IMG/VR virus record: IMGVR_UViG_3300036761_001135 | Coordinates: 64,001 to 128,000 of that record | DNA from: a virus | DNA length: 64,000 nucleotides | Strand: one strand, 5' to 3' | Part shown: positions 1 to 64,000 of the stretch, piece by piece | Numbering within the stretch: position 1 is the stretch's first letter | Layout: each line of letters opens with the position of its first letter | Notes under the pieces: model-generated | Told to the model about the DNA's origin: nothing | Seen by the model: the letters and a program-made list of their open reading frames with translations, nothing else | Database searches by the model: none | Position numbers and translations under genes: made by a program

Positions 1-1
1 A

Positions 2-766
2 GCTGGCTACACCAGCGGTTCTGAGATCCCGAGCATCAGCTTGGACATCGCTCTTCACACCGTGAAGGCCGAGAGCCGCAAGCTGAAGGCTCGCTGGAGC
101 GTCGAGGCAGTGGACGACATGCGCGCTCTGCATGGGATGGACGCCGAGACCGAACTGGTCGGAACCTTCGCCAACGAGGTCATGCTGGAGACGGACCGCG
201 AGATCGTGGACGCCCTCGTGACCGGCGCCAAGTTCGCCGCGACCTACACCTACTCGTACTCGGCCGGTTCCCAGGGCGAGATCGAGACCATCCGCAACCT
301 GCTGACCAAGATCAGCGCCGTGGCGGCCTCCATCCACACCGCGTCCGGTCGCGCTCCGGCCAACTTCATCGTGGTGTCTCCGAGCATCGGCGCATTGCTC
401 GACCAGCTCTCGACCCATGGTGACTTCGCCAGCATCGAGCAGAACGTGCAGAGCCCGACCTATGGGCCGATCACGTCCGACTTCGGCATCGCTCGTATCG
501 GCACCCTGCTCAAGCGCTTCGCGGTCTACCAAGACCCCTACATGACCGCCAACAAGGTGCTCATAGGACTCAAGGGCAACAACTTCCTGGATGCCGGGTT
601 CGTGTACGCACCGTACATCCCACTCCAGGTCACCCCGACCTTCATGGATCCAAACGACTTCACGTTCCGAAAGGGCGTCAGAACCCGATTTGCCTCCAAG
701 ATGCTACGCCCGGAATACTACGGCGTCATCACCTGCTCCGGCCTCCCCGCTGTGACCGTCGTCTGA
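2..766 (+). CDS. gp23: Major capsid protein, T4 gp23-like (5'-truncated by the window edge)
   Basis: Frame is open from base 2. Motifs 'VKAESRKLKARWS', 'GMDAETELVGTFANEVMLETDREIV', 'ANFIVVSP' and 'DAGFVYAPYIPL...DPNDFTFRKGVRTRF' match the gp23 C-terminal half. Confidence 0.95.
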   Translation, partial: AGYTSGSEIPSISLDIALHTVKAESRKLKARWSVEAVDDMRALHGMDAETELVGTFANEVMLETDREIVDALVTGAKFAATYTYSYSAGSQGEIETIRNLLTKISAVAASIHTASGRAPANFIVVSPSIGALLDQLSTHGDFASIEQNVQSPTYGPITSDFGIARIGTLLKRFAVYQDPYMTANKVLIGLKGNNFLDAGFVYAPYIPLQVTPTFMDPNDFTFRKGVRTRFASKMLRPEYYGVITCSGLPAVTVV

Positions 767-847
767 TAGAAATCCACTGACATTTCAATAGGTTATGCGC
801 ATGGAAACACCTGGCGCAGCCTCTATTGCATTCGTGTTCGTTTACGT

Positions 848-877
848 TTGACAACTATTTGTCAACTATAGTACCAT
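848..877 (+). promoter_or_regulatory. Possible sigma70-type promoter for the endonuclease gene
   Basis: TTGACA (848-853), 18 nt spacer, TACCAT (872-877) in an AT-rich gap; the -35 is part of an inverted repeat TTGACA-actatt-TGTCAA. Confidence 0.4.
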
Positions 878-883
878 TGCAAA

Positions 884-2548
884 ATGGAACATACGCTTGT
901 AAAACGGGATGGACAGTCTGGAGGCGTGCGTCTGGTGGTTCTGGATCTGGAGCAGCCCGAGGTGGTGGAGCGACTTGCCAACGGGATTATGGTGGATCCT
1001 GGATGTGTCTATGTGTTCTCGGATGAGTGGGCAGATCGGCGGGTGGCATGTGAAGCGTTCGTGCGAGCGCGAGCGGGGCGGTTTGAGCGTCGCTTGGGTG
1101 CGCGTCAGTGTGTGGTGCGCGAGGTGGAGAAGATGGAGGCGCGTGTCTTCCTGGACGCATTTCATATCCAGGGGGCGAATCATCTTGCCCTTGTCGTGTT
1201 CGGCCTATTCGTTGAGGCGGAGTTGGTCGGGGTGTTGTCGCTGGGGCGGCACCATCGACAGGGCCAGGAGCGGCGGGTCGTGTTGGATCGGTTGTGCTTC
1301 CGAGATGGGGTACAGGTGATCGGTGGGTCATCGCGGATGCTGGATCGGGCTCGTGCCTGGGCGGAGGCGCATGGCTATGACGAGATTTTAAGCTTTAGTG
1401 ATAACCGCTTGACGCCGGGCGTGGTGTACGACCGCCTTGGGTTCACGGTAGATGCCAGTTGCCGTCCCGATTATTTCTATGTGCAAGATGGGCGGCGCAT
1501 ATCGAAGCAGAGCCAGCGGAAGCGGGCTAGCGGGTGCCCGGATGGGATGACGGAGCGATCCTGGGCACAGGCGCGTGGGTTGGTGCGTTGTTACGATGCG
1601 GGGAAGGTGAGGTGGTTACTTCCGTTGCGACCGTCATCGCATCCGACACAACAGCAGGACAATTCGGAGCAGGCTGCGCGGTCCAATGCGGCGGGCATTA
1701 GTGGAAGTGACATCCACATGCGAGGGTACTTTCATTCGAAAAAGCTTGGAGGCGATGTGTATTTTGGATCGTCTTACGAGTTGCGGTGTCTGTTTGAGTT
1801 GGATGGCGATCCAGACGTGCAAACCTTCCGACGTTGTGAGGCATTTCAGACGCCAAAGGGACGGTGGCGTGCTCCAGATTTGTGGATCGAGCGACGAGAT
1901 GGTCGCAAGGAGATTTGGGAGGTTAAGCCGTCTGTCATGGTGGATATGCCACGAGCGCGCTTACAGATTGCTGATACGGCGTTGTATGCGGTGAGCATTG
2001 GCGTTTGTTTTCGCGTGTGGACGGAACGGGACAGCGCGTTGGGAGAGGATGGCCGGATCATCGGATGGGCGCGTGAGTACCTGTCGCGTCAGCAGGGGGA
2101 TACTACTTACGAGGAGCGGAACCAGCGGACGCGAAAGGCGATTCGAGAGCGCCACTATGCGAAGGAGCAGGCTGCCTCGGTGGTGGTGCATTGTGATTAC
2201 TGCCAGGCCGATCACACGGTGCTGCCGCGCACTTACGCCCGGAACGTGGCCAAGCACGATGGGGCATATGTGTGCGAGGCCATGGCGGGGCATATTGGGG
2301 GAAGCAAGCCAAAGGACCACTTGAAGGTGACGAACCCATACGCGGAGGAAGGAAAGAAGAAATGTAGTATGTGTGAGCAGATACTTTCGATGGATAAATT
2401 TCAAAAACGGAAGGCATCATGGGATGGTCTTAGTGCGGCATGCAAGCCGTGCTTGCGTGCGTATGACGCGGTTAGGTATCAGAAGAGAACGCACGCGAAC
2501 CTGGGTTCGCCTGTAGAGGAGATCGCATGCGATTTGCATGGAGCATGA
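884..2548 (+). CDS. Free-standing chimeric homing-type endonuclease: Hef-like/GNAT-like N half, TnsA-like PD-(D/E)xK domain, C-terminal Zn finger
   Basis: 'GARQCVVREV..FLDAFHIQG..IGGSSRML..SFSDNR..VYDRLGF..PDYFY..YDAG' resembles phage Hef-type proteins; 'GYFHSKK..YFGSSYE..PDLWI..IWEVKP' resembles the TnsA N-terminal nuclease; CxxC pairs at the end. Confidence 0.7.
   Translation: MEHTLVKRDGQSGGVRLVVLDLEQPEVVERLANGIMVDPGCVYVFSDEWADRRVACEAFVRARAGRFERRLGARQCVVREVEKMEARVFLDAFHIQGANHLALVVFGLFVEAELVGVLSLGRHHRQGQERRVVLDRLCFRDGVQVIGGSSRMLDRARAWAEAHGYDEILSFSDNRLTPGVVYDRLGFTVDASCRPDYFYVQDGRRISKQSQRKRASGCPDGMTERSWAQARGLVRCYDAGKVRWLLPLRPSSHPTQQQDNSEQAARSNAAGISGSDIHMRGYFHSKKLGGDVYFGSSYELRCLFELDGDPDVQTFRRCEAFQTPKGRWRAPDLWIERRDGRKEIWEVKPSVMVDMPRARLQIADTALYAVSIGVCFRVWTERDSALGEDGRIIGWAREYLSRQQGDTTYEERNQRTRKAIRERHYAKEQAASVVVHCDYCQADHTVLPRTYARNVAKHDGAYVCEAMAGHIGGSKPKDHLKVTNPYAEEGKKKCSMCEQILSMDKFQKRKASWDGLSAACKPCLRAYDAVRYQKRTHANLGSPVEEIACDLHGA
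2493..2512. repeat. Palindromic repeat copy 1
   Basis: ACGCGAACCTGGGTTCGCCT, followed by SD-like GAGGAG and ATG 2527. Confidence 0.9.
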
Positions 2549-2799
2549 CTGAGGACGGGGCGCATACCGCTCCTTTGGGGGAATGGGCGGATGCTGGTCG
2601 AATTGAATTTCGTGTGTCCCATGATCCGAACGGCATGAAGTGGCGGATGGATGGGCATATTCACGGGCTGTCGTCGCGGCCGATCAAGATACTGCATGCG
2701 GTTCCTGACGATGGAATGATCTCGTTGGATTCGGTGTTGGAGGCATTCAAGTCGATGTGCGAGCGAGACGTTTTGATCCACGCGGCTTCTCCCTACTGA
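2527..2799 (+). CDS. Hypothetical protein
   Basis: 90-aa ORF with a GAGGAG SD. Confidence 0.55.
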   Translation: MRFAWSMTEDGAHTAPLGEWADAGRIEFRVSHDPNGMKWRMDGHIHGLSSRPIKILHAVPDDGMISLDSVLEAFKSMCERDVLIHAASPY

Positions 2800-2806
2800 C
2801 CGCCTC

Positions 2807-2891
2807 GAAAACGGAATAGTTATTGGATATTCGTCTGGCTATATTCAAAATCTCGGGGTCGAAAAAAACCGAGCGGATAGATATGCAGAAA
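2807..2891. repeat. Non-coding ~85-bp element, copy A
   Basis: Ungapped match to 27050-27134; the first 26 nt are identical and I count about 16 mismatches in 85. Confidence 0.9.
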
Positions 2892-2914
2892 TCCTTGGGT
2901 AGAATTCGATGTCT

Positions 2915-2943
2915 TTGACCGCGAGGCGTGGATGCGGTAGACT
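2915..2943 (+). promoter_or_regulatory. sigma70-type promoter
   Basis: TTGACC-17 nt-TAGACT in intergenic DNA. Confidence 0.6.
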
Positions 2944-3007
2944 GCTTGTGACGGCCTGCTTTGGTGACCTACCGTGCGGTGAATATCCTCGGACATACCC
3001 CGCATTG

Positions 3008-3033
3008 CTCCCGCCTTCGGGCGGGAGGTCTTT
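3008..3033 (+). terminator. GC hairpin with UUCG loop (terminator or RNA structure)
   Basis: CTCCCGCC-TTCG-GGCGGGAG, followed by only a short T run (GTCTTT). Confidence 0.55.
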
Positions 3034-3100
3034 GTAACACCTTTGACCTTCGAAGTTGAACAAGCTACTATGTTGTAGATAGCAACCAGGAGGTGTTCTC

Positions 3101-3478
3101 ATGGCGAAGTATATGTTGCGACGGGGCATGACGCGTCTTCCAATAGATGGCATCCGGGAAATTCAGCGCGAGGACTTGCCACCGTTGAAGCAGGGAGAGA
3201 CCGTGATATTCGAGCCTGGCATGGTAGTGGAGACGGATCTCGACTTCGGGCCATGGGTAGAGGACGGCACGTTGGAGTGTGTGCGTGAGAACGGGGATCC
3301 TCCGCGCCCGACCCGTCCGGCACCAGCCGTGGTCGTCAAGCAGGAGACCGTGACTCCGATGCCTGCATTTGTGCAGGTGGAGGTGGTGAAAGAGGAAGCA
3401 GCGGGAGAGACTGCGGCGGAAGATTCTTCGAGTGATTCCACCAACGAGGAGACGCCTCGCAGGCGCCGTCGTCAATGA
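3101..3478 (+). CDS. Hypothetical protein (acidic, Arg-rich tail)
   Basis: AGGAGG SD; 125 aa. Confidence 0.75.
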   Translation: MAKYMLRRGMTRLPIDGIREIQREDLPPLKQGETVIFEPGMVVETDLDFGPWVEDGTLECVRENGDPPRPTRPAPAVVVKQETVTPMPAFVQVEVVKEEAAGETAAEDSSSDSTNEETPRRRRRQ

Positions 3479-4143
3479 CAATGCATCACAAGAGACGCGT
3501 GGATGGGGCGGTTCAGGCGGGAAGTCTTGGGATTGGCGAGACGGTCGAAGTGCGCACGCGCATGGGCCAGATTGTGGCGCGTGGAGACGTGTGTGCTATG
3601 ACGCCTTTTGGAGTGACGATCCGAGAGGACGGCACGAGCCACAAGTTCTACATGGCCGAGTATTTCCTATTCTTCCCGGAAGAGCCTGTGCTGCCTGAAG
3701 TCGCTGCGAATATGATCGTGGATGCGCATCCTGACGCACGAGTTCGCGCTCGTCTGGGACGTATGTTCGAGCAGGGCGCGGAGAAGCCTACAAAGGGCGC
3801 TCAACAGATTGACGATGAAGAGGGCGATGACGAAGAGGAAGATGCCGAACCGGAGGAAACTGAGACACCGGCGCAGAAATCCATAGCAAACGACACGTCG
3901 TCTGTGGACGTAGAAAAGCTGCCTCCTGACATCAAGAAAGCTGTCCAAGTCGTTCAGAAGTTGGATGCCGATCAATTGAACTATATCCTAGCGCAGACGG
4001 GGCAGTCGTTGATGAGTGCGTTGCGGAGGAATGGTGTGAGCGAATCGGATCTGCACGGGTTAGTGCAGAAGGCGCAAAACGCTGTGTACCGCATCCTGAC
4101 GGGCAAGTCCTCTCGGGAGTGGAAGAAGGCGGCGGGAGAATAG
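3475..4143 (+). CDS. Hypothetical protein
   Basis: ATGA overlap with the upstream gene; 222 aa with an acidic linker. Confidence 0.75.
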   Translation: MTMHHKRRVDGAVQAGSLGIGETVEVRTRMGQIVARGDVCAMTPFGVTIREDGTSHKFYMAEYFLFFPEEPVLPEVAANMIVDAHPDARVRARLGRMFEQGAEKPTKGAQQIDDEEGDDEEEDAEPEETETPAQKSIANDTSSVDVEKLPPDIKKAVQVVQKLDADQLNYILAQTGQSLMSALRRNGVSESDLHGLVQKAQNAVYRILTGKSSREWKKAAGE

Positions 4144-4147
4144 CACC

Positions 4148-4876
4148 ATGCAAAACGTCCAGACTGATGCGGAGCTGCGAGTGTGGATCAAGCGTCGTTT
4201 GGGCGATGGCATAGTTTGCGTGGAACTCACTGACGAGCAGTTGGACGTCAACATTCAGATGTCCAAAGATTTCTGGCGCGCGTGGGTAGGCCAGGCGAAG
4301 ATGATCTACCTTCAGGCGACTGGGGTAAGCGAGTACGCCGAGTCGCTCATTGGACCAGATGTCGATAGCGTGGCAGAGGTCGTTTTCCCTGTGCATGACG
4401 ACTTGACGCGGATGTTTTCCTGGGCCGACGTCGAGGTGAATCCGTACACATGGGTTTACTCTGGATACGGTGGTTATGCGGCGCTTGTGCAGTTGATGCA
4501 GTACCGTGAGATGGGGAACCGCGTGATAAGCGCTGACCTGGACTGGGAGTGGGATCGAGCGCGTCGTGTTCTAATGCTGACCCCGCCACTGAACACGAAC
4601 TTGAACGGCCAACGGGTTGGCGTCGTTTACATTTCGACAGAAGTCGATATGACGAAGATGAGCAACTCGGAGTATTGGCTATTTCGTGAGTACGCGCTTG
4701 TGCAGTCGATGAAGACGTTGGGCATGATTCGCATGAAGTATTCGGACAAGCCGAGCGCCACCGGATCGTTTTCCATGGACGGCGACTCGTTGTACGCGAA
4801 CGCCGATGTGCGCGAGAAGGAACTGGAAGAGAAAATCCGTCAGTTGCAGTCGCCCGTCGGGTTTTGGACTGCGTAG
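4148..4876 (+). CDS. Neck protein, T4 gp13-like
   Basis: 'LRVWIKRRLG..VCVELTDEQLD' and 'WLFREYAL..LGMIRMKYS..MDGDSLY..A..ELEE' are gp13-family hallmarks; synteny after the capsid gene. Confidence 0.85.
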   Translation: MQNVQTDAELRVWIKRRLGDGIVCVELTDEQLDVNIQMSKDFWRAWVGQAKMIYLQATGVSEYAESLIGPDVDSVAEVVFPVHDDLTRMFSWADVEVNPYTWVYSGYGGYAALVQLMQYREMGNRVISADLDWEWDRARRVLMLTPPLNTNLNGQRVGVVYISTEVDMTKMSNSEYWLFREYALVQSMKTLGMIRMKYSDKPSATGSFSMDGDSLYANADVREKELEEKIRQLQSPVGFWTA

Positions 4877-4887
4877 AGGAGGTCCGC

Positions 4888-5829
4888 ATGATCAAGTACG
4901 TGGGACAATTGAACGATTCGTTGGCGGCCATGGCCGGTTGCATGTCGAGAGAAGAGCGGAAGATGCTTGGCATCGATCCCAGCACGAAACAGGACGATGT
5001 CTTGCGGCATGGAGCGGCCAAGTATATCGCGGAAGACGCCATTGCGGCATCGCAGCAGCTCGCACCGTTGTCTGCTTCCAGATCCGTGCCTCGCAAGGAT
5101 CTGCGGCCGTGGCAGGGCAAGGAGAGCGACGGCGAGATCATGTTCAACTTCGAGTCTGCCACGGACGCTCAAGACCTGTACGATTTCGTACTGGAGACCG
5201 GGCTACTCACGCCGGGCGAGGTGAAGCTCTACATGAGCGAGCACCAGACCAGCGTGCATTTCGCGCCGAGCGTATTGGTGCAGAAGCCCGAGATCATCCA
5301 GATGGCGTTGATTTCCTATCACGAGAAGGCCACTGAAGAGAGCATCGAGGCCATGGCAGATCTCGTGGAAGACGTGAACGCGATCATGGAGAAGAAGGCG
5401 AAGAGCGGTCGCGGAAGTGCGGAGCCCAAGACGAATCGAGTAGATTTCAATCCGTTCCATGACAAGGGTGGAAATTTCACGTCGCGTGAGGGCACCAAGA
5501 GTGGCGGGTCGTGGTCGGATGGAGCGCATGCCGGAAGTAAGAAATTGGCTGCGTCGAAGAAGGGCAAGAAGCTGCACTTCGTGGCTACCAAGTTGCCGTG
5601 CGGTCGGTCGGCTCGTGACGTGAGCAAAGACATCCGTTGTTGGGACGGTCGCACCGTGGGTGGCAAGCTTGCGTCGGTATCGAAAAAGTCATCGCGTGAC
5701 AGCAGTGATCGTTTGATGCCGGGCGTCAAGGAAGGGTTTACCCTCGCGGATCTGGACATCGTCAACGAGTGCCGGGCGATGTACGGCATCAAGACGCGTC
5801 TTTCCGAGGGATGGATGCGCGGAAGGTAG
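4888..5829 (+). CDS. Hypothetical virion/head-associated protein
   Basis: GAGGAGG SD before ATG 4888; contains 'NPFHDKGGNFTS', resembling the NP(Y/F)HD..G.F motif of phage head-associated proteins. Confidence 0.65.
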   Translation: MIKYVGQLNDSLAAMAGCMSREERKMLGIDPSTKQDDVLRHGAAKYIAEDAIAASQQLAPLSASRSVPRKDLRPWQGKESDGEIMFNFESATDAQDLYDFVLETGLLTPGEVKLYMSEHQTSVHFAPSVLVQKPEIIQMALISYHEKATEESIEAMADLVEDVNAIMEKKAKSGRGSAEPKTNRVDFNPFHDKGGNFTSREGTKSGGSWSDGAHAGSKKLAASKKGKKLHFVATKLPCGRSARDVSKDIRCWDGRTVGGKLASVSKKSSRDSSDRLMPGVKEGFTLADLDIVNECRAMYGIKTRLSEGWMRGR

Positions 5830-5832
5830 GAG

Positions 5833-6396
5833 ATGACCGCTCTTTACGGTCCCGAGTGTTGTCCGACCGAGTTGGCCTACCTTCGATCCCTGGAGGCAGA
5901 GCGCATCGCGTTATCGGGGCCGACCTGCGAGTATTACTCCTTGAACCGTGGGCGAAATGTGGACCCATTGTATGGCGAGCCGAACAACGATCCGCTGTAC
6001 GGTGGGCATGATCCGCGAGGGTCTGATCAGCACCATCCGACGTCGTGGAACTTCTCGCCACAAGTGACGAAGGGGGAAGCTCCGGTGATGTTCCCGTGCG
6101 CGGTGGAGTACCAGGAGGCGGAAGGTCGCCAGCCTTCCGTGCGCGAGGAGGGCAAGGTCGTCGAGTACGACGCGACTTGCTGCATCGCTCTGGACCACTG
6201 GGAGGGGGCCTTGAAGGGGCGGACATTCGCGGGTCGCATACCCAAGGAGGGGGACGTGATCTACGTGTTCAACCTGTGGTGGGACGTCGTGAACGCGGGG
6301 TCGGCGGGGAACATCCTGGGGTCGGCGCAATTCGTGGGGTTCAAGTTGATGCTCAAGCGCCGGTCGAAGTTCGTACCGGAGCGCAAGGTAGGCTGA
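5833..6396 (+). CDS. Neck/head-closure protein, T4 gp14-like
   Basis: 'CEYYSL...VDPLYGE' and 'PKEGDVIY' motifs; synteny. Confidence 0.7.
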   Translation: MTALYGPECCPTELAYLRSLEAERIALSGPTCEYYSLNRGRNVDPLYGEPNNDPLYGGHDPRGSDQHHPTSWNFSPQVTKGEAPVMFPCAVEYQEAEGRQPSVREEGKVVEYDATCCIALDHWEGALKGRTFAGRIPKEGDVIYVFNLWWDVVNAGSAGNILGSAQFVGFKLMLKRRSKFVPERKVG

Positions 6397-6412
6397 TTGC
6401 TGCATCATAGGG

Positions 6413-6790
6413 GTGGCCATGTTGAACGAGAAGATCATAAAGCTGGAAATTGAGAACGGGTTGAGCGCTGTGTGCGCGTGGTGCGAGCATCACTGGGCTA
6501 CGTTGCGCGAGGGCGCGACGCCTGGCTGTCAGCAGAAGGATTGCGGTGGGCCTTTAAAGGGTCGGGCGTTCCCTTTCTATAAGGGGCCTAGACCTAATCT
6601 GGCATCGTACTGTTTTATCTGTGGCAATGACGCGGATTTGTCTGTTGAGTTCAGTGGACGAGGGCATGTTGGATGCTGTGCAATTCACGAGGTGCAGTTG
6701 CGAAAGATGTTGAGCCGGTCTGGTCATCCGGTGGTGGTTCGAGAGCGGATTGTGCCGGTGGTTGCCGCGCCTGTGGATTCTGAAGGATGA
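6413..6790 (+). CDS. Cys-rich hypothetical protein (probable Zn binding)
   Basis: CAWC, C..C, CFIC and CC..H motifs. Confidence 0.65.
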   Translation: MAMLNEKIIKLEIENGLSAVCAWCEHHWATLREGATPGCQQKDCGGPLKGRAFPFYKGPRPNLASYCFICGNDADLSVEFSGRGHVGCCAIHEVQLRKMLSRSGHPVVVRERIVPVVAAPVDSEG

Positions 6791-7650
6791 AGAAGCTGCG
6801 CTTTAGCCGTCCGCCTTTATCGACGATGTCTCCGACCCCAACTTTTTACAACCTGTCTCAGACCGTCGAGACGTACAACAACGTCGTCGCCAAGCTTCCA
6901 CAGCGTGTCGAGCGCGGGAGGTTTCTCTTTCTGGCGATGATGGCTGGATTCCTACGGGAACGCATTCGGAGGAGATCTCCGAAGGTGATGATAAACGGAC
7001 AGGAACGCGAGTACGCTGAGGACTTGAGGCTGGCTGTGGTGTCTGGGGCTCCTGACGGCATGGACATCTTGGCGATCTATTTCGACAGCGAGACAGAGAC
7101 GTTGACAGAGGAGACATCTGGGAAGACGGCGTTGTACATTCTTCCGCATCGCACGTCGCCCGAGTGGGTGAGCGTGCTCACGAGATGGGGGCCATGGCCA
7201 GCAGAGATATTGCCTGTGGCGTTGGAATCCAGGCATGCGAAGGTGGTATCCAGGAAGGGGAGGCCGGACGAGATGCGCGCTTTGAAGGCGAGACTGGGTC
7301 GCCGGCGTGCTGAGATCTTGAGAGAGCTGGAAGAAGCGGGTGCGGAAAATCCTCGCATGGAGAGCACCATGCACGGTGTTGGGATGGTAGTGCGACAGGA
7401 TATTTCTCACGCGGTTTTGCGTCGTGAATTTGGGATGGATGGTGCGGAGCCAAGGGCGCATTGGCGTCCGGCTTTGCGCGAGGTTGTGGAGGCAGTGCCG
7501 GCGGCCATGGATAGATTCAATCGCTATATAATCTCGGGGAAGGAGAATGCGTTCTTGTTGCCAGACATAGGGGATCATATTACGATAAGTCAGTTGCAGG
7601 ATGGCGTGTCGTTTATGGGAGAGATCGCGCCGTTCGTGCCAAAACGCTGA
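6787..7650 (+). CDS. Hypothetical protein in the neck/tail-completion cluster
   Basis: 287-aa ORF translationally coupled to the upstream gene. Confidence 0.7.
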   Translation: MKKLRFSRPPLSTMSPTPTFYNLSQTVETYNNVVAKLPQRVERGRFLFLAMMAGFLRERIRRRSPKVMINGQEREYAEDLRLAVVSGAPDGMDILAIYFDSETETLTEETSGKTALYILPHRTSPEWVSVLTRWGPWPAEILPVALESRHAKVVSRKGRPDEMRALKARLGRRRAEILRELEEAGAENPRMESTMHGVGMVVRQDISHAVLRREFGMDGAEPRAHWRPALREVVEAVPAAMDRFNRYIISGKENAFLLPDIGDHITISQLQDGVSFMGEIAPFVPKR

Positions 7651-7663
7651 AGGAGATGCACAG

Positions 7664-7843
7664 ATGACTCATGGGATGGACAAGTTGACGGCATTGAATC
7701 ACACACTGGGCGATGTGGAGAACGAATTGCTACGGCGGCGGGTAGACCAAATGGACGTATCTCTGAGCCATGCCGTGGACGTGATCGATCAACTCGCGGC
7801 GGATGGCCATGTGGAGATCTGTCCGTGTGACGAAGAGGACTAG
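7664..7843 (+). CDS. Small hypothetical protein
   Basis: AAGGAG SD before ATG 7664. Confidence 0.55.
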   Translation: MTHGMDKLTALNHTLGDVENELLRRRVDQMDVSLSHAVDVIDQLAADGHVEICPCDEED

Positions 7844-7850
7844 GGATAGC

Positions 7851-7870
7851 AGGCGAACCCAGGTTCGCGT
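7851..7870. repeat. Palindromic repeat copy 2 (inverted orientation)
   Basis: AGGCGAACCCAGGTTCGCGT, the exact reverse complement of copy 1. Confidence 0.9.
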
Positions 7871-7881
7871 GAGGTGGCTGT

Positions 7882-8568
7882 GTGACGATTATTGGCACCG
7901 TTAGTTTGCGCGATTGGGATGCTGGAATCCCGTTGACGCTGGAAGCCGAGATCGCCACCTATCCTGTGGACGGGGAAGACAGACCAATTCATGTGATACG
8001 AATTCCTGGGGTGGATTCGGAGCTGGCCCACCTGGACGGGCGCGTGCCGGTTTTGTTTCACACACCAGAGGACGCCTACCAGGACTTCTTGCTGCCCTGC
8101 ATTACCGTCAAGCGCAACGACATGACCCCCGCGTTCGACAGGCACCCCTGGTACACCTGGGTGGCGCGTGGTCCTGCCAAAGGGGCGAAGGTGGTCGTGT
8201 TGCCGGACGGTAGGCGCGGATACGACCGCTATGAGAACCAATGGAGGGCCACCCAATTCGATATCACATATGACGTGCAGGTGATGGCGCGGCGGCAGGC
8301 GGAGTCGAACCCCATGCTGCAATATGTGTTGCGCCATTTTTTGCCGCCGTCGTTCATTTTCAAGGTTGTTGACAGTATAGGGGATGTGCGGGAATATGAC
8401 GCTGTAGATGTTAGTGTTTCGGAAACGTCGGAGCTGGCCGACATTGGTGACAGGACGGTGGGATGGACCATCTCTTTCACAGTGCGCGCGGAAATCGACC
8501 TCCACGACCCTGTGGAGGCACCTGCCGTTCAATCTGTGGATGTGACTTACGCGAGATACCGTCCGTGA
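7882..8568 (+). CDS. Tail terminator/sheath stabiliser, gp15-like
   Basis: 'LPCITVKR..FD' and 'FDITYDVQVMARR' pattern; lies before the sheath gene. Confidence 0.6.
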   Translation: MTIIGTVSLRDWDAGIPLTLEAEIATYPVDGEDRPIHVIRIPGVDSELAHLDGRVPVLFHTPEDAYQDFLLPCITVKRNDMTPAFDRHPWYTWVARGPAKGAKVVVLPDGRRGYDRYENQWRATQFDITYDVQVMARRQAESNPMLQYVLRHFLPPSFIFKVVDSIGDVREYDAVDVSVSETSELADIGDRTVGWTISFTVRAEIDLHDPVEAPAVQSVDVTYARYRP

Positions 8569-8578
8569 GGAGGCGCTA

Positions 8579-9031
8579 GTGGCGTGGTATTATTTTTCTG
8601 GTAACGTCGTGAAGTCGATTCCGGTATCGCGCACCAAATCCGTAGCTGTGCGGCCACATTCCAAGGTCGAGATTTTAGAGGTTACGCAGGAAGTGCAAGC
8701 GATGCTCAGTGCTGGCATCCTGAAGCGCACGGGCAAGCCGCTGGGTTCCGTGTCGATGGAGGATGCCCCCCCTGTGCCGCGCGTGCATTTGCGAGATGTG
8801 CTTCCCCCATCTTCTTTGGCCCAGAACTTTGCTGAGAAAGGCGTGACATCGTCCGCGACGATGCCGCCTCGCAAGCCGTTGGGGTCTCCTGAATTCACCG
8901 TGCATGAGTTGTCGGTGGAGGGGGTTATTGTTGCGCCCGAGAGCAGGGGCGAAGATGCTGCCGTGTTGCCGGTTGAAGAAGTTGTCGAGGACAATGAGCG
9001 CGCGAAGTCGAAACGGCGGCGCGGCCAGTAG
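8579..9031 (+). CDS. Hypothetical protein
   Basis: GAGGAGG SD and GTG start. Confidence 0.7.
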   Translation: MAWYYFSGNVVKSIPVSRTKSVAVRPHSKVEILEVTQEVQAMLSAGILKRTGKPLGSVSMEDAPPVPRVHLRDVLPPSSLAQNFAEKGVTSSATMPPRKPLGSPEFTVHELSVEGVIVAPESRGEDAAVLPVEEVVEDNERAKSKRRRGQ

Positions 9032-9061
9032 GCCGGGCTTGCGGACAACACGGAGCAGATC

Positions 9062-12000
9062 ATGGAATTCACCTATCCGGGCGTCTATATCAAAGAGATT
9101 CCGAGCGGTCCGGGGCCGATCACTGGCGTTACGACGTCCAACATGGGGCTCATTGGGTTTACCACCCGAGGGCCTGTCGATCAGCCTGTCCTGGTAACAA
9201 GCTTCCAGGAGTTCACAACGAAGTTTGGCACTTTCACGGAGAAGGGTCTTGCGCCGACCATGGCGTATGCCTTCTTCCAGAACAGTGGCCAGCGCATGTA
9301 CATGGTGCGCGTATGCCATGACGACGCTGCGAAGTCCCTGTGGGATTACGAGATCGATCAGACCGGCGAGATTCTTGGAATCACGGCGGTCCCGAGCGGA
9401 CTGTACGATCTCCAACTCGACCACATGCCTGTCAAGGAGACCGTCCCTGGCAGCGTGACGATCACCTTCCCGAACGCGTCGGTCCCTGGAAACACCAACG
9501 TGTTTCGGGATGACGGAGCCGGATCTTTCGTTTCGGTTGGCGCGGGATCTGGTGGCTCTGGGTCCATCGACTACGTGACCGGCGAGGTGTCGATCCAGTT
9601 GGCGGTTCCCGGTGAGTTCACCGGAGCGCCGAACTCGATCACGGCGGCTTACACGTATCGCGTCTTGCGCTTCGAGATGAAGTGGCCGGGCGTGGTCGGC
9701 GACAACTTCCGCGTGCAACTCCAGAACGGCAGCGACGACTACATGGTCTCCGCACAGGCCAGGTGGACGCGGCATACCGCAGTTGTGCAGGAAGACCTAA
9801 ACGGCGATCCGCTGAATCGATCCTGGTCCACGTTGGAGACATTCGCGGACGTGGTGCTCGACGATCCGACCAGCAAGAACTACATCGTGCTCGTCATGAA
9901 CGATGCGATCAACGGGTCGCAGTACGTTCGCGTCACGGACTACGGCAATCAGATCAATCCGCCGGAGCTGGCAGGCGATGCCATCACGGGCGAGGATCTC
10001 TCGTCGATGCAGCAGCACAGCGATGGATCTGGCACCGTGCCGGCCGCTTACGACGGTGTTTGGAAGGGCTGGAAGTACATCCTCGCCAACGAGGTATCTC
10101 CGACCACGTTGAAGGCGGAGTTCCAATTCGTCGAGGGCAATCCGTCGAGCCCTGGAGGCCCGCTGGCGCTGTCCATCGGAATTGGCGCGAGCCCGGCTTC
10201 GGCGGTTCCGATCCTCACCTGGCAGCAGGCGGCGGTGGATGCGAACAGCGTCCAAATCACCTGCACGCTGACGGGAGCGGGAGCCACCACGTTGACCGAC
10301 GACGGTGCTTCGCACATCATGTCCGGCGCGACCCAGGTCGGCACGGTGAACTACACGACCGGAGCCATCGTTCTCGACATCACGCCCATGGCGGACACCT
10401 TCGTGGCGAACAGCCCGCTGCTTCTGGATTGCGTCTATGCGCAGCCTGTGACGGTGGGAGACGACGGACAGGGCAATGCGTACATCGTCGATCCGGCGTT
10501 GCTGACCCCGCCGCTCGTTGGCGTCCCCGGGAAGTTCCAACTCAACGCCTCTGGCACGAACACCATCGACTATGACTCGGGCGAGCTGACTCTCACCTGG
10601 AAGATTTCCGGGAATCCCGGTGCTGGTCCTTGCGGCGTGGCGACCTCGCCCACGGCAGCGGCCAAGGTCGGCGCAGTTGGCCCCTACAACCTGAACACGG
10701 GCAACTCCTTCTCGGTCAAGGTGAACGGTGCTGGCGCGGTGGCGGTGGCCTTCACGGGCACGAAGGCGACTCGGGTTGGCGGTGCGGTGTTCCCGATTGT
10801 CGCCACGACGGGCGGCGAGAACTGCACCATCGTGATCGACGGAAACTCCTACGTAGTCACGGCGGGCGCGGGACTCACGCTGGCCCTGGAGATCGCCAAC
10901 CTAATCAACGGCGTGATCTCCGGCGGTAGCGCGGTGGAGACCGGCGGCGGCACGGGCGTGGATATCAAGTCCGACAGCGCGGGCACGGGATCGTCGGTGC
11001 AGATCATCGCGGGGTCTCCGAACCTGGCGACGCTCATCGGGCATACGGCGGGCACCACGGCTGGCACGGGCAACGTGGCCAACATCGACGCGGTGTTGAA
11101 CACAGAGGTGAAGGCGGCGGTGGAGCTGGCGACCACGGCGGACGTGACGGCCAACATCGACGGGTCGTTCACGATCACGTCTCCGACCACAGGCGTTCTT
11201 TCCGAGCTGGACTTCACGGTGGGCCTGACGGCGTTGGGCATCACGGTAGAGACCATCAACGGAACGGACGGCTTTGGTGGCGGCCAGACGGCGGACTACT
11301 ACACCGTTCCACAGAGCAGCATCTTGGGCCTGCTTGATGGCGGATCGGACGGCAGCGCCACGGATTCGGACGACATCGTGAGCCCGCTACTCGCGGCGGA
11401 CATGCGAGCCCTGTACAGCTTTGGCCAGGTGGATGAGTTGATGCAGCTTGTGGCTGCGGATTTCCAGACGGATACCTACGTCATCGACACCTTGCTCACC
11501 TACGCCGAGTTGATGAAGGACAAGTTCGTCATCGGGTCGGTGCCATTTGGCATGGAGTACCAGACGGCTGTGACCTGGAAGCGGTTCACCTTGAATCGCT
11601 ACTCCAGCTTTGGAGCGATCTACTACCCCCACGTCAAGATCCGCGACCCGCTCACGGGCACCAACGTAGACGTGCCACCGGGCGGCCACGTTGCGGGCGT
11701 CTATGCTCGCACCGATGCGGCGAAGAACGTGGGCAAGGCTCCGGCGGGCATCGAGGACGGGGCGCTGGCATGGGCCACGGGCCTGGAGTACACGTTGACT
11801 CCTGCGCAGGTGGGCGTGTTGAACGAGAACAAGATCAACTGCCTTGTGCAGTGGCCGCAGACGGGACGTGTGGTTTGGGGCGCGCGGTCACTGGATGCTT
11901 CCGGCGGTGAGTGGCCGTACCTCCAGATGCGGCGCTTGTTCATGTTCGTGGAGAAGAGCGTCTTCAAATCGACACACGTTCATGTCTTCAAGAACAACGG

Positions 12001-12235
12001 GCCACAACTTTGGAACGACATCAGTACGCAGTTGGTGACGTTCTTGGCTGGCCTCCAGCAGGGCGGCTACTTCGCGGGGAATACCCCGGAGGAATCGTTC
12101 TTTGTGGTGTGCAATCGCACCAACAACCCGCAGAACACGGTCGATCAGGGCATCGTGTACTGCGACGTTGGCATCGCAGCGAACAAGCCGGCGGAATTCT
12201 TGGTCTTCAGGTTCTCACAAAAAAGTTTGAAGTAA
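9062..12235 (+). CDS. gp18: Contractile tail sheath protein with a large central insertion
   Basis: N-terminal 'YPGVYIKEIPSG..ITGVTTS..GFTTRGP'; C-terminal 'VPPGGHVAGVYARTD..KAPAG..WGARSL..YLQMRRLF..VGIAANKPAEFLVFRF'. Confidence 0.97.
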   Translation: MEFTYPGVYIKEIPSGPGPITGVTTSNMGLIGFTTRGPVDQPVLVTSFQEFTTKFGTFTEKGLAPTMAYAFFQNSGQRMYMVRVCHDDAAKSLWDYEIDQTGEILGITAVPSGLYDLQLDHMPVKETVPGSVTITFPNASVPGNTNVFRDDGAGSFVSVGAGSGGSGSIDYVTGEVSIQLAVPGEFTGAPNSITAAYTYRVLRFEMKWPGVVGDNFRVQLQNGSDDYMVSAQARWTRHTAVVQEDLNGDPLNRSWSTLETFADVVLDDPTSKNYIVLVMNDAINGSQYVRVTDYGNQINPPELAGDAITGEDLSSMQQHSDGSGTVPAAYDGVWKGWKYILANEVSPTTLKAEFQFVEGNPSSPGGPLALSIGIGASPASAVPILTWQQAAVDANSVQITCTLTGAGATTLTDDGASHIMSGATQVGTVNYTTGAIVLDITPMADTFVANSPLLLDCVYAQPVTVGDDGQGNAYIVDPALLTPPLVGVPGKFQLNASGTNTIDYDSGELTLTWKISGNPGAGPCGVATSPTAAAKVGAVGPYNLNTGNSFSVKVNGAGAVAVAFTGTKATRVGGAVFPIVATTGGENCTIVIDGNSYVVTAGAGLTLALEIANLINGVISGGSAVETGGGTGVDIKSDSAGTGSSVQIIAGSPNLATLIGHTAGTTAGTGNVANIDAVLNTEVKAAVELATTADVTANIDGSFTITSPTTGVLSELDFTVGLTALGITVETINGTDGFGGGQTADYYTVPQSSILGLLDGGSDGSATDSDDIVSPLLAADMRALYSFGQVDELMQLVAADFQTDTYVIDTLLTYAELMKDKFVIGSVPFGMEYQTAVTWKRFTLNRYSSFGAIYYPHVKIRDPLTGTNVDVPPGGHVAGVYARTDAAKNVGKAPAGIEDGALAWATGLEYTLTPAQVGVLNENKINCLVQWPQTGRVVWGARSLDASGGEWPYLQMRRLFMFVEKSVFKSTHVHVFKNNGPQLWNDISTQLVTFLAGLQQGGYFAGNTPEESFFVVCNRTNNPQNTVDQGIVYCDVGIAANKPAEFLVFRFSQKSLK

Positions 12236-12258
12236 ATCAACAGGTTAGGAGCGAAAAT

Positions 12259-12750
12259 ATGAGCGAGATTCGTCGAATCCCCCAAGTCCTGTTGCAGGCT
12301 GTGAACAATGGCGGCAGCGTCAGTGGTGTGGCCCCCGGCGGAGGGGCGATGGTGGACAGCGGCGAGACTCTGTTCAGCGGGCAGTACCGCAAGTGGACCG
12401 CCTGTGCGGTGGCTGGGTTGTTCCAACTGCCGGCCGTGTTGAATTATGGTTGGCGGTTGGAGCGCTTGGTATGGAGCCTGCCGGGCGTAGGCGGGATCAA
12501 GGTCAACCTGATCGATGATGATGCCGTGTCCTACGAACTGGCCGCGATCACGGCGGTGGCGGGCCAGTACACCCCGCAGGAGAACGGCGGGTTGCTCGTG
12601 CTTCCTGGGTGGGCGATTCAGGTGGTTGGCACGAACGCCCTGTCGGGCGCGGGCCGGCTGGTCGCGTTCGCGTCGTCGGGTTGGCGGACGGACGCATTTG
12701 AAGTCAAAGTGTTGGGCGAGGGCTTGCTCCCTCCGCCTAAGCAGCCGTAG
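12259..12750 (+). CDS. Hypothetical protein between sheath and tube genes
   Basis: AGGAG SD before ATG 12259 (MSEIRRIP...). Confidence 0.7.
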   Translation: MSEIRRIPQVLLQAVNNGGSVSGVAPGGGAMVDSGETLFSGQYRKWTACAVAGLFQLPAVLNYGWRLERLVWSLPGVGGIKVNLIDDDAVSYELAAITAVAGQYTPQENGGLLVLPGWAIQVVGTNALSGAGRLVAFASSGWRTDAFEVKVLGEGLLPPPKQP

Positions 12751-12768
12751 GGCGGCGAGGAGAATACG

Positions 12769-13308
12769 ATGCGCGCAGCAGTAGACGATCTGATGCAGGG
12801 ATTCCGATTCCACGTCCGTGGCAAGAACCGCGATGGCAAGGATCTTCTCCAGCCTGGGTTCATCCGTGGTGCGGAAGGCGGCGAGCCGTTCGAGGGCGGG
12901 GCAGAGGCAGGGTTCCAGAGCGTGACCTTGCCCGAGCTGTCGTTGGAGCCGGTGGAGTACCGTGAGGGCACCTTCACCTGGACGCAGAAGTACCCTGGCC
13001 CCCCGACCGTGAGCGACTGCACGCTGATGCGCGGCATCGCCAAGAAGGACACCGCGTTCTTCGACTGGGTTTACGGGGCAGTGACGGGCGTCGAGTACCG
13101 CATGGACGTCACGATCTGGCATTACCAGAGGGCAGAGATGGGCAGCGCATCGAAGTCGGCGACCAGTACCGACATGCGGCGGGTACTTTGCCACAACTGC
13201 GCTCCGACGCGGGCCAAGCCGGCGGCGGATTTCGATTCGATGTCTGGCGAGGTATCGCTGGCCGAGGTGGACTTCGCGTTGGAGAGCTTCGAACTGCTGA
13301 CCAAATAG
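12769..13308 (+). CDS. gp19: Tail tube protein (T4 gp19/Afp1-like)
   Basis: 'FRFHV..AGFQSVTLPE..VEYREG..KYPG..TLMRG..FFDW' motif. Confidence 0.92.
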   Translation: MRAAVDDLMQGFRFHVRGKNRDGKDLLQPGFIRGAEGGEPFEGGAEAGFQSVTLPELSLEPVEYREGTFTWTQKYPGPPTVSDCTLMRGIAKKDTAFFDWVYGAVTGVEYRMDVTIWHYQRAEMGSASKSATSTDMRRVLCHNCAPTRAKPAADFDSMSGEVSLAEVDFALESFELLTK

Positions 13309-13347
13309 AACACGAGGCGGCGGGCGAGGAGGCCGCGTGATACCCCC

Positions 13348-13911
13348 ATGCCGAGTCGCCATCCATTGGAAGATCTGCTTCAGTCCTACCGCTTTTGGCT
13401 GGTAGACATGATCCCTTCCTCGACGTTTCCGTTCTACGTGATGGGAGCCCCTATCATGGGATTCCAGTCGATCACGATGCCGGAGGTGACGCTTGAGGTG
13501 GACGAGATCAAGCAGGTCAATTCCATGTACAAGCGGTACGCCTACAGCGGCGGGAGTGTGGGACAGATCACGCTAACGCGAGGTGCGCGGGCGTATGACG
13601 ACACGTTCATGATGTGGGTAGAGCGGGCGATTCGTGGGTACGACATGGTGCCGCGCAACCTGCTGCTGTTGCAGTACACGAACATCAACGTGGCGAACGC
13701 CATGGGGGTGAGTGTGGACCTGCCCGTGGCCATTGAGGCGTGGGAGGTTGCGCAGTTCCTGCCGGGCCGAGCTTGGTTGCTGTGGGACGTGATACCGATC
13801 CGCTACAAGGCGGGGTCGGACCTGGACGCGATGACGGGGGATGTGAGCATTATGGAACTCGATGTGCAAGCTCACGCGGTGAACGAGTTCGCTTTACTAA
13901 GCGTGACGTGA
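13348..13911 (+). CDS. Second tail tube-family protein (gp19/Afp5-like)
   Basis: 'YRFWL..GFQSITMPE..ITLTRG..W..PIRYKAGSDLDA..VSIMEL'. Confidence 0.85.
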   Translation: MPSRHPLEDLLQSYRFWLVDMIPSSTFPFYVMGAPIMGFQSITMPEVTLEVDEIKQVNSMYKRYAYSGGSVGQITLTRGARAYDDTFMMWVERAIRGYDMVPRNLLLLQYTNINVANAMGVSVDLPVAIEAWEVAQFLPGRAWLLWDVIPIRYKAGSDLDAMTGDVSIMELDVQAHAVNEFALLSVT

Positions 13912-13918
13912 GGAGGAC

Positions 13919-15454
13919 GTGATGAGACGACTGATTAAGAGACTCAACCATCTGATGGCTTCCGCGAGAGAGATTCAATACGAGGGCAAGGGCGAGAAGG
14001 CGGCGGCGGAAGAAGCCAGGCGCATCGTCAATCTCCTTTCCGTCATGATGGAGCAGGCTGGGTACGAGATTGAGTATTCGTCGAAGGCCGACGAGTGGGT
14101 GGTGTGGGTCGATGGGAAGACCGGCGGTGCTGTGACGCTGTGGAAGAACCCCAAGGGCGACTGGCAGTTGATCAGCGGCGTGCCGGAGATGGCCAAGCTG
14201 AGCAAGAAGCCGTATTCGCACAAGATCGACTTGCTCCGCGATCCGAAGCGCAAGGAGAACCGGGAGGCGTTGCGGTCTGCGACCTTGATAGCCGGAAAGA
14301 TCATGGACAAGACGCGGGATGGGACGCTGACCACGGACTTCTCGCCCAAGTTTTCGACGGCGATACGGGCACGCAAGGACATGGTGGATCCTGGCGGGGC
14401 ATCGGCGATGGGCGAAGAGATGGCGTTTGACATGCACAAGCAGGCCAAGGCGCTGTACCTCAAGGGCTGGGACGAGCACCCGAGCCCGAATGGCAAGCGG
14501 ACGGCCTACGGGCGGACCTTCAAGTTGGGGTCAGTTGACGTGCCGCTGCGCATTATCCAGGAGGACGATGCGGGGAAGGCGTGGCGCGTAGACCGCAAGG
14601 GGCTGCCCACCTGGGAGGCGATGTTTGACGGCAAGGAGTTCAAGTCGGCGGCAGCGGCGGGGCAGGCTGTAGCCGGTTGGTGGAAGCAGGTCGAGGCGGC
14701 ATTCGAGAAGTTGACCAAGGATGGGTACAGAGCGCACGAGGCGGCCTTCAAGGCGCTGTCCAAGGTACGGGAAGAGGACGTGGCGCGGGAGGGGCGAGCG
14801 GAGCTGCCCGAGGCCGAGGAGATGCTCTACGTGGACCAGCAGGCGGGGTTGGCAGTGGGGCAGACCATCGAGCGGGACAACTTACGCATGCACCGCTTCA
14901 ATTCCAGCCTGCGCGTGACGGACGTCACCAATGCGGGGAAGCGTGGCAAGAAGTGTCCCGAGTTCGCCCTGTACAACCTGGACTACGGCCAGCGCGATCC
15001 CAAGGACGTGGCGAAGATCAACGAGGCTTTGAAGGCCATCGTGAAGGCGAAGACCTACGCGCAGGCGGTGGCCATCGCCCGTGGGGTAGCGGCGAAGGAT
15101 TCGCAGCGTGGGATGTCGTTTGCGAGTATTGAGGAGCGCGATCTTCGCGGGGTAGACGTGGAGCCCATGGCTCCGTCTGCTGGGTCCGCGATCCAAGTCG
15201 AGACGCCCACGTTCACGCTGAAGGCGTCGCGCACGGAGTTCGACGTGATGGAGAAGCCACGACCGGGCACGGACGGCCAGGACGTGACGGCGGTGATTCC
15301 GCCGGTGGGCGGCGCGAAGAAGACGGCGATTGCGCGGTTCTATGCGTGGGTGGGATCGCACCAGGCGGAGATCAAGGGCATGACGTTCCGGGAGCTGCTG
15401 CGGGCGATGGCGGCAGCGGATCTGGACTATCACGCTTTTAGCATGTTGGACTGA
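13919..15454 (+). CDS. Hypothetical multi-segment protein; first member of the leader array
   Basis: 511 aa; starts MRRLIKRL; GAGGAGG SD. Confidence 0.75.
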   Translation: MMRRLIKRLNHLMASAREIQYEGKGEKAAAEEARRIVNLLSVMMEQAGYEIEYSSKADEWVVWVDGKTGGAVTLWKNPKGDWQLISGVPEMAKLSKKPYSHKIDLLRDPKRKENREALRSATLIAGKIMDKTRDGTLTTDFSPKFSTAIRARKDMVDPGGASAMGEEMAFDMHKQAKALYLKGWDEHPSPNGKRTAYGRTFKLGSVDVPLRIIQEDDAGKAWRVDRKGLPTWEAMFDGKEFKSAAAAGQAVAGWWKQVEAAFEKLTKDGYRAHEAAFKALSKVREEDVAREGRAELPEAEEMLYVDQQAGLAVGQTIERDNLRMHRFNSSLRVTDVTNAGKRGKKCPEFALYNLDYGQRDPKDVAKINEALKAIVKAKTYAQAVAIARGVAAKDSQRGMSFASIEERDLRGVDVEPMAPSAGSAIQVETPTFTLKASRTEFDVMEKPRPGTDGQDVTAVIPPVGGAKKTAIARFYAWVGSHQAEIKGMTFRELLRAMAAADLDYHAFSMLD

Positions 15455-15466
15455 AGGAGCACGGCC

Positions 15467-16243
15467 ATGACGACCATGAACGATCTGTTTGAGAGCATGG
15501 AGACTGCCCAGGATGAGGCGGAGTTCTTCGATGCGATCCTTGAGGCCGACGACGATCTCCTGGACGAGGTGTTCGACGAGGAAGACGTGGAGCGCCTGGA
15601 GATCTTTGCCCAGCTCATTGGTGCGGCAGAGGCCGGGGCGCTATCCGAAGACCAGGACGACATGTTGGAGGGTTTTCGGAGTTGGATGGCCAAGAAGAAG
15701 ACGCAGATTGCGGGCAAGCTGCCGCCGGGCGCGAAGATGGTGTTCGGCAAGATCGTGAAGGGCGGCAAGGTGGTGGGGGGAGCGGCCAAGAAGGCCGTGG
15801 CGGGGGCGCAGAAGGCGGTCCAGAAGGGTGTGGCGGCCAAGCGGGCGGTGCAGGGCGCGGCGTATCGGTTCACGGACGCGGGCAAGAAGGCCCATGCGGC
15901 GGCGAAGAAGGTGGCGGACACCAAGGGGCGCAAGGCGGGGGACGCGGCGTGGAAGGCTTCCAGGGAAACCTACAAGAAGCACATCAAGGGTGGCGAGAGC
16001 CATACCTATGCCACGGCGCAGGCGCAGAAGGCTGCGTCCCGATTCGGCGGGGAAAAGTCGAAGGCGAAGGCCAAGCCGACCGCTCCTGTGGAGGTCGAAA
16101 AACCCAAGCCGAAGGCTGGGAAGGGCACTCGGAAGAAGACGTCGGTTGCTCCACCCCCTGCGGCAGAGGCACCAGTGAAGAAGACGCGGAAGCGCAAGCC
16201 GAAGATGGAAGACGTGTTTGCCTATGTGCAGGCCGAAGCATAG
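15467..16243 (+). CDS. Acidic N-terminus plus Lys/Ala-rich histone-H1-like protein; leader array member
   Basis: MTTMNDLFES start; ~65 acidic residues, then a strongly basic K/A-rich region. Confidence 0.75.
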   Translation: MTTMNDLFESMETAQDEAEFFDAILEADDDLLDEVFDEEDVERLEIFAQLIGAAEAGALSEDQDDMLEGFRSWMAKKKTQIAGKLPPGAKMVFGKIVKGGKVVGGAAKKAVAGAQKAVQKGVAAKRAVQGAAYRFTDAGKKAHAAAKKVADTKGRKAGDAAWKASRETYKKHIKGGESHTYATAQAQKAASRFGGEKSKAKAKPTAPVEVEKPKPKAGKGTRKKTSVAPPPAAEAPVKKTRKRKPKMEDVFAYVQAEA

Positions 16244-16263
16244 ACGCGAACCTGGGTTCGCCT
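16244..16263. repeat. Palindromic repeat copy 3
   Basis: ACGCGAACCTGGGTTCGCCT directly after TAG and directly before GGAGG. Confidence 0.9.
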
Positions 16264-16273
16264 GGAGGATGAT

Positions 16274-16588
16274 ATGACGACGATGCGGACACTGATCGGG
16301 CGGTTGGAAGAGGGTTCGGATCTGACCGAGCGTGCGGAGATCTTGATCAAGGGCGATATGCAGGCGGTCAAGAAGAGCATCATAGATGCCGTCATGGACA
16401 AGATTGCCATGTCTGGCGTGTATCTCGTGGTGGAAATCAGCCACGACGGCAAGCGGTTTAAGGTGTCTGGAACGGTTAGCGGGGTGGCGGATTTTATTGC
16501 TAGATCCAAGCCTCCGGTTGAGGATGTCAAGATCGTGGAGATCTCGACGGATCGCAACTGGACGCGGAGCAAAGCCGAAGAGGTGTGA
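16274..16588 (+). CDS. Hypothetical protein; leader array member
   Basis: MTTMRTLIGRLEEG start. Confidence 0.75.
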   Translation: MTTMRTLIGRLEEGSDLTERAEILIKGDMQAVKKSIIDAVMDKIAMSGVYLVVEISHDGKRFKVSGTVSGVADFIARSKPPVEDVKIVEISTDRNWTRSKAEEV

Positions 16589-16591
16589 CCC

Positions 16592-17185
16592 ATGACGACG
16601 ATGCGACGACTATCCGGCCTGTTGACCGAGGCGACCATGAAGCGGCAGGGCCAGATCTTGCCGACCGAGCAGCGGGACTACGGGTACTTCGGGCGGATCG
16701 AGTTCCGGTTTGAAAATGCGGACGAGATCTGGGCGGAGACGTTTCGCATGATCATGTCTGAGATGCCAGACGTATCTTCGGCGGCGATTCGGAACTACCT
16801 GGACTCGAAGAGTGGGATGAACTTTGGCGATCTGGTGGCGGCGGAATTGAAGGACACGTTGCCGACCCCGGATACGGCTGCGTATGGCCGGGTGTTCAAT
16901 CCCAGGATGGCGGACGTGAAGCGCATCGTGGCGTCTGTGTTTGGAAAAACTGCCTGGGTACGGAAGCACATCGAGGCGTATGCCAAGGACCAGGACAGCA
17001 CCACCAGCGGGACGATGTCGGACATTGGCCGGTGGGTGAACGCCGCTGTCGATGCGTTTGAGCTAGCACAGGACCAGGAGAAGAAGAAGAACTGGAAACA
17101 GCGGGATGCGGCTCTGCACAGCTTGCAGAAGGCGGCGGACCAGTTGCTTACAACGTCCCGTGCTTGGATGGCGCAGCGTAGGTAA
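16592..17185 (+). CDS. Hypothetical protein; leader array member, paralog of 17234-17854
   Basis: MTTMRRLSGLLTEA start; shares 'RQGQILPTE' and the C-terminal 'SRAWMAQRR' with the next gene. Confidence 0.8.
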   Translation: MTTMRRLSGLLTEATMKRQGQILPTEQRDYGYFGRIEFRFENADEIWAETFRMIMSEMPDVSSAAIRNYLDSKSGMNFGDLVAAELKDTLPTPDTAAYGRVFNPRMADVKRIVASVFGKTAWVRKHIEAYAKDQDSTTSGTMSDIGRWVNAAVDAFELAQDQEKKKNWKQRDAALHSLQKAADQLLTTSRAWMAQRR

Positions 17186-17200
17186 CAGGCAGCGGAGTAG

Positions 17201-17220
17201 ACACGAACCTGGGTTCGCCT
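17201..17220. repeat. Palindromic repeat copy 4
   Basis: ACACGAACCTGGGTTCGCCT, followed by GAAGGAG. Confidence 0.9.
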
Positions 17221-17233
17221 GAAGGAGATCGGC

Positions 17234-17854
17234 ATGGGAAATCTAGGACGGCTAGGCATTCGATTGATGAACGAGTCCTACGGGATCTTTTCGAATGCAA
17301 AAGTGGTGCGCCAGGGGCAGATTCTTCCGACGGAGAATACGTTTAATGGGTACTACGGCGCTCTGGACCATGTGTTGGGGGATATGAAGGCTGCGACCCG
17401 CGTTTGGAACGAGACGTTTTCGATTCTCATATCGGCATATCCAGATGTCGATTCTCAATCCATCAGGGATTTCCTTGATGGAGATGGTGGCCGTCGCTTG
17501 GGAGATGTCGTGATCGACGGATTCATTGACAACATGGGTGCCGCCTATGATTCGCTGGATGAGCATCCGGTCATCGCTCCCGAAGCTGCACGCATGAAGA
17601 GAATGCTATCGGCAGAGATCGCCAGACAGAAGTGGATTTCGAAGGAACTGGAACAATCTCCAATGAGTTCCACAAATGGTTCTTTGAAGAGCGTGGAGTC
17701 AGTGTTGGATCGGGCGAACTACGTTTGGGATGTGGTTAGGTCAGAGGAACAGAAGAAAAACTGGAAAGAGCGAGACAAGGCCATGCACGATCTTCAGAAG
17801 ACGGCAGATGTGCTGTCCACTGTTTCTCGGGCCTGGATGGCACAGAGGAGGTAG
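17234..17854 (+). CDS. Hypothetical protein, paralog of 16592-17185
   Basis: Shared RQGQILPTE, IR.(F/Y)LD...G..GD and KKNWK.RD.A.H.LQK.AD motifs. Confidence 0.8.
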   Translation: MGNLGRLGIRLMNESYGIFSNAKVVRQGQILPTENTFNGYYGALDHVLGDMKAATRVWNETFSILISAYPDVDSQSIRDFLDGDGGRRLGDVVIDGFIDNMGAAYDSLDEHPVIAPEAARMKRMLSAEIARQKWISKELEQSPMSSTNGSLKSVESVLDRANYVWDVVRSEEQKKNWKERDKAMHDLQKTADVLSTVSRAWMAQRR

Positions 17855-17858
17855 GGCT

Positions 17859-18197
17859 ATGACGACAATGCGAGACATTTTTGAGTCAGTTAGGTACATG
17901 CGTATCTTGAATTTATTGGGTGGTATTGAGGGTTTGGAGTCGGCCATCAAGGCGTCGAATTTCCAGGAGATGGCTGGGAGTCCAGGTGTTGAATTCAGGT
18001 TTGTCGTAGCGAACAAGAGCGGACATGCCACCATCTTCTGGCAGGACATGGCACCGAAGGGGGGGTACTACGTGATTGAGCTACGGAAGTCGGTGTCGTC
18101 CAGTGAGCCCTATGATGTTGGGGATCGGATATCCGAGGGGGACTTGCGGAAAGAATTTTACAAAATGGTAGGTGTGCCAGCGCCTAAACAAGGCTAA
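17859..18197 (+). CDS. Hypothetical protein; leader array member
   Basis: MTTMRDIFES start at ATG 17859. Confidence 0.75.
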   Translation: MTTMRDIFESVRYMRILNLLGGIEGLESAIKASNFQEMAGSPGVEFRFVVANKSGHATIFWQDMAPKGGYYVIELRKSVSSSEPYDVGDRISEGDLRKEFYKMVGVPAPKQG

Positions 18198-18218
18198 CCG
18201 ATGAGCGGAGGCAGTGTC

Positions 18219-18524
18219 ATGACGAAAATGAGATCATTGATTGGAGAATTGTCAGAGGTTGTTTCGCCAATGAGGAAATCAGCTTTTACAAAAATGATCA
18301 ACAAAGGAGACAGGGGTGACGTTGTCATCTTGGATTTTGATTCCATACGAAGGCTGGAAACTAACTGCAACAAACTTGCAGATCAAATCAGTGAATTGAA
18401 AGACATTGTTCATGACGGAGTAGATTCTAATGATGCAGCGCAGATGCGAAAATACAAGATGTTGTTTAAGGATATGAAGGATGTGAAGGTTGAGATGGAT
18501 GTATTATGGAGTGCGTTGCTTTGA
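18219..18524 (+). CDS. Hypothetical protein (AT-rich); leader array member
   Basis: MTKMRSLIGELSE start with a GGAGG SD. Confidence 0.7.
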   Translation: MTKMRSLIGELSEVVSPMRKSAFTKMINKGDRGDVVILDFDSIRRLETNCNKLADQISELKDIVHDGVDSNDAAQMRKYKMLFKDMKDVKVEMDVLWSALL

Positions 18525-18543
18525 TCTATTCTGAGGTGATATT

Positions 18544-18711
18544 ATGACGACGATGTGGGACATATTCGAGGCGATATCGAAGAAGATCGGTCCCGACAAG
18601 TTTGAGTTCAAGGGCAAGAAGGGTCACTGGCGCACGGTGCGTGGGAGCCAGGTCTTCTTTCCAGATGACGGGTCTGAGCCCATGGGCCTTCCGAAGGCCA
18701 TGCGGAGGTAG
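18544..18711 (+). CDS. 55-aa protein absent from the ORF track; leader array member
   Basis: GAGGTG SD; MTTMWDIFEAISKKIGPDKFEFKGKKGHWRTVRGSQVFFPDDG... Confidence 0.75.
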   Translation: MTTMWDIFEAISKKIGPDKFEFKGKKGHWRTVRGSQVFFPDDGSEPMGLPKAMRR

Positions 18712-18719
18712 GGTCACTG

Positions 18720-19157
18720 ATGGATGAACGGGCACAGGTTGCGGCGGGTCTCTTGGATCGCGTGCGGGCGATGCTGCGGGAGCGTCGCCTGACGGCTAAG
18801 GAGGCCCCACAGCCGCGCCCGAGCCAGGGGGCTGCTCGTGCTACGGCTCGCTTATGGGCGCCGCTTCTGGGGACGAACAAGCGCCCTGTGGGGGAGGTGC
18901 GCGTGGTGGTCATCGTGCCGAACGATCCGGCGGAGGCGGCGGACGTGCATGTGCGGTGGTCGCGGGCGGGCTTTGGGTTCTGGTACGTGAAGACGGCGGA
19001 CGTGGGGGTGGTGGGGGAGGCCGAGGACGCGGACCTCGCAGCGGTGGAGATGATCCTGACGGCGGTGGGCTGGACGGCGTCGGGATCGGTCCCGTTGCGG
19101 TCGATGAATATGATGTTCCCCAAGGTGCGCCGGAGCGTGAGCGACGTAGCGCGATAA
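18720..19157 (+). CDS. Hypothetical protein
   Basis: 145-aa ORF in the operon. Confidence 0.6.
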   Translation: MDERAQVAAGLLDRVRAMLRERRLTAKEAPQPRPSQGAARATARLWAPLLGTNKRPVGEVRVVVIVPNDPAEAADVHVRWSRAGFGFWYVKTADVGVVGEAEDADLAAVEMILTAVGWTASGSVPLRSMNMMFPKVRRSVSDVAR

Positions 19158-19167
19158 GGAGTGAGCC

Positions 19168-19623
19168 ATGGCAACGATGCGAACATTGGTGAAGGACATG
19201 AGGGCGCTGGTCGAGGGCGGCGTGGTAGAGGAACGTGGCCACATGGGCCTGTCCGAGGGACGGATCGACGAGGCCAGCATCTACTCCAAGGGTTCGTGGA
19301 TGATGTACGAGCAGCAGGCGCAGGAGATGTTTCTGAAGGCTGCGATTCCAGGAATCGAGAAGCTTGCGGGTAGCAAGGGAGACGTCAAGGTGGAGGTGTC
19401 TGGTTCCACCGTGATGTTAACCTACGATGGTGAAGACGCCAGCGATTTCTCACTGGAGTTCACGGCCTACATGAGAATCAACGAGCGAACTGTCGATATA
19501 GGCGCGACGGTCGTGAGCGCACAGGTAAAGGGCCAGAAGTTGCCCATGAAGACGATCCAGAAGGGCGACGTCACGCCACAGGATGTGGTTAATATGTTTG
19601 CGGACGTGTTCGGAAGACATTGA
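19168..19623 (+). CDS. Hypothetical protein; leader array member
   Basis: MATMRTLVKDMRALVEG start; AAGGAG SD. Confidence 0.75.
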   Translation: MATMRTLVKDMRALVEGGVVEERGHMGLSEGRIDEASIYSKGSWMMYEQQAQEMFLKAAIPGIEKLAGSKGDVKVEVSGSTVMLTYDGEDASDFSLEFTAYMRINERTVDIGATVVSAQVKGQKLPMKTIQKGDVTPQDVVNMFADVFGRH

Positions 19624-19665
19624 TATATTGTTAAATTCGGCGATTGAACTGTGAAAGAGTGAATC

Positions 19666-20250
19666 ATGGCAACGATGCGAACCTTATTCGAGGCGGTCGA
19701 GGAGCGGGAGTGGATCTTGGATCGTCCCTGGACGGTGGGGGCGTCGGCGTATCAGGCAGCCTTGAACGTCCATGAGCCGTGGGTCGCCGAGATCAGTCCG
19801 ATGCAGTACGCGCACATGAGCAAGAGTGCCAAGGCGCAGTACGACAAGAAGCGGGCGGGGGAGTGGGAGGCGTCGGCGGCGGCGAAGGACAAGTGGCGGC
19901 AGGCGGTGTTGCAGGCGTTTGCCGAGGGGAAGTTCCAGCGCAAGGACGCGGACGTACATCCTGACGCCGACATGGCGATCTTCCTGGCGCAGCAGGCGGC
20001 GGAGAAGGCGGTTGCGGCGGCGCAGGCCAAGGAGCGCGGACGGGAGAACGCCATTACGCGGGCCGACCAGGTGAAGGTGGGCGACACGGTCTGGGTGGTG
20101 CTCTCGGGCAGCTACCAGACGGTGACCAAGGTCTCGCAGAAGTCCGTGGTGTTGACGGGCAAGTTCGGGCCGATGAAGGTCACGATGTCGGAGAAGTCGC
20201 CGCAGTTGAACTGGAAGAGCTACAATGACCTGCACGGCAAGCAGGGATAG
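19666..20250 (+). CDS. Hypothetical protein; leader array member (possible C-terminal SH3-like barrel)
   Basis: MATMRTLFEA start; 'VKVGDTVWV..VTKVSQKSVVL'. Confidence 0.75.
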   Translation: MATMRTLFEAVEEREWILDRPWTVGASAYQAALNVHEPWVAEISPMQYAHMSKSAKAQYDKKRAGEWEASAAAKDKWRQAVLQAFAEGKFQRKDADVHPDADMAIFLAQQAAEKAVAAAQAKERGRENAITRADQVKVGDTVWVVLSGSYQTVTKVSQKSVVLTGKFGPMKVTMSEKSPQLNWKSYNDLHGKQG

Positions 20251-20259
20251 GATAGGAAC

Positions 20260-20670
20260 ATGACGATGAGAACCTTGATCGAGCAGATCGAGCGGGAGAT
20301 GGAAGAGGCGGGCGACCTGCCGGAACATCTTCAAAGCGAAGGTTTCGTCGGATGGGGCAACCTAGAGCAAGGGTTGCCAGTCATAGATCCCAGCCGTTTC
20401 AATACACTAGACAAGACCTATAAATTGCTAGACAAAACGATAAAACCACTTGAGAAACTACATCGAGAAATTGTAAAGGCTAAAGATGAGCTGAAAGATT
20501 ACAATCCAAAGGCATATCGTCATGGCGAAAGTGATACGTTGATGTATAATGCAATGTCGCATTTGTCATATCTTGGAGATGCGACAATGAAACATATAAG
20601 TCTAGTCTATGATGTCTTGATGATCTTGCATAAGGCTGGAGAGGCTGCGATGCCACAACCGAGGGATTGA
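20260..20670 (+). CDS. Hypothetical protein; leader array member
   Basis: MTMRTLIEQIEREMEEA start; GC-rich leader and AT-rich body. Confidence 0.75.
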   Translation: MTMRTLIEQIEREMEEAGDLPEHLQSEGFVGWGNLEQGLPVIDPSRFNTLDKTYKLLDKTIKPLEKLHREIVKAKDELKDYNPKAYRHGESDTLMYNAMSHLSYLGDATMKHISLVYDVLMILHKAGEAAMPQPRD

Positions 20671-20688
20671 GAAATACAGGAGAGAGCC

Positions 20689-20955
20689 ATGACGATGCGC
20701 GCCTTGATCGAGCAGTTGGAGCAGATGGCCATGTTGGAAGATGTGGCAAAGCTAGTACGCATGACATCGACGATTAGGATTGCTGTCGTCAAGGAAGGCC
20801 AGATTGTTGGCTGGTATCGAAGTATAAAAGTGGCGTCAAGACATGGCAAAGAGTTGTACTCAGTTTTGATTGATTCTCTGATTCCAGGGAAAGATCCTGA
20901 CAAGATTTCATCCTATGTAATCGCCAAGGATGTACCGGCTTGGGACCAAGATTGA
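20689..20955 (+). CDS. Hypothetical protein; leader array member
   Basis: MTMRALIEQLEQM start. Confidence 0.7.
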   Translation: MTMRALIEQLEQMAMLEDVAKLVRMTSTIRIAVVKEGQIVGWYRSIKVASRHGKELYSVLIDSLIPGKDPDKISSYVIAKDVPAWDQD

Positions 20956-20966
20956 GAGGTTAGGTG

Positions 20967-21383
20967 ATGACGATGCGCACCCTGATCGAGCGGTTTGAAG
21001 GGATCATGGAGGCCCGCAGTGCGAATGTCGCCATCAGGCAGATAGCGGAGTTGTCCATGGAAATTCGTGCGATCCCGCGTGTTCGATCCAACGAGATTGC
21101 GCTTGAGGACAGGAACACGGCGGAGGACGTCTATCGCAATGCCCGGCGGATCGCCGACCGAGTCTTTTCCGGTCTCCTGGACGTTGGGAACGACGAGCTT
21201 GCCCACGAAATTGAGGACATAGCTACCGACATGGATGCCGCTTACAAGGCGTTCGAGTCGGCGTGGATGAGGGTGCGAAAGGCTGGCACCACGGCATCGG
21301 ATCCATCTGCTGTGGTGGAGAGTTATGAGCGTCTACGGGGGCAGGTGGATCGTTTGAAGAAAGCCATTGGAGGGATCGGATGA
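20967..21383 (+). CDS. Hypothetical protein; leader array member
   Basis: MTMRTLIERFEGIMEA start. Confidence 0.75.
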   Translation: MTMRTLIERFEGIMEARSANVAIRQIAELSMEIRAIPRVRSNEIALEDRNTAEDVYRNARRIADRVFSGLLDVGNDELAHEIEDIATDMDAAYKAFESAWMRVRKAGTTASDPSAVVESYERLRGQVDRLKKAIGGIG

Positions 21384-21988
21384 GGCACTTGATCGAGCGA
21401 ATGGAACGGATCATGGAGGCCCGTGGCACGGAGGTGCTCGTGAAGGAGCTGCCGGACGTGCTGCGCAAGGCGTTGAAGGACGTTGGCTACCGGAGCCGGG
21501 ACATCGCCGTGGTGCCGCAGGCGCTGGTCAGCCTGAACCCCTACGCGGGGGACGGGGAGCGGGGCTTCGCGGTATTGGTGAACTTGTCCACGGGCGCGAC
21601 CAAGACGGTGCAGGGCGACTGGGGCGGGTACAGCCCGGTTGGGAAGCCCTCCATCGACCAGGATCGGGGCGAGCATCCGCTGCCAAGGGACGGCGTGGCC
21701 ATCGTGGGGTCGAGTGGCGGGCGGGGCACCTACGCGACGATTTACGTGCATCCAGACAGCGTGGTGCCGTTGCTGCCGGGGGACGTGGAGATGACGGACC
21801 GCGAGGCGGGCATCCTGCGGAGCATGGCGATGACGTCGAGCTATCGCAAGGAGCTGTTCGCGGACATGAAGGTGCAGACGAGCGAGGTAGACGCGCTGAT
21901 CGAGCGTGGCTGGATTGCACGGAACAAGGCCGGGGCGTTGAGTCTGACAACGGCGGGCAAGAACGCGGCGGCGTCTGCTCACAAGTGA
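21380..21988 (+). CDS. Hypothetical protein; leader array member
   Basis: MRHLIERMERIMEA start; the C-terminus may be a winged helix. Confidence 0.75.
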   Translation: MRHLIERMERIMEARGTEVLVKELPDVLRKALKDVGYRSRDIAVVPQALVSLNPYAGDGERGFAVLVNLSTGATKTVQGDWGGYSPVGKPSIDQDRGEHPLPRDGVAIVGSSGGRGTYATIYVHPDSVVPLLPGDVEMTDREAGILRSMAMTSSYRKELFADMKVQTSEVDALIERGWIARNKAGALSLTTAGKNAAASAHK

Positions 21989-22000
21989 AAGAGGTAAGAG

Positions 22001-22336
22001 ATGGCACGGAGCATGAAGAGTCTAATCGAGGGAATGCAGAAGATAATGGAGGCCCAGCTTCCCGGAGGGGATCATGGCCGACCAAGAAGAATTGTGAAGA
22101 TGGCAGCGGAACAGATGCAAAGCAGTGAAGGAAAAGATTGGTTACTGCGCGACGAAAGAGGAACATGGGAGAAAGAAGCTACTCGACTTATAGATCAAGT
22201 GAAGGAAAAGGCAGAACAGCACGGGTTGAGTGATTCCGATGTTGATGAGCAGATTGCAACATATTTGTCTATAATGGTTTTGCAGACTCTTATTAATGAT
22301 GCAAAGAAGGGATCAAGGAAAAGAGCAAAGAAGTGA
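22001..22336 (+). CDS. Hypothetical protein; leader array member
   Basis: MARSMKSLIEGMQKIMEA start; AT-rich body. Confidence 0.75.
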   Translation: MARSMKSLIEGMQKIMEAQLPGGDHGRPRRIVKMAAEQMQSSEGKDWLLRDERGTWEKEATRLIDQVKEKAEQHGLSDSDVDEQIATYLSIMVLQTLINDAKKGSRKRAKK

Positions 22337-22398
22337 ACTTTGGAATATGTCATGAAATTGGACAAGAACGCGGCTTCGGCTGCGCACGGACGGTGAGG

Positions 22399-23757
22399 AT
22401 GGACAGCATGGGTTCACTGATCTTGTTGGTGGAGCATCGCATGCTCACGGAAGAGACAATGGCCGTGACCCCGGCGTTGATTGCCAAGCTGCGTAAAGAC
22501 TTCCTCGTGCTCATGGGCAATGTGTCCAGGGTGGACACGGCAGAGAAGCTGACGACCTTCAGGTTGGGCGTGAAGACATTCAGCGATCTGCTAGAGCGCA
22601 TCATGATCACGGCCAACGAGTATCTGGTAGATGTGGCGCAGTTAGCAGAGTTGAAGTTTGACAATGCGTTGGCGTCGGATGCCCGTTACTTGGCGGACCA
22701 CATGAGCGATGCGTGGAAGCTGCACGAAGAGCTGATCGTGCCTGGACCGAGTTTGGAGTCCCTTGTTCGTGATGCTGCTGGGAATAGCTATCATCTTGGC
22801 ATGGTGAATGAGCGATACCTATCTCGCTTTACGAGTAAGGCGAAGAAGTGGGACAGCGCAGTACGGCGGGTGGCGCCCAAGGCATGGAAGTGGCTTGAGA
22901 GCGCGGCTACGACTGTTGCTAAGGGCGCGGCATATGGTGGACGAGGGGCGCTAAAGATTGATCGCGGCATTGGGACATTGCGTGAAATGGCTGGGTTCAA
23001 GGTGCGGTTGGACGGGTTCGTGGGGAGTGATTTCGAGGTAGAGGGAGTGCAGAAGTTCGAGCGTGGGTTGCAGTTATTCCGCCAGTTGGCGAGCGCTCGA
23101 TTTCCTGCGCTGCTGCGGAACACCACGCCGTTTGTGTTGGTTTTCTCTGGCGATCCTTCCGGTGGAAAAAATGCAGCGGGTTGGACTGCGCAAGCCATTT
23201 TCGTTTCCTCCGCTGGAATGCATAAGGACGCTAAGGGGATCGCACATTTGATGGCCCACGAGCTAGGGCACGGGATCTATCAAAACTACCTGAGTGGTGA
23301 GGCGCAGAACGCTTGGTTCTCGTTCATTAGAGGAAACACGGATCCGATAGATTTGCGGCAAGTTCTCAAGGACATTGGCGATGACGGGTGGATTCATGAG
23401 CCGAACGTCTACAAGTCCGACCCGATTCGGTGGTTGCAGGTTCGCGGGCTAGGTCAGGATAAGCGTTATCGGTTTGAGCGCGGCGAGGACATCCGTCGTT
23501 GGATCGAGGGTGGTGGCGACCCGGTGGTCCAGGTGACACGTCATCAGGTCACGGCCTATGCGAATACGAATCCCGAGGAGGCGTTTTGTGAGGCGCTGGG
23601 GATGCTTGTGGCCTATGGTCCGAAGACGGTGCTCCCAGAGGTGCGCCAGATGCTGGGCCTTTTACTGCCGCAGCTCAAGACCGAGAGCGTTGAGTTGGGC
23701 GCGTTATTGGTGCGGCTAGAATCGGTGGGCAACGCGGCAGTCGCTCACGGACAATGA
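22399..23757 (+). CDS. Zincin-like metallopeptidase domain protein; leader array member
   Basis: HExxH motif 'AHELGH' and a downstream 'YANTNPEEAFCEA'; likely start MDSMGSLI at 22399. Confidence 0.75.
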   Translation: MDSMGSLILLVEHRMLTEETMAVTPALIAKLRKDFLVLMGNVSRVDTAEKLTTFRLGVKTFSDLLERIMITANEYLVDVAQLAELKFDNALASDARYLADHMSDAWKLHEELIVPGPSLESLVRDAAGNSYHLGMVNERYLSRFTSKAKKWDSAVRRVAPKAWKWLESAATTVAKGAAYGGRGALKIDRGIGTLREMAGFKVRLDGFVGSDFEVEGVQKFERGLQLFRQLASARFPALLRNTTPFVLVFSGDPSGGKNAAGWTAQAIFVSSAGMHKDAKGIAHLMAHELGHGIYQNYLSGEAQNAWFSFIRGNTDPIDLRQVLKDIGDDGWIHEPNVYKSDPIRWLQVRGLGQDKRYRFERGEDIRRWIEGGGDPVVQVTRHQVTAYANTNPEEAFCEALGMLVAYGPKTVLPEVRQMLGLLLPQLKTESVELGALLVRLESVGNAAVAHGQ

Positions 23758-23805
23758 TCATGGATGGCGAAGCGGCGAATATTCAGCCGTAGAAAGGTGG
23801 ACTCG

Positions 23806-24213
23806 ATGGGACGGAACATGCGGAATCTGATCGATGATATGCAGTCGCTTTTGGAGCGGAGCGGCGTGAGTGCGTCTGTGCAGGTTGGCGAGCGGTACAT
23901 GACCTACACGAAGGAAGGCGACCGCCTTGTCTTCACGACATGGTCGTGGGTTTCCCCGTATTACGGGAAGGTTCCTGCGAAGGATGCGATCTATATCCAT
24001 ACAGAGGGTCGCACGCCAGACGATCTGGACACGCTGATTGATCGGCAGAAGAGTGTTTACGGTTCCAAGCCTGGGCTGAAGAGTTACGAGGGAAAAGAGG
24101 AAGAGTACCCGTACACGACGGGGCGCTACACGGGACCGGACATAGAAGACATCAAGCGCTTGAAGGGCACGACCGTGCGTTTGAGCGACGGGAAGCCCGA
24201 GCCAATCGCATAG
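23806..24213 (+). CDS. Hypothetical protein; leader array member
   Basis: MGRNMRNLIDDMQSLLE start after AAGGTGG. Confidence 0.7.
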   Translation: MGRNMRNLIDDMQSLLERSGVSASVQVGERYMTYTKEGDRLVFTTWSWVSPYYGKVPAKDAIYIHTEGRTPDDLDTLIDRQKSVYGSKPGLKSYEGKEEEYPYTTGRYTGPDIEDIKRLKGTTVRLSDGKPEPIA

Positions 24214-24214
24214 G

Positions 24215-24913
24215 ATGAACGACGGTAGGAAGACAGGAGGCCCCATGCAGCCCTCGAACAGCTTGATCGTGAATGGTGAGAAGGTGTCGCTGCCCAAAGC
24301 GGTGTTGGACCTGGGCGTGCGGGGCACCAACTACATCGACGATGAGGAGCCCTGCTTGCGCAACAAGCCGCGCACGGCGAAGGTTTCGCATCTTGTGCTT
24401 CACGAGACGGCTGGGAACAGCGCGACGGGGTGCAAGGACACGTTGCGTGAGAAGAAGCTCGGCGTGCATCTGATCTTGGGCAAGGATGGCCTGCTGTCGT
24501 GTCACGCGGACTTGGCGTTGGACATCTGTTTTCACGGAAACCAGCTCAATTCCACCTCTGTTGGGATCGAGGTTGTGAACGCCTATCGGCCGGAATTCGC
24601 AAGGAAGCCGTGCGGTCCTGTGTTGCCGGCGAATTGGTGGACGTGGGTGCCGCCTGGTCATGCGCGGACCTACCAGGCACCGCTTGGAATCCAGGTGGCG
24701 TGCATTCAAGCGCTGGTTCCTTGGCTGTGCGAATTGATGAAGATCCCATATGTGTTTCCGACGAAGAACTTTAACGCGAAGACACCCAAGATCTCGGGCT
24801 GGAAGGCTCCTCCATTGGGGTGGTACGCGAAGCCAGGACCGGGCGTTGTGGCGCATTCTGATTACAGTTCGCATAGTGACGGCCGTTACCTACTAGAGCA
24901 GTTGATCGTATGA
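24215..24913 (+). CDS. N-acetylmuramoyl-L-alanine amidase (Amidase_2), probable endolysin
   Basis: 'LVLHETAG', 'GVHLILGKDG', 'HGNQLNSTSVGIEVVN' and 'GVVAHSD' fit the Zn-amidase motifs; the start may be ATG 24245. Confidence 0.85.
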   Translation: MNDGRKTGGPMQPSNSLIVNGEKVSLPKAVLDLGVRGTNYIDDEEPCLRNKPRTAKVSHLVLHETAGNSATGCKDTLREKKLGVHLILGKDGLLSCHADLALDICFHGNQLNSTSVGIEVVNAYRPEFARKPCGPVLPANWWTWVPPGHARTYQAPLGIQVACIQALVPWLCELMKIPYVFPTKNFNAKTPKISGWKAPPLGWYAKPGPGVVAHSDYSSHSDGRYLLEQLIV

Positions 24914-24924
24914 AAGGGTCGCAC

Positions 24925-25269
24925 ATGGAAACCATGCTGAAGCTGTTCGAGGCGAGGGCCAATGCTGGCGAGCCAGTGGTTGCGGATTTTCGGAAGGCAT
25001 GGGGCGAGATGGAGGAGTGGGCGAGCCAGTTGGGGCGGGCATTGAACCGGGAGATCGGCGGGAAGGCGCGCTTCTTGGGAGGTGTTGGCGTGTCGAGAAC
25101 CGCGCTTGATACGGTGGAGATCTATGTGAATCTGGATACTCCTGGGGAGCGCGAGAAGGATGAGACGTTGCGGCAGGCCATGACCTGGCTGAAGCAGCAC
25201 ACGAAGAGCACCTGGGAGTTGAAGGAGCGCTATGGGAAGCCATCGTTGGTGGCCACATACGATCTCTGA
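24925..25269 (+). CDS. Hypothetical protein; leader array member
   Basis: METMLKLFEA start. Confidence 0.7.
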   Translation: METMLKLFEARANAGEPVVADFRKAWGEMEEWASQLGRALNREIGGKARFLGGVGVSRTALDTVEIYVNLDTPGEREKDETLRQAMTWLKQHTKSTWELKERYGKPSLVATYDL

Positions 25270-25278
25270 AGGGATGCG

Positions 25279-25620
25279 TTGAGAATGAATTCAAGCGACC
25301 GATTGCGTGCCTTGCTCGACGATTTGCCTCCGGCTCCCCGAAGGGTGGTGCTGTCCGAGGCTGACGAGCGGATAATGCGGTCGTTGCGGACGCAGGGCGA
25401 GCGTGCGGTACGCGGTCGGCTTGTGACGCGCTATCGGTTTGAGGCGGTGGAGAGGCCGCGTGGGATTTCGTTGGTTATGCGGATCGAGGGGCGGCATGCG
25501 ATGTCTGTGGCGCAGCAGCTTGCCAAGCGGTTTGGCATGGCGGAAGATATTGGGAATGCCGAGGTGACCCGCACCGAGCGGGGGGCCGTGTTGGAGCTGC
25601 GGCCACGGGAGACGCGATGA
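25279..25620 (+). CDS. Hypothetical protein
   Basis: 113-aa ORF; 'RLRALLDDL...LSEA' weakly resembles the leader. Confidence 0.6.
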   Translation: MRMNSSDRLRALLDDLPPAPRRVVLSEADERIMRSLRTQGERAVRGRLVTRYRFEAVERPRGISLVMRIEGRHAMSVAQQLAKRFGMAEDIGNAEVTRTERGAVLELRPRETR

Positions 25621-25781
25621 TTGTCGAGGTAAAGAAGATCCAGAGCACGAGGAAGGGTCGAAAATCTTCGGTTGATTTGCGGCGGTCTCGCACGTCGGGT
25701 ATTGTGCCGTTGCCGATATCCATGAGCACCAATGCGCCGTTGCCGGCGGTCCCAGCCACAGGCGGGCCATAGGAGAATCTG

Positions 25782-26117
25782 ATGAACGCGAAAATTTCCA
25801 AGATGAACACCATGCGGAAGATCATGCGCGAGGTTGAGCTGTCGAACGGCGGCGAACCGATGGGCGAGTCCGTGAACGCGGGGCTGATAGACCGCATGGC
25901 GAAGGCCATGTTGAACAGCCCGAAGCTGGACTCGCTGACGGGGCGCATCTTCGACACGGACCAGTTGGAGATGTTCCATGGGTTGATGTTGGAGCCCTTG
26001 CGGGCTCTGATTGCGAAGGCCCTGGACGTCGCCGGCGTGGAGGTTTCCGGTGGCGTGTTGGCCAAGGCAGGCAGGGAAATGAAGAGCGCAGCACGGGGCG
26101 ACATCGGCGTTGAGTAG
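25782..26117 (+). CDS. Hypothetical protein; leader array member
   Basis: Contains MNTMRKIMREVE near the N-terminus; AGGAG SD. Confidence 0.7.
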   Translation: MNAKISKMNTMRKIMREVELSNGGEPMGESVNAGLIDRMAKAMLNSPKLDSLTGRIFDTDQLEMFHGLMLEPLRALIAKALDVAGVEVSGGVLAKAGREMKSAARGDIGVE

Positions 26118-26133
26118 ACGCCTGGAGGAAACC

Positions 26134-26463
26134 ATGACGTTACGCAGGTTGGTTCATGACATGCGGCGTGCTCTGGACGAGGGAGCGCCGGAGTTTCGAT
26201 CCGGGCGCGCTGAAGTGGAGCGCTTGATCGACGCCATGCTGTCTGGGTCGCAGGTGTCGCCAAAGGCACAGGCGGTCATCGGCAAGGACGGCGACGTGAA
26301 CGCGCTTGTGGCAGAGCTGCGCCTAGCGCTGTACCCCATCGTCGTACACACCCTGCAAAAGCTCGGCGGTAAGGTGAGCGGGTCGAGCAACGTGAAGGCT
26401 GCCTTGCGCGGCCTGGCCCGGGAGGAGCGCGAGCACCCCCCGAGGCCCGCCGTGGAGCTGTAG
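26134..26463 (+). CDS. Hypothetical protein; last leader array member
   Basis: GGAGG SD; MTLRRLVHDMRRALDEG start; weak similarity to the preceding ORF ('LID.M..', 'VSG'). Confidence 0.7.
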   Translation: MTLRRLVHDMRRALDEGAPEFRSGRAEVERLIDAMLSGSQVSPKAQAVIGKDGDVNALVAELRLALYPIVVHTLQKLGGKVSGSSNVKAALRGLAREEREHPPRPAVEL

Positions 26464-26467
26464 GCGA

Positions 26468-26929
26468 CTAGGCGGTCTGGAGGGCAGCGTCGGCGGCGGC
26501 GGCGGTGACTTCGACCACTTCCCCTTTGAACTTGGCAGCGCCCGAGACTTTCGTCTTGGGCAGGCTGTTCTTGACATCCGCGAAGATGGCAGAGATGCGA
26601 CCTTGAGGGTCGTATTCTTCGACGAGCGCCTGGCGATTGGTCTTGTTGACCTTGGCGTCGCCGTTGACGGACTGCTTGGCGAGGTCGGAGATGATCTCGC
26701 AGGCGCGCTCGCGGGTGCATCCGCTCATCTTGAGCGCGATGATGAGGAACTCTTCGGAGAGAAGGCTCGAAGTGGAGGTCTTCTCGGTGTCAGGGGCGAT
26801 CTCCAGTGAGCCGACGATGTGGACGGTGACGTCCACGAGATGTTCGCCCGGGGTGAGGGCGGAGCGGGCGTCTTTGGCGTCCTTGTCTTTGACGGCCTTA
26901 CTGATGGCGATGATACTGGCGTTGTCCAT
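26468..26929 (-). CDS. Hypothetical protein (leftward, probably early)
   Basis: AGGAGG SD before MDNASII; own promoter. Confidence 0.8.
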   Translation of the reverse strand: MDNASIIAISKAVKDKDAKDARSALTPGEHLVDVTVHIVGSLEIAPDTEKTSTSSLLSEEFLIIALKMSGCTRERACEIISDLAKQSVNGDAKVNKTNRQALVEEYDPQGRISAIFADVKNSLPKTKVSGAAKFKGEVVEVTAAAADAALQTA

Positions 26930-26982
26930 ATGAGCCTCCTTGTGCGACCGAGCATCCGCGCCCGGCATCTTGCCTGTCTCTC

Positions 26983-27011
26983 AATCTAACCGCTCACATT
27001 TGGTTTGTCAA
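26983..27011 (-). promoter_or_regulatory. sigma70-type promoter (leftward)
   Basis: Minus strand TTGACA-17 nt-TAGATT. Confidence 0.75.
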
Positions 27012-27049
27012 CAACTGCGTTTGCGCTTTTTTGGAGAAAAGACTTCCAT

Positions 27050-27134
27050 GAAAACGGAATAGTTATTGGATATTCCTTGGGCGATATGCAAAATCCCGAG
27101 GTCGTCCAGAACAGACCGGATAAATATGCGGGAA
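27050..27134. repeat. Non-coding ~85-bp element, copy B
   Basis: Ungapped match to 2807-2891. Confidence 0.9.
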
Positions 27135-27138
27135 AAGG

Positions 27139-27158
27139 GGACGAACCCAGGTTCGTGT
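27139..27158. repeat. Palindromic repeat copy 5
   Basis: GGACGAACCCAGGTTCGTGT, abutting the stop of the minus-strand gene 27158-27451. Confidence 0.85.
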
Positions 27159-27451
27159 CAGGCGTCGTCTTCCTCGTCACCGGATTCCTTTCGCGTTAGC
27201 AGGATCGCCGGCCCGGCGATGTAGTCGCCTTCTCGCAGGTAGGGGGCGACGTAGGCGGTGGCCAGCAGGTTGGGTGGCAATCCGTGCAGCTTGCCTTCCT
27301 CGTTGATGCAGAGGATGAGTCCCTCTTGATCCAGCGTGACGAATTCGATGTAGCCGCCCACCAATGATTGCATCTCGTCCAGGTCGAACGAGGCACCTTT
27401 GTTGGGGGTGATCCATGTGGCTTCGCCGGTCACGGGGATGAGTCGTGCCAT
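27158..27451 (-). CDS. DUF3846-like protein
   Basis: 'LDEMQSLVGGYIEFV..INEEGKL.GLPPNLLAT..IAGPAIL'. Confidence 0.8.
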   Translation of the reverse strand: MARLIPVTGEATWITPNKGASFDLDEMQSLVGGYIEFVTLDQEGLILCINEEGKLHGLPPNLLATAYVAPYLREGDYIAGPAILLTRKESGDEEDDA

Positions 27452-27503
27452 CTATTTCCTCCCGAGTTGGCGGGCGATCTCTTGGAGCGCCCGGGTTTGG
27501 CTA

Positions 27504-27872
27504 TCAGTCCCATGACAGATCCGTTTGCAGCGCGATGCACGCGCTGACGATCCGCAGGAGGCAGTGGATGCGCTCGCGCTCACGATCTTCTGTGGTCCCA
27601 CAGTCGATGACCGTGCAGCTCTTGTTGTCTGGTCTTTGGACCAGGGATTCCGGTTGGCTGAAGACATCGCGCTTGTTGAGGGCGCGAATCAGGCGCTGGG
27701 CCACGGCCGGCAGGTCGGCCAGTGGGCAGTCGCCACAGCAGTCGTTGGGGAGACCGGCAACGTCCAGCATCCTGGTCGCGTTGACGTTGGCGAAGTTAGC
27801 CCAGTATTCTGGCTCTGGGCCGTACTGACCCTTGACGGTCGGGCACTTTTTGGGTTTGAACGTGACGCTCAT
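27504..27872 (-). CDS. Hypothetical protein
   Basis: GAGGAGG SD before MSVTFKPK; overlaps the stop of the upstream gene. Confidence 0.7.
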   Translation of the reverse strand: MSVTFKPKKCPTVKGQYGPEPEYWANFANVNATRMLDVAGLPNDCCGDCPLADLPAVAQRLIRALNKRDVFSQPESLVQRPDNKSCTVIDCGTTEDRERERIHCLLRIVSACIALQTDLSWD

Positions 27873-28099
27873 GCGGCCTCCTCTGTGGCCGGCAGGAACC
27901 GGCATCCTGGGACTGTGGCCACGATGTCGGCCAGCGTGCCATACCGGATGACCATTGGCTGGTCTTTCCGGTCGTATTCGCCATCGTCGCGGGGGGCGAG
28001 GCACATGTCGTACAGGATCATGCCTTCGGGAATGGCCCAGGCGATGTCGGACTCGTCGCGGTCGTAGATGCTGGCGATGATGGTTTTCTCTACGAGCAT
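27869..28099 (-). CDS. Hypothetical protein
   Basis: GGAGGT SD before MLVEKTII. Confidence 0.7.
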   Translation of the reverse strand: MLVEKTIIASIYDRDESDIAWAIPEGMILYDMCLAPRDDGEYDRKDQPMVIRYGTLADIVATVPGCRFLPATEEAA

Positions 28100-28141
28100 G
28101 AGAACCTCCCGGCGGCCATCGTTGACCGCCATCTGCCCTAG

Positions 28142-28169
28142 AATTTAAGGCTGCAATAGCGTTTGTCAA
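28142..28169 (-). promoter_or_regulatory. sigma70-type promoter (leftward)
   Basis: Minus strand TTGACA-16 nt-TAAATT; shares GCAAACGC..GTTGACAAAC with the 27011 promoter. Confidence 0.65.
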
Positions 28170-28205
28170 CCGCGTTTGCAAGCTGAGTATGCTCGGCGTT
28201 GCAGA

Positions 28206-28235
28206 TTGACAGGATGAGCACATGATGAGTAAGGT
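28206..28235 (+). promoter_or_regulatory. Possible divergent rightward promoter
   Basis: TTGACA-18 nt-TAAGGT upstream of the RHH gene. Confidence 0.45.
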
Positions 28236-28263
28236 TTGAGCATGATATGAGCAAGGGGTGCGC

Positions 28264-28458
28264 ATGCGTCTGAACGTCGAGTGCCAGGATGATGTGTTGG
28301 AAGAGTTTCGCAAGCGGGCAGACGGCCTTGGGCGATCCGTGTCGGACGTGATCCGCGAGTTGATTGTTGGGTGGGTTCGTTCGGAGCGTCGTGCTGAAGC
28401 AGATCGGCTGTCACTGGATGCACAGCTAAAACAAAGATGGAGGAATGGAGATGACTGA
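28264..28458 (+). CDS. Ribbon-helix-helix (CopG-like) DNA-binding protein
   Basis: MRLNVECQDDVLEEFRKRADGLGRSVSDVIRELI fits the RHH pattern. Confidence 0.75.
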   Translation: MRLNVECQDDVLEEFRKRADGLGRSVSDVIRELIVGWVRSERRAEADRLSLDAQLKQRWRNGDD

Positions 28459-29257
28459 GGAGACAACGACTCTGGCGAAGACGAAGGGGCATCTCATGGA
28501 TGTGTCAGCGGGCATGCTCGCTGTGGAGTTGCCGTGTGGATATCTGGATTCTTCTGGCATAGTGCATCGTGACCTCGTTGTGGGGGAGATGACTGGTTAC
28601 GAGGAGGACTTGTTGGCGGGGAAGGGGCCTATCCTGCCACGTCTGAACCAGATCATCATGAATTGCACGCGTCGCATTGGTGGATTTGAGGACCGATCTC
28701 AGATTGGTGCGGCTGTAAATGGTCTGACCGCGAGTGATCGCATGGTGGCGTTCCTGGCTATCCGGCGGGTGTCGCTCGGGGATTTCTACGACGTGAAGGT
28801 GCAGTGTCCGAACCCAGACTGTCGAGAAGAGGTTCGATATGCTCTGAATCTTGCGGACGTGGAGATTCATGCCATGGAAGATCCTACGCAGCGGGTGTTC
28901 GAGCACACGTTGAAGTCGGGAAGGGTGGTGAGTTGGCACATCATGTCGAGCACGGACGAAGAGTGGCTGACCACCAAGACGAAGAAGTCCAAGGATGACG
29001 TGTTGACGTTGGGCATCATGGCTCGCGTGGACGAAATCAATGGTGTGCCGATCAACCGGGAGAAGGACATTGTTGGGGCCATGGCGTTGCTCAAGGCGTT
29101 ACCCACGCGAGATAGAAACGACATACGTTCTCTGTTTGAGAAACATGAAGGACACGTCGATACGAATGTAGATTTTTCATGTCCTTCATGTGAGCATGAG
29201 TGGAAAGCGGAATTGAATCTGGGGCAGCCCAGTTTTTTCTTCCCATCGGCCTCGTAG
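28445..29257 (+). CDS. Baseplate hub assembly / tail assembly chaperone (T4 gp26-like)
   Basis: 'EMTGYEEDLL..DR..FLAIRRVSLG..Y.VKVQCP..C' and terminal 'CPSC..L...SFFFP'; sits before the tape measure gene. Confidence 0.75.
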   Translation: MEMTEETTTLAKTKGHLMDVSAGMLAVELPCGYLDSSGIVHRDLVVGEMTGYEEDLLAGKGPILPRLNQIIMNCTRRIGGFEDRSQIGAAVNGLTASDRMVAFLAIRRVSLGDFYDVKVQCPNPDCREEVRYALNLADVEIHAMEDPTQRVFEHTLKSGRVVSWHIMSSTDEEWLTTKTKKSKDDVLTLGIMARVDEINGVPINREKDIVGAMALLKALPTRDRNDIRSLFEKHEGHVDTNVDFSCPSCEHEWKAELNLGQPSFFFPSAS

Positions 29258-29451
29258 AGCACTTGGAGGCGGAGGTCTTCTTCCTAATGGAGCTACAGGG
29301 CGGCACGTATGACAGTGTGATGGCGATGCCCTTCAGCCGACGCAAGCGGTTTGTGGAGCAGAAGCAGAACCTGGAGACGAGCCGTCGGTCCAACGAGGAG
29401 CAGGCAGCGTCCAAAGCGCGTATGCGGGCTCGCACGCGAGGCAGACGGTAG
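29233..29451 (+). CDS. Small tail chaperone partner (gp51-like), reachable by -1 frameshift from the upstream gene
   Basis: 'TYDSVMAMPFSRRKRFVE'; in-phase T-TTT-TTC at 29233-29239; an independent ATG at 29287 is also possible. Confidence 0.6.
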   Translation, partial: FFLPIGLVEHLEAEVFFLMELQGGTYDSVMAMPFSRRKRFVEQKQNLETSRRSNEEQAASKARMRARTRGRR

Positions 29452-29452
29452 G

Positions 29453-29472
29453 ACGCGAACCCGGGTTCGCGT
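29453..29472. repeat. Palindromic repeat copy 6 (perfect 20-bp palindrome)
   Basis: ACGCGAACCCGGGTTCGCGT between TAG and the GGAGG of the tape measure gene. Confidence 0.9.
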
Positions 29473-29481
29473 GGAGGCATC

Positions 29482-32400
29482 ATGAATCTGCTGGGGATAT
29501 CCTGGGGCATGGGTGCGAGGGACGTCGGCATGAAGGCCGCTGTGGACTCGGCGCAAAAGGGTATTGACAGCCTAAATGAGGGTCTTGAGAAGCAGTCCAA
29601 GATCGCGTCCAAGTCTAAGATTCCGGGATTCCTTGAGGGTTTGAAGCACTTCAACCTGGGGTCCATTGCGCAGTCGGTGCGGGAGATGGCCGGGGACACC
29701 GGAAACCTCACAAACTCATTGGAGGCCATGGGGGTAGCCAACGCGAAGACGGCCAAGCCGTTTGTTGCTGCCATGAACCTGAGCGCGGACGCGGCCCGCA
29801 AGATGGTTGGTCGGATTTCGGGCATGGCAATTGGCATGAACGTTGGTGCGGAGAGCGTGGCCAAGGTGTTCACGGAGTTCAACCGCATGACGCCAGCGGC
29901 CAAGGCGACGTCCAAGGCTCTGGGAATGACAGAGAAGGACTTCGTGAAGTTCAGCGAGACGACCGGGGTCTCGGCGGCGGACCTGAACTCGTCGATCACG
30001 GACCTGACCGGGTCGTGGAACATGGCGCCCGAGAGCGTGGCCAAGTTCCTGAACTCGATGACGGAGCTGGGCAAGAAGACGGGCGTGGGCATGACGCCCA
30101 TCGCCGGGCTGAAGGACAACCTGCAATCCTTGGACGACATCTTCGAGAAGATGCCGCCGGGGCTCCAGCGCACGGGGGCGGAGATCACGGGCCTGGTGGA
30201 GAGTTCCGTGCGGCTGGCGGGCGCCTTTGCGGCGCAGGGGGCCAGCGCAGAGGACGCCACCAAGATGGGCGCGGAGACGGCGAAGATGTTCGCCGAGCAG
30301 TCCACCGAGGTCGAGCGGATGATGAAGACCGGCATGGGCAAGGGCGACATCGCGGAGGCGTCGCCCCTGATCAAGTACCTGACCGGGCTGGGGATCGGCT
30401 TTGAGGAGGCGCGCGGCATCGTGGACGTCGGGTCGCGGGACACCGTGCAGGGCGTCCAGCGGATGCAGGCGGCGTTCACCAAGTACAACGTGAGCGGGGC
30501 GCAGCAGCAGGCCATGCTGTCCGGGCTGAGCGAGGCGATGGGCGAGGGGGTCAAGGGCCTGGGCTACCTGGCGGCGGGTGGGGACAGTGCGGCGGCGTCC
30601 CTCAAGGCCATGTCGGACATCACGGTGACGGGCAAGGACACGCTGAAGAAGTACGGGGACCAGGCGTTCAGTAGTGGGCGCACCTTGCAGGACTCCCTGG
30701 ACCTCATGAAGAGTTCGTTCGAGACGCGGCTGCGCAGCATCGCGCGCAAGGACGTGTCCAGCTTCGTGGGCGACCTGGGCCGGGCGTACAAGCAGGTCGG
30801 GGACGAGACCATCGCGCTGGCGGGAGACAAGAACTGGGGTCCGATTGTGAAGCGCCTGTCGGCGATGCAGCAGTTGGGCGCCAAGGGGCTGTTCATCAAG
30901 ATGGACGGCGGGTCGAACAAGGCTATGGCGCGGTCGTCAGCCATGATTGATGCGGTGGGAGGAGCCTTCGACTCGGTGTCAAAGTCCATGGGTCCGGTGG
31001 TCAGCATCTTCTCTGAGCTGGTGATCGTGGCCGGGCCGCTGCTCAAGGTGTTTGGGAAAATCTTGGCGAGCCCGCTAGGCAAGTTGGGTCTGTGGGGCGG
31101 CGCGATTGCCGGGCTGGCTCTGGGGTTCGACTGGTTATCGAAGTCCGGGGTGAAGCTGTCGGACGTGATGGCCAAGGTGGTGAAGTGGGTGGGCGGCGCG
31201 GCGGGCAACCTGGCGGACTGGCTGGGAAACATGGACTGGGAGGCTATTGGGAAGAAGTTGGGCGACTTCGCGGTGGAGGCGGTGACGTTCATCCCGAAGG
31301 CCATTGCGACATGGGCGAGCGGGGCGGAGTCCAACTCGGCTCTGGCCAATGCGGCCTCGACGCTCATGCAGAACATGGGGAGCGCTCTGTGGGCGGCGGC
31401 TAAGGGTCTGTTCGTGGCGACACGGGAGATTGGTAAGAAGGTCGTTGGGGCAGCATCAGAGTGGTGGAATTCGTGGACGTGGGACGATGTAGCTCCGGCA
31501 TTTGATCGTATGGAGAATAGAATTACAAAATGGTGGCTAGGTCTAAAGAAGAATCCAGAATTTGCGCAGTTTGAACTAGACACGAAGATGTGGTTCACGG
31601 AGACGTGGTGGGCGGCACAAGATGGGATACGCACTCTATTCTCCAAGGTGGGGGATGGAATTAACTCGGCAATTGCTATCCTGAACACGGCTGACTTTGG
31701 CGTGAATTTGGGGAACAAGGTGCGGTCTTTCTTCCAGGAGGGATTGGTTGGCATCGCCACATATGTGCATGAGTCGATGCGTCAGTTCGCTCATGATGCT
31801 CTTAACAGCATGTTGACGGTGGACAGCACGGCGTGGATAGGAAAGTGGTCAACGCTGGTGGCGGAGTTTGTGATCAAGTTTCAAGCGATGATGACGGGCA
31901 TCAAGGATTCGGTCAGCGGATTCATCGCAGGACTGTTCGATCCGAAGGAGACCGCCAAGAACATGGCGAGTTACTTCTTCGAGTTGCTTAAGGCCGTCAT
32001 AGATGGACTACGCGGGATCGTCTACAAGGTGGGCGAGTACACGCAGAAAATCGGCGGATTCGTCAGCGACATCGTGTATCAGGTGGCCAATCCAGATGAA
32101 CACGCCAAGAAGATGGCGCAATTGCGAGCTGAGGATCTCTTAGACCAGAAAAAGAACCTGGACGAGCGCGTTCGCATGCAAAAAGATGCATACGACAAGC
32201 AGTTGCAGATCAACAAAGGCCGGGCAGGCAAGGTGACAGGTCTGGCAGAAGTCAATCTGGCAGGAATTGGAGAGGCAGCAGAGGGAAAGAGTCCAAAACA
32301 GGTCGCCAAGGAACAGGCGTGGCGTTCTACGCAGTGGCAGAAGACGGCAGGGGAAGTTTCGGCGGCTGCGATGGAGTACGGAAAGGCGCAGGCGGCACTG

Positions 32401-33357
32401 ACGGCGGTGCAGGCGGACAAGAATCTCCTTGGGAGTGAGACGGACCTGGATGCTCAGAAGAGGATGCTCATAGCCGAGCAGGCACTAGCAGCTACGCGTG
32501 GAACTGGGATCGAGGCGGCTAAAAAGGCAGGCGTTGGTGGTGAAGGATTAACGGGAATTGGCAAGGCAATGGACGTCCTTGTGAAGCAACAGGCGGACAC
32601 TGCCAGGTACGAGGCGTTGGCGGCTGAGCAGGCGCAGAAGATGCAAGAGGCGCAGGCCAATGTGCAGGCGTTTACGCAGGCGAACGCGGCGACGATCACG
32701 GACGCGCTTGGGCAGGCGGCGATGGGGGCTAGTGACGCGGGCATCGCGGTGGTGGACGACTTCGCGCGTGGCATCAACAACCCCGATGCAAACAAGCTTT
32801 TGAAGGACTCGGTCTTTGGAGCATCGGACATGGTGAGCAAGTCGATGACGACGCACTCTCCGATCCTTGAGGGACCGTTGATGGGTGTTGGCGGAGGTGG
32901 AGAGTCGGATCCTGCATGGATTGCGGGCCGCACGCTCATGGAGTCCATGGCGCTCGGTATCGAGAGCGGTACGACGGTGGTGTCGGAGGCCGTGGCGCGG
33001 GCTTTGGACGAGTCTGTGTTTGCCACTTTCGACGCCTACAAGATCAAGATGGCGGAGTTAGCCAAGAAGAAGAGCCTCTTAAACGATGTGGCGGACATGA
33101 TGATGCGCGACTTCGGGAGAGAGGGCAGCATCGTCAACACGATCACGGTGGATGACAAGACCGAAGACGTGCGGTCTAACATGAAGGCCATGTTGAACGT
33201 CCCGGGCCTGGCCGGCGTGACGATGGCGATTATGAATGAGGGCGCGAAGCAGCGGGCGATTTTGGACAAGATCCGTGGGTTCACGCAGGTCATCGCGGAG
33301 AGCGAGTTGATCAAAAATGGCGGTTCACCAACGGCGAAGCCAGTAGTGCTTGGATAA
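29482..33357 (+). CDS. Tape measure protein
   Basis: 1291 aa, Ala/Gly-rich and helical, with W/F-periodic segments and a hydrophobic mid-section; follows the chaperone genes. Confidence 0.88.
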   Translation: MNLLGISWGMGARDVGMKAAVDSAQKGIDSLNEGLEKQSKIASKSKIPGFLEGLKHFNLGSIAQSVREMAGDTGNLTNSLEAMGVANAKTAKPFVAAMNLSADAARKMVGRISGMAIGMNVGAESVAKVFTEFNRMTPAAKATSKALGMTEKDFVKFSETTGVSAADLNSSITDLTGSWNMAPESVAKFLNSMTELGKKTGVGMTPIAGLKDNLQSLDDIFEKMPPGLQRTGAEITGLVESSVRLAGAFAAQGASAEDATKMGAETAKMFAEQSTEVERMMKTGMGKGDIAEASPLIKYLTGLGIGFEEARGIVDVGSRDTVQGVQRMQAAFTKYNVSGAQQQAMLSGLSEAMGEGVKGLGYLAAGGDSAAASLKAMSDITVTGKDTLKKYGDQAFSSGRTLQDSLDLMKSSFETRLRSIARKDVSSFVGDLGRAYKQVGDETIALAGDKNWGPIVKRLSAMQQLGAKGLFIKMDGGSNKAMARSSAMIDAVGGAFDSVSKSMGPVVSIFSELVIVAGPLLKVFGKILASPLGKLGLWGGAIAGLALGFDWLSKSGVKLSDVMAKVVKWVGGAAGNLADWLGNMDWEAIGKKLGDFAVEAVTFIPKAIATWASGAESNSALANAASTLMQNMGSALWAAAKGLFVATREIGKKVVGAASEWWNSWTWDDVAPAFDRMENRITKWWLGLKKNPEFAQFELDTKMWFTETWWAAQDGIRTLFSKVGDGINSAIAILNTADFGVNLGNKVRSFFQEGLVGIATYVHESMRQFAHDALNSMLTVDSTAWIGKWSTLVAEFVIKFQAMMTGIKDSVSGFIAGLFDPKETAKNMASYFFELLKAVIDGLRGIVYKVGEYTQKIGGFVSDIVYQVANPDEHAKKMAQLRAEDLLDQKKNLDERVRMQKDAYDKQLQINKGRAGKVTGLAEVNLAGIGEAAEGKSPKQVAKEQAWRSTQWQKTAGEVSAAAMEYGKAQAALTAVQADKNLLGSETDLDAQKRMLIAEQALAATRGTGIEAAKKAGVGGEGLTGIGKAMDVLVKQQADTARYEALAAEQAQKMQEAQANVQAFTQANAATITDALGQAAMGASDAGIAVVDDFARGINNPDANKLLKDSVFGASDMVSKSMTTHSPILEGPLMGVGGGGESDPAWIAGRTLMESMALGIESGTTVVSEAVARALDESVFATFDAYKIKMAELAKKKSLLNDVADMMMRDFGREGSIVNTITVDDKTEDVRSNMKAMLNVPGLAGVTMAIMNEGAKQRAILDKIRGFTQVIAESELIKNGGSPTAKPVVLG

Positions 33358-33369
33358 CAGGAGGCCGAG

Positions 33370-33735
33370 ATGCCTGCACCGACCCCGACCATACCCAAAC
33401 GGGTGCTGAACGCGACCATGGGATCGCCCATGAGGTTCATGGACGAGGAGGTCATCTGGGATCTAGAGATGTCGTCTTCGGTGCGGTTTAGAAGGCCGTT
33501 TGAGATGCCGAGTTGGGAGGGCGTGACGGACAACGAGGTGGAGTACGTCATTGAAGATCCGTGGATGCGGATCGACATCTTAGCCAAGAGTTTTTACGGA
33601 AACGAGGAGATGGGGTGGATCATTTCAGCGCGCAACAATTTGGACCTTCCAGATGTTGAGTTGTACCCAGGCCGGCGCTTGAAGATTCCTATGCGGGCTT
33701 GGGTAGAGCGCGTGTTGTTGCGGCAGGGGAGATAG
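33370..33735 (+). CDS. Baseplate wedge gp53 / tail X-like LysM-type protein
   Basis: 'RIDILAKSFYGNEEMGWII..N.L...G..LKIP'. Confidence 0.85.
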   Translation: MPAPTPTIPKRVLNATMGSPMRFMDEEVIWDLEMSSSVRFRRPFEMPSWEGVTDNEVEYVIEDPWMRIDILAKSFYGNEEMGWIISARNNLDLPDVELYPGRRLKIPMRAWVERVLLRQGR

Positions 33736-33737
33736 GG

Positions 33738-35117
33738 ATGTTTACCGACCCAGTAGCGCAGATCGTTATCACGAACCCGACGAGCGGGAAGGTTTGGTAT
33801 TTCAACGCGCCAGATTACCCGTTTGTGACCGGGGTGAGCTTGGCGTTTGAGTTCGCGCGCAAGGCTGCTTTGCAGGTCACATTTGACGCGCCTTACGACG
33901 TGGCGGTTGATAAGCTGTTGGGCCTGGATTCGCCGTTCACCATGGGGAACAACGTGCGGGCTCGGATTGGATATGCGAAGCATCCGACATGGTGGACGGA
34001 GTGGTTCGAGGGGTTTTTGGCGGCGGGTGGGGACGGTCTGACCTTGGATGCAAACGGCATGACGGGAACGATCACGGTGCAGGTGATTTCGGAGGGTTCT
34101 GGATACACGGTGTCTGGCGAGGCTCTGAAGGTGACCAACCCGAACGATATGTTTGTGCAGTGCGCGAAGGCGTTGGGTGTGGAGTTCAAACCGTCGCCTG
34201 GGTCGGCCACGTTGATGAATGGTTTAAATTCTGATTTGGAAAAGGGAAAGCCAACAGATGCCGAGGCGGGTTGGAAGCCGGAGGCGTTTGCTGGGATGAC
34301 GGTGTGGGAGGCGGCAGATGCCCTTGCCAAGATGGCGAATTTGAGGATGTGGATAGGCCCGAATCCGGCAAGTCCTGGTGGGGGAATACACATCATGTAT
34401 CTTGGCACTGAAGAGGAGCTATCGACGGGCGTTCTGAGCCATCTCAAGGAAGCTGGGACGGCCGGAGGAGTTGGCGTGCGGCCGACGTTTAGGTTGCGTG
34501 GGGTGGTGGATTTAAACACGTCTACGTTCCCGTGTTTGTCGTGGGCACCAGAGGGATCTGGGTTTGCGTCGTGGCTTCCGACGAACATGGTCCAGACGGG
34601 CAAGGGCGTTGAGAAGGTATTTGTAAATACAAAAACGGGCTTGATCGAGTCTGTGAATGCGAAGGCGGTAGATCGCAAGGTGGCTACGGTAGGCGCGGTG
34701 GCCACGCCTGGGCCAGAGGACATCAAGACGACGGACGCCACGGGGAAGAGTTTGACTGGAGATGAGAAGAAGGCGGACGGCAAGGAGGCGGTCATTACGA
34801 GTTCGCCGGTGCCTGGGGGAGAGGCGGGCAAGGCGCGGGCGCAGTTGGCGGCGGAGAAAGAGCGTGATGCGGGGAGCCCTTCGCAGGTGGGGGTGATCAC
34901 GTCCTTGGGATTGCCGTGGGTGGTGCCGTCTGAGCTGTGTTTCTTGCGTGGGTGCGGGATGATCTACGACGGGCCGTACCTTGTGGACAAGGCGACGCAC
35001 AAGTGGGGGCCTGGCACCTATGAGATGACATTGACGTGCCGCCGACAGGGTGACGGCACGGCGATGAAGGCTGGAGAGAAGGTCCAGACGCCCGTGGGCA
35101 CGATGCCGGAGAAGTAA
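33738..35117 (+). CDS. Baseplate hub protein (gp27/GpD-like)
   Basis: 'GNNVRARIGY' and C-terminal 'GLPWV..G.G..YDGPYLVDKATH..G.Y.MTL'. Confidence 0.75.
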   Translation: MFTDPVAQIVITNPTSGKVWYFNAPDYPFVTGVSLAFEFARKAALQVTFDAPYDVAVDKLLGLDSPFTMGNNVRARIGYAKHPTWWTEWFEGFLAAGGDGLTLDANGMTGTITVQVISEGSGYTVSGEALKVTNPNDMFVQCAKALGVEFKPSPGSATLMNGLNSDLEKGKPTDAEAGWKPEAFAGMTVWEAADALAKMANLRMWIGPNPASPGGGIHIMYLGTEEELSTGVLSHLKEAGTAGGVGVRPTFRLRGVVDLNTSTFPCLSWAPEGSGFASWLPTNMVQTGKGVEKVFVNTKTGLIESVNAKAVDRKVATVGAVATPGPEDIKTTDATGKSLTGDEKKADGKEAVITSSPVPGGEAGKARAQLAAEKERDAGSPSQVGVITSLGLPWVVPSELCFLRGCGMIYDGPYLVDKATHKWGPGTYEMTLTCRRQGDGTAMKAGEKVQTPVGTMPEK

Positions 35118-35120
35118 GTT

Positions 35121-36086
35121 ATGTTTGGCAACAGGAGCGATTCACTACGCCTGGCAACTGACCCGATTGGGTGGCTGCGGGACACCCTTGCGCGGATCGG
35201 CCTAGAGGGCTTTGCGCGACGATTCTACGGCCTTTACCCAGGTGTGGTGGTGAGCAACGCGGACCCAGACAATCGAGGCAGGATTCAAGCGCTGTGCCCT
35301 GCTGTTGGACTCAATACGGCGGACCAGTTGGGGCCGAGCTGGTGGGCGTTGCCGTGCATGCCTGGTTTGTCCGTGGACCCAGACACCAAGCAGGCGAGCG
35401 GGATCTTCCATCCGCCGGACGCGAATGCCCAGGTGTGGTTGATGTTTCAGCATGGAGATCCAGAGTTCCCGGTCTACATGGGCGGGTACATGGCGGCGGA
35501 CAAGGCGAGCGATACGTTCGACGCGGAGACCGCATTGAGGAAGGGATTTCGCACGCGCACGGGGCACTACCTGCGCATGTCGGACGACCCGGAGGATCTG
35601 CACCTCATCATTGGCAAGGGTGATGGAGCGGGCGGGCCGAGCCCCGCGTTCCTGACGGTGGACAAGGACGGTTCGACACTGCTCACCAACGAGATGGGCA
35701 GCATGCTGTTCATGAACGCCACGACCCCGGAGACAAGCTTGATGACGGCCAACGACAAGGGCGAGGTCACGGCGATGCTGATGCTGGGGGACGACAAGAT
35801 CACGCTGGCCACGAAGAGCGGAGGAGCCATCGGAATCGACGGCAAGAATATCACCATGACGGGGGACAACGTGGTGGCGGATGCGAGCAAGCAGTTTGTA
35901 GCGAACGCTGGGACGGTCATGTTGGGAAAGGGGGCCTCGGAGCCGGCGGTACGCGGGATGAAGTTGATGACGTGGGCTCTGGCGCACCAACATGTGTGTG
36001 CGGCTCCAGGAGCGCCAACAACTCCAGGGCCGCTGCCTCCGCCTATGCTGTATAAAGAGCTGAGCGAAGTCGTGTTTATTCGATAG
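35121..36086 (+). CDS. Baseplate central spike (gp5/GpV/VgrG OB-fold)
   Basis: 'FYGLYPGVVVSNADPDNRGRIQ..P..WALP..P..VWLMFQHGDP.FPVYMG'; C-terminal HxH. Confidence 0.9.
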   Translation: MFGNRSDSLRLATDPIGWLRDTLARIGLEGFARRFYGLYPGVVVSNADPDNRGRIQALCPAVGLNTADQLGPSWWALPCMPGLSVDPDTKQASGIFHPPDANAQVWLMFQHGDPEFPVYMGGYMAADKASDTFDAETALRKGFRTRTGHYLRMSDDPEDLHLIIGKGDGAGGPSPAFLTVDKDGSTLLTNEMGSMLFMNATTPETSLMTANDKGEVTAMLMLGDDKITLATKSGGAIGIDGKNITMTGDNVVADASKQFVANAGTVMLGKGASEPAVRGMKLMTWALAHQHVCAAPGAPTTPGPLPPPMLYKELSEVVFIR

Positions 36087-36104
36087 AGGTGAGGATGAGG
36101 CCAA

Positions 36105-36464
36105 ATGTCCAAGTGCAAGATCCCAACTCCGCCGACCTTGGCGCTGGCCATTCCGATCCCAGGCATCCCGTTTGCGATGCCTGCGATCCCGACTTTGCCC
36201 GCGATACCGGCGATGCCTGCGATCCCTGGATTGACTATGCCGACGTTGCCGACGTTGGCACTGGCGATCCCGATCCCGAGCCCGCCGTTTGCATTGCCTG
36301 CGATTCCGACGTTGCCAAGCATGCCGAGTTTGCCATCGATCCCGAATCCGCCGAGCATGCCGACGTTGGCGCTGGCCATTCCGATCCCTGGATTGCCGTT
36401 TGCACTGCCCGCGCTGCCGAGCTTGCCAGCGATGCCCGGACTTCCAAGTTGTCCGCTAGACTGA
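36105..36464 (+). CDS. Proline-rich repetitive small protein
   Basis: Three 'PTLALAIPIP' repeats; Cys near both ends; fills the gap between the spike and gp25 genes. Confidence 0.65.
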   Translation: MSKCKIPTPPTLALAIPIPGIPFAMPAIPTLPAIPAMPAIPGLTMPTLPTLALAIPIPSPPFALPAIPTLPSMPSLPSIPNPPSMPTLALAIPIPGLPFALPALPSLPAMPGLPSCPLD

Positions 36465-36465
36465 C

Positions 36466-36485
36466 ACGCGAACCTGGGTTCGCCT
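36466..36485. repeat. Palindromic repeat copy 7
   Basis: ACGCGAACCTGGGTTCGCCT just after TGA. Confidence 0.9.
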
Positions 36486-36507
36486 CAAACTGTGATAGGA
36501 TGCGTTC

Positions 36508-36939
36508 ATGCCGAATGTGAACCAACTCCCGCCTCTGTTGGACGCTGACATCATGAGGACGTTGGCGTTTCCATTTCAGATGGGTTTGTCTGGATTTCCA
36601 GCCATGAGCGGATCGGAGCGGGCGATTTACCAGTCGATACTTTCGTTGATGATGACTGGTACAAACGAGAGGTTGATGCATGTGGATTTGGGAGTGAATT
36701 TGCACAGGTTGGTATTCGACAACATGACGCCGTTATTGCAGGCGCGCATTGCGACCGAGGTGACGCGTGCCATTGAGACCTGGGAGCCGCGTGCCGAGGT
36801 GATGGGTGTAGATTCTCGCATGGGCGACAAGTCGGACGGTGTGACGACGGCGATCATTGTGGACGTGCTGTACCGCGTGGCGGGGCAGCCTCAGAGCCAG
36901 CAGGTGCAGATCCCGCTGGTCGGGAGCCCAAATGGCTAA
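36508..36939 (+). CDS. gp25: Baseplate wedge protein gp25/GpW-like
   Basis: 'FPF..IYQSILSLMMT..ERLM..G..L..LVFD..I..AIETWEPR'. Confidence 0.9.
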   Translation: MPNVNQLPPLLDADIMRTLAFPFQMGLSGFPAMSGSERAIYQSILSLMMTGTNERLMHVDLGVNLHRLVFDNMTPLLQARIATEVTRAIETWEPRAEVMGVDSRMGDKSDGVTTAIIVDVLYRVAGQPQSQQVQIPLVGSPNG

Positions 36940-39136
36940 CGATACCCATGCTCCATTGGTGGCGGATCGCGCCCCGCTGAACTCTGTGAAGTGGGCGGCC
37001 CGGGACTATCCGAGCATCTTCGACGACCTGTTGCGGCGGCTCAAGCTGTTGTATCAGGAAACATACAACGACTACGCGACGACGACGCAGGGCATCATGC
37101 TGATCGAGATGATGGCCTACGCCACGGCGCAGATTCAGTGGTACATGGACCGCATCGCGTCCGATTGCTTCCTGGACACGGCGCGCACGCATACGGCGGT
37201 TGGGCGCATTGTGCGGCAGTTGGGGTACAAGCTGCGGCCGGCGAGTGCGGCTTCGACGACGTTGACCTTGACCTTCCCTGACGGCACGCCTGGACCGTTT
37301 GTGATGCCGGCTCGCTGGCGTTTTCAGGGGCCAAATGGGCTTGTGTACGAGTCCTATGCTCCGCTCACGGAAACGGCAGCGTTGCCACCTGGAACCACGC
37401 GCACGATCATGGTGCGGCAGGGGGATTCTCGGATTCTGACGTTCACGGGAAACGGCCAGGCGAACCAGGTTTATAATCTCTCGGGAATCCCGGAATCTCG
37501 CTATCTCGCAGACCTGAGCGTTGAGTGTTGGGTGGACGGATTGGAGTGGGAAGAGCGGTCGTTTCTAACCTACGTTGCAGACGAGCAGTTCGAGGTGGAA
37601 TATCTGACCGAGCCCCCGAAGGTGCGGTTTGGAGATGGGATTGCAGGGGCGATTCCGCCATTGGGTGCCGAGGTAAAGTTTCGGTTTGTGATTATCGACG
37701 GGGTGAAGGGAAACAATCCGAAGTCGGGGAGCATTCGATCCAGCATCGACACGTTGGTGGTAGGCGGCACGCTGGTCACGATGACGGTGTCGAATCCGGT
37801 ATCTCCGAGCGGCGGTGCGGACCCCGAGACGGTGGAGCACGCCAAGAATCTGGCACCGTTGTCCTTCGCGGCGCGCGGTGTGGCGATTACCGAGAACGAC
37901 TACAACGCGCTGTCCAACAGCTTTGTGGACGCGCTCTATGGGTCGGTGGCCAAGGCGTATGCCTTCAACCCGCGCGGCACGTATTCAGACATCACGTTTG
38001 ACACGCTGGTAGTGGAGATTGTCGGTGCGCTCATCGTGTATGTGGATGCAGTCTCGTTATTGGAGACGAGCATTGCGGACGACGTGGCAGCCATCACGCC
38101 ATTGCTGGAGTCCATCAACGCCGACCTGGTAGATTTAGAGGAGTTGCGCGTCGATCAGGAGGGGTTTGCTGGGTCGGCGAAGTCGATCATTGGTGGGGCG
38201 CAGGCGAACTGCACGACGGCCGAGTCCACGCTGGTCGGAATCAAGACCACGGCGGAAGACCAGAAGGCGGCGTTACAAGATCTGGTCGATTATGTGCTGA
38301 CGAATGTGACTGCCGGGGCGACGCGGGACTATATCGAGGCGGATCTGAACGCGGCGATAGCGCAGGCGACGACGATTGTACAGAAGTCCACGCAGGCCAC
38401 AGGGGATGTCCAGACGGCCCAGAACGCCATGGGCAACGCTATTTCGAACGCGATCAATCCGCTGTTGGAGACGATTACGGATTTGTCTCCAACCTCGCCT
38501 GACACGTCGTTACCTCAGATCATCGCAGCGATGACGGCGGACACAGCGGGCATTGACGCGCTCTTGCCTGGGATGACAGCGGACGCGACGGCCATGGTAG
38601 GTGCTTCGCAGGCGTTGAAGACGGACATCGACGCTCATTTGGCGAGCATGCAGGTACGGATTGGAGAGTTGTTCTCGGACGACTGTTTGAGCAACTACGT
38701 ACAGGTGCCGATTCTGGCGCAGGACGCGGATGGAAACTACATCGCTCCTTCGGCCGGGATCATGGCGAGTCTCCAGACGTACTTGGACGGGGTAAAAGAG
38801 GTCACGCAGCAGGTTGAGGTCATCGACGGGTCTCCAATTCTGGTGCCGGCGCAGATTGCGATCCAGGCGCTAGTCGGTTCTGCCTACATTTACGACGAGG
38901 AGATCGCTAAGGTGAGATCTGCGGTGATTGAGTTACTCAAGGCGAGGGATTTCAACACGCCGTTGTACCTATCTCAGCTTTACGATACGGCGAAGAAGGC
39001 GAGCATTGGATTCTCGCATGTGAACATTCAGATCGCGGGTCCGGTGGAGTTCTTGGACGCGGGCGGCAACTTGGTTCCGCCTGAAAACCGGATCATCACG
39101 TTGGGTAGCCTCACCATTACGCAGCTCTACTCGTAG
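36932..39136 (+). CDS. Baseplate wedge protein gp6/J-like
   Basis: 'RDY..I...GIMLIEMMAY..FLDTA..LGYK', 'VRFGDGIAG.IPP' and 'SGGADPET..K..AP..R.VAITENDY'. Confidence 0.9.
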   Translation: MANDTHAPLVADRAPLNSVKWAARDYPSIFDDLLRRLKLLYQETYNDYATTTQGIMLIEMMAYATAQIQWYMDRIASDCFLDTARTHTAVGRIVRQLGYKLRPASAASTTLTLTFPDGTPGPFVMPARWRFQGPNGLVYESYAPLTETAALPPGTTRTIMVRQGDSRILTFTGNGQANQVYNLSGIPESRYLADLSVECWVDGLEWEERSFLTYVADEQFEVEYLTEPPKVRFGDGIAGAIPPLGAEVKFRFVIIDGVKGNNPKSGSIRSSIDTLVVGGTLVTMTVSNPVSPSGGADPETVEHAKNLAPLSFAARGVAITENDYNALSNSFVDALYGSVAKAYAFNPRGTYSDITFDTLVVEIVGALIVYVDAVSLLETSIADDVAAITPLLESINADLVDLEELRVDQEGFAGSAKSIIGGAQANCTTAESTLVGIKTTAEDQKAALQDLVDYVLTNVTAGATRDYIEADLNAAIAQATTIVQKSTQATGDVQTAQNAMGNAISNAINPLLETITDLSPTSPDTSLPQIIAAMTADTAGIDALLPGMTADATAMVGASQALKTDIDAHLASMQVRIGELFSDDCLSNYVQVPILAQDADGNYIAPSAGIMASLQTYLDGVKEVTQQVEVIDGSPILVPAQIAIQALVGSAYIYDEEIAKVRSAVIELLKARDFNTPLYLSQLYDTAKKASIGFSHVNIQIAGPVEFLDAGGNLVPPENRIITLGSLTITQLYS

Positions 39137-39144
39137 GAGGGCAG

Positions 39145-40899
39145 TTGATGACGACTTCGCATACCCCGCGCTTCTCGCTGCCCATCCCGACCTGGAACGC
39201 CGATTGGCAAAAGTGGCAGCAGGTATTTGAGACCTTTGCCACTGGCGTGGACTCCACCCTATTCTCGTTGTTGGAGCACACGACGCTCCTTCCTCGCGTG
39301 CTTCCGACCGTGTCGATTACGGGGGACGTGTTCTCGCAATCCGGTCCGGCTCAGTTTGTTTCGCGCACGTTGCAGGTGGCGATAGAGGTTGGTCCAAACT
39401 CGTTGACGTTGATCCCGGGATCGCTCGTGTGCGCGCATTTGCTATCTGGTGCTGTGGGTCCGCAGGCCATCGAGTGGGAGTTGCGGATCACGAGCACTGA
39501 GGCAGATGCGGACCTTGTCGTGTTCGGCGTGGTTGGAGATGATTACGCGATCACTTGGTACAACGGGGCGCGGTTGGAGCCGGGCACGCCGATGGCGTTG
39601 TTTGCGTTTGCGGGTGGAGGCGGTGGTGGTGGGCTCGATCCGGCTCCGTTCGACTGGGTGTTCGTGCCCACGCTGCTGTCGGTCGCTCAGAACGGTCAGT
39701 ATTTCTTTTGCATTGGGACTCCGTCTGGTAACGGGGACATCACGCTCCCGGCGAGTCCGACGGCTGGGATGCAGTTCACGATCATGGCCAGTGGGGGTGG
39801 CATCAAGATCAGCGGTAGTCCGACGCGACCGATCATTGGTCCGGGACCGTTTGCTAGTGGCGTCCTGGACCTGGCGATGTCGAACGAGAGCGCGGTCACG
39901 TTGACCTGCAAGGACATGGCCCCGCTTGCGCCTGGGGTCATGTCGTGGGTCATGACGGCTGGCGTCGGGCAGGTCGCCGACGATGCGGATCCGACCAGCA
40001 CGTTCAACTTCAACTTCAACGCGCCGTCGAGCTTCCCCACCGATGCAGCCGGAACGCTACTCGGTATCACGGCGGACGGGATCGTGCAGTTAGGGACAGA
40101 TCTGTACGGAACGAAGCGCGCTGGATCGCAGCAGCATGGGGGCGGAACGCCGGTAGACATTGGGCCGTCGGAGATTTGGAAACTGATCGAGAGCGGACGC
40201 AGCGACACCACCGGGACGGCTCCGGTGGTCTGCACGCTGGATGGGTTCGCGTGGTTGAACGACGACGGCTGGGAGTGCGAGTTCCTGGTCGGGGTGGACG
40301 CGGCACAGGACACGGTGCCCATGACGGTGAAGACCCCGCCGCTCACGACGGACATCTGCATCCAGGGGTCGCGCTACGTGAACAGCATCACCTGCGCGGA
40401 CGTGGGCGGGTACGTGCGACTGCGGTGGGCTCCGTGGGGGATCGGGCGCGGGCACTTCATCGTGACGGGCGGGCGCGGAACGTGGACGGATGAGTTCGGT
40501 GGCGTGCATAGCCTATCTGGAAGCGTTGAGGCGGAGTCCTACACCTGGGACAAGGTGGTCGCCGGGGGCACCGATGAGGTCGGGTCGGTGGTGACTCCGC
40601 TTGTCTCCGGGATCGGGTACAGCCTGAAGGTGGAGTGCATCGCGGGCACAGCGCCCTCGGGAGCGGATCTGGAATTGGCTGATGCGGCCTTCAGTGGGAG
40701 CCACGAGGTTATGTACCAGATCGGTCTGACCGGGGGCGGCATCCCGCGCTATGATCCCAGCCTGAATCCTACATGGATTGATCGCAATCCATTCGGTTTC
40801 GAGGGGTTGACCGGCGCGTGGCACTGGAGGCTGACGAATCTAGGCGGGACGACGGTGACATTTCGCGTGACGGTGCGCTGTCACGGGACGAGGAGTTGA
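39145..40899 (+). CDS. Tail fibre/baseplate-associated protein, paralog of 43188-44744
   Basis: Shared N-terminal 'PIP.WNADWQKWQQ.F' domain and Gly linker. Confidence 0.7.
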   Translation: MMTTSHTPRFSLPIPTWNADWQKWQQVFETFATGVDSTLFSLLEHTTLLPRVLPTVSITGDVFSQSGPAQFVSRTLQVAIEVGPNSLTLIPGSLVCAHLLSGAVGPQAIEWELRITSTEADADLVVFGVVGDDYAITWYNGARLEPGTPMALFAFAGGGGGGGLDPAPFDWVFVPTLLSVAQNGQYFFCIGTPSGNGDITLPASPTAGMQFTIMASGGGIKISGSPTRPIIGPGPFASGVLDLAMSNESAVTLTCKDMAPLAPGVMSWVMTAGVGQVADDADPTSTFNFNFNAPSSFPTDAAGTLLGITADGIVQLGTDLYGTKRAGSQQHGGGTPVDIGPSEIWKLIESGRSDTTGTAPVVCTLDGFAWLNDDGWECEFLVGVDAAQDTVPMTVKTPPLTTDICIQGSRYVNSITCADVGGYVRLRWAPWGIGRGHFIVTGGRGTWTDEFGGVHSLSGSVEAESYTWDKVVAGGTDEVGSVVTPLVSGIGYSLKVECIAGTAPSGADLELADAAFSGSHEVMYQIGLTGGGIPRYDPSLNPTWIDRNPFGFEGLTGAWHWRLTNLGGTTVTFRVTVRCHGTRS

Positions 40900-40900
40900 C

Positions 40901-41938
40901 ATGGCCGCACCGACAAGAACGAAAACGTGGGTGAAGCATTCGCATTACGTGGTAACGGCTGATGCTCCGACGCCACAGGCTGGGCAAACGGTAGACCGTA
41001 GCGCGGCACGGTACATCATGCACCTCATCAAGACGCAGTGGATCGCCATGGGGGGCACGGTGGCGCGCAGTTGCGGGTACTACGATGCCGGAGGTGGTGC
41101 GGCATGGCATTACGGGGCAGCGGACCATTGGCCAGATGCGGCATCGGTGCGGTGGAAAGAGGGCGACGGAAAGTTCGGTTGGGTCGTGTTGAAGAACACG
41201 AACATGCACAGCGGAGGTAACGGCTTCCAGGTACTTTTGGCTCTGACCAGAGATCGCACGCTTACATACTACATGACGATGGCGGTCTCGTTGGAGGCGG
41301 GCTTCACGGATGGGACCGAGACGACGCGCCCGACAGCGACGGATGAGGTGATCGTTTACAACGATGAGGCGTGGTATTCGACTGCCGGGGCGGGATACTC
41401 GCAGTGTCCGATGTCGCTGAATATCTGGTACGCTAACGATGGAACCAGTTTCCGTGTATTTGGTTGTGGAGTGGCGGCAGAAGAGACTTATAGAACTTTA
41501 AATCCGTGGATGTTCGAGAAGTTGGTAGACGCGCCGACCTGGCTAGATAAGCCGGTTGCTTTTGGGGCCATGTGGTGGCGGAGAACCAGCATGGTGGGTG
41601 ATCCGCCCGCATCATTTAGGCGCATGTTTTTCTGCTGCGACGACTTGGTAGCGATTCAGGCGATGATGTCTGTCGAGGGCATTTATGGCCTTGGACCGCT
41701 GACACAGCATGCAGCCTGTCAGGTATCTGACATGGGTGGATCGTGGCCGGTGTTTCCGGTGTCTGTGATAAGTATATATCCGTCTGTTCCCGGGTACATA
41801 GGGAAACTGGTTGACTTCTGGGCCGTACCGGATGCGTTGGCCAGCGGGGACTACATGCCAGGGGATGGGTCGATGGCGATGGCGGTGGTGCAGGACGTGT
41901 TGCAGGGAAATGACGGGACAGCCGTCATGATATCGTAG
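40901..41938 (+). CDS. Virion structural protein, paralog of 41948-42928
   Basis: Shared 'S..AGFT.G....RPTATDEV', 'WMF..L.D' and 'G.WPVF' motifs. Confidence 0.7.
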   Translation: MAAPTRTKTWVKHSHYVVTADAPTPQAGQTVDRSAARYIMHLIKTQWIAMGGTVARSCGYYDAGGGAAWHYGAADHWPDAASVRWKEGDGKFGWVVLKNTNMHSGGNGFQVLLALTRDRTLTYYMTMAVSLEAGFTDGTETTRPTATDEVIVYNDEAWYSTAGAGYSQCPMSLNIWYANDGTSFRVFGCGVAAEETYRTLNPWMFEKLVDAPTWLDKPVAFGAMWWRRTSMVGDPPASFRRMFFCCDDLVAIQAMMSVEGIYGLGPLTQHAACQVSDMGGSWPVFPVSVISIYPSVPGYIGKLVDFWAVPDALASGDYMPGDGSMAMAVVQDVLQGNDGTAVMIS

Positions 41939-41947
41939 GAGGTTCGC

Positions 41948-42928
41948 ATGAGTGGACTCAGTCGGATCAGGGCGTATGCGAACAAGCGCATGATAGTGTA
42001 TGGGACACTAACTACAACTTATTATGACAATATGTTTTGGATGATCAAGGAGGCCATGCAGTACGGCACGAACGGGGTCAAAGTGGGGGGCATAGCGGCG
42101 TGGACGGTTGTGGGTAGTAGCAATAGCGTGAATTTCAATATGGCTGGCACGGATTTGTTAGTCGCACCGGCAAACATCGTGCAGGCTACTGGAAATCACT
42201 CGTGGATCGTGTTGCAGCAGCCGTTGCAGGGGGCCGCACCGGGCTATCTTCAGGTCTGCTTTGATTGGAATAGTGCGTCAGGCGGGTCTATGTCGATGGC
42301 CTTTTCTGTATCCGCAGGATTTACAGTTGGAGCGATTAATGCTCGACCGACCGCGACAGATGAGGTCGTTATGTTCACGGCTGGGGCGGTTTTTGGAGGC
42401 ACGACGAGTACGGGTAGTTGCGGTGTGAACTGCCTAAAGAGTACGGATGGAAAGTCTACGCGCATTGTTGTCACGCGGGACGGGGCATTAGAGACGCGGG
42501 GGTTTTGGATGTTCGATGAGCTGATCGATATCGAGAGTTACTGGATCTCGAAGAGTATCGTTTGTGCTACGAGCTTGACTCACGCAATGTTGAGTGGTGG
42601 GGCGAACATTTTCAACTATCAGGGTGGAAGCCATTCAGGTCGACTGACATGGGCGGGGATGACAAGTTACGTGTTGTCGGAGCAGTTTGCGGTTCCGACG
42701 ATGCATCGCCCTAGTTATGGTGGAGAGTGGCCGGTGTTCAAGGTAGGCTTCTGTAACACGGTGGGCACCAACAAAGGGTGGCTAGGGTCGGTAGCGGATA
42801 TGTGGGCGGCTCCATACACGATGCCAACAGGCCAGTATTTGGGGTCGTCTCTCGGGGGAGAATTTCAGTACGTCAACATTGGAGGCTTGGTGTTCCCCTG
42901 GACCGGGGAGCCCCTGGCGTTGCCATAA
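41948..42928 (+). CDS. Virion structural protein, paralog of 40901-41938
   Basis: Same shared motifs as 40901-41938; AGGAGG SD. Confidence 0.7.
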   Translation: MSGLSRIRAYANKRMIVYGTLTTTYYDNMFWMIKEAMQYGTNGVKVGGIAAWTVVGSSNSVNFNMAGTDLLVAPANIVQATGNHSWIVLQQPLQGAAPGYLQVCFDWNSASGGSMSMAFSVSAGFTVGAINARPTATDEVVMFTAGAVFGGTTSTGSCGVNCLKSTDGKSTRIVVTRDGALETRGFWMFDELIDIESYWISKSIVCATSLTHAMLSGGANIFNYQGGSHSGRLTWAGMTSYVLSEQFAVPTMHRPSYGGEWPVFKVGFCNTVGTNKGWLGSVADMWAAPYTMPTGQYLGSSLGGEFQYVNIGGLVFPWTGEPLALP

Positions 42929-43101
42929 TGGCGAACCTGACTGGGACATTGGGTTCTGGCGAGATCGATATGCCGAGTAGCGAACTCGATGGCATAGATG
43001 GCGACGGGGAGATCGATCTCGTCAGTTGGGGTGGCAGTCCGCCTGAGTCTCCGTGTGAGCCCGTGCGGTCTATTCCGCGTCTCGTCCGCACGGATCCGTA
43101 G
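42928..43101 (+). CDS. Small hypothetical protein
   Basis: TAATG coupling; MANLTGTLGSGEID... Confidence 0.5.
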   Translation: MANLTGTLGSGEIDMPSSELDGIDGDGEIDLVSWGGSPPESPCEPVRSIPRLVRTDP

Positions 43102-43187
43102 GCGCGTGGGAAGTGGAGGTCGTGATATCGTCCAGATGGTGCAACCGGCGTCTCGATCCGGTATTCTATCCGGGTTAGGAGAACAGC

Positions 43188-44744
43188 ATGGCGCAGGCGA
43201 GTAATACAGGACATTTTCAGTGGCCGATTCCGAATTGGAACGCCGACTGGCAGAAGTGGCAGCAGATGTTCGGGACGTTTGCCCACGGGGTGGACGCCTG
43301 CGTCTTTGGCATCCTAGAGCACATCACAGTGCTCGCCAAGACGCTCCCGAGCGCGGTGATCATCGACCCGGGGACGCATGTGTTTTCGCAGAACGCGGCG
43401 GCGGTCTTCGTCTCGCGGACGCTTCAGACACAGATCTACGTGGGGCCGACCCCGTTGACGTTGATTCCGGGGGCGCTGGTGTGCGCGTCTCTTCAGCCGG
43501 GAGCGGTTGGTCCACAGGTTGTGGATTGGGAGTTGCGGGATGGAAGCACTCCGGTCGATCCGGCATTGGTCGTGTTTGGAGTGGTGGCGGACGACTATGC
43601 GATCCGCTGGTACAACGGGGCGCGGTTGCCGCTGGGCACGGCTATGGTGTTGTTCGAATTTCCAGGCGGGAGTGGGCCGGGCGGTGGATTAGATCCAGCG
43701 CCGTTCCTGACGCTTTCGGCGAACACGGTGCTGACCGAATCTCAAAACGGGCAGTATTTCGAGACGAATAATGTTGGGGGCACGGTAACAGTGACGCTGC
43801 CGACCGACCCGACGGACGGCATGCAGTACACGGTGGTTGCTGGGAAGGGCACTACGACCGTCGTGGAGGCAGGTGGGACGAACGGCATACTCTGGCCGCA
43901 GTCCACGGTGAGCGTGCCCCTGGTGCCTGATTTGCGGGCGGCTCCGACGACGTTGGCACCTGTTCGATTGACGATCACGGCGAAGGATCTCACGGCGTTT
44001 GGGATCTCGGAGATCGCGTGGATAGCGACGTCGGCGACGGGGTTGTGGACAGACGCGGTGAGTGGCAAGGCGTTTGACTTCAATTTCCCGGTGACGGTGA
44101 GTAGCGGGTTGCTCATCGACGATCCTTTGGTTGGGACCAAGTCGGTGGCGGGTGCGCCTGCGTTGGTAAGTGACGCAGCGGCGGTGACACCGTTCCGGCT
44201 GAAGTGCGAGTCGGACACCCATTTGCGCAGCGTGGACATGACGGTGACGCGAACCCAGGTTCGTGCCTTACTGGAGAGCTACCACGGGTCGGCCTCGGTG
44301 GTCCCGGTTGCGTTTACGGTGAACACCACGGTGTTTGCAGCGGTGGCAGACGACGGGTGGGTGGCCACGTTCAAGGTCGGAGCGAACACGTCGGGTGCAG
44401 CGGTTCCAATCGTTGTGCAGAACGAGGGCGTGGTGACCGAGATTTCCATTGGAGACGCGCCATTTGTCCACAGCATTACCTGCTCGCAGCTTGGGGCGAG
44501 TATCATCCTGCGGCACACGGGAAATCCGCTGGGGTCGCGTGGCCGGTTCCAAGTCATAGCGGGGTCTGGCACATGGACGGACAATCTTGGTGGCGTGCAT
44601 GTTTTCGATAGTTTGGGCGCGCTGGACGGGGCTGCGAATCCCAATGGGATCGTGACCGGGGTTCTTGGGCAGTCGTACTATCAGACAGGGGTGGGCGTAT
44701 TTTGGATCAATATAGACGGCAGCACGGAATGGATCGTACAGTAG
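43188..44744 (+). CDS. Tail fibre/baseplate-associated protein, paralog of 39145-40899
   Basis: Colinear similarity through 'GRF.V..G.GTWTD..GGVH'. Confidence 0.7.
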   Translation: MAQASNTGHFQWPIPNWNADWQKWQQMFGTFAHGVDACVFGILEHITVLAKTLPSAVIIDPGTHVFSQNAAAVFVSRTLQTQIYVGPTPLTLIPGALVCASLQPGAVGPQVVDWELRDGSTPVDPALVVFGVVADDYAIRWYNGARLPLGTAMVLFEFPGGSGPGGGLDPAPFLTLSANTVLTESQNGQYFETNNVGGTVTVTLPTDPTDGMQYTVVAGKGTTTVVEAGGTNGILWPQSTVSVPLVPDLRAAPTTLAPVRLTITAKDLTAFGISEIAWIATSATGLWTDAVSGKAFDFNFPVTVSSGLLIDDPLVGTKSVAGAPALVSDAAAVTPFRLKCESDTHLRSVDMTVTRTQVRALLESYHGSASVVPVAFTVNTTVFAAVADDGWVATFKVGANTSGAAVPIVVQNEGVVTEISIGDAPFVHSITCSQLGASIILRHTGNPLGSRGRFQVIAGSGTWTDNLGGVHVFDSLGALDGAANPNGIVTGVLGQSYYQTGVGVFWINIDGSTEWIVQ

Positions 44745-44797
44745 CGTAAAGTTACACGGTTCTCGGCAATATCGCCGGGTCACAAAGGAGTTCACCA

Positions 44798-45949
44798 ATG
44801 GCAGGGTTCACCAGTCCGTATCGCTACCACAACTTCATCGGCAATCACGCAAACAAAGCAGCGGCCAAGACGTTCTTCGAGACCACCCTGGGCTGGGGCA
44901 CGATGGGCGCGAGCGTCGGCCTTGGCGTCTCCTACTGGGACGACACAGCCGTGTTGATCAAGGTCTGGAACGGCTCGGATTTTGTAGCCCTAACTGCCGC
45001 GACTCCGGCACTGAGCGCAGTGCTCGCGGTTGGCGCGGACGCGAACTCTGTCGTCATCACGAACCTCGGAGCGCCGAACAATGCAGGCGATGCGGCGACC
45101 AAGGGATACGTGGACAGCGTGGCCACGGGCCTCATGTGGAAGCCCCCGGTCCTCGTGATCAACATGGTGAGCAACGCTGACCAAAGCGGAGCCGACCCGA
45201 CCGGCATGGTCAAGGGCGACTGCTACGTCGTGAACAACTGGCTCACCACGGATTGGGACGATGGCGACATCGTGGAGTACAGCGGCACGGCGTGGGTACG
45301 TATCCAAGCCGCGACGACTGGCGAGCCTGCCGATGGCACACGCGTTATCGTGAAGGCGACTGGCGCGGCGGGATCGTTCGTGGGCCAGGCCAACAAGGTC
45401 TCCACCTACAACGCCACGACAGACGCCTGGGCACATGCGGCTCCGGCAGACGGTTGGGCGGCGCTGGTCATCGGTAACGGCGGCATCTGGAGCGACACCG
45501 GCTGGACCTACACCGGATCGGCGTGGGTACAGTTCACTGGCGCTGGCCAGATCAACGCTGGTTCCGGTCTCACCAAGGACGGAAACACTCTGAACGTCGG
45601 TAAGGGCGACGGCATCGCGGTCGGTAACGACACCGTGGGCATCGACCTGACCTCCAGCAACCCCGGCTTAGAGCTGACTGGCACCAGCCCGAACAAGACC
45701 CTGCAAGTCATGGCGGACGGAGCCCACGGTATCGTGCGCGGCGCGTCCGGCGTCGAGATCGAGCTGGCGGCCACGGCGGCCAAGGGCGGTCTGGTCGTCG
45801 ACTCCGATGGCGTGCGCTCGATGCAGTTCAACGCTGGCAACCCCAACAGCGTCGTGACCGGCGTGCTGGGCGAGTTCTGCCTGGATACCACGAGCAAGGT
45901 GCTCTACGTCTGCACGACGGCGGGCAGCGCCAACTGGAACGTGGTCTGA
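44798..45949 (+). CDS. Tail fibre-like structural protein
   Basis: 'ITNLGAP...DAATKGYVD..GL.WK' and 'WVQFTGAGQINAGSGLTKDGNTLNV' motifs. Confidence 0.8.
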   Translation: MAGFTSPYRYHNFIGNHANKAAAKTFFETTLGWGTMGASVGLGVSYWDDTAVLIKVWNGSDFVALTAATPALSAVLAVGADANSVVITNLGAPNNAGDAATKGYVDSVATGLMWKPPVLVINMVSNADQSGADPTGMVKGDCYVVNNWLTTDWDDGDIVEYSGTAWVRIQAATTGEPADGTRVIVKATGAAGSFVGQANKVSTYNATTDAWAHAAPADGWAALVIGNGGIWSDTGWTYTGSAWVQFTGAGQINAGSGLTKDGNTLNVGKGDGIAVGNDTVGIDLTSSNPGLELTGTSPNKTLQVMADGAHGIVRGASGVEIELAATAAKGGLVVDSDGVRSMQFNAGNPNSVVTGVLGEFCLDTTSKVLYVCTTAGSANWNVV

Positions 45950-45965
45950 CGATCTCGGGATCTGT

Positions 45966-46026
45966 GGGGTCGGGTAGACGGTCTCTTGTGCTTTTCTCCT
46001 CTGGCTACCCGGCCCCGCCTTTTTTT
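45966..46026 (+). terminator. Rho-independent terminator
   Basis: GGGGTCGGGTAG ... CTACCCGGCCCC stem followed by T7. Confidence 0.7.
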
Positions 46027-46049
46027 GAGTTGCGCGATGAGGTGCCTGC

Positions 46050-47380
46050 TTGACATCCTCCGCCCGTTAAAGAAGGCGGATTCCTGAAGGAAGAATGCTA
46101 GGCATTGTTTACAACAGGTTGGTTCACAGTTCGACGACCGCTGCGTGTCTTGGCGAGTGCCTTGCTACGTCTTCTGCGGTCTCCCTGTGCGTTTATTCTG
46201 TCAGTCTGTCCGACCGCCAGTATATTCAGCGCGGCGTTGTGGTCCCGGTCGTGGACGACGCCGCATATCGGGCACGCCCATTCACGAATCGACAACGGCA
46301 GCGCACTAACAACGTGGCCACAATCGTGACACCGTTTGCTGGATGGGAAGAAGCGGTCAATCTTGACCATCTCCTTGCCGTACCAGGCGCACTTGTACTC
46401 AAGCAGGCCCACGAATTTGCTCATCGAGGCATCGCTGAGCGCCTGGGCCAGGCAGTGGTTGCGGACCATGCCACGCACGTTCAGGTCTTCGACGCAAATC
46501 ACGTCGAAGCGGCGCACAAGGTTGGTAGTGACCTTCTGCATGTGGTCGATGCGGGTATCCGCAATGCGGGAGTGGATGCGGGCAACTTTGAGACGTTGAC
46601 GCTCGCGGCGGTGACTGCCTTTCTGTTTGCGGGCCAGGGATTTTTGCGCCTTGGCCAGTTTGCGGAGCTTTTGTTTGAGCAGGCGAGGGTTAACGATGTG
46701 CTCGCCGTTCGAGAGCGTGGCGAGTCGGTTGATGCCCATGTCTATCCCGATGACATCGCCAGTTTTGGGCAGCGGTTGGATGGTCTCGTCGAGCACCAGG
46801 GTCACGAAGTACCGGCCATCCATGTGCTTGGCTATCGTCACAGTGGTGGGGGTACTGGTGAATGGGCGCGACCAGCGAACATCCAAGCGGCCAAGCTTAG
46901 CGATGGTCAGGTGGAGATGGGTAGCGTTCCAGTCAAAGGCACTAGCGGTGTATTCCGCAGATTGATGACCACGTTTTTTCTTAAAGGACGGGTACGACGT
47001 GCGCTTCTCGAAGAAGTTCACGAAAGCGGTTTGCAGGTGTCGCAATGTTTGCTGCGTGGGCACGGACGAGATTTCGTAGAGCCACGCGGTCTCGGGTTGC
47101 TTCTTGAGTTTGGTCAGTGCATTCGACGATGCCTCATATGTCATCCGAGAACCGTTGTGGTAGGCGTCGGTGCGGGCGCGAAGAGCCCAGTTATAGACGA
47201 AGCGACAAGCGCCAAAGGTGCGTGCGAGGATGCGTTGTTGGTCCTCCGTTGGGTACACGCGAAATTGATAACGCATCTTCACAGAAAACGGCATAATCCT
47301 GTAAATGCAGTCTGTCAACGAGGAAAGGAATGGCGCTTTTGCTGTCGTCTGAACGTGACGGTCTGAGCGCCTAAAATAAG
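46050..47380 (-). mobile_element. IS200/IS605-family tnpB-only (IS1341-type) element
   Basis: Right end on the minus strand reads GGAATCCGCCTTCTTTAACGGGCGGAGGATGTCAA; a left-end imperfect hairpin GGCGCT...AGCGCC lies at ~47332-47371; no tnpA; left boundary uncertain by ~5 nt. Confidence 0.85.
46098..47294 (-). CDS. tnpB: RNA-guided endonuclease TnpB
   Basis: HTH 'YQFRVYPT..Q..LARTFGACRFVYN'; RuvC 'GIDMG', 'VEDL', 'DRDHNAA'; Zn ribbon CHDC/CPIC; start at 47294 or 47276. Confidence 0.96.
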   Translation of the reverse strand: MPFSVKMRYQFRVYPTEDQQRILARTFGACRFVYNWALRARTDAYHNGSRMTYEASSNALTKLKKQPETAWLYEISSVPTQQTLRHLQTAFVNFFEKRTSYPSFKKKRGHQSAEYTASAFDWNATHLHLTIAKLGRLDVRWSRPFTSTPTTVTIAKHMDGRYFVTLVLDETIQPLPKTGDVIGIDMGINRLATLSNGEHIVNPRLLKQKLRKLAKAQKSLARKQKGSHRRERQRLKVARIHSRIADTRIDHMQKVTTNLVRRFDVICVEDLNVRGMVRNHCLAQALSDASMSKFVGLLEYKCAWYGKEMVKIDRFFPSSKRCHDCGHVVSALPLSIREWACPICGVVHDRDHNAALNILAVGQTDRINAQGDRRRRSKALAKTRSGRRTVNQPVVNNA

Positions 47381-50152
47381 ATGAGTTTGACGATGCCTTA
47401 CGGGCAGAACCACTACATGGGCGAGTGCGCCACCGAGTCGGCGGCGCTGGTGTGGATTCGTGACAATAAGTGGGACAGCGCGGGGAACGGCACTGGCAAT
47501 CCGAAGGCTGGCATGGCGTTCTTCGATACGGGGGCGACCAAGCTCAAGGTGCATGACGGCAGCGCGTGGGTTGGACTAGGTAGCGCGAGTGCGGCAGGAT
47601 CGACGGGCTACGTCCAGTTCAATACTGGCGGGGTATTTGATGCCGAGGCCGCTCTCTTTTGGGATAAGTCGAATGACCGACTGGGCGTAGGGTGTTCGAA
47701 TCCATCATATGGGATTGAGGCTTCCAAGGATGGAGCACAGTCCGTCTGTATTTCAAGTTTTGGCACTGGCGTTTCGCCAAGCGTCATCATGCAACGCGGT
47801 CGCGGGTCGCGGGCGAGTTATTCAGCCATCAGCAGTGGAGACCTATTGGGGTCGGTTCGATTTGCAGGTTTTTACGACACTTCATCGGTCAGTTATGCCT
47901 CTGGGCAGATCCAGGTGGTGGCGACGGAGAATTGGAGCGGTAGTGCGTTTGGTGCGGAGATGCAGTTCCATACAGCTCCAAACGGTTCTGCTGGCATTAC
48001 GCAGCGCATGGTGATCACACAGGACGGCAGGTTTGGCTTTGGAGTAGCAGCGCCAGCGACGTTTATGCACTTACAGGCCGAGGCGAGCACGACGATCACG
48101 GCAGCGACCTATAGCAGCAGTGCGAGTGCGGCGCTGAACTTATTTCGAGCGCGGAACACGGTGGCTGTTCCACAGAATGTTCAGTTGGGCGACTATCTGG
48201 GGACTATCGCTTTTCGCGGGTACGTTGGAGGTGGGGCTACAGCGGGTCAGATTCAAGCAGTAGCGACGGAGAACTGGTCGGCCAGCTCGGGGACTGCGTT
48301 GACGTTTTGGACCTACCCGAACACCACGGGAGCGCTGACCGAGCGCGTGCGGATCGATCAGTCTGGGTACGTTGGCGTTGGAACGACGGCACCGACTTGG
48401 CAGGTCCATGCGTCTAGGGCAGGGGATGCGACGATAGGATCGACAGCGTATGGCACGGGCTATCGAGGCTATCTCCTCATGGCACATGCCAATGGGACGG
48501 AGGGAACGCCGACTACGCTTGGAAGTTATGACTATATCGGCCAGATCAGCTTTCTAGGGCACACGGGGACAGCGTTTCGTGGGGGAACGGCGATTCGTTC
48601 TATGACGTCGGAGGCGTGGACTGAGTCAAACCGTGGTTGCCAGATTGAGATTTTTACAACGGCGAGTACAACGAGCACGGTTCGTCAGATTGCGACGTTT
48701 GGGCAAGACGGATCTCTGACCATGGGAGTGGTTGGTACGTTGGGTGGCAAGATCGTGATGTCCGGTTTGACATCGGGAACATGTACGATTCAGGTGGCGG
48801 CGGCGGCGGGCACGGTCACGTTTCAGTTGCCGTCGACCAATGGCACGAACGGGTATTTTCTCAGGACGGACGGGGCAGGCGTGACGAGTTGGGCTGTCGC
48901 AACAGCGATTCCAGCGGGCAGCACAACACAAGTCCAATACAATAATGCTGGAGCATTTGGCGCAGATAGTGGTTTCACTTTTGATAGCACGAATAAAATA
49001 ATCGATCTTGCTGGAAGTGCGGTGAATTCAGGGTTACGTGTCACGGTGGCAGGCACTTCAGCTTTCCCATTTTTAACGTTCAGACGCTACAGGAATACCA
49101 TTGCATCGCCACAGGCGGTTCAAAGTGGAGATGTGATTGGACAGATTGCTTTTGTTGGCTATGGAACCACAGGAAATTATACGGGTTCAAATTTTGTTGG
49201 GTATGCAGATGCTACATGGACGGATTCGTCATCTCCGGCTTACATACTTTTCAGGACTACTCCTGCTGCATCTACGATTCCTGTCGAGCGACTGCGCATC
49301 ACGAGTACAGGACAGATCGCGACGGGAGCAGAGTCCGCACCAGATGTCGATCCAGGTGGACTCTGCATCCACCATGGAGCCAACGATGGGTATCCGTTGA
49401 CGTTCAAGAACAGCGACGTCAACCATCCGTTCACGGCGATCTGCGAAGCGGACACGTATCTCCGTACCAACAAGACGGACTCCGCCGCAGGCGGCGCGAA
49501 TTTCATCGGATTTGGCACAGGATCGGTCGGCATTGGCCTCTTGCTGGGAGGGGCCAACTCGAACCCCGTGAGTGGCACGTCCGATGGATGCGTGGCCATC
49601 GTGGCATACAAGAGCAACGGGACGACGGGGTTTGCGGCGTTGGCCGCGACAGAGAATTTGGCGGCCTTCCGCAGCTATCAGACGACGCAGGTGATCATCA
49701 AGGGGTCGGGCGACATTCACACCGTGGCCGGGTTGAAGATCGGGGCCTATGGCCAGACGGCGGCGGCGGGGGCCATCGAATGGAACGGCACCAACTTCCG
49801 AGGGTACACGGGGAGCGTGTGGAAGAACTTGGACGCGAGTGGCGGGACCACGGTGGACGCGGGCACGGCCCAGGGCCAGGTCTTGTTCTGGAACAACGCG
49901 GGCAGCGCGTGGACCTACGCGGAGACTTCGGAGTGGATCTGGGATGACACCAACAAGCGGGTGGGCATCAATGAGGCAGCGCCCAGCTCGCGCCTGGACG
50001 TGGGCGGGGACGTGGAGATCGCCAGCAACGGCTGGCACTACTACGGCGACCCGAGCACGGACGGGTCATGGCGCACGGGGCGGGTGAGTGCGGATCTGGT
50101 GGTGCAGAAGCGGGAGAGCGGCACCTGGAATACGAAGCACACGTTCTCGTGA
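47381..50152 (+). CDS. Tail fibre protein (923 aa)
   Basis: Repeated '(R)G....P..V..GD.LG...F.G ... I...ATE.W.....G..F.T...TER.RI...G.VGVGT..P' modules. Confidence 0.85.
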   Translation: MSLTMPYGQNHYMGECATESAALVWIRDNKWDSAGNGTGNPKAGMAFFDTGATKLKVHDGSAWVGLGSASAAGSTGYVQFNTGGVFDAEAALFWDKSNDRLGVGCSNPSYGIEASKDGAQSVCISSFGTGVSPSVIMQRGRGSRASYSAISSGDLLGSVRFAGFYDTSSVSYASGQIQVVATENWSGSAFGAEMQFHTAPNGSAGITQRMVITQDGRFGFGVAAPATFMHLQAEASTTITAATYSSSASAALNLFRARNTVAVPQNVQLGDYLGTIAFRGYVGGGATAGQIQAVATENWSASSGTALTFWTYPNTTGALTERVRIDQSGYVGVGTTAPTWQVHASRAGDATIGSTAYGTGYRGYLLMAHANGTEGTPTTLGSYDYIGQISFLGHTGTAFRGGTAIRSMTSEAWTESNRGCQIEIFTTASTTSTVRQIATFGQDGSLTMGVVGTLGGKIVMSGLTSGTCTIQVAAAAGTVTFQLPSTNGTNGYFLRTDGAGVTSWAVATAIPAGSTTQVQYNNAGAFGADSGFTFDSTNKIIDLAGSAVNSGLRVTVAGTSAFPFLTFRRYRNTIASPQAVQSGDVIGQIAFVGYGTTGNYTGSNFVGYADATWTDSSSPAYILFRTTPAASTIPVERLRITSTGQIATGAESAPDVDPGGLCIHHGANDGYPLTFKNSDVNHPFTAICEADTYLRTNKTDSAAGGANFIGFGTGSVGIGLLLGGANSNPVSGTSDGCVAIVAYKSNGTTGFAALAATENLAAFRSYQTTQVIIKGSGDIHTVAGLKIGAYGQTAAAGAIEWNGTNFRGYTGSVWKNLDASGGTTVDAGTAQGQVLFWNNAGSAWTYAETSEWIWDDTNKRVGINEAAPSSRLDVGGDVEIASNGWHYYGDPSTDGSWRTGRVSADLVVQKRESGTWNTKHTFS

Positions 50153-50154
50153 GG

Positions 50155-50174
50155 ACGCGAACCCAGGTTCGCCT
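50155..50174. repeat. Palindromic repeat copy 8
   Basis: ACGCGAACCCAGGTTCGCCT between TGA and GAGGAG. Confidence 0.9.
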
Positions 50175-50188
50175 GGTGAGGAGTACCG

Positions 50189-53100
50189 ATGGGCATTCAG
50201 TACGATAGCGCGAACAATCAGGTGGTCTTCAGCGGGGATGCCTACGTCAAGCGGGAGGCGGCGGGCGCGATCCGGTTGGGCAACGCCAGCACGGGCCTGG
50301 TGGCATCCGACCACGCGCTGTTCGCGGCGATCAGCACGCCGACAACGCCCGGATCGGGGCTGGGCCGCCTGTTTGCGAATGGGGCCGGGGCGAGTGACAT
50401 CTACTGGCTGAACAGCGGTGGGGTGGCGGTCTCGCTCACGCAGTCGCAGACGTTCTCGACGCTACAAGGCGAGCCAACGGGCTTGCCGAATCGCACGGAC
50501 TCGACGCTGTCGTTCAACAACACCACGCGGGAGTTCACGATTGCTCCAGCGGTGACGAGTTTCGACGTCTATTCGAAGGGCACCAAGTACACCAAGAGTA
50601 GCGCCCAGACGGTGACGCTGACGGACGTGACAGGGCTGCACTATGTCTACTTCGACGCGAGCGGCGTGCTCCAGAAGGCGACCTCGACGTGGGATCTCGG
50701 CGCGGGGATCTCGCCCGTGGCGACGGTGTACTGGAACACCGATCTGGACCAGGGGCGTATCGGCGAGGAGCGGCACGGCCTGGTCATGGACTGGGCCACC
50801 CATGACTACATGCACGAGACGCTGGGGTCTCGCTATGTGAACGGGCTCGGCGGTAGTTTCACGAACACCACGTTCACGATCACGGACGGCGTGTATCGAG
50901 ACGAGGACATCCGTCATGTGCCCGGTCAGCAGACGCAGTGTCGGGTGTTTCGGCGCGATGGGAGTGGGAACTGGACCTGGGGTAGCAAGGGCACGCTGTA
51001 CTACGTGGTTCAGAACACGCACCTGACCTACGACAACGGCGGCACGCTGACCGAGACGAACAGCAACGACTACGTGGCGGTTTGGTTCTTCGTGACGAAC
51101 GATCCCGAGACGCCGATCTACGTGATCATGGGGCAGCGCAAGGACGGCAACATCGCCGATGCGCGCAACAACAACACCTACGACCAGTTGAGCCTGACCA
51201 ATCTCCCAGCCAAGGAGTTCAAGGTGCTGTATCGCGTCATACTGCGGGACGACGCGAGTCCCTACGAGGAGGCGCAGGATCTGCGCAGCCTGGCGGTGGT
51301 GTCCTCGGGGACGTATGTGGCGACAGACCACAACAGCCTCACGAATCGCACCGTGCTGGGGTCGCATCCGGCGAGCGCGATCACGGTGGATGTGGGAGCG
51401 TTCACGGGCTTCTTGACGGGGACCACCAGCGGGCAGACCGCGTTTGCGACGTTGGACACGCACACGCATGCGCCGCCCACGGGCGATACCAAGGTAATCT
51501 ACAACGACGGCGGGGCGTGGGCCGCAGCGAACGTCTACTACACCAAGGCCAATGGGTATCTCGGTGTGGGCCAGGCCACGCCGGGCGAGCGCCTGCACCT
51601 CAAGGACGGGTCGGATAACGGCGCGGTAGTGCTCGGGGCGCACCAGAACGCGACGGCCATCGCAGGCACCGTGGAGTGGACGGGGACGGCGCTGCGCTGG
51701 TACGACGGGTCGACTTGGAAGAGTGCGGGCATCGAGCTGACCGATCCGTTGCTGTACAAGGGGGCCATCGACTGCTCGACGAATCCCAACTATCCGGCAG
51801 CGGACGCGGGGTTCACCTACCGCATCAGCGTGGCGGGCAAGATCGGCGGGGCCAGCGGGCCGAACGTCGAGGCGGGCGACATGCTGGTCTGCCATGTGGA
51901 TGGGTCCGCAGCGGGCACCCACGCTGTTGTGGGGGCCAACTGGGACATCCTCCAGATCAATTTGGACGGGTCGGTGATCGGCCCGACGAGCGCGACGGAT
52001 TCGGCAGTAGCGCTGTTCGATTCGACGACGGGGAAGTTGATCAAGAACTCGTTGGTCACGATTGACGGGAGCGGGTCGGTCAACATTCCCAGCGGGCAGA
52101 GCTACAAGATCAATGGGACCGCGTTGACGGCGGCGAACGTGGGGGCGGAACCGACGTTGCCGTTGAGTACGCGAGGGGATCTGCTCTACCGCAACGCGAG
52201 CAACGTGACGGCGCGGTTAGCTGTGGGGACGAACGAGCAGGTGATCACGACGAACGGGACCGACGCCTCTTGGGGGGCGGTGCCAGGGCGGCACGATGCC
52301 GTGACGTTGGCGACGTCAGCAACGACGGGTGGGCTTGGCCTGTCTACGCAGGAGATCAGCTTCCAGGCGGCGTCAGGGTCCACGAACGGGTATCTGACGA
52401 GCACCAACTGGACCACGTTCAACAGTAAGGTGAGCGGGGCGGCGGGTAGCAACACTGAAATTCAGTACAACAGTAGCGGCGCGTTCGCGGCGAGTTCCAA
52501 TCTGGTGTGGGACAACGGGAATGTGCGGCTAGGCATCGGTGGGGCGCCGCAGGCGACGTTGGACGTGCAGGCGGCCTCGGCGTGGATTCGGGCCATGGGA
52601 TCGACGAACCCGTACATTTCAGCCCAGGACACGACCAACAGTTGCGTGGCGAAGATCCAGGCGTTGGATACAGCCGTTTCCGTGGGCGCACAGAGCGACC
52701 ATGAGGTGCGCTTCATCGTGAACAACGCGGCGAAGATGTACCTCACGACGACGGGCCGGTTAGGGATCAACGTCGCCGCGCCCTCGTACATCCTGCACAC
52801 GTCGGTCGATGGGCGTGGCGACGTCCAGTTCGACGCGCACAGCGCCTCGGACGATGGGACGTTCTTGTGGTTGCGGCGGAGCGGCGGCACGCAGGCGAGT
52901 CCGGCAGCGGTGCCATCGGGGCATCGGCTGGGGAACATCGCCTTCGCAGGGTACTATGATGCGTCCAATTCGAGCTGGGGTGCCGTGATCCAGTCCATGG
53001 CCTACGGGCTGTGGTCGGCTACGAATCGCGGAGCCTGCCTGCAATTCTACACGACGACGACGGGCACGACCGCGCTGACCGAGCGCATGCGGATCATCGA

Positions 53101-54913
53101 CAGCGGGTACGTGGGGATCGGAGCCACCGCGCCTGACGCGAAGTTGCAGGTTGGAACTTGGATCGAGAACAACACCGTTGGCAATACGCCGACCGTTTTG
53201 TTTTGGGGAAATTCTCCTATGTCCGCGACCTCGGAGACGGTGTTGCGCTTGCAGCGTCCTGTGGCGTCTGGCGTGACCTATGGAGGCGGTGCGGATTTCA
53301 ATATTTACAGGTACACCACTGGAACGACAGCTCCATACACGCAGATGGATATCGCGCTGAAGGATGCCGTCTCGTACACGCAGACGGCCACGGTCAACGT
53401 GATCTCCATGCGAGATACCGGGGCAGTAGGCATCGGCAACATTACGCCAGACACGTTGCTCACTTTGGGCACGGCGGGCACGAAGGCGGGCGTGATCAAG
53501 ATCGCGGGCGGGACCAGTGGGGCGTGTACGGTGCGTGTCGCAGCGGCGGCGGGAAGCGGCACGATCTTCGAGTTACCCGCGACCAATGGCACCAACGGAT
53601 ATTTCCTCAAGACGGACGGAACGGGCGTGACCAGTTGGGCGGCGGCGGGGAGCGGGGGAACGCCAGGTGGTAGTGACACCTATGTGCAGTTCAACAACTC
53701 CAGTGCCTTTGGCGGTGACTCGAATTTCATCTGGGATAACACCAATAAGCGTGTGGGCGTGGGCGTGGCAACCACGCTGAATTATGAAATCCAGATCACG
53801 AAGGATTCGGCTGCGGCATCTTTTGCGGCATACGCTTTTGGTTCGACAGCGACTTATGTTCCAGAGATAAGGATGTTTCGGGCGCGTGGATCGTATGCGA
53901 GTCCGAGTGCTGTCTCTACCGGAGATGTACTTGGTCATTGGGGAGCATCAGGTTATGGAACTTCGTATTATATTCATACAGGGTCAATAGAGTTCATTGC
54001 TCGTGGTACGTATTCGTCTTCGTCTGGTTCTACCACTTTGCGTTTTATGAAGTCGCTAAGTGGTGCTGCTAGTGAATCATCTTATTTGCTCCACAACGTG
54101 GATAATCAGGCATTGTATACTTTAGAGGCGTATACATCTTATGACAGTTTCACTTTGAGCATGTCTTCGACTGAGTTTTTGCGTCCCACAGTAGTAGCAC
54201 AACGTACATGGGGTGGTACTACTAGTGCGGCGCGGGATGCAGCACTGATTGCGGTACATGGGTCGTCTTCGACAGCGAATGAGGGTGGATGGTTTTGGGC
54301 GATGCGATCTAGCGGGTTGACCTCGCGCAGTATCGTCACCAATGGCGATTCAGTGGGTGGTATCCAGGGGATCGCCTATTCGGGCAATTCGACGTATCCA
54401 TGGGTTCGCGTGGGTTCAATTGCGTTTGAGATGGACGGAACGTTGAGCACGACTGCGATGCCAAGTCGGATTACGTTCTGGACGGTGGCGTCGGGTGGAA
54501 TTGTGTTGTCGGAGCGCATTCGAATAGACAACGCGGGTAAGTTATATTCATATCAGATGTATAGTGGGTACACGATTGGTGGAACCAACAAGGCGGTGTA
54601 CGTCGATTCGACAGGGATGGTTGGCGTCCTTTCATCTTCTCTTCGGACCAAACAGGACGTCGTGGACATGGAGGACGTTGAGTGGATAGACCGGCTGCAT
54701 CCGGTGAATTTCTGCTATCGGTCGACGCCTGGGGTGAAGCAGTATGGCCTGATCGCGGAAGAGGTCGAGGGCGTGAACCGGGACATCGTCGGGTACGACT
54801 GGGAGGGGCTACCGGATAGCGTGAATTACGACAGGCTCGTTCCGGTGCTGCTCAAGGCAGTCAAGGATCTTCGGGGCGAGGTGCAACGATTACGGGCAGA
54901 ACTGTTGCCATAG
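50189..54913 (+). CDS. Long tail fibre with C-terminal intramolecular chaperone (Peptidase S74-like)
   Basis: 1574 aa; ends 'SSLRTKQDV..L.PV.F.Y..YGLIAEEV..VNYDRLVPVLLKAVKDL'. Confidence 0.9.
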   Translation: MGIQYDSANNQVVFSGDAYVKREAAGAIRLGNASTGLVASDHALFAAISTPTTPGSGLGRLFANGAGASDIYWLNSGGVAVSLTQSQTFSTLQGEPTGLPNRTDSTLSFNNTTREFTIAPAVTSFDVYSKGTKYTKSSAQTVTLTDVTGLHYVYFDASGVLQKATSTWDLGAGISPVATVYWNTDLDQGRIGEERHGLVMDWATHDYMHETLGSRYVNGLGGSFTNTTFTITDGVYRDEDIRHVPGQQTQCRVFRRDGSGNWTWGSKGTLYYVVQNTHLTYDNGGTLTETNSNDYVAVWFFVTNDPETPIYVIMGQRKDGNIADARNNNTYDQLSLTNLPAKEFKVLYRVILRDDASPYEEAQDLRSLAVVSSGTYVATDHNSLTNRTVLGSHPASAITVDVGAFTGFLTGTTSGQTAFATLDTHTHAPPTGDTKVIYNDGGAWAAANVYYTKANGYLGVGQATPGERLHLKDGSDNGAVVLGAHQNATAIAGTVEWTGTALRWYDGSTWKSAGIELTDPLLYKGAIDCSTNPNYPAADAGFTYRISVAGKIGGASGPNVEAGDMLVCHVDGSAAGTHAVVGANWDILQINLDGSVIGPTSATDSAVALFDSTTGKLIKNSLVTIDGSGSVNIPSGQSYKINGTALTAANVGAEPTLPLSTRGDLLYRNASNVTARLAVGTNEQVITTNGTDASWGAVPGRHDAVTLATSATTGGLGLSTQEISFQAASGSTNGYLTSTNWTTFNSKVSGAAGSNTEIQYNSSGAFAASSNLVWDNGNVRLGIGGAPQATLDVQAASAWIRAMGSTNPYISAQDTTNSCVAKIQALDTAVSVGAQSDHEVRFIVNNAAKMYLTTTGRLGINVAAPSYILHTSVDGRGDVQFDAHSASDDGTFLWLRRSGGTQASPAAVPSGHRLGNIAFAGYYDASNSSWGAVIQSMAYGLWSATNRGACLQFYTTTTGTTALTERMRIIDSGYVGIGATAPDAKLQVGTWIENNTVGNTPTVLFWGNSPMSATSETVLRLQRPVASGVTYGGGADFNIYRYTTGTTAPYTQMDIALKDAVSYTQTATVNVISMRDTGAVGIGNITPDTLLTLGTAGTKAGVIKIAGGTSGACTVRVAAAAGSGTIFELPATNGTNGYFLKTDGTGVTSWAAAGSGGTPGGSDTYVQFNNSSAFGGDSNFIWDNTNKRVGVGVATTLNYEIQITKDSAAASFAAYAFGSTATYVPEIRMFRARGSYASPSAVSTGDVLGHWGASGYGTSYYIHTGSIEFIARGTYSSSSGSTTLRFMKSLSGAASESSYLLHNVDNQALYTLEAYTSYDSFTLSMSSTEFLRPTVVAQRTWGGTTSAARDAALIAVHGSSSTANEGGWFWAMRSSGLTSRSIVTNGDSVGGIQGIAYSGNSTYPWVRVGSIAFEMDGTLSTTAMPSRITFWTVASGGIVLSERIRIDNAGKLYSYQMYSGYTIGGTNKAVYVDSTGMVGVLSSSLRTKQDVVDMEDVEWIDRLHPVNFCYRSTPGVKQYGLIAEEVEGVNRDIVGYDWEGLPDSVNYDRLVPVLLKAVKDLRGEVQRLRAELLP

Positions 54914-54995
54914 CAGGAGAGACACTGGTCTATTGAAAACGTGGCGCAATAGAATGGCTGCGTGATAACGTGGCGCAAGATGTCGGAGGTGTGTG

Positions 54996-55250
54996 ATGAG
55001 TTGGAGCGCAAGCGAGAAGAAGTGGGCCGAGGAGATGCTGCGTGGTTTTTACAGCGGCATGTCGAGTCAACCGGTGACGGCGCAGGACATCGACACGTTG
55101 GTGTTTGGGGCCGTCGAGGTGGATCGCAAGGCTGTGGCGACGGCCTACGCGCAGACCGTCATCAAGCCGCGCCTAGAGAACAGCCTGACGGCGTTGGACG
55201 ATCAGGCGGCGGTGGTAGAGGTAGAGATTGCGGAGATCCCGTCCTCTTGA
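54996..55250 (+). CDS. Hypothetical protein (possible fibre chaperone)
   Basis: GGAGGT SD. Confidence 0.6.
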   Translation: MSWSASEKKWAEEMLRGFYSGMSSQPVTAQDIDTLVFGAVEVDRKAVATAYAQTVIKPRLENSLTALDDQAAVVEVEIAEIPSS

Positions 55251-55296
55251 AATGGGGGGTCGGACGTTGGTGCAAGATGCACGTTGAAAGGGTGAG

Positions 55297-55794
55297 TTGA
55301 TGAAGTTGAAGAACGAGTTGTGTTTCGAGGGTGACGCGGTGATGGCAAAGGTCGAGAAGGTGAAGAACGTGCCAGTGGCCTGGGCCATGGCTCGAAACAG
55401 GGAGAAGTTGGAGAAGCCGTTGGCGGACGTGCGCAAGATGCTAGAGAGCACGGCGGCGATGAAGGCGTTGAATGAGGCGATCCAGAAGGCGGCGGAGGCG
55501 CACGCGGAGAAGAACGCGGACGGCAAGCCGAAGACCGAGATCGCGGATGATCGTGTGATGATGCGGTTGGCGGACACGGCGGGGTACACGGCGGCGGTGG
55601 AGGCCCTGCGGGCGTCTGAGGAGCACGCACAGGCCCTCGTGGACGAGAAGGAACTGAAGGAAAAAGAAACGGCCCTGCTGGCCGAGACTATCGACTGGGA
55701 GCCGTACAAGCTCAAGGTGGAGCGTTTGAAGGACGGCGACATGGACGGCGCGCAGATGCGCGTGCTGTTCAAGATGGGCATTTTGGAGGAGTAG
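55297..55794 (+). CDS. Hypothetical coiled-coil protein
   Basis: 165-aa helical, charged ORF. Confidence 0.7.
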   Translation: MMKLKNELCFEGDAVMAKVEKVKNVPVAWAMARNREKLEKPLADVRKMLESTAAMKALNEAIQKAAEAHAEKNADGKPKTEIADDRVMMRLADTAGYTAAVEALRASEEHAQALVDEKELKEKETALLAETIDWEPYKLKVERLKDGDMDGAQMRVLFKMGILEE

Positions 55795-55819
55795 CGCAAA
55801 CCACAAAGGAGGCGACGCC

Positions 55820-56143
55820 ATGGATCTAGTGAGCATCCTGATTACGCCACAGGTGTTGGCCATTGCGGCGGCGACGGTAGCGTTGATCTATTTCCTTGGC
55901 CAGATTCCGTTTCGGCGTAGCAAGTTAGTCAATGCTCGTTGGTGGCGTCGTCTCCTTCCACTTTTGCCGTTGGCCATGGGCGTTGGGATGGCGTTTTTGC
56001 CGGGGGTGTTACCGGCGGACGTGGCGCTGTCCAAGGGCTGGGGAACCAACGTCCTTGTGGGGCTATGGTCGGGCCTGGTAGCATCGCAGGGGCGCGCTGT
56101 ATTCAAGCGTCTTGTTGTGGATAAGCTCGAACCCAAGGAGTAG
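55820..56143 (+). CDS. Small membrane protein, possible holin
   Basis: Three hydrophobic segments and a charged C-terminus; AAGGAGG SD. Confidence 0.55.
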   Translation: MDLVSILITPQVLAIAAATVALIYFLGQIPFRRSKLVNARWWRRLLPLLPLAMGVGMAFLPGVLPADVALSKGWGTNVLVGLWSGLVASQGRAVFKRLVVDKLEPKE

Positions 56144-56185
56144 TCCTGGGGTCGATTACCCTGTACGCGGAAGGAATAGGGACAC

Positions 56186-58249
56186 ATGACGACCCTCAAG
56201 GAAATCTCCATTCCAGAGAATCAACTGAAGCTGCGGTGGCGCGAGCCCTATGTGACGGACGGCACCAACAAGGCGTTGGCGGTGTTGGATCCGGGGGCGT
56301 ACAGGGGCGGGTACGCACGGGAGACGGACCCGATCAGCACGTCGTTCCGCATTACGGCGGAGGGCGAGCAGGACAATTCTTTCTTGTGGGTGGACAAGGC
56401 CACGGGGACGGCGTTGTCGATACTGTACGGCACGGACGTGCTGGTCGATATGGCACCGCAGTTCTCCGGGCCTGGAGGCACGTTGCCGAGCGCGCAGACT
56501 TGGTACGTCTGGTTGGATTGTTCTTACAGCGTGGGTGTGGCGACCACGGGCAAGTTCTACGTGACGACTACGGCTCCGACCAGCGCGAATGCGGTGAAGA
56601 TCGCTCGCATCAACATGCCGAGCGGGGTGATGAGCATTTTGACCAGCTACATCGACTGGTCCACCTCGTACCGCACGGTGGCGCATGTGGATCGGCCGCT
56701 ATTGATCGCGAAGGCCGTGACGAAGTCGGTCTCCACCAACAAGTTCCAACTCTCGGGCAAGGTGTACCTGCCTGCTGGCACGGCCAACTGGGCGACGCGG
56801 GATTTCTATATCAATCTGCTGGGCGGATTGGGTCTGACCCGTTGGGCCTATGCAGGGGACGACGGGGCGCTGATCTGGGTTAAGAACGTGTGGGCGGACA
56901 GCGGCCTATCGGTGGCGGTTGGATCCGATTCCGAGGGGTTTATTGAAGATCCTTGGATCGAGCTGGACGTCTCGCAGACGACGGATCCAACTCCTCCGAT
57001 GTGTTATGTGCGGTACTGGACGCGAGGGACGATGCGCGACCTCGTGTTGGACGATCAGATCAAGTCGGACTGGTTGCCGCACGATCATGCGCTTTTGGTA
57101 TCGACGCGGGCGAAGGCTGGGTATCCGACTTCTCTCACGGCGGGGTCTGCACAGTCGCAGATCGAGGCGTTGCTGACGGCGGTTAATGAGCGGATTAGCG
57201 CGAAAGCACCAGAGTCGGCACCTGCCAGTCCGGTGTTGCTGTGGCGGTCGCACAACATCGCCAGCGACGCTCTGGTGACGGGCACGACGATCAGCATCTA
57301 CTGGGGCACCAACCTGGGCTTTGCGGTCATCGTGGGCGGGTACATCTCAGGGGGCAACGCGGTGCGGGCGCTGGTCAGCCCGGGGGACACGATGGTCCTG
57401 CTGCGCCTGCATGGGAACCTGGGGGCGGGGCCGGAGCTGCTGTCGAGTCCGGCGGCGGCGGGGGCCACGAGAGCTTGGAACATCGTGACCGACTGGACGG
57501 CGGGGCTGTACACGACAGATTTCTTCGGGGCTCCGCTGTTCAAGATGCCTGCGTTGATTGCGGAGATCCTCTTTGTGACCATGGGGATTACCCTGGACAG
57601 CTCGACGCTGTTGCTCACCAATCATGAGAGCTACATCTCTGGAAATCAGCCGGGCGTTGGTGGTCTGGACACCTACTGCAAGTTGTTCGAGTCTGCTGGG
57701 CTCGTGGTCAAGATGCGTTTGTACTACGGAAGTGGATATTTTTATATCACGTACAACGCGGAGTGGGTGCAGTCATCGGGAGGGTGGTATGAAGACGATG
57801 ATGGCGTAAATGCGATGGCGGTAGGCGTTAGCCTATACGATGGTGGTCCAGCACTGAAGGTCAGGACGAAGCGCAAGGTAAACTTTGGAGCTGGGTGGAC
57901 GGATTGGGATTCTGATTTGATGTATGGTGGAGATGTAGATGGATATTGTCGTGTGGCTCCAGTTGTGTCTGGAAATTACAAGGACATATGCAAGTGGTGT
58001 TTGTCGATTGCACCTGTTGCTGGAGCTGATGGAGTTTCTGCGCTCACGGCAGTTACTTATCATGCTGCGATCCCGACAATTCCAAACCTTTCCTCTGTAG
58101 ACGTCATAGATTCATATGGAACATGGGGATTAACACCGACGATTCTTCCAGATAGCATAGATGAGTATGGTCTTATGATTTATGGAACTGGAACGAGGCG
58201 TGCTGATGTAACGATTTGGTCGCATGGAAACGTGCGTATATTCGAATGA
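56186..58249 (+). CDS. Tail/baseplate-associated structural protein
   Basis: 687 aa in the fibre cluster; AT-richer C-terminal region. Confidence 0.65.
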   Translation: MTTLKEISIPENQLKLRWREPYVTDGTNKALAVLDPGAYRGGYARETDPISTSFRITAEGEQDNSFLWVDKATGTALSILYGTDVLVDMAPQFSGPGGTLPSAQTWYVWLDCSYSVGVATTGKFYVTTTAPTSANAVKIARINMPSGVMSILTSYIDWSTSYRTVAHVDRPLLIAKAVTKSVSTNKFQLSGKVYLPAGTANWATRDFYINLLGGLGLTRWAYAGDDGALIWVKNVWADSGLSVAVGSDSEGFIEDPWIELDVSQTTDPTPPMCYVRYWTRGTMRDLVLDDQIKSDWLPHDHALLVSTRAKAGYPTSLTAGSAQSQIEALLTAVNERISAKAPESAPASPVLLWRSHNIASDALVTGTTISIYWGTNLGFAVIVGGYISGGNAVRALVSPGDTMVLLRLHGNLGAGPELLSSPAAAGATRAWNIVTDWTAGLYTTDFFGAPLFKMPALIAEILFVTMGITLDSSTLLLTNHESYISGNQPGVGGLDTYCKLFESAGLVVKMRLYYGSGYFYITYNAEWVQSSGGWYEDDDGVNAMAVGVSLYDGGPALKVRTKRKVNFGAGWTDWDSDLMYGGDVDGYCRVAPVVSGNYKDICKWCLSIAPVAGADGVSALTAVTYHAAIPTIPNLSSVDVIDSYGTWGLTPTILPDSIDEYGLMIYGTGTRRADVTIWSHGNVRIFE

Positions 58250-58259
58250 GAGGTGATCC

Positions 58260-58625
58260 ATGTTCATGAGCAGATTAACTGCAAATAGTATTACTGCGAA
58301 GTGCATGGCGTGTGAAACGTGGAGCGATTATGCACTATCGGATCTGAAGGCGGCAAATCGGTCGGTGTCGTTTCCAACCTGTCCGTCGTGTCAGAAGTCT
58401 ACGATGCAGGTGAATGTCATCCCTGGTCCGATCACAAAATCCGGCGATCCGGCGCTATCTCAGTCGTGGATCAAGGCGTTGCACCGACAGCTCATCGTTG
58501 CGGGTCATACGGCAGATATCTACAGCGCGGAGAAGGTGGCCTTAAACGCCCATGAGGGTGCTGTCGAATGGCCGACTGGCGATGCTGTGGTGGATTTCGT
58601 CGTGACGCCAGTGAGCGAGCCATAG
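58260..58625 (+). CDS. Small Zn-ribbon protein
   Basis: CMAC...CPSC motifs. Confidence 0.65.
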   Translation: MFMSRLTANSITAKCMACETWSDYALSDLKAANRSVSFPTCPSCQKSTMQVNVIPGPITKSGDPALSQSWIKALHRQLIVAGHTADIYSAEKVALNAHEGAVEWPTGDAVVDFVVTPVSEP

Positions 58626-58645
58626 AGGCGAACCCGGGTTCGCGT
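58626..58645. repeat. Palindromic repeat copy 9
   Basis: AGGCGAACCCGGGTTCGCGT directly after TAG. Confidence 0.9.
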
Positions 58646-58656
58646 GCAGGTGCAGA

Positions 58657-61077
58657 ATGACGGACGATCCAGGAAGCGGATTCTTTGGCAAGGGATATTG
58701 GGGGCGGCGTGTGCTGTGGGAGAACGTCCCTGTGCAGCATCGCAACCTCGACGTAGACGGATACCTTCAGCGGCTTTTGCAGGCGTATGGGGACACATTG
58801 GAGTCGTTCATCGCGCAGATCGCGGCGCTCCCGTTTCAGCGAGATCCATTTGATGCCAGGGCGGAAGAAAACCAAGAAGAGTGGTTTTACGTCACGGCCG
58901 CAGAGCGCTACACGGACCCGGTGCGAGGGGCGGTGACGCGTTTGATTGGAGAGCGAGATCCGTCGGAGAGTCCGGGCGCGGAGAATCCTTCCATGCCGGG
59001 ACCGTCGGAGCGATATCCGTGGGATCCATACGAGCCGATACAGCGGATTGCCAGATGGTGGAAGTCCATCATTCCGACTGTGGACGAGGCGACTGGGACA
59101 GAGGATCCGACCGAGTACGCGGTGGCGATGGTGCGGGCTCGCAACTTCGACGCTGGAGATCTGTACGACGTAGATCGGTCCATTGGGAACGAGGTATGGG
59201 TGGAGGGTGGCGACCTGACGTTGCCGATGTCCTTGCCCGCTGGCTGGCTCGTGTATGGCCCAACGATGCCGGGTGTGCCTGTGGGGTTAGGGGACGGAAC
59301 TGGGACGCCATCTGTGGCCATCCCTGGGCTTCACACGCGGTTTGAGCATGGGGACGGCACGGTGGCTGGCGCGTGTGTAGTGCTGGACGTGCCGACTCCG
59401 ACTGTTTTGAGGCTGTACGACAAGCCTGATGCGCCTGCGACGCTTGAGACCGGGGTGTTGTACCGCGAGGATCCGTTGGTTCCTGGATCGCTGGATCTTG
59501 TGAATCCGCTTGGTACGGTGGACTACTTCGGCGGCACGGTGGCCATTGATTTGTCGTCTCTTGTTTTGGCGTCGCACATACAGGGTGTCATTCGGGCGTT
59601 CTGGCAGGCGCGAGGGGTTTACTTGAGGTTTCTTCCTCCTCGCGTGTTGGACGTGCTTGCCAAGGACTACGGCTTTGAGAACGACCGGAACGATCCCGAG
59701 GACAGGCAGCGGGTGGCGATTGCGCATTTGCACCAATATTACGGTGTGAAAGGCGCGCAAGAAGCGTATCGAATTCGTGGAGAAATCAGCCTGTTCAAGG
59801 TCGAGGTGCAATCCTTGTGGCGCGTCTGCGATGCCGACTTGATCCTGGCGCTGCCAGAGGAGCACAGGTTTGAGTATGGCGGTCTGTTTTATTCGGATTT
59901 GACCCCGGTCATGCTGACCTTTGACGACATCGTGGCGGACGAGGAATACTACGATCCTGACGCGGCGGATTGGGTGACACTGCTGGACCGCGCGTTGCTG
60001 TATCAGTCCGATTCTTTCACGAGTGGCATGTCGCCGGCGTTGGCCTATGCAGTGGACGTGACGCAGGGGTATGAAGGGCCTGTGTCGTCTACGAATCCGG
60101 CTTTACGTGGCGCGGCCACGGTGGATAGCAGTACGCCATTGACGGCGGCCGAGGCGTTGGCGATGGGATTGCCAGGTGGCCATCGCGTGGTTGTTAGGAT
60201 GTTGCGCTGCCAGGCGGACGCCTTCAACTTTCGCAAGACGGCCTTCGGGCTGACGGAATATGACGCGTCGGAGTCTGAGCCACCGCTGTTGTCGGACCCA
60301 GTTTTTTGGATCGACCGAGAGGAGATTCCGTGGACGTTTGACGTGGCGGGATCGACACCGGAAGAGGACATCGGCCTTTGGACGATCATCATCGGCGTTG
60401 GGCTGGACGGGTCTGGGGATCCGCTTCCTGGTCCCGTGGTAGGCGGTGACGTGGCGGTGCGCTACGCGCCTGGAATGTCGATTAGTTGTTGTTGGTGCCC
60501 GAGCTATCGAGTGCGCGTGAGAATCGAGCCGTGGGAGGCACCAGACGGGACGTTCCCGGCCTACGCGCATTACGAGACGGACGCGGCGATGCAGGCGGCG
60601 GTAGATCGTCTCAAGGGAAAGATTCTCGACCAGCTTTTGCCGATCCATGTGCGCGTGGCCGAGTGGGTTGTCACCACTGAGTGGTCGGTGTTCATGGGTG
60701 GAATTCATGGCGGTGTGACGAGAACGTGGGACATCGTTGGCGAGTTTGCTGGGATGTCTGCTCGTGACGTGGTGCGTGTGACGTTGGAGCAGCGTGGGGA
60801 TTTGTTGGCGGTTGGAAAGACGCAGGAGATCTGGGCGCATATGTTACCGGCTGACGTGGCGTTGGTTCCTGCCGTGAATACTGGTTCTGTGCAGAGTGGG
60901 TACGCCGATCCAGACACTTGGTATCCGGTGGCAGGCTGGGAAGATGTGGATGTCACGGATTCGGTGGCTAGCTCGCCTGCGGATCATGATTTGCGGTTGA
61001 AGGCGAGCGCGGATGGGAGCGTAACCTACGGTGACGTTCGGTGGACATTCCGAGTGACACATAGCACGCTGGGTTAG
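58657..61077 (+). CDS. Baseplate wedge protein (gp7/P2 I-like)
   Basis: 'LW..VP..HR..D...LQR.L' N-terminus, 'LDVLAKDYG..QRVAI..YYGVKG' and 'LLPIHVR'. Confidence 0.65.
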   Translation: MTDDPGSGFFGKGYWGRRVLWENVPVQHRNLDVDGYLQRLLQAYGDTLESFIAQIAALPFQRDPFDARAEENQEEWFYVTAAERYTDPVRGAVTRLIGERDPSESPGAENPSMPGPSERYPWDPYEPIQRIARWWKSIIPTVDEATGTEDPTEYAVAMVRARNFDAGDLYDVDRSIGNEVWVEGGDLTLPMSLPAGWLVYGPTMPGVPVGLGDGTGTPSVAIPGLHTRFEHGDGTVAGACVVLDVPTPTVLRLYDKPDAPATLETGVLYREDPLVPGSLDLVNPLGTVDYFGGTVAIDLSSLVLASHIQGVIRAFWQARGVYLRFLPPRVLDVLAKDYGFENDRNDPEDRQRVAIAHLHQYYGVKGAQEAYRIRGEISLFKVEVQSLWRVCDADLILALPEEHRFEYGGLFYSDLTPVMLTFDDIVADEEYYDPDAADWVTLLDRALLYQSDSFTSGMSPALAYAVDVTQGYEGPVSSTNPALRGAATVDSSTPLTAAEALAMGLPGGHRVVVRMLRCQADAFNFRKTAFGLTEYDASESEPPLLSDPVFWIDREEIPWTFDVAGSTPEEDIGLWTIIIGVGLDGSGDPLPGPVVGGDVAVRYAPGMSISCCWCPSYRVRVRIEPWEAPDGTFPAYAHYETDAAMQAAVDRLKGKILDQLLPIHVRVAEWVVTTEWSVFMGGIHGGVTRTWDIVGEFAGMSARDVVRVTLEQRGDLLAVGKTQEIWAHMLPADVALVPAVNTGSVQSGYADPDTWYPVAGWEDVDVTDSVASSPADHDLRLKASADGSVTYGDVRWTFRVTHSTLG

Positions 61078-61092
61078 ATAGAGGAGGTTGGC

Positions 61093-61923
61093 ATGGCGTT
61101 CGGGTTCATCGGCAAGCTCACTGAAGCAATCATGAACGGGCCGGAGGGCGCGGACAGCGCGAGCATGTCGATCTTGGGGATCGATTCGACTGACCCAAAG
61201 GGCAGCACGGTGATTTTGCCGGAGCGGACGTTTCAGTTCTGGCCGGAGAGCATCCAAGACAGCATCGAGATCGGGTGGCAGTTCAAGGACATTCCGGGCG
61301 GCTCGCATGCTCTGGCGCAATGGGGAAGTAACAACGGTCGCACGATCAGCTTTGAGGTACGGTTGCACCGTTTCATGAAGCCGGTGGACGACCGCACCAT
61401 CTTTGAGAAGATTATGGACCCGATTGGGCTGACGACGCCTGGCCAGCAGTATCTGAAGGACATGCGTCCGCACAACGTGGATATCGAATCTGAAATCCGC
61501 TACCTGAGAGCGTTCTGCTACCCGAGCTACGCTGTGGACAATGTGTCCGGTAGCACGGTTTCGTATTCACCTCCGGTGGCTATGCTGTGCGTGCCTGGAG
61601 TTGGTCTGAACGAGTTGGGAAGCCACACCATCATGGCCGTGATGACGGGCTGTGATGTTACCTACAATCTGTTGTTTCCAAATGGGAAGCCGCGCAACGC
61701 TACGGTAGCGCTCACGTTCAAGCAGATCGTCCAGAAGGCTGATGTTGGCGTGATGTGGAGGGGGATTGGCAAGGACGCGGCCATCAATGGGTACAAGCAC
61801 CGCATTCCAGACATCGGCTACAATGTAAATGCCTACACGGCGGGCAATGCCAAGAGTGCCAAGGAGCCCTGGACGGGCGCTGGAGGCGTGCTCAACAAGA
61901 TTGACACGAAGGGGACGACCTGA
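61093..61923 (+). CDS. Tube initiator / CIS-tube-like baseplate protein
   Basis: 'FQFWPESI..W...IPG.SH..QW....RTISF..LRAFCYP..PP..VMTGCDVTY..F..G.PR.ATV.LTF'. Confidence 0.75.
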   Translation: MAFGFIGKLTEAIMNGPEGADSASMSILGIDSTDPKGSTVILPERTFQFWPESIQDSIEIGWQFKDIPGGSHALAQWGSNNGRTISFEVRLHRFMKPVDDRTIFEKIMDPIGLTTPGQQYLKDMRPHNVDIESEIRYLRAFCYPSYAVDNVSGSTVSYSPPVAMLCVPGVGLNELGSHTIMAVMTGCDVTYNLLFPNGKPRNATVALTFKQIVQKADVGVMWRGIGKDAAINGYKHRIPDIGYNVNAYTAGNAKSAKEPWTGAGGVLNKIDTKGTT

Positions 61924-61956
61924 TGGGCATCAAGGCACAGCCGACGCAGTCTACCC

Positions 61957-61976
61957 ACGCGAACTCGGGTTCGTCT
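61957..61976. repeat. Palindromic repeat copy 10 (degenerate)
   Basis: ACGCGAACTCGGGTTCGTCT immediately before ATG 61977. Confidence 0.75.
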
Positions 61977-62168
61977 ATGCCTCCAATATCGCCGGACGCG
62001 CATGCGCTCACGATGGAGGACGCGCTGGTCATGGTGATCTTCCCGCAGGCGACGTGGGATGCTGTTTTGCAGTTGGCGAAGGAGTTGAACGTCGCGCCGG
62101 CCGAGGCGTTAGGTGCGGCGATCAAGCTGCTTCGGGCGCGTGTAGACGAGGAGACGAGTCACGGATGA
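61977..62168 (+). CDS. Small protein, possibly ribbon-helix-helix
   Basis: 'MVIFPQATWDAVLQLAKELNVAPAEALGAAIKLL'; start uncertain (61923, 61977 or 62013). Confidence 0.5.
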   Translation: MPPISPDAHALTMEDALVMVIFPQATWDAVLQLAKELNVAPAEALGAAIKLLRARVDEETSHG

Positions 62169-62225
62169 TGGTGACGCACCGCTGGACCGTGACCAGGCGT
62201 CGCGGTCGGGCAGGAAGAGGGCCGC

Positions 62226-62645
62226 GTGGTTGCAGTTGCTCGCTTTGGGTTTGGCGCTAGCTCCGAGACCGTTCATGTGGCGTGTCTCTCGACCGACGCT
62301 GTGGGGGACGTGGTGGCGCTACGGGACACGGCGACGGTGACGGGGCGCTGGCGTGTGCAGCGGGCGGATCCGATGGACAACAATCGCATGCCGGGGATCG
62401 GCGTGCTTCTGCGCAAGGTGACGCCTACGACGGGGATCATGCAAAGGGTGGGTCATATTCGGGGTATCTATTCGGGGCTGGTCGCGCCGCGTCCGGTCTG
62501 GGTGGGGGTCGATGGGAGACCGACACAGACGATTCCGGCACCGACAGGGGGGCCTGTGATCATCCAGCGTTTGGGCCTGCCCGTGGACGGAGATGTGCTA
62601 TTCTTGACGGGAGAAGTTGGGCAGTTGACGCAGAGGATTCCGTAG
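62226..62645 (+). CDS. Hypothetical structural protein
   Basis: 'AVGDVV..VQRAD..P.IGV..GL..PVWV..G' resembles small phage cement/fibre-type domains. Confidence 0.6.
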   Translation: MVAVARFGFGASSETVHVACLSTDAVGDVVALRDTATVTGRWRVQRADPMDNNRMPGIGVLLRKVTPTTGIMQRVGHIRGIYSGLVAPRPVWVGVDGRPTQTIPAPTGGPVIIQRLGLPVDGDVLFLTGEVGQLTQRIP

Positions 62646-62746
62646 GTGGAGACAGGCGTGCAGGCGATGGTTTCAGTTCATTTGTCGCGTCGTTGTATAT
62701 GTTGATTGGCACTGGACATGGCGGTATTATTAAACGCGGGTGTTGA

Positions 62747-63280
62747 GTGCTGAGTAAAAAGCTGATGGAGGAAGCGATGCAGAAGAAGGAAAAGTTAGCG
62801 AAGCTGAGCAAGCGGGTGAAGTTATTCCCGACGGTTGACCATGCGAAGACCGATGCGGATCTGGTCGGGCGGGTGAGTGATGTGCTGCCCGTGCTGGAGC
62901 CCACGTTGCCACCGGACGCGGCTGATTTCCCGCCGATAGCGGGTGGGATCGTGGACCATTTGCGTGTGTTGCGTCTGGCCTATGCCCAGATGGTCGTGGA
63001 GAAGTTGCAGTCGCAGCAGACCGCGTACACGCTTTCTTTTGACAGCCAGATCCGGGAGCTGACGCAGCGGAGGACGACGACTTTGATGCAGTTGATGCAG
63101 GAGTTGGCGCGGGCGAAAGAGACGTATCTGGGCGTCCAGCGTGAGATCGAGGGCTTCCATGGGATCGTGTTGGCCGAGTACACGTTCAACCCCGATGTTG
63201 GGACGTTGAACAGGATCGTGGATCCGTCAAAGAACATGGACGGGGCGTCTGCGGTGACGCAGGCAGAGCACTCGTCGTAG
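62747..63280 (+). CDS. Hypothetical coiled-coil protein
   Basis: 177-aa ORF. Confidence 0.65.
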   Translation: MLSKKLMEEAMQKKEKLAKLSKRVKLFPTVDHAKTDADLVGRVSDVLPVLEPTLPPDAADFPPIAGGIVDHLRVLRLAYAQMVVEKLQSQQTAYTLSFDSQIRELTQRRTTTLMQLMQELARAKETYLGVQREIEGFHGIVLAEYTFNPDVGTLNRIVDPSKNMDGASAVTQAEHSS

Positions 63281-63320
63281 AGGCAGCGCGGCGCGTGTCG
63301 CCGTCGGAGGAGTCGCACCA

Positions 63321-64000
63321 TGGCAAACATTTACGTTCTGAAGTTGCACGCGGATGGCTACCCGGCAGAATTGGACCCCGCAGGGGTAGGGGCCGACATC
63401 CTACAACTGCCGAGCACCACGTTCGGTGGGGACATCGATCTGGGTGGCAACGAGGTCAAGAACATCTCGTATCCCACCGAGGGCGATTCGGCGGTCAACA
63501 AGAGCTATGTGGATGCGATTGCCTCGGGCCTCACGCCGCATGAGGCGGTCATCGTCAAGACACCTGCCATCCTGACGGATTACGTGTCGGGCGGCGGCAC
63601 GGGCGTGGGGCACACCTTGACCGCGCCGGACTTCACCGTCGCGCACAACACCATCGACAGTTTCCTGCTGACCACGATTGGCCAGCGCGTGTTGGTGTCG
63701 ATGCAGGGTGGCGACGATGCGACGGCGCACAAGGACAACGGCGTATACACCGTGTCGGCGTTGGCCAACGGCGTAGACGTGGCCTTCCAGTTGACCCGCG
63801 CCACGGACGCGGATCAGGCGGCGGCGGGCGAGATGGCGACTGGCCTGTACGTGTTCGTCACGGACGGCAGCACGCTGAAGAACACGGGCTGGACCCTCGT
63901 GACGCCAGAACCGATCACGATTGAGACCACCGCGCTGAAGTTCGCGCAGTTCAGCGGCGCACCGGGACTCACCTATGACAAGGGTCTCCATCGCTCGGTC
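63321..64000 (+). CDS. Tail fibre-like protein (3'-truncated; absent from the ORF track)
   Basis: GGAGGAG SD; MANIYVLKL...'AVNKSYVDAIASGL'...'QRVLV..DNGVY..LTRATDAD..YVFVTDG..FAQFSGA'; open to the window end. Confidence 0.85.

Follow-up and report, generated by a model that had tools for sequence, protein, structure and literature searches.

A 20-base palindrome is dispersed across the entire genome of an uncultured 169-kb tailed phage (whole record, 168,688 bp), and comparison of its copies among related genomes leads us to interpret it, with moderate confidence, as a dyad-symmetric target of a DNA-binding protein that is dimeric and probably encoded by the phage. We propose a model whereby each palindrome presents two inverted half-sites (GCGAAC plus one or two center bases) in double-stranded DNA, and these half-sites are read by a sequence-specific homodimeric DNA-binding protein. 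The reader would most likely be encoded by the phage and have co-evolved with its roughly 30-40 sites, since the sites keep their places even as the motif drifts with the phylogeny of the phages. In this tightly packed genome, the sites would mostly fill the only free space, from a stop codon to the next ribosome-binding site, and the bound protein would act genome-wide, possibly punctuating or silencing transcription, as at L5 stoperators and KorB sites, or alternatively organizing the DNA, as at RacA ram sites and Noc sites; we infer such a regulatory or architectural role. As a by-product, the identical 20-bp copies may offer short homologies for the gain, loss or swap of cassettes.

The initial annotation listed ten copies in the window (the whole 64,000-nucleotide stretch that was analyzed) and proposed a scan of the full genome and its relatives. 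All ten are present, together with an eleventh at 44247-44266, and the whole record holds about 33 copies, with a chance expectation of none. The genome scan returned 30 exact and 33 relaxed copies versus 0 for a reversed-pattern control, and in shuffled sequence 0.00 occurrences of the 20-mer and 0.86 of the 14-mer (at most two mismatches) are expected; exact 14-bp cores number 30 in the genome and 11 in the window. Placement of the copies is non-random: 24 of the 33 are intergenic in a genome whose non-coding fraction is 11.8% (P = 7e-16), and the copies, about 5 kb apart, are spaced more evenly than random (CV 0.55 versus 0.96, P about 3e-4), with a largest gap of 11.2 kb where about 20 kb is expected. 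The genome is transcribed almost wholly in one direction.

Intergenic and ORF status in the window is defined by crude gene calls made within this analysis. By these calls, the eight copies that had been described as intergenic and mostly close to stop codons (7851, 16244, 17201, 27139, 29453, 36466, 50155 and 58626) do lie between genes, 0-15 nt past a stop codon and 9-22 nt ahead of the next start, and the other two that had been listed (2493 and 61957) precede starts as described. The window copies are as follows.

2493-2512, no strand assigned: palindrome ACGCGAACCTGGGTTCGCCT, in the last codons of ORF 884-2548 (a Mom-like/HNH fusion), 14 nt 5' of the start at 2527.
7851-7870, no strand assigned: palindrome, intergenic, 7 nt past a stop and 11 nt before GTG 7882.
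16244-16263, no strand assigned: palindrome, abutting stop TAG 16241-16243 and followed by GGAGG and ATG 16274.
17201-17220, no strand assigned: intergenic palindrome whose position 3 is A, 13 nt ahead of ATG 17234.
27139-27158, no strand assigned: palindrome with A-T at positions 3/18, in the small island of minus-strand genes, directly adjoining the stop codon of gene 27158-27451 (minus strand).
29453-29472, no strand assigned: perfect 20-bp palindrome, 1 nt past a stop and followed by GGAGG and ATG 29482.
36466-36485, no strand assigned: palindrome, 1 nt past a stop and 22 nt before ATG 36508.
44247-44266, no strand assigned: eleventh palindrome, in frame within the 518-aa ORF 43188-44744, encoding T-R-T-Q-V-R-A.
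50155-50174, no strand assigned: palindrome, 2 nt past a stop and 14 nt before ATG 50189 (1574-aa gene).
58626-58645, no strand assigned: palindrome, abutting a TAG stop, 11 nt before ATG 58657.
61957-61976, no strand assigned: palindrome with T at position 9, with ATG 61977 directly 3'; alternatively inside ORF 61923-62168, should translation begin at the start of that ORF.

The eleventh copy, absent from the earlier list, has an exact core, as does copy 27139 (core 27142-27155), which has three mismatches to the 20-mer consensus. The gene starting at ATG 29482 (1291 aa) may be tape-measure-like, judging from its length and position. As had been stated, core variants are transitions (C>T or G>A); the C/G differences at positions 2 and 19 fall outside the core. 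Positions 2/19 are mismatched in most copies of this genome, and positions 1/20 beyond them are conserved; flanking conservation does not extend past positions 0 and 21 and the ribosome-binding site. A TAG stop as a component of the motif was rejected, there being no bias, and avoidance of isolated half-sites, hinted at by depletion in a first count, was not seen once the palindromes were masked (17 observed versus 22.7 expected).

The motif is retained at orthologous junctions in five relatives, whose DNA identity is 74-93%, and in comparison with G002-G005 the palindrome arms are 95% identical and the flanks 72%. Copy 2493 is conserved in G001 and G002, with the homology of G003 stopping within the copy, copy 7851 is conserved in G001 and G003, and copy 44247 is kept in G001 and G005 despite diverging flanks; the G001 orthologue of copy 16244 carries one core change, and that of copy 61957 has a perfect core. 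In the lineage of the window's phage (lineage A) the motif reads GCGAAC-CYRG-GTTCGC, in lineage B GCG(A/C)AC-ACGT-GT(T/G)CGC, in lineage C GCGAAC-TYRA-GTTCG and in lineage D GCGCAA-YYRR-TTGCGC, where the arms themselves are altered yet the dispersed layout is the same. Lineages A, B and C thus have the centers CYRG, ACGT and TYRA, respectively; between lineages the outer center pair always changes symmetrically (C..G, A..T, T..A), and the inner step is always Y-R. Because the switch is lineage-wide and affects all copies together, a trans-acting reader is implied. The GC content of lineages A, B and C runs from 40% to 66%, and the arms stay CGAAC/GTTCG, about half of the lineage-B half-sites being CGCAC. 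A lineage-B site occupies the orthologous place for 10 of the 17 testable sites, two of these ten within ORFs; at one in-ORF site, R-T-Q-V-R has become R-T-R-V-R, the codons being recast to spell the motif of the other lineage. In the 161-kb lineage-B genome G006, such sites lie at 44373, 52547, 66386, 75173 and 81119, orthologous to copies 7851, 17201, 36466, 58626 and 61957, respectively, and lineage-specific versions sit at the junction of copy 29453 in both G006 and G007. No dispersed palindrome was found in lineage E, where a palindrome CCGGA-N3-TCCGG was rejected as a Gly-Ser coding repeat.

Copies that lie between a stop codon and the next ribosome-binding site of co-directional genes could also be plus-strand RNA hairpins, that is, terminators without a U-tract, 3'-end stabilizers or processing sites setting structural-protein ratios, a processing or stabilizing hairpin having been considered in the initial annotation. 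Every copy here can fold into a stem of 6 bp closed by a 4-nt loop, at -9.1 kcal/mol on average, and G.T (compatible with G.U) outnumbers A.C at positions 3/18 by 26 to 4, as pairing in coding-strand RNA would give, part of this excess being explained by a 1.9-fold bias of C>T over G>A substitution. G-C versus A-T is found between orthologues at two sites; the change in both arms that had been noted for copy 27139 is real, its A-T at the paired positions 3/18 being G-C in the G003 and G005 orthologues. Canonical terminators are not enriched in the window, and many proteobacteria have, as an ordinary terminator, the same 20-mer with G-C at 2/19 and an A/T tract on either side; the 20-mer matches listed from the genome collection are A/T-flanked terminators, mostly in Burkholderiales and many adjoining tRNA genes. 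Against RNA pairing stands G006, whose arm variants assort independently (AT 11, CG 9, AG 11 and CT 10; Fisher P = 1). Pairing is therefore not selected, as it would be in a structured RNA, and half of the copies are left with a mid-stem mismatch and fold at only -3 to -5.5 kcal/mol. In addition, the loop bases are invariant within each lineage and change symmetrically between lineages, neither of which a hairpin requires; the usually mismatched positions 2/19 form a G-C pair in none of the 33 copies here and in one (in G002) of 90 copies from six lineage-A genomes; T18 accompanies A3 no more often than chance (3 of 7 versus 32% overall); in-ORF copies are conserved; and an Rfam search matched no family. 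As had been noted, no U-tract follows the copies: a T-tract stands 3' of none in this genome, so that the GC-rich stem plus U-tract of an intrinsic terminator is not seen, and about 41 lineage-B copies include two followed by T-tracts, like true terminators. An RNA hairpin is disfavored on these grounds, and we regard it as quite unlikely.

A protein-binding site agrees better with these observations, namely near-identical contiguous palindromes, independent half-sites and a sequence that tracks a trans-acting factor, the features of a dispersed dyad-symmetric site for which binding is predicted. The initial interpretation is partly supported, and of its options the operator for a dimeric regulator is favored by the comparison of genomes: symmetry through the center, the symmetric center change, independent half-sites and in-ORF copies kept by retuned codons all support the dimeric reader. 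However, most copies are either within ORFs or at junctions that have no promoter, and most promoters lack a copy; because most copies are away from promoters, the element is not a classical operator. An apparent excess of palindromes near promoters vanished once both were restricted to intergenic gaps, and the 3 of 11 strict early-type promoters with a copy within -60 to +80 are what a shared intergenic location predicts.

The sequence CGAAC-N4-GTTCG is the LexA operator (Cheo or SOS box) of Firmicutes and Actinobacteria (PMC9578287 Table 1; PMC3323433), and the 14-bp core matches this Gram-positive consensus letter for letter. Consensus and geometry are identical to the operator in lineages A, B and C, with the arms constant despite their range of GC content. 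The LexA box of B. subtilis prefers an RNRY center, with which the ACGT of lineage B agrees. The phage also encodes a RecA homologue, and the best matches of its tail sheath are phages of Bacillus and Streptomyces; a DNA search for related isolated phages gave no match, protein searches among isolated phages gave distant matches only, without host assignment, and, for host inference, a RecA scan of the genome collection returned nothing and a protein atlas search returned viruses only. No tRNA genes were found in the phage. If host LexA were the reader, 30-40 copies would couple expression or genome accessibility to the SOS state or soak up LexA, which we consider unlikely; that the sites are genuine SOS boxes read by a host LexA of the Gram-positive type seems to us somewhat less likely still. 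The phage lacks both the LexA DNA-binding domain PF01726 and the S24 peptidase domain PF00717, and a search for tyrosine integrases found none. Unlike LexA operators, its approximately 33 copies mostly lie off promoters, and the center and three flanking bases, inside and outside the box, are conserved in each lineage far past the requirements of a LexA box. CGCAC accounts for half of the half-sites in lineage B, and in lineage D the arms GCGCAA...TTGCGC depart from the box, yet the dispersed layout is the same. If LexA does read the sites, 30-40 LexA operators are set at regular intervals along the genome of a virulent-looking 169-kb phage, where they would either hold the genome silent until damage to the host occurs or titrate LexA and induce the SOS response of a host whose DNA is undamaged, with help from the phage RecA.

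Dyad symmetry about a 4-bp center with a flexible Y-R step might also suit a DNA-transaction enzyme, either a type II topoisomerase or gyrase (4-bp stagger at N4) or a nicking, homing or modification enzyme, and regular spacing on a genome transcribed nearly all one way would fit as well. REP/BIME repeats of E. coli are gyrase sites, and this phage encodes two DNA methyltransferases. Nevertheless, such a role is hardly credible: a general screen of roughly 59 ORFs revealed no topoisomerase, nothing links the methyltransferases to the palindrome, and 20 conserved bp are far more specificity than such enzymes normally show.

Dispersed near-invariant palindromes are already known in a few phage groups, namely the Cluster O mycobacteriophages and, as PeSLs, the T4-type phages; no function is assigned to them in PMC4351075, PMC2839356 or PMC4122927. 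According to PMC4351075, the repeats of Cluster O (Corndog, a siphovirus of Mycobacterium) are 17-bp dyads, TGTTCGG-N3-CCGAACA, and resemble our element in being near-invariant and present in more than 30 copies throughout the phage genome, in lying between genes, near gene starts and inside ORFs without meaningful orientation and in bracketing a gene in one phage where relatives have a single copy. They differ in their 7-3-7 form with a free center, whereas the palindrome here is a contiguous 20-bp one with a constrained center, and they are not known to have lineage-specific versions or half-site independence. Similarly, the Cluster A stoperators (L5 gp71) are more than 20 protein-binding sites distributed genome-wide in short intergenic spaces near stop and start codons and are proposed to act on transcription elongation genome-wide (PMC9283540, PMC6550527). 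In contrast to the symmetric palindromes here, stoperators are 13-bp, asymmetric, read by a monomer and active in one orientation to transcription, and they belong to temperate phages, where they serve immunity through a monomeric repressor (PMC9283540, PMC6550527).

A search for ParB-family domains (PF02195, PF17762) found none in the phage, which separates the system from ParB, Noc and KorB. In B. subtilis, the ram sites of RacA and the NBS of Noc are dispersed palindromic sites of architectural proteins. Like these sites and the OB sites of KorB on plasmid RK2, which are read by dimers acting at a distance (KorB: PMC11790492), the palindromes here are tens of GC-rich contiguous palindromes (13-16 bp in those systems) across a replicon, although the sequences differ. 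A possible, tentatively named reader is a MerR/RacA-like protein (genome 8333-8926) with a predicted winged helix of the MerR-like kind used by RacA; in a screen of about 59 of the 236 ORFs, no other recognizable sequence-specific DNA-binding domain came up. Its match to Pfam MerR_1 has an E value of 4e-4 and scores 20.9 bits, below the curated cut-off of 21.6; a PDB profile search matched MerR 4ua1 (E = 0.0018), and every listed Foldseek match is a MerR-family DNA-binding domain (E = 0.01-0.2), with the RacA-DNA structure 5i44 at a TM of 0.62-0.66 on the target. Homologues are present in all lineages examined (A-E), and the recognition helix differs in D but is conserved among lineages A, B and C, whose arms are the same; the homologue in lineage E, where no dispersed palindrome was found, counts against the candidate. 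Covariation of the helix with the motif center is broken by the lineage-B phage L419, which combines a lineage-A helix with a lineage-B center, and the correlation of helix and motif is confounded with phylogeny.

This clade is an unusually clean natural experiment, with four lineage versions of one element at orthologous positions and one lineage whose half-sites vary independently, so that a protein site and a hairpin can be separated without experiment. The list to be tested is short, comprising one candidate winged-helix protein and one exact LexA-box match, and a reader protein, if found, would show by what means the entire chromosome of a large phage is marked every 5 kb or so, possibly for silencing, insulation, DNA organization or the sensing of stress in the host.

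Recombination does occur at the copies, but as a secondary effect. The initial annotation had considered a recombination site for gene exchange and a REP-like element, and we find it highly unlikely that the copies are primarily recombination or mobility elements, whether as PeSL-like boundaries of cassettes or as a transposase-spread repeat of the REP/MITE kind, with gene exchange as the main role. The REP-like element fails for want of a Y1/RAYT transposase gene (PF01797) in the phage, and an abundant host repeat was rejected because the matches listed in the genome collection are single and scattered in each genome. At orthologous positions most sites have persisted through deep divergence, and gene exchange leaves the regular spacing and the in-ORF copies unexplained. 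T4-type PeSLs are lineage-specific stem-loops 5' of an early sigma-70-like promoter, ribosome-binding site and start codon and occur at indel and replacement junctions (PMC2839356, PMC4122927). Some copies here do lie directly ahead of such promoters (PMC4122927), and the layout is exact in a few early-region copies, e.g. genome 5685, 156153 and 159143. The window copies, in the structural module, do not fit this layout, the promoter part that defines it being missing from most of them. The composite PeSLs are loosely conserved and cluster in hyperplastic regions, with few in structural modules (PMC2839356, PMC4122927), whereas the near-invariant 20-mer occurs throughout structural genes, mostly without a promoter and without selected pairing. 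What stands of the earlier suggestion of recombination is the exchange itself: in the comparison with G001, the closest relative, 6 of the 102 points at which homology breaks lie no more than 12 bp from a copy, where a uniform model expects 0.9, although these are only 6% of breakpoints and exceed the 2.5 expected from other intergenic gaps by a modest margin. Homology to G001 and G003 is lost immediately 5' of copy 17201, and that to G001 begins exactly at the first base of copy 58626. The copies thus mark cassette-exchange points, which aids the reading of mosaicism in uncultured phages; an 820-bp cassette consisting of a palindrome, a ribosome-binding site and a gene with a leader tag lies between two copies here, and G001 has one copy in its place.

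All ten copies of the palindrome listed in the initial annotation were found at its coordinates, and the core CGAACCYRGGTTCG gave 11 exact matches in the window, one more than had been listed, where shuffled sequence yields about 0.9 core matches even with two mismatches permitted. The extra copy lies within a gene:

Window 44247 (core 44250; genome 108250): extra copy of the palindrome, inside the ORF at 43188-44744

Across the whole genome (G000) there are 30 exact cores, against 0 for the reversed control pattern, and 33 copies once transitions at positions 9-12 of the 20-mer are permitted. The conserved unit is 20-22 bp long (S-A-S-G-CGAAC-C-Y-R-G-GTTCG-Y-S-T-S), and no conservation was detected beyond it except for the ribosome-binding site. 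Non-coding sequence, which makes up 11.8% of the genome, holds 24 of the 33 copies (P 7e-16). Window copies at gene junctions lie 0-15 nt past a stop codon and 9-22 nt ahead of the next start, and, as had been described, no T-tract (U-tract in the transcript) follows them.

Conservation was assessed in five relatives (G001-G005; 36-133 kb), picked by an IMG/VR motif scan for contigs with many copies, which together with G000 form lineage A. These contigs are syntenic with G000 at DNA identities of 93, 83, 77, 74 and 76%, respectively, and their motif density matches that of G000. At orthologous places the palindrome is kept while its surroundings have diverged; over 26 site comparisons with G002-G005, identity is 95% in the arms and 82% in the four centre bases, against 76% in the three outer bases and 72% in the 30-bp flanks. 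Copies inside ORFs are conserved too, for example those at genome 58691, 108250 and 51306. More distant lineages, with their own versions of the motif, came to light when alignments of two proteins were used as queries, one of the 1291-aa tape-measure-like protein and one of the major capsid protein:

Lineage B: G006 (161 kb), G007 and L419; capsid identity ~75%; GCG(A/C)AC-ACGT-GT(T/G)CGC, 41 copies in G006
Lineage C: G008 (GC 40%, capsid identity 57%) and L418; ANRCGAAC-TYRA-GTTCGYNT, 23 copies in 74.8 kb
Lineage D: G009 and others; capsid identity ~46%; GCGCAA-YYRR-TTGCGC, 10 copies in 42 kb

A lineage-B site occupies the same junction or the same codons for 10 of the 17 G000 sites mappable to G006, and the window copies with such an orthologous site include those at 7851, 17201, 29453, 36466, 58626 and 61957. 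The in-ORF copies at genome 58691 and 108250 are in the same reading frame and both encode T-R-T-Q-V-R-A; at the former, R-T-Q-V-R corresponds to R-T-R-V-R in G006 (7579), where the codons are altered and the DNA spells the lineage-B motif. We conclude that the palindrome is real, under selection and ancient within the phage clade. A dispersed palindrome was also sought in lineage E (capsid identity 36%), and none was found; an apparent CCGGA-N3-TCCGG palindrome proved spurious, being generated by coding repeats:

L426-L434 (G011, a distant relative with capsid identity 36%), ~73-74 kb and 95-99 kb: coding sequence with long collagen-like repeats rich in Gly and Ser

If the palindromes acted as RNA hairpins, as had been suggested, their pairing should be under selection, and three results argue against this. 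The left-arm A/C and right-arm T/G of the G006 copies combine randomly (AT 11, CG 9, AG 11, CT 10; Fisher P = 1), and half of these copies therefore carry a mid-stem mismatch; the mismatched copies fold weakly, at -3 to -5.5 kcal/mol. The four would-be loop bases are fixed inside each lineage, and between lineages the outer centre pair changes symmetrically (C..G, A..T, T..A) while the inner step stays pyrimidine-purine, as expected of a dimer that reads a pair of identical half-sites over a deformable centre; a tetraloop has no need of this. Positions 2/19 are mismatched in most G000 copies, yet A1 and T20 outside them are conserved; a G-C pair occurs there in 0 of the 33 G000 copies and in 1 of the 90 found in the six lineage-A genomes together (in G002). 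In favour of pairing, G.U-compatible variants at positions 3/18 exceed A.C variants (26 vs 4), but polarised substitutions show C>T to be 1.9 times as frequent as G>A on the coding strand, which accounts for part of this bias, and T at position 18 is no commoner beside A at position 3 than chance would give. No match to the palindrome was found in Rfam. Base pairing is thus not selected, and the hairpin reading is disfavoured.

The pattern of variation points to the palindrome as a predicted double-stranded-DNA site, which a putative dimeric protein would read. All copies switch together in each lineage, and a trans-acting reader is therefore implied; since the drift of the motif follows the phylogeny of the phages, and in lineage D extends to the arms, a phage gene is a likelier source of this reader than the host. 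Of the earlier proposal of an operator for a dimeric regulator, the dyad site for a putative dimer is favoured, but proximity to promoters is only about what intergenic location predicts. Another repeated element, (G)TTGACAAAC with TAnnnT about 17 nt further on (for example at genome 156171, 159172 and 161232), looks like a phage early promoter family. Strict sigma-70-like versions (TTGACRAM...TAnnnT) number 11 in G000 and 24 in G006, and the window holds only weaker ones, such as that at 848. A palindrome copy lies near 3 of the 11 and 8 of the 24, again about as expected from the shared intergenic location. One copy overlaps the -10/+1 region of a promoter in both lineages A and B (genome 161261; G006 112814), and some others precede a -35 element by 4-26 bp. 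In the window, neither canonical promoters nor canonical terminators depart from chance level.

The palindrome core is identical to the box that LexA recognises in Firmicutes and Actinobacteria (PMC9578287, PMC3323433), and the sites might on that account be read by host LexA; against this stand the conservation of centre and outer bases within each lineage, the lineage-B half-sites CGCAC and the lineage-D motif, which is non-LexA. Searches of the phage found neither a LexA DNA-binding domain nor an S24 domain, and no ParB-family protein or tyrosine integrase; RAYT was likewise sought and is absent, which speaks against a REP-like element. About 59 of the 236 ORFs were screened against Pfam or PHROGs, and the only recognisable sequence-specific DNA-binding domain among them was a MerR-type winged helix:

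Genome 8333-8926 (L362:8333-8926:+), plus strand: 197-aa MerR/RacA-like protein, between a helicase gene and recA

This protein combines a charged helical N-terminal region with the MerR/RacA-like winged helix. Its Pfam score (E 4e-4) is slightly below the cut-off, and a PDB profile search gave MerR 4ua1 (E 0.0018). For its AlphaFold2 model (mean pLDDT 77.6), all listed Foldseek matches were MerR-family DNA-binding domains (DNA-bound RacA, BldC and TnrA among them), at E values of only 0.01-0.2. Proteins of the MerR family recognise uninterrupted palindromes of 18-22 bp and deform their central step, and in B. subtilis RacA has ~25 GC-rich 14-bp palindromic sites scattered over the chromosome. 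All five lineages A-E have a homologue of the candidate. In lineages A, B and C, which share arms, its recognition helix reads (I/L/V)N(Y/H)WT(R/T)IG, whereas D and E have IAKW(H/E)(Q/R)(R/L)G; judged from these sequences, it would fit a helix that tracks the motif arms, but phylogeny confounds the relation. In lineage E the homologue is present without dispersed sites. L419 of lineage B contradicts a direct correspondence of helix and centre, which was also considered. We regard the 197-aa protein as a candidate reader only, a lead and not a finding.

The copies are spaced at a mean of 5.0 kb and more regularly than random (CV 0.55 vs 0.96, P ~3e-4), also against a null confined to intergenic gaps, and the largest gap is 11.2 kb where ~20 kb is expected; spacing is likewise regular in G001 and, more weakly, in G006. 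The tight fit of stop codon, palindrome and ribosome-binding site is seen in every lineage, and we read it mainly as a reflection of genome compaction, because 20 fixed bases cost nothing only there. By analogy, the sites could serve transcriptional punctuation or silencing, as stoperators and KorB sites do, or could organise the chromosome, as do RacA and Noc sites. They are akin to other palindromes dispersed over phage genomes, for example the repeats of Cluster O, a known yet unexplained kind. An abundant host repeat had been named as an alternative origin, and the bacterial matches listed do not form a host repeat family: among them, a 20-mer with G-C at 2/19 and an A/T tract at either end (AAAA-AGGCGAACCYRGGTTCGCCT-TTTT; loci L106-L321, from many Comamonadaceae, other Burkholderiales and scattered Gammaproteobacteria) occurs once per genome, often beside tRNA genes. 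That 20-mer is a bidirectional terminator of the ordinary type, whose defining features are precisely those missing from the phage copies.

The suggestion that the copies are recombination sites held in part. Between G000 and G001, 6 of 102 homology-block ends fall within 12 bp of a copy, against 0.9 expected under a uniform model and 2.5 under a model restricted to intergenic ends, and one gene cassette is bounded by copies:

Genome 138544 to 139364 (region 138534-139396): 820-bp unit of palindrome, ribosome-binding site and gene, between two copies

In place of the unit, G001 (76910-77030) has a single copy with precise junctions; the unit encodes a ~243-aa protein with an MRxL...-type leader at its start. 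This arrangement parallels Corndog gene 14 (PMC4351075) and PeSL-mediated exchange (PMC4122927); however, such breakpoints are a minority and most sites are positionally stable.

The IMG/VR record (168,688 bp, with the window at bases 64001-128000; completeness estimate 91%, GC content 58.8%) represents a myovirus encoding tail sheath and baseplate wedge, a T4-type portal and a prohead protease; no close isolated phage appeared among the DNA and protein search matches, and a search for tRNA genes in the phage genome found none. Its replication module is not T4-like and comprises DnaB, a DnaC/IstB-like loader, RecA and an SNF2 helicase, the first three in place of a T4-type replisome. An 876-aa ORF (genome 21487-24117) had no Pfam match. 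Individual genes include:

Genome 3533-4189: DnaC/IstB-like loader
Genome 4201-5529: DnaB helicase
Genome 9509-10756: bacterial-type RecA (Pfam E 2e-41)
Window 884-2548, plus strand: 554-aa ORF with a Mom-like DNA-modification domain (residues 77-253) and a C-terminal HNH/endonuclease-VII-like region
Window 9062-12235, plus strand: tail sheath, unusually long at 1057 aa
Window 26468-28099, minus strand: sole minus-strand gene cluster of the otherwise plus-strand genome, with a palindrome copy between its genes

The 554-aa ORF matches homing/HNH endonucleases in PHROGs and carries a palindrome copy in its final codons. Similarity of the sheath to known sheaths is confined to the C-terminal ~270 residues, the best matches being Bacillus phage BCD7 and Streptomyces phages. 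The minus-strand cluster has two good sigma-70-like promoters on its own strand, TTGACA-16-TAAATT (28169-28142) and TTGACA-17-TAGATT (27011-26983), and the plus strand holds 229 of the 236 ORFs called by a crude codon-usage gene caller. In G000 versus G001, polarised by G002-G005, coding-strand C>T amounts to 0.0103 per C and G>A to 0.0055 per G; the raw counts of G>T and C>A (313 vs 251) are uncorrected for base composition (59,445 G, 39,773 C). These strand-asymmetric substitutions agree with the strong positive GC skew of the genome.

Follow-up and report, generated by a model that had tools for sequence, protein, structure and literature searches.

A short N-terminal leader shared by some thirty otherwise unrelated proteins of a T4-type phage: a candidate capsid-targeting propeptide

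What does it mean when a long run of phage genes encoding unrelated proteins opens with the same short peptide? The window analysed here (64,000 nucleotides of the virus record IMGVR_UViG_3300036761_001135, positions prefixed with w) is part of the 168.7-kb T4-type genome of an uncultured phage. By gene content (capsid, portal, terminase, tape measure) this phage is complete, and its capsid protein is less than 31% identical to that of any isolated phage. In the stretch that runs from the tail tube to the baseplate hub lie 18-20 successive + strand genes (w13919-26463) with a typical opening M-R-x-L-I-E..., the leader mostly closing with hydrophobic-x-Glu followed by a small residue (Table 1). 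The gp19-type tube genes form a conserved left border and served as the handle for fetching the related phage loci, in which the tube-to-hub interval measures 7.6-14.5 kb. A second array follows the fibre genes; neither array adjoins head genes, a point against a role in the head. All leader N-termini listed in a preliminary description, as well as its gp23-type capsid, were found in place; its count of about twenty leader genes stands at 18-20, with the 206-, 145- and 113-aa proteins having a degenerate leader or none, and the Amidase_2 protein lacking one and being excluded from the cargo count.

Table 1. Features of the two leader arrays and their surroundings (a slash marks the putative cleavage point)
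Feature	Position	Strand	N-terminus	Remarks
gp23-type major capsid protein gene, 3' part	w41-766	+		Pfam Gp23, E=1e-52
gp23-type major capsid protein, full gene	genome 63156-64766			N-terminus outside window
Tail sheath, 1057 aa	w9062-12235	+		Pfam Phage_sheath_1, PHROG 23; upstream of first array
gp19-type tail tube	w12769-13308	+		Pfam Phage_T4_gp19
gp19-type tail tube	w13348-13911	+		Pfam Phage_T4_gp19
Leader gene 1, 511 aa	w13919-15454	+	(V)MRRLIKRLNHLMASA...	Leader core, Glu site not clear; orthologue in G001, partial in G002
Leader gene 2, 258 aa	w15467-16243	+	MTTMNDLFE/S	
Leader gene 3, 104 aa	w16274-16588	+	MTTMRTLIGRLEE/G	
Leader gene 4, 197 aa	w16592-17185	+	MTTMRRLSGLLTE/A	PHROG 8020 (unknown function)
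Gene-4 paralogue, 206 aa	w17234-17854	+	MGNLGRLGIRLMNE/S	Degenerate leader
Leader gene, 112 aa	w17859-18197	+	MTTMRDIFE/S	
Leader gene, 101 aa	w18219-18524	+	MTKMRSLIGELSE/V	
Leader gene, 55 aa	w18544-18711	+	MTTMWDIFE/A	Basic
Array gene, 145 aa	w18720-19157	+	MDERAQVAAGLLDRVRAMLRE	Clear leader absent; kept in G001, G002, G005
Leader gene, 151 aa	w19168-19623	+	MATMRTLVKDMRALVE/G	
Leader gene, 194 aa	w19666-20250	+	MATMRTLFE/A	Weak, sub-threshold ProQ-C-like match
Leader gene, 136 aa	w20260-20670	+	MTMRTLIEQIEREMEE/A	Absent from G001
Leader gene, 88 aa	w20689-20955	+	MTMRALIEQLEQMAMLE/D	Absent from G001
Leader gene, 138 aa	w20967-21383	+	MTMRTLIERFEGIME/A	
Leader gene, 202 aa	w21380-21988	+	MRHLIERMERIME/A	Orthologues in G001, G002
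Leader gene, 111 aa	w22001-22336	+	MARSMKSLIEGMQKIME/A	
Leader gene, 452 aa, zincin-like	w22399-23757	+	MDSMGSLILLVEHRMLTEE...	Absent from G001
Leader gene, 135-149 aa	w23764-24213	+	...MGRNMRNLIDDMQSLLE/R	Absent from G001
Amidase_2 (peptidoglycan amidase) gene	w24215-24913	+		Pfam E=1e-8; inside array
Leader gene, 114 aa	w24925-25269	+	METMLKLFE/A	
Array gene, 113 aa, pI 11.5	w25279-25620	+	...SSDRLRALLDDL...	Degenerate leader at most
Leader gene, 104 aa	w25803-26117	+	MNTMRKIMREVE...	Cargo kept in G001-G005
Last array gene, 109 aa	w26134-26463	+	MTLRRLVHDMRRALDE/G	Divergent leader
Baseplate hub	w28445-29257	+		Pfam T4_baseplate; conserved right border
Second leader array, ~12 leader genes	genome 138,048-147,434			Profile scan; outside window

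A leader profile built from the 18 window members alone was scanned against every Met position in the whole genome with 40 or more codons after it, 2,812 in all. The best 31 matches comprise the 18 seeds, 12 N-termini of the second cluster and one stray Met internal to the sheath; a thirteenth match in the second cluster, g140279, is an in-frame internal copy. As nearly all of the best 31 of 2,812 positions are array N-termini, the leader occurs far beyond chance and is specific to the two arrays. The tag is strictly N-terminal, and the genome scan found it on no tail gene; outside the cargo, only two head components, the capsid protein and the protease-scaffold, have a similar N-terminus. The whole repertoire amounts to ~30 proteins, of which the window array holds ~60%, the full set having been missed earlier because the second array lies outside the window. 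In most array genes a GGAGG-type ribosome-binding site stands 6-9 nt upstream of the first ATG.

The unrelatedness of the cargo, already noted in the preliminary description, holds from about residue 20 on: the 34 profile matches in the genome (~30 of them true N-termini) fall into 33 BLASTP families (E<1e-5), the sole same-family pair being nested. Pooled over 11 phages, ~97 leader N-termini head 63 cargo families. The cargo ranges from 55 to 511 aa (up to 57 kDa), differs in predicted architecture and consists nearly entirely of orphans; packing thirty such species would tax a head of T4 size, which counts against their residing there. The product of leader gene 2 is acidic in its first third and basic thereafter; the earlier call of a basic DNA-binder holds as to composition (Lys/Ala-rich, pI 9.5), which is its sole basis. 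Since this protein is conserved in G001 and G002 (BLASTP) and similar N-termini occur in G003-G005, it is probably a core member. Two cargo proteins are zincin-like and enzyme-like. For the 452-aa one, a proposed metallopeptidase, the assignment is supported by an HExxH motif invariant in 26 homologues, together with weak zincin fold matches. Its close homologues carry the leader and those at 29-36% identity begin right at the conserved domain; the AlphaFold model of the protein (pLDDT 85) leaves residues 1-13, the leader, out of the fold, with scores under 50. Because distant homologues lack the leader and the model places it outside the fold, the leader is an add-on to the cargo.

Near-identical relatives differ by gain, loss and swap of cassettes, with the tag kept and the cargo changed, a pattern to which the preliminary description had looked for support. 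Between G000 and G001, whose DNA is 93-97% identical, synteny is lost at w16307 and at w20303, in both places directly past the leader codons. In the slot of leader gene 3, where homology ends at w16307, G001 has the same leader followed by a different 151-aa cargo. A further break, at w19259, falls 30 codons into the w19168-19623 gene, the G001 version of which encodes 266 aa, and the w20260-20955 indel, which spans the two leader genes missing in G001, has leader sequences at both bounds. Most members are gained or lost in this way; a few are clade-conserved, namely the 258-aa product of leader gene 2 and the MRKIMREVE protein. Leader-bounded turnover of this kind matches the polymorphism of the T-even ip loci, where the capsid targeting sequence (CTS) alone is conserved (PMC3012670). 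It may be fast because the repeated ribosome-binding site and leader codons would let homologous recombination insert, delete or swap in-frame cassettes. The prefix ATGACGACG recurs among the array genes, and a 14-bp palindrome is found at some junctions.

Breakpoints at the leader could also mean that a nucleic-acid element underlies the shared N-terminus, be it a translation-initiation or regulatory signal or a PeSL-like recombination junction, and that the peptide is a functionless by-product. The recurrent prefix and the palindrome fit such an element, and PeSL shuffling is documented in T4-type phages: in the modular hyperplastic regions of phi1/RB49, as in the leader arrays, orphan cassettes are gained, lost or replaced at short repeated junctions between near-identical phages (PMC2839356). 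However, a PeSL is an intergenic early promoter with a stem-loop, whereas the array repeat is a ribosome-binding site with the first 10-15 codons and keeps a functional peptide in frame on exchange; the + strand within the array shows neither sigma-70-type promoters nor an excess of terminators, and upstream DNA is barely conserved past the ribosome-binding site. At leader residues 4, 5 and 8 second codon positions are 0.81-1.00 identical and first and third positions near random, and all six synonyms are used for both Arg2 and Leu4. This codon usage points to conservation of the protein rather than the DNA, the latter being what the preliminary description had named as fatal to its proposal, and largely refutes the nucleic-acid reading, which we regard as extremely improbable. 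That relatives spanning 40-59% GC retain the peptide points the same way and marks the leader as old. Could the genes instead form one old paralogous family, the bodies diverged past recognition and the N-terminal helix retained with no targeting role? The w16592 and w17234 genes are recognisable paralogues and orphan phage genes evolve fast, but the spread of sizes and architectures, the occurrence of one cargo family elsewhere without the leader, and the same leader on different cargo at one position in G000 and G001 make this very improbable.

As described earlier, the leaders mostly end like a protease substrate. The strict motif [LIMFV]-x-E-[AGS] is carried by 22 of 28 leaders but by just 16 of the 204 remaining genes (Fisher p=1.5e-15, a test that overstates independence, the 28 leaders being related sequences); the six without a strict Glu-small site include the 511- and 452-aa proteins. 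The motif Glu falls at quantised residues (6, 10 or 13-14), implying a putative propeptide of 9-17 aa; T4 propeptides have 10-20 aa and gp21 cleaves after L/I-x-E (PMC9026906, PMC5694885). The phage encodes the corresponding head machinery: Peptidase_S77, the gp20 portal (Portal_T4) and the Gp23 capsid. Its T4-type S77 prohead protease starts MPQLLIE/T; this protease-scaffold N-terminus, LLIE/T or S, is conserved clade-wide and identical to the QLLIET of T4 gp21, and the scaffold part has many [LIM]xE[AS] sites. The capsid protein begins M-Q-A-R-N-I-V-E-E, and in relatives M-E-A-R-x-L-L-E-Q; in the alignment of N-termini, the clade pattern M-[EQ]-A-R-x-[LI]-[LV]-E is the leader's own core.

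Among 266 T4 ORF N-termini, the leader profile places the gp24 propeptide (MAKINELLRE/S) first and IPII/IPIII ninth and tenth; gp67 (MEGLIE/A), with a score of 5.5, would come about fifth. The first 11 places include 4 of the 10 known gp21 substrates (hypergeometric p=3e-4). By sequence, the leader is not the T4 CTS, and homology with the T4 tags is unproven because IPI, Alt, gp21 and gp22 score poorly; a ten-residue likeness is weak evidence. The CTS of IPI, IPII, IPIII and Alt is nevertheless, like the leader, a 10-20-residue N-terminal propeptide on unrelated proteins (PMC9026906, PMC3012670), closing with hydrophobic-x-Glu and a small residue; MKTYQEFIAE and MELITELFDE have in common with the leader MRSLIRQLEE that residues 4 and 8 are hydrophobic and residue 10 is Glu. 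As here, the T4 system has an S77 protease, gp23 capsid and gp20 portal, and the tag is kept while the cargo varies. The leader differs in its sequence, in its short, medium and long forms and in its scale: 3-4 tagged genes in T4 against ~30 here, in two long tandem arrays of the late region. T4 gp24, gp67, gp21 and gp22 too have N-terminal propeptides cut by gp21, and the L-I-E core of gp67 and gp21 (QLLIE/T) is that of the leader; these, however, are conserved structural or assembly proteins, one per genome, whereas the leader cargo is a variable set. In the giant phages phiKZ, 201phi2-1 and SPN3US a gp21-related protease cuts many proteins of the head interior after Glu, and among these processed ejection and inner-body proteins some paralogues have an N-terminal propeptide sequence in common (PMC5694885, PMC9026906). 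Those propeptides mostly exceed 100 residues with the motif S/A-x-E, whereas the leader is short with a T4-like motif; their genes are dispersed, partly paralogous and backed by virion proteomics, while ours are arrayed, with non-paralogous cargo.

The leader might alternatively be a docking helix for a partner outside the capsid, such as a chaperone, the tail or baseplate, or a host factor, with a Glu pattern that merely belongs to an amphipathic helix. The first array does lie between tail tube and hub genes, Glu at 6, 10 and 13-14 fits helical periodicity, and six leaders have no clean cleavage motif; the tail-borne payloads of extracellular contractile injection systems (eCIS/PVC) likewise put an N-terminal tag on varied proteins encoded beside sheath and tube genes. 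Their signal, however, is disordered and ~50 residues long, as against 9-17 residues with a protease-type end in a complete phage. The confinement of leader-like N-termini outside the cargo to head components and their absence from tail genes, a tube lumen already taken by the 1,291-aa tape measure protein, the head propeptides rather than tail proteins that top the T4 ranking, and the small residue after Glu, which a helix does not need, together make such docking unlikely. Rather than delivered effectors, the tagged proteins might also be head-targeted parts of the prohead core or inner body, comparable to T4 gp67/gp68 or to the inner body of phiKZ; they would give the head its shape or fill it, and then be degraded or left behind. 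The start of gp67, the few clade-conserved members and the resemblance of the Lys/Ala-rich protein to a DNA condenser agree with this, but structural parts would hardly come and go between near-identical phages as most members do, and the zincin-like proteins do not look like scaffold; we judge it improbable.

The proposal of the preliminary description, an injected-protein system built on a capsid-targeting leader cleaved by the prohead protease, is partly supported: all sequence tests agree with such a leader, with residence in the virion, cleavage after Glu, ejection and anti-defence or takeover action as the putative steps. The propeptide would form an amphipathic helix of 9-17 residues, with hydrophobics at 1, 4, 5 and 8 of M-R-x-L-I-E-x-L-E-E, that docks the new protein on the assembling prohead core, where protease is fused to coiled-coil scaffold; the S77 protease would then cut after Glu in hydrophobic-x-Glu-small, so that the mature cargo stays in the head. 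The most likely reading is that this tag, applied to ~30 unrelated proteins from two late-strand arrays, serves to load them into the capsid, just as the three internal proteins of T4 are loaded. We think it reasonably probable that the leader is such a removable targeting propeptide and that the phage thereby has a tenfold expanded internal-protein repertoire, which, once ejected, would act early in the host.

The leader-bearing genes lie in a T4-type myovirus represented by a single IMG/VR virus record of 168,688 bp that is ~91% complete. Just before and across the window start this genome encodes a portal (Portal_T4, PF07230, E=4e-59), a Peptidase_S77 prohead protease (PF03420; 35.6 bits in the search of its own genome and 51 bits with the whole ORF) and a Gp23-type capsid protein (PF07068, E=1e-52). 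Downstream of the capsid gene come a tail sheath of 1,057 aa and two gp19-type tube genes; array 1, the run of leader genes in the window, begins directly after the second tube gene and is followed by three minus-strand genes, the baseplate hub and a 1,291-aa tape measure gene. Directly 3' of the capsid gene, one ORF unites a Mom-like domain (Pfam PF25680) and PHROG matches of the HNH/endonuclease VII type; it could be a homing endonuclease or a fusion concerned with DNA modification. The sheath is exceptionally long: Pfam sheath domains match only its last ~270 residues, indicating that most of it consists of extra domains, and its match to PHROG 23 extends back to ~residue 533. The minus-strand trio (166, 97 and 87 aa) breaks a genome otherwise coded nearly entirely on the + strand; it is kept in the relative G001 and has different content in G003-G005. 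A Megablast search of the phage collection with 21 kb gave no match, tblastn of the capsid protein against isolates reached only ~31-34% identity at best, and tblastn of one cargo protein, i.e. the body after the leader, gave weak Bordetella phage matches only.

Positions of the leader arrays and of features in and around them (w, window position; g, genome position; L, locus)
Feature	Position	Strand	Remark
Array 1	w13919-26463	+	
Second array	g138,048-147,434	+	
ORF 3' of the capsid gene	w884-2548	+	554 aa
Tail sheath	w9062-12235	+	
Zincin-like leader protein	w22399-23757	+	452 aa
Amidase_2 peptidoglycan amidase	w24215-24913	+	leaderless, in array 1
AdoMet decarboxylase-like gene	L008:8631-9227		leaderless, in array 2
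304-aa leader protein	L008:4710-5624 (g139709-140623)		second in-frame leader at residue 191
Internal leader copy found by the matrix	g140279		in-frame
Tandem-leader protein of G002	L016:1853-2671		
Three small genes before the hub	w26468-28132	-	
Protease-scaffold ORF	L009:10338-13133		
Intein-like insertion	L009:10563-11732 (g60562-61731)		before the window
Junction palindromes in array 1	w16247, w17204		
End of G000-G001 homology in gene 3	w16307		
End of G000-G001 homology in a further gene	w19259		~30 codons into gene
Two-gene indel, G000 vs G001	w20303		

The N-termini quoted in the preliminary description are all present in the window. Aligned on their core Met, the leaders follow the pattern M-R-x-L-I-E-x-[LMF]-E-x, often preceded by M-T-T, with a GGAGG-type ribosome-binding site upstream of the first ATG. 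A position matrix made from the 18 window leaders only was scored on every Met with at least 40 codons after it in the six-frame translation of the whole genome. The top 31 of the 2,812 Met sites were made up of the 18 seeds, 12 N-termini in a second cluster (e.g. MRSLIRQLEEA, MRILIERLEEG, MRSIFEAAE) and 1 elsewhere, which is an internal Met within the sheath; a 13th hit in the second cluster is an internal copy. The HMM version of this genome-wide check, which had been proposed at the outset, gave the same picture of two arrays. Since nearly all the top sites fall in these, the leader is a real feature, strictly N-terminal and confined to two + strand arrays. The ~30 leader genes together occupy ~19 kb, or 11% of the genome, and their products range from 55 to 511 aa with a pI of 4.9-11.5. 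Past residue 20 the bodies are unrelated: BLASTP groups 34 profile hits into 33 families, with a single pair, which is nested. Some proteins possess more than one leader: the 304-aa protein has MQSLFQRLEEE as its second copy, and a G002 protein starts with two in tandem, MRRLIESLGSTD-MRAILERLE. Such proteins could have arisen by fusion of cassettes, or be precursors that are cleaved to give two products.

Across 30 leader copies, the second codon positions of residues 4, 5 and 8 have identities of 1.00, 0.93 and 0.81, the first and third codon positions are 0.25-0.45 identical, i.e. near random, and Arg2 and Leu4 each use all six of their codons; this combination shows that the peptide is under selection. 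The conservation is hence at the protein level, and not at the nucleotide level only, an outcome that the preliminary description had listed against its own reading. The 30 nt 5' of the leader show little conservation beyond the ribosome-binding site and the prefix. The T4 late-promoter consensus TATAAATA was not found on the + strand, a sigma-70 scan gave no + strand promoter-like sites within array 1, and terminator-like sites show no excess there; we therefore infer the timing of expression from position and strand. A palindrome, CGAAC-YYRR-GTTCG, often extended to ACGCGAACCTGGGTTCGC, is present in 33 copies genome-wide at gene junctions, of which array 1 has two and the second array three; it may act in termination, in processing or as a binding site.

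The second tube protein, used as query, led to 5 close IMG/VR loci and subsequently to another 12. At every retrieved locus with a tube identity of at least 54%, leader genes (e.g. MRKLIEKLGNAIEG, MRELIEKK, MKKLIEELG, MRQLIERLRT, MKDLLNRLEE) lie immediately 3' of the tube gene, and the GC content of these leader-bearing loci spans 40-59%. At the locus with 33% tube identity the tube gene nearly adjoins the tape measure gene and there is no array. The tube-to-hub interval among the relatives is 7.6-14.5 kb; in G006, a complete relative of 194.9 kb, the leaders likewise form two clusters, and one of them runs across the contig ends. Over 11 phages combined, ~97 leader N-termini precede 63 cargo families. 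This, together with the swaps between the phage under study (G000) and its relative G001, is the pattern that the preliminary description had named as support for its reading, the leader being kept and the cargo varying. The DNA of these two phages is 93-97% identical in the array region, and whole cassettes nevertheless differ: in gene 3 the homology spans the ribosome-binding site and the leader and then ends, the cargo being 104 aa in G000 vs 151 aa in G001; in a further gene it ends inside the coding region; and at a third point two G000 genes are missing from G001, with two leader copies bounding the indel. The zincin-like gene and its neighbor are likewise missing from G001. The 19 array cargo families of G000 recur to different extents in its relatives (11 in G001, 7 in G002 and 2 in each of G003-G005). 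This turnover is like the junction-mediated exchange of PeSLs, the intergenic early promoter-stem-loop cassettes shuffled in hyperplastic regions of T4-type phages (PMC2839356); unlike in PeSLs, the array repeat is coding. A repeated intergenic sigma-70 early promoter and stem-loop beside each orphan gene is not seen, nor are excess terminators, and we accordingly reject an assignment to such mobile regulatory cassettes. The arrays also house leaderless enzymes, namely the amidase and the AdoMet decarboxylase-like protein, and more distant relatives have a small holin-like membrane protein (MDLNSLKSKKL...) in the same interval; lysis genes thus share the region.

The zincin-like cargo, with 31 database homologues besides itself, illustrates the leader as an add-on. 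Homologues at 63-88% identity have the leader at their start (MMRYILERCEHRILTEE, MRQLIERHEHRLIMED), two at 35-37% start with MRELIERLILTER, and most of those at 29-36% are without it and start a few residues before a conserved LRKDFL motif. One leaderless homologue is found on another large phage-like contig among orphan genes, a PhoH gene and methyltransferase genes, and its neighbors have no common N-terminal tag. The HExxH motif is invariant across 26 homologues. In the AlphaFold2 model (mean pLDDT 85) the confident fold begins at ~residue 20, and residues 1-13 form a detached helix with values below 50. A Foldseek search of this model against the PDB gave no match at E<=0.001, the weak rows being mainly of the thermolysin, M1 and LTA4H types. 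For the ~30 cargo proteins, Pfam returned nothing above cut-off (the Amidase_2 and AdoMet_dc matches are both on leaderless genes) and PHROGs returned PHROG 8020 alone, whose function is unassigned; PDB sequence searches with three cargo proteins gave no match, and the 511-aa leader protein had no usable match in the protein atlas.

The T4 prohead protease gp21 cleaves after L/I-x-E, and T4 propeptides are 10-20 aa long (PMC9026906, PMC5694885). The comparable motif [LIMFV]-x-E-[AGS] is present in 22 of 28 leaders. Counted from the core Met, its Glu is residue 6, 10 or 13-14, and the implied propeptides are 9-17 aa long; the other 6 leaders are without a strict site. Far from being equally common outside the arrays, as the preliminary description had allowed for, the motif occurs in only 16 of 204 other genes (8%; Fisher p=1.5e-15, but the leaders are not independent). 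The protease ORF joins the S77 protease to a ~370-aa Ala/Glu-rich coiled-coil region, as do loci L040-L043, and the relatives' fusions measure 539-553 aa. This region is probably the scaffold and has at least 8 [LIM]xE[AS] sites; in T4, gp21 and gp22 are separate proteins. A complex prediction for a 202-aa leader protein (3-row alignment) with the scaffold part (5-row alignment) scored 0.02, a value that speaks neither for nor against binding. The G000 protease ORF is split by a 390-aa in-frame insertion with a Cys start after GELDHP, an end in ...TGN before Ser and a LAGLIDADG-like stretch, FAAFMGIYLAEGS. The orthologues of G004 and G006 are without it; Pfam gave no intein domain for it, and it resembles a homing-endonuclease intein lodged in the prohead protease. 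Two proteins of 286 and 324 aa between portal and protease had no family match. The protease N-terminus, M-P-Q-L-L-I-E↓T, is kept in the closer relatives G004 and G006 (LLIE↓T, LLIE↓S) and is the same as the QLLIET of T4 gp21; G007 and G008 start differently. The capsid protein of the clade begins M-[EQ]-A-R-x-[LI]-[LV]-E-[QE], which contains the leader core R-x-hydrophobic-hydrophobic-E, and has conserved candidate maturation sites (hydrophobic-hydrophobic-E-N and x-E-D-T-L-S-T-N) 17-28 residues before a conserved LRRVFPNLIA. For leader likeness, the G000 capsid protein is 8th among 203 non-leader genes; a second, gp24-like capsid paralogue with a leader was not found in this genome.

The N-termini of 266 T4 ORFs, scored with the leader matrix, served as an outside test. 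The matrix placed gp24 (MAKINELLRE↓S) first and IPIII and IPII (MKTYQEFIAE↓A) ninth and tenth, with IPI, Alt, gp21 and gp22 low; gp67 (MEGLIE↓A), at 5.5, would be about fifth of 266. The processed head proteins of T4 as a set score above the rest (Mann-Whitney p=0.012), and 4 of 10 are in the top 11 (hypergeometric p=3e-4). On this ranking and the motif, namely hydrophobic residues 4 and 8 and a Glu at 10 followed by a small residue, the tag looks like a T4-type head propeptide by pattern. [quoted passage not shown] The sequence-level hallmarks of a CTS-type system are found: a short (10-20 aa) propeptide common to otherwise unrelated proteins; its ending in L/I-x-E, usually before a small residue; a gp21-type protease encoded with a gp23-type capsid and a gp20-type portal; and loci that differ from one related phage to the next and keep only the tag, the G000-G001 breakpoints lying after the leader. 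The capsid, portal and prohead protease genes in the same 168.7-kb genome argue against a payload locus of an extracellular contractile injection system (eCIS/PVC), a tailocin-like particle without capsid and packaging genes.

Judging from sequence, we consider it reasonably probable that the leader serves in head targeting and is proteolytically removed. The amphipathic leader helix would bind the prohead core, the S77 protease would remove it after Glu, and the mature, putatively packaged cargo would remain inside the head and perhaps exit together with the DNA. A helix that docks onto the tail or onto some other partner could also fit the placement of the array among tail genes and the spacing of the Glu residues, which is helical, but the head-specific parallels, and a tape measure protein that fills the tube, make this unlikely. 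Were the tagged proteins building blocks of the head core, and not effectors, only a few conserved members would suit the role, and we regard this as distinctly improbable. Still less can be said for the leader proteins as diverged paralogues, given the cargo swap behind one leader and the leaderless homologues, and the codon statistics lead us to reject a DNA-level signal, to which we give almost no credence.

With head targeting as the preferred reading, the arrays are most fittingly regarded as a new and much enlarged variant of the T4 CTS/internal-protein system in an uncultured T4-type clade. A bolder and rather doubtful extension is a plug-in delivery platform, in which any gene recombined behind the 10-15-codon leader would have its product taken into the capsid, trimmed, and injected before the DNA; one virion would thus hold dozens of ready-made effectors, the set being reshuffled between sibling phages on ecological time scales. 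Zincin-type proteases of such a platform could destroy the defence proteins of the host before expression of the phage genes begins. If the tag acts like the T4 CTS, the arrays would be a pre-sorted list of proteins delivered pre-made into the host, the class from which anti-restriction factors (T4 IPI*) and host-modifying enzymes (Alt) come. It would also offer a second, natural targeting tag for engineered protein delivery by phage heads. The leader itself offers an easy way to find candidate virion cargo by sequence in metagenomic T4-type phages and, again if it acts like the CTS, the ~tenfold expansion, the layout in two arrays and the exchange of cassettes in frame at the leader would be evidence that capsid cargo can evolve like an integron-style effector library.
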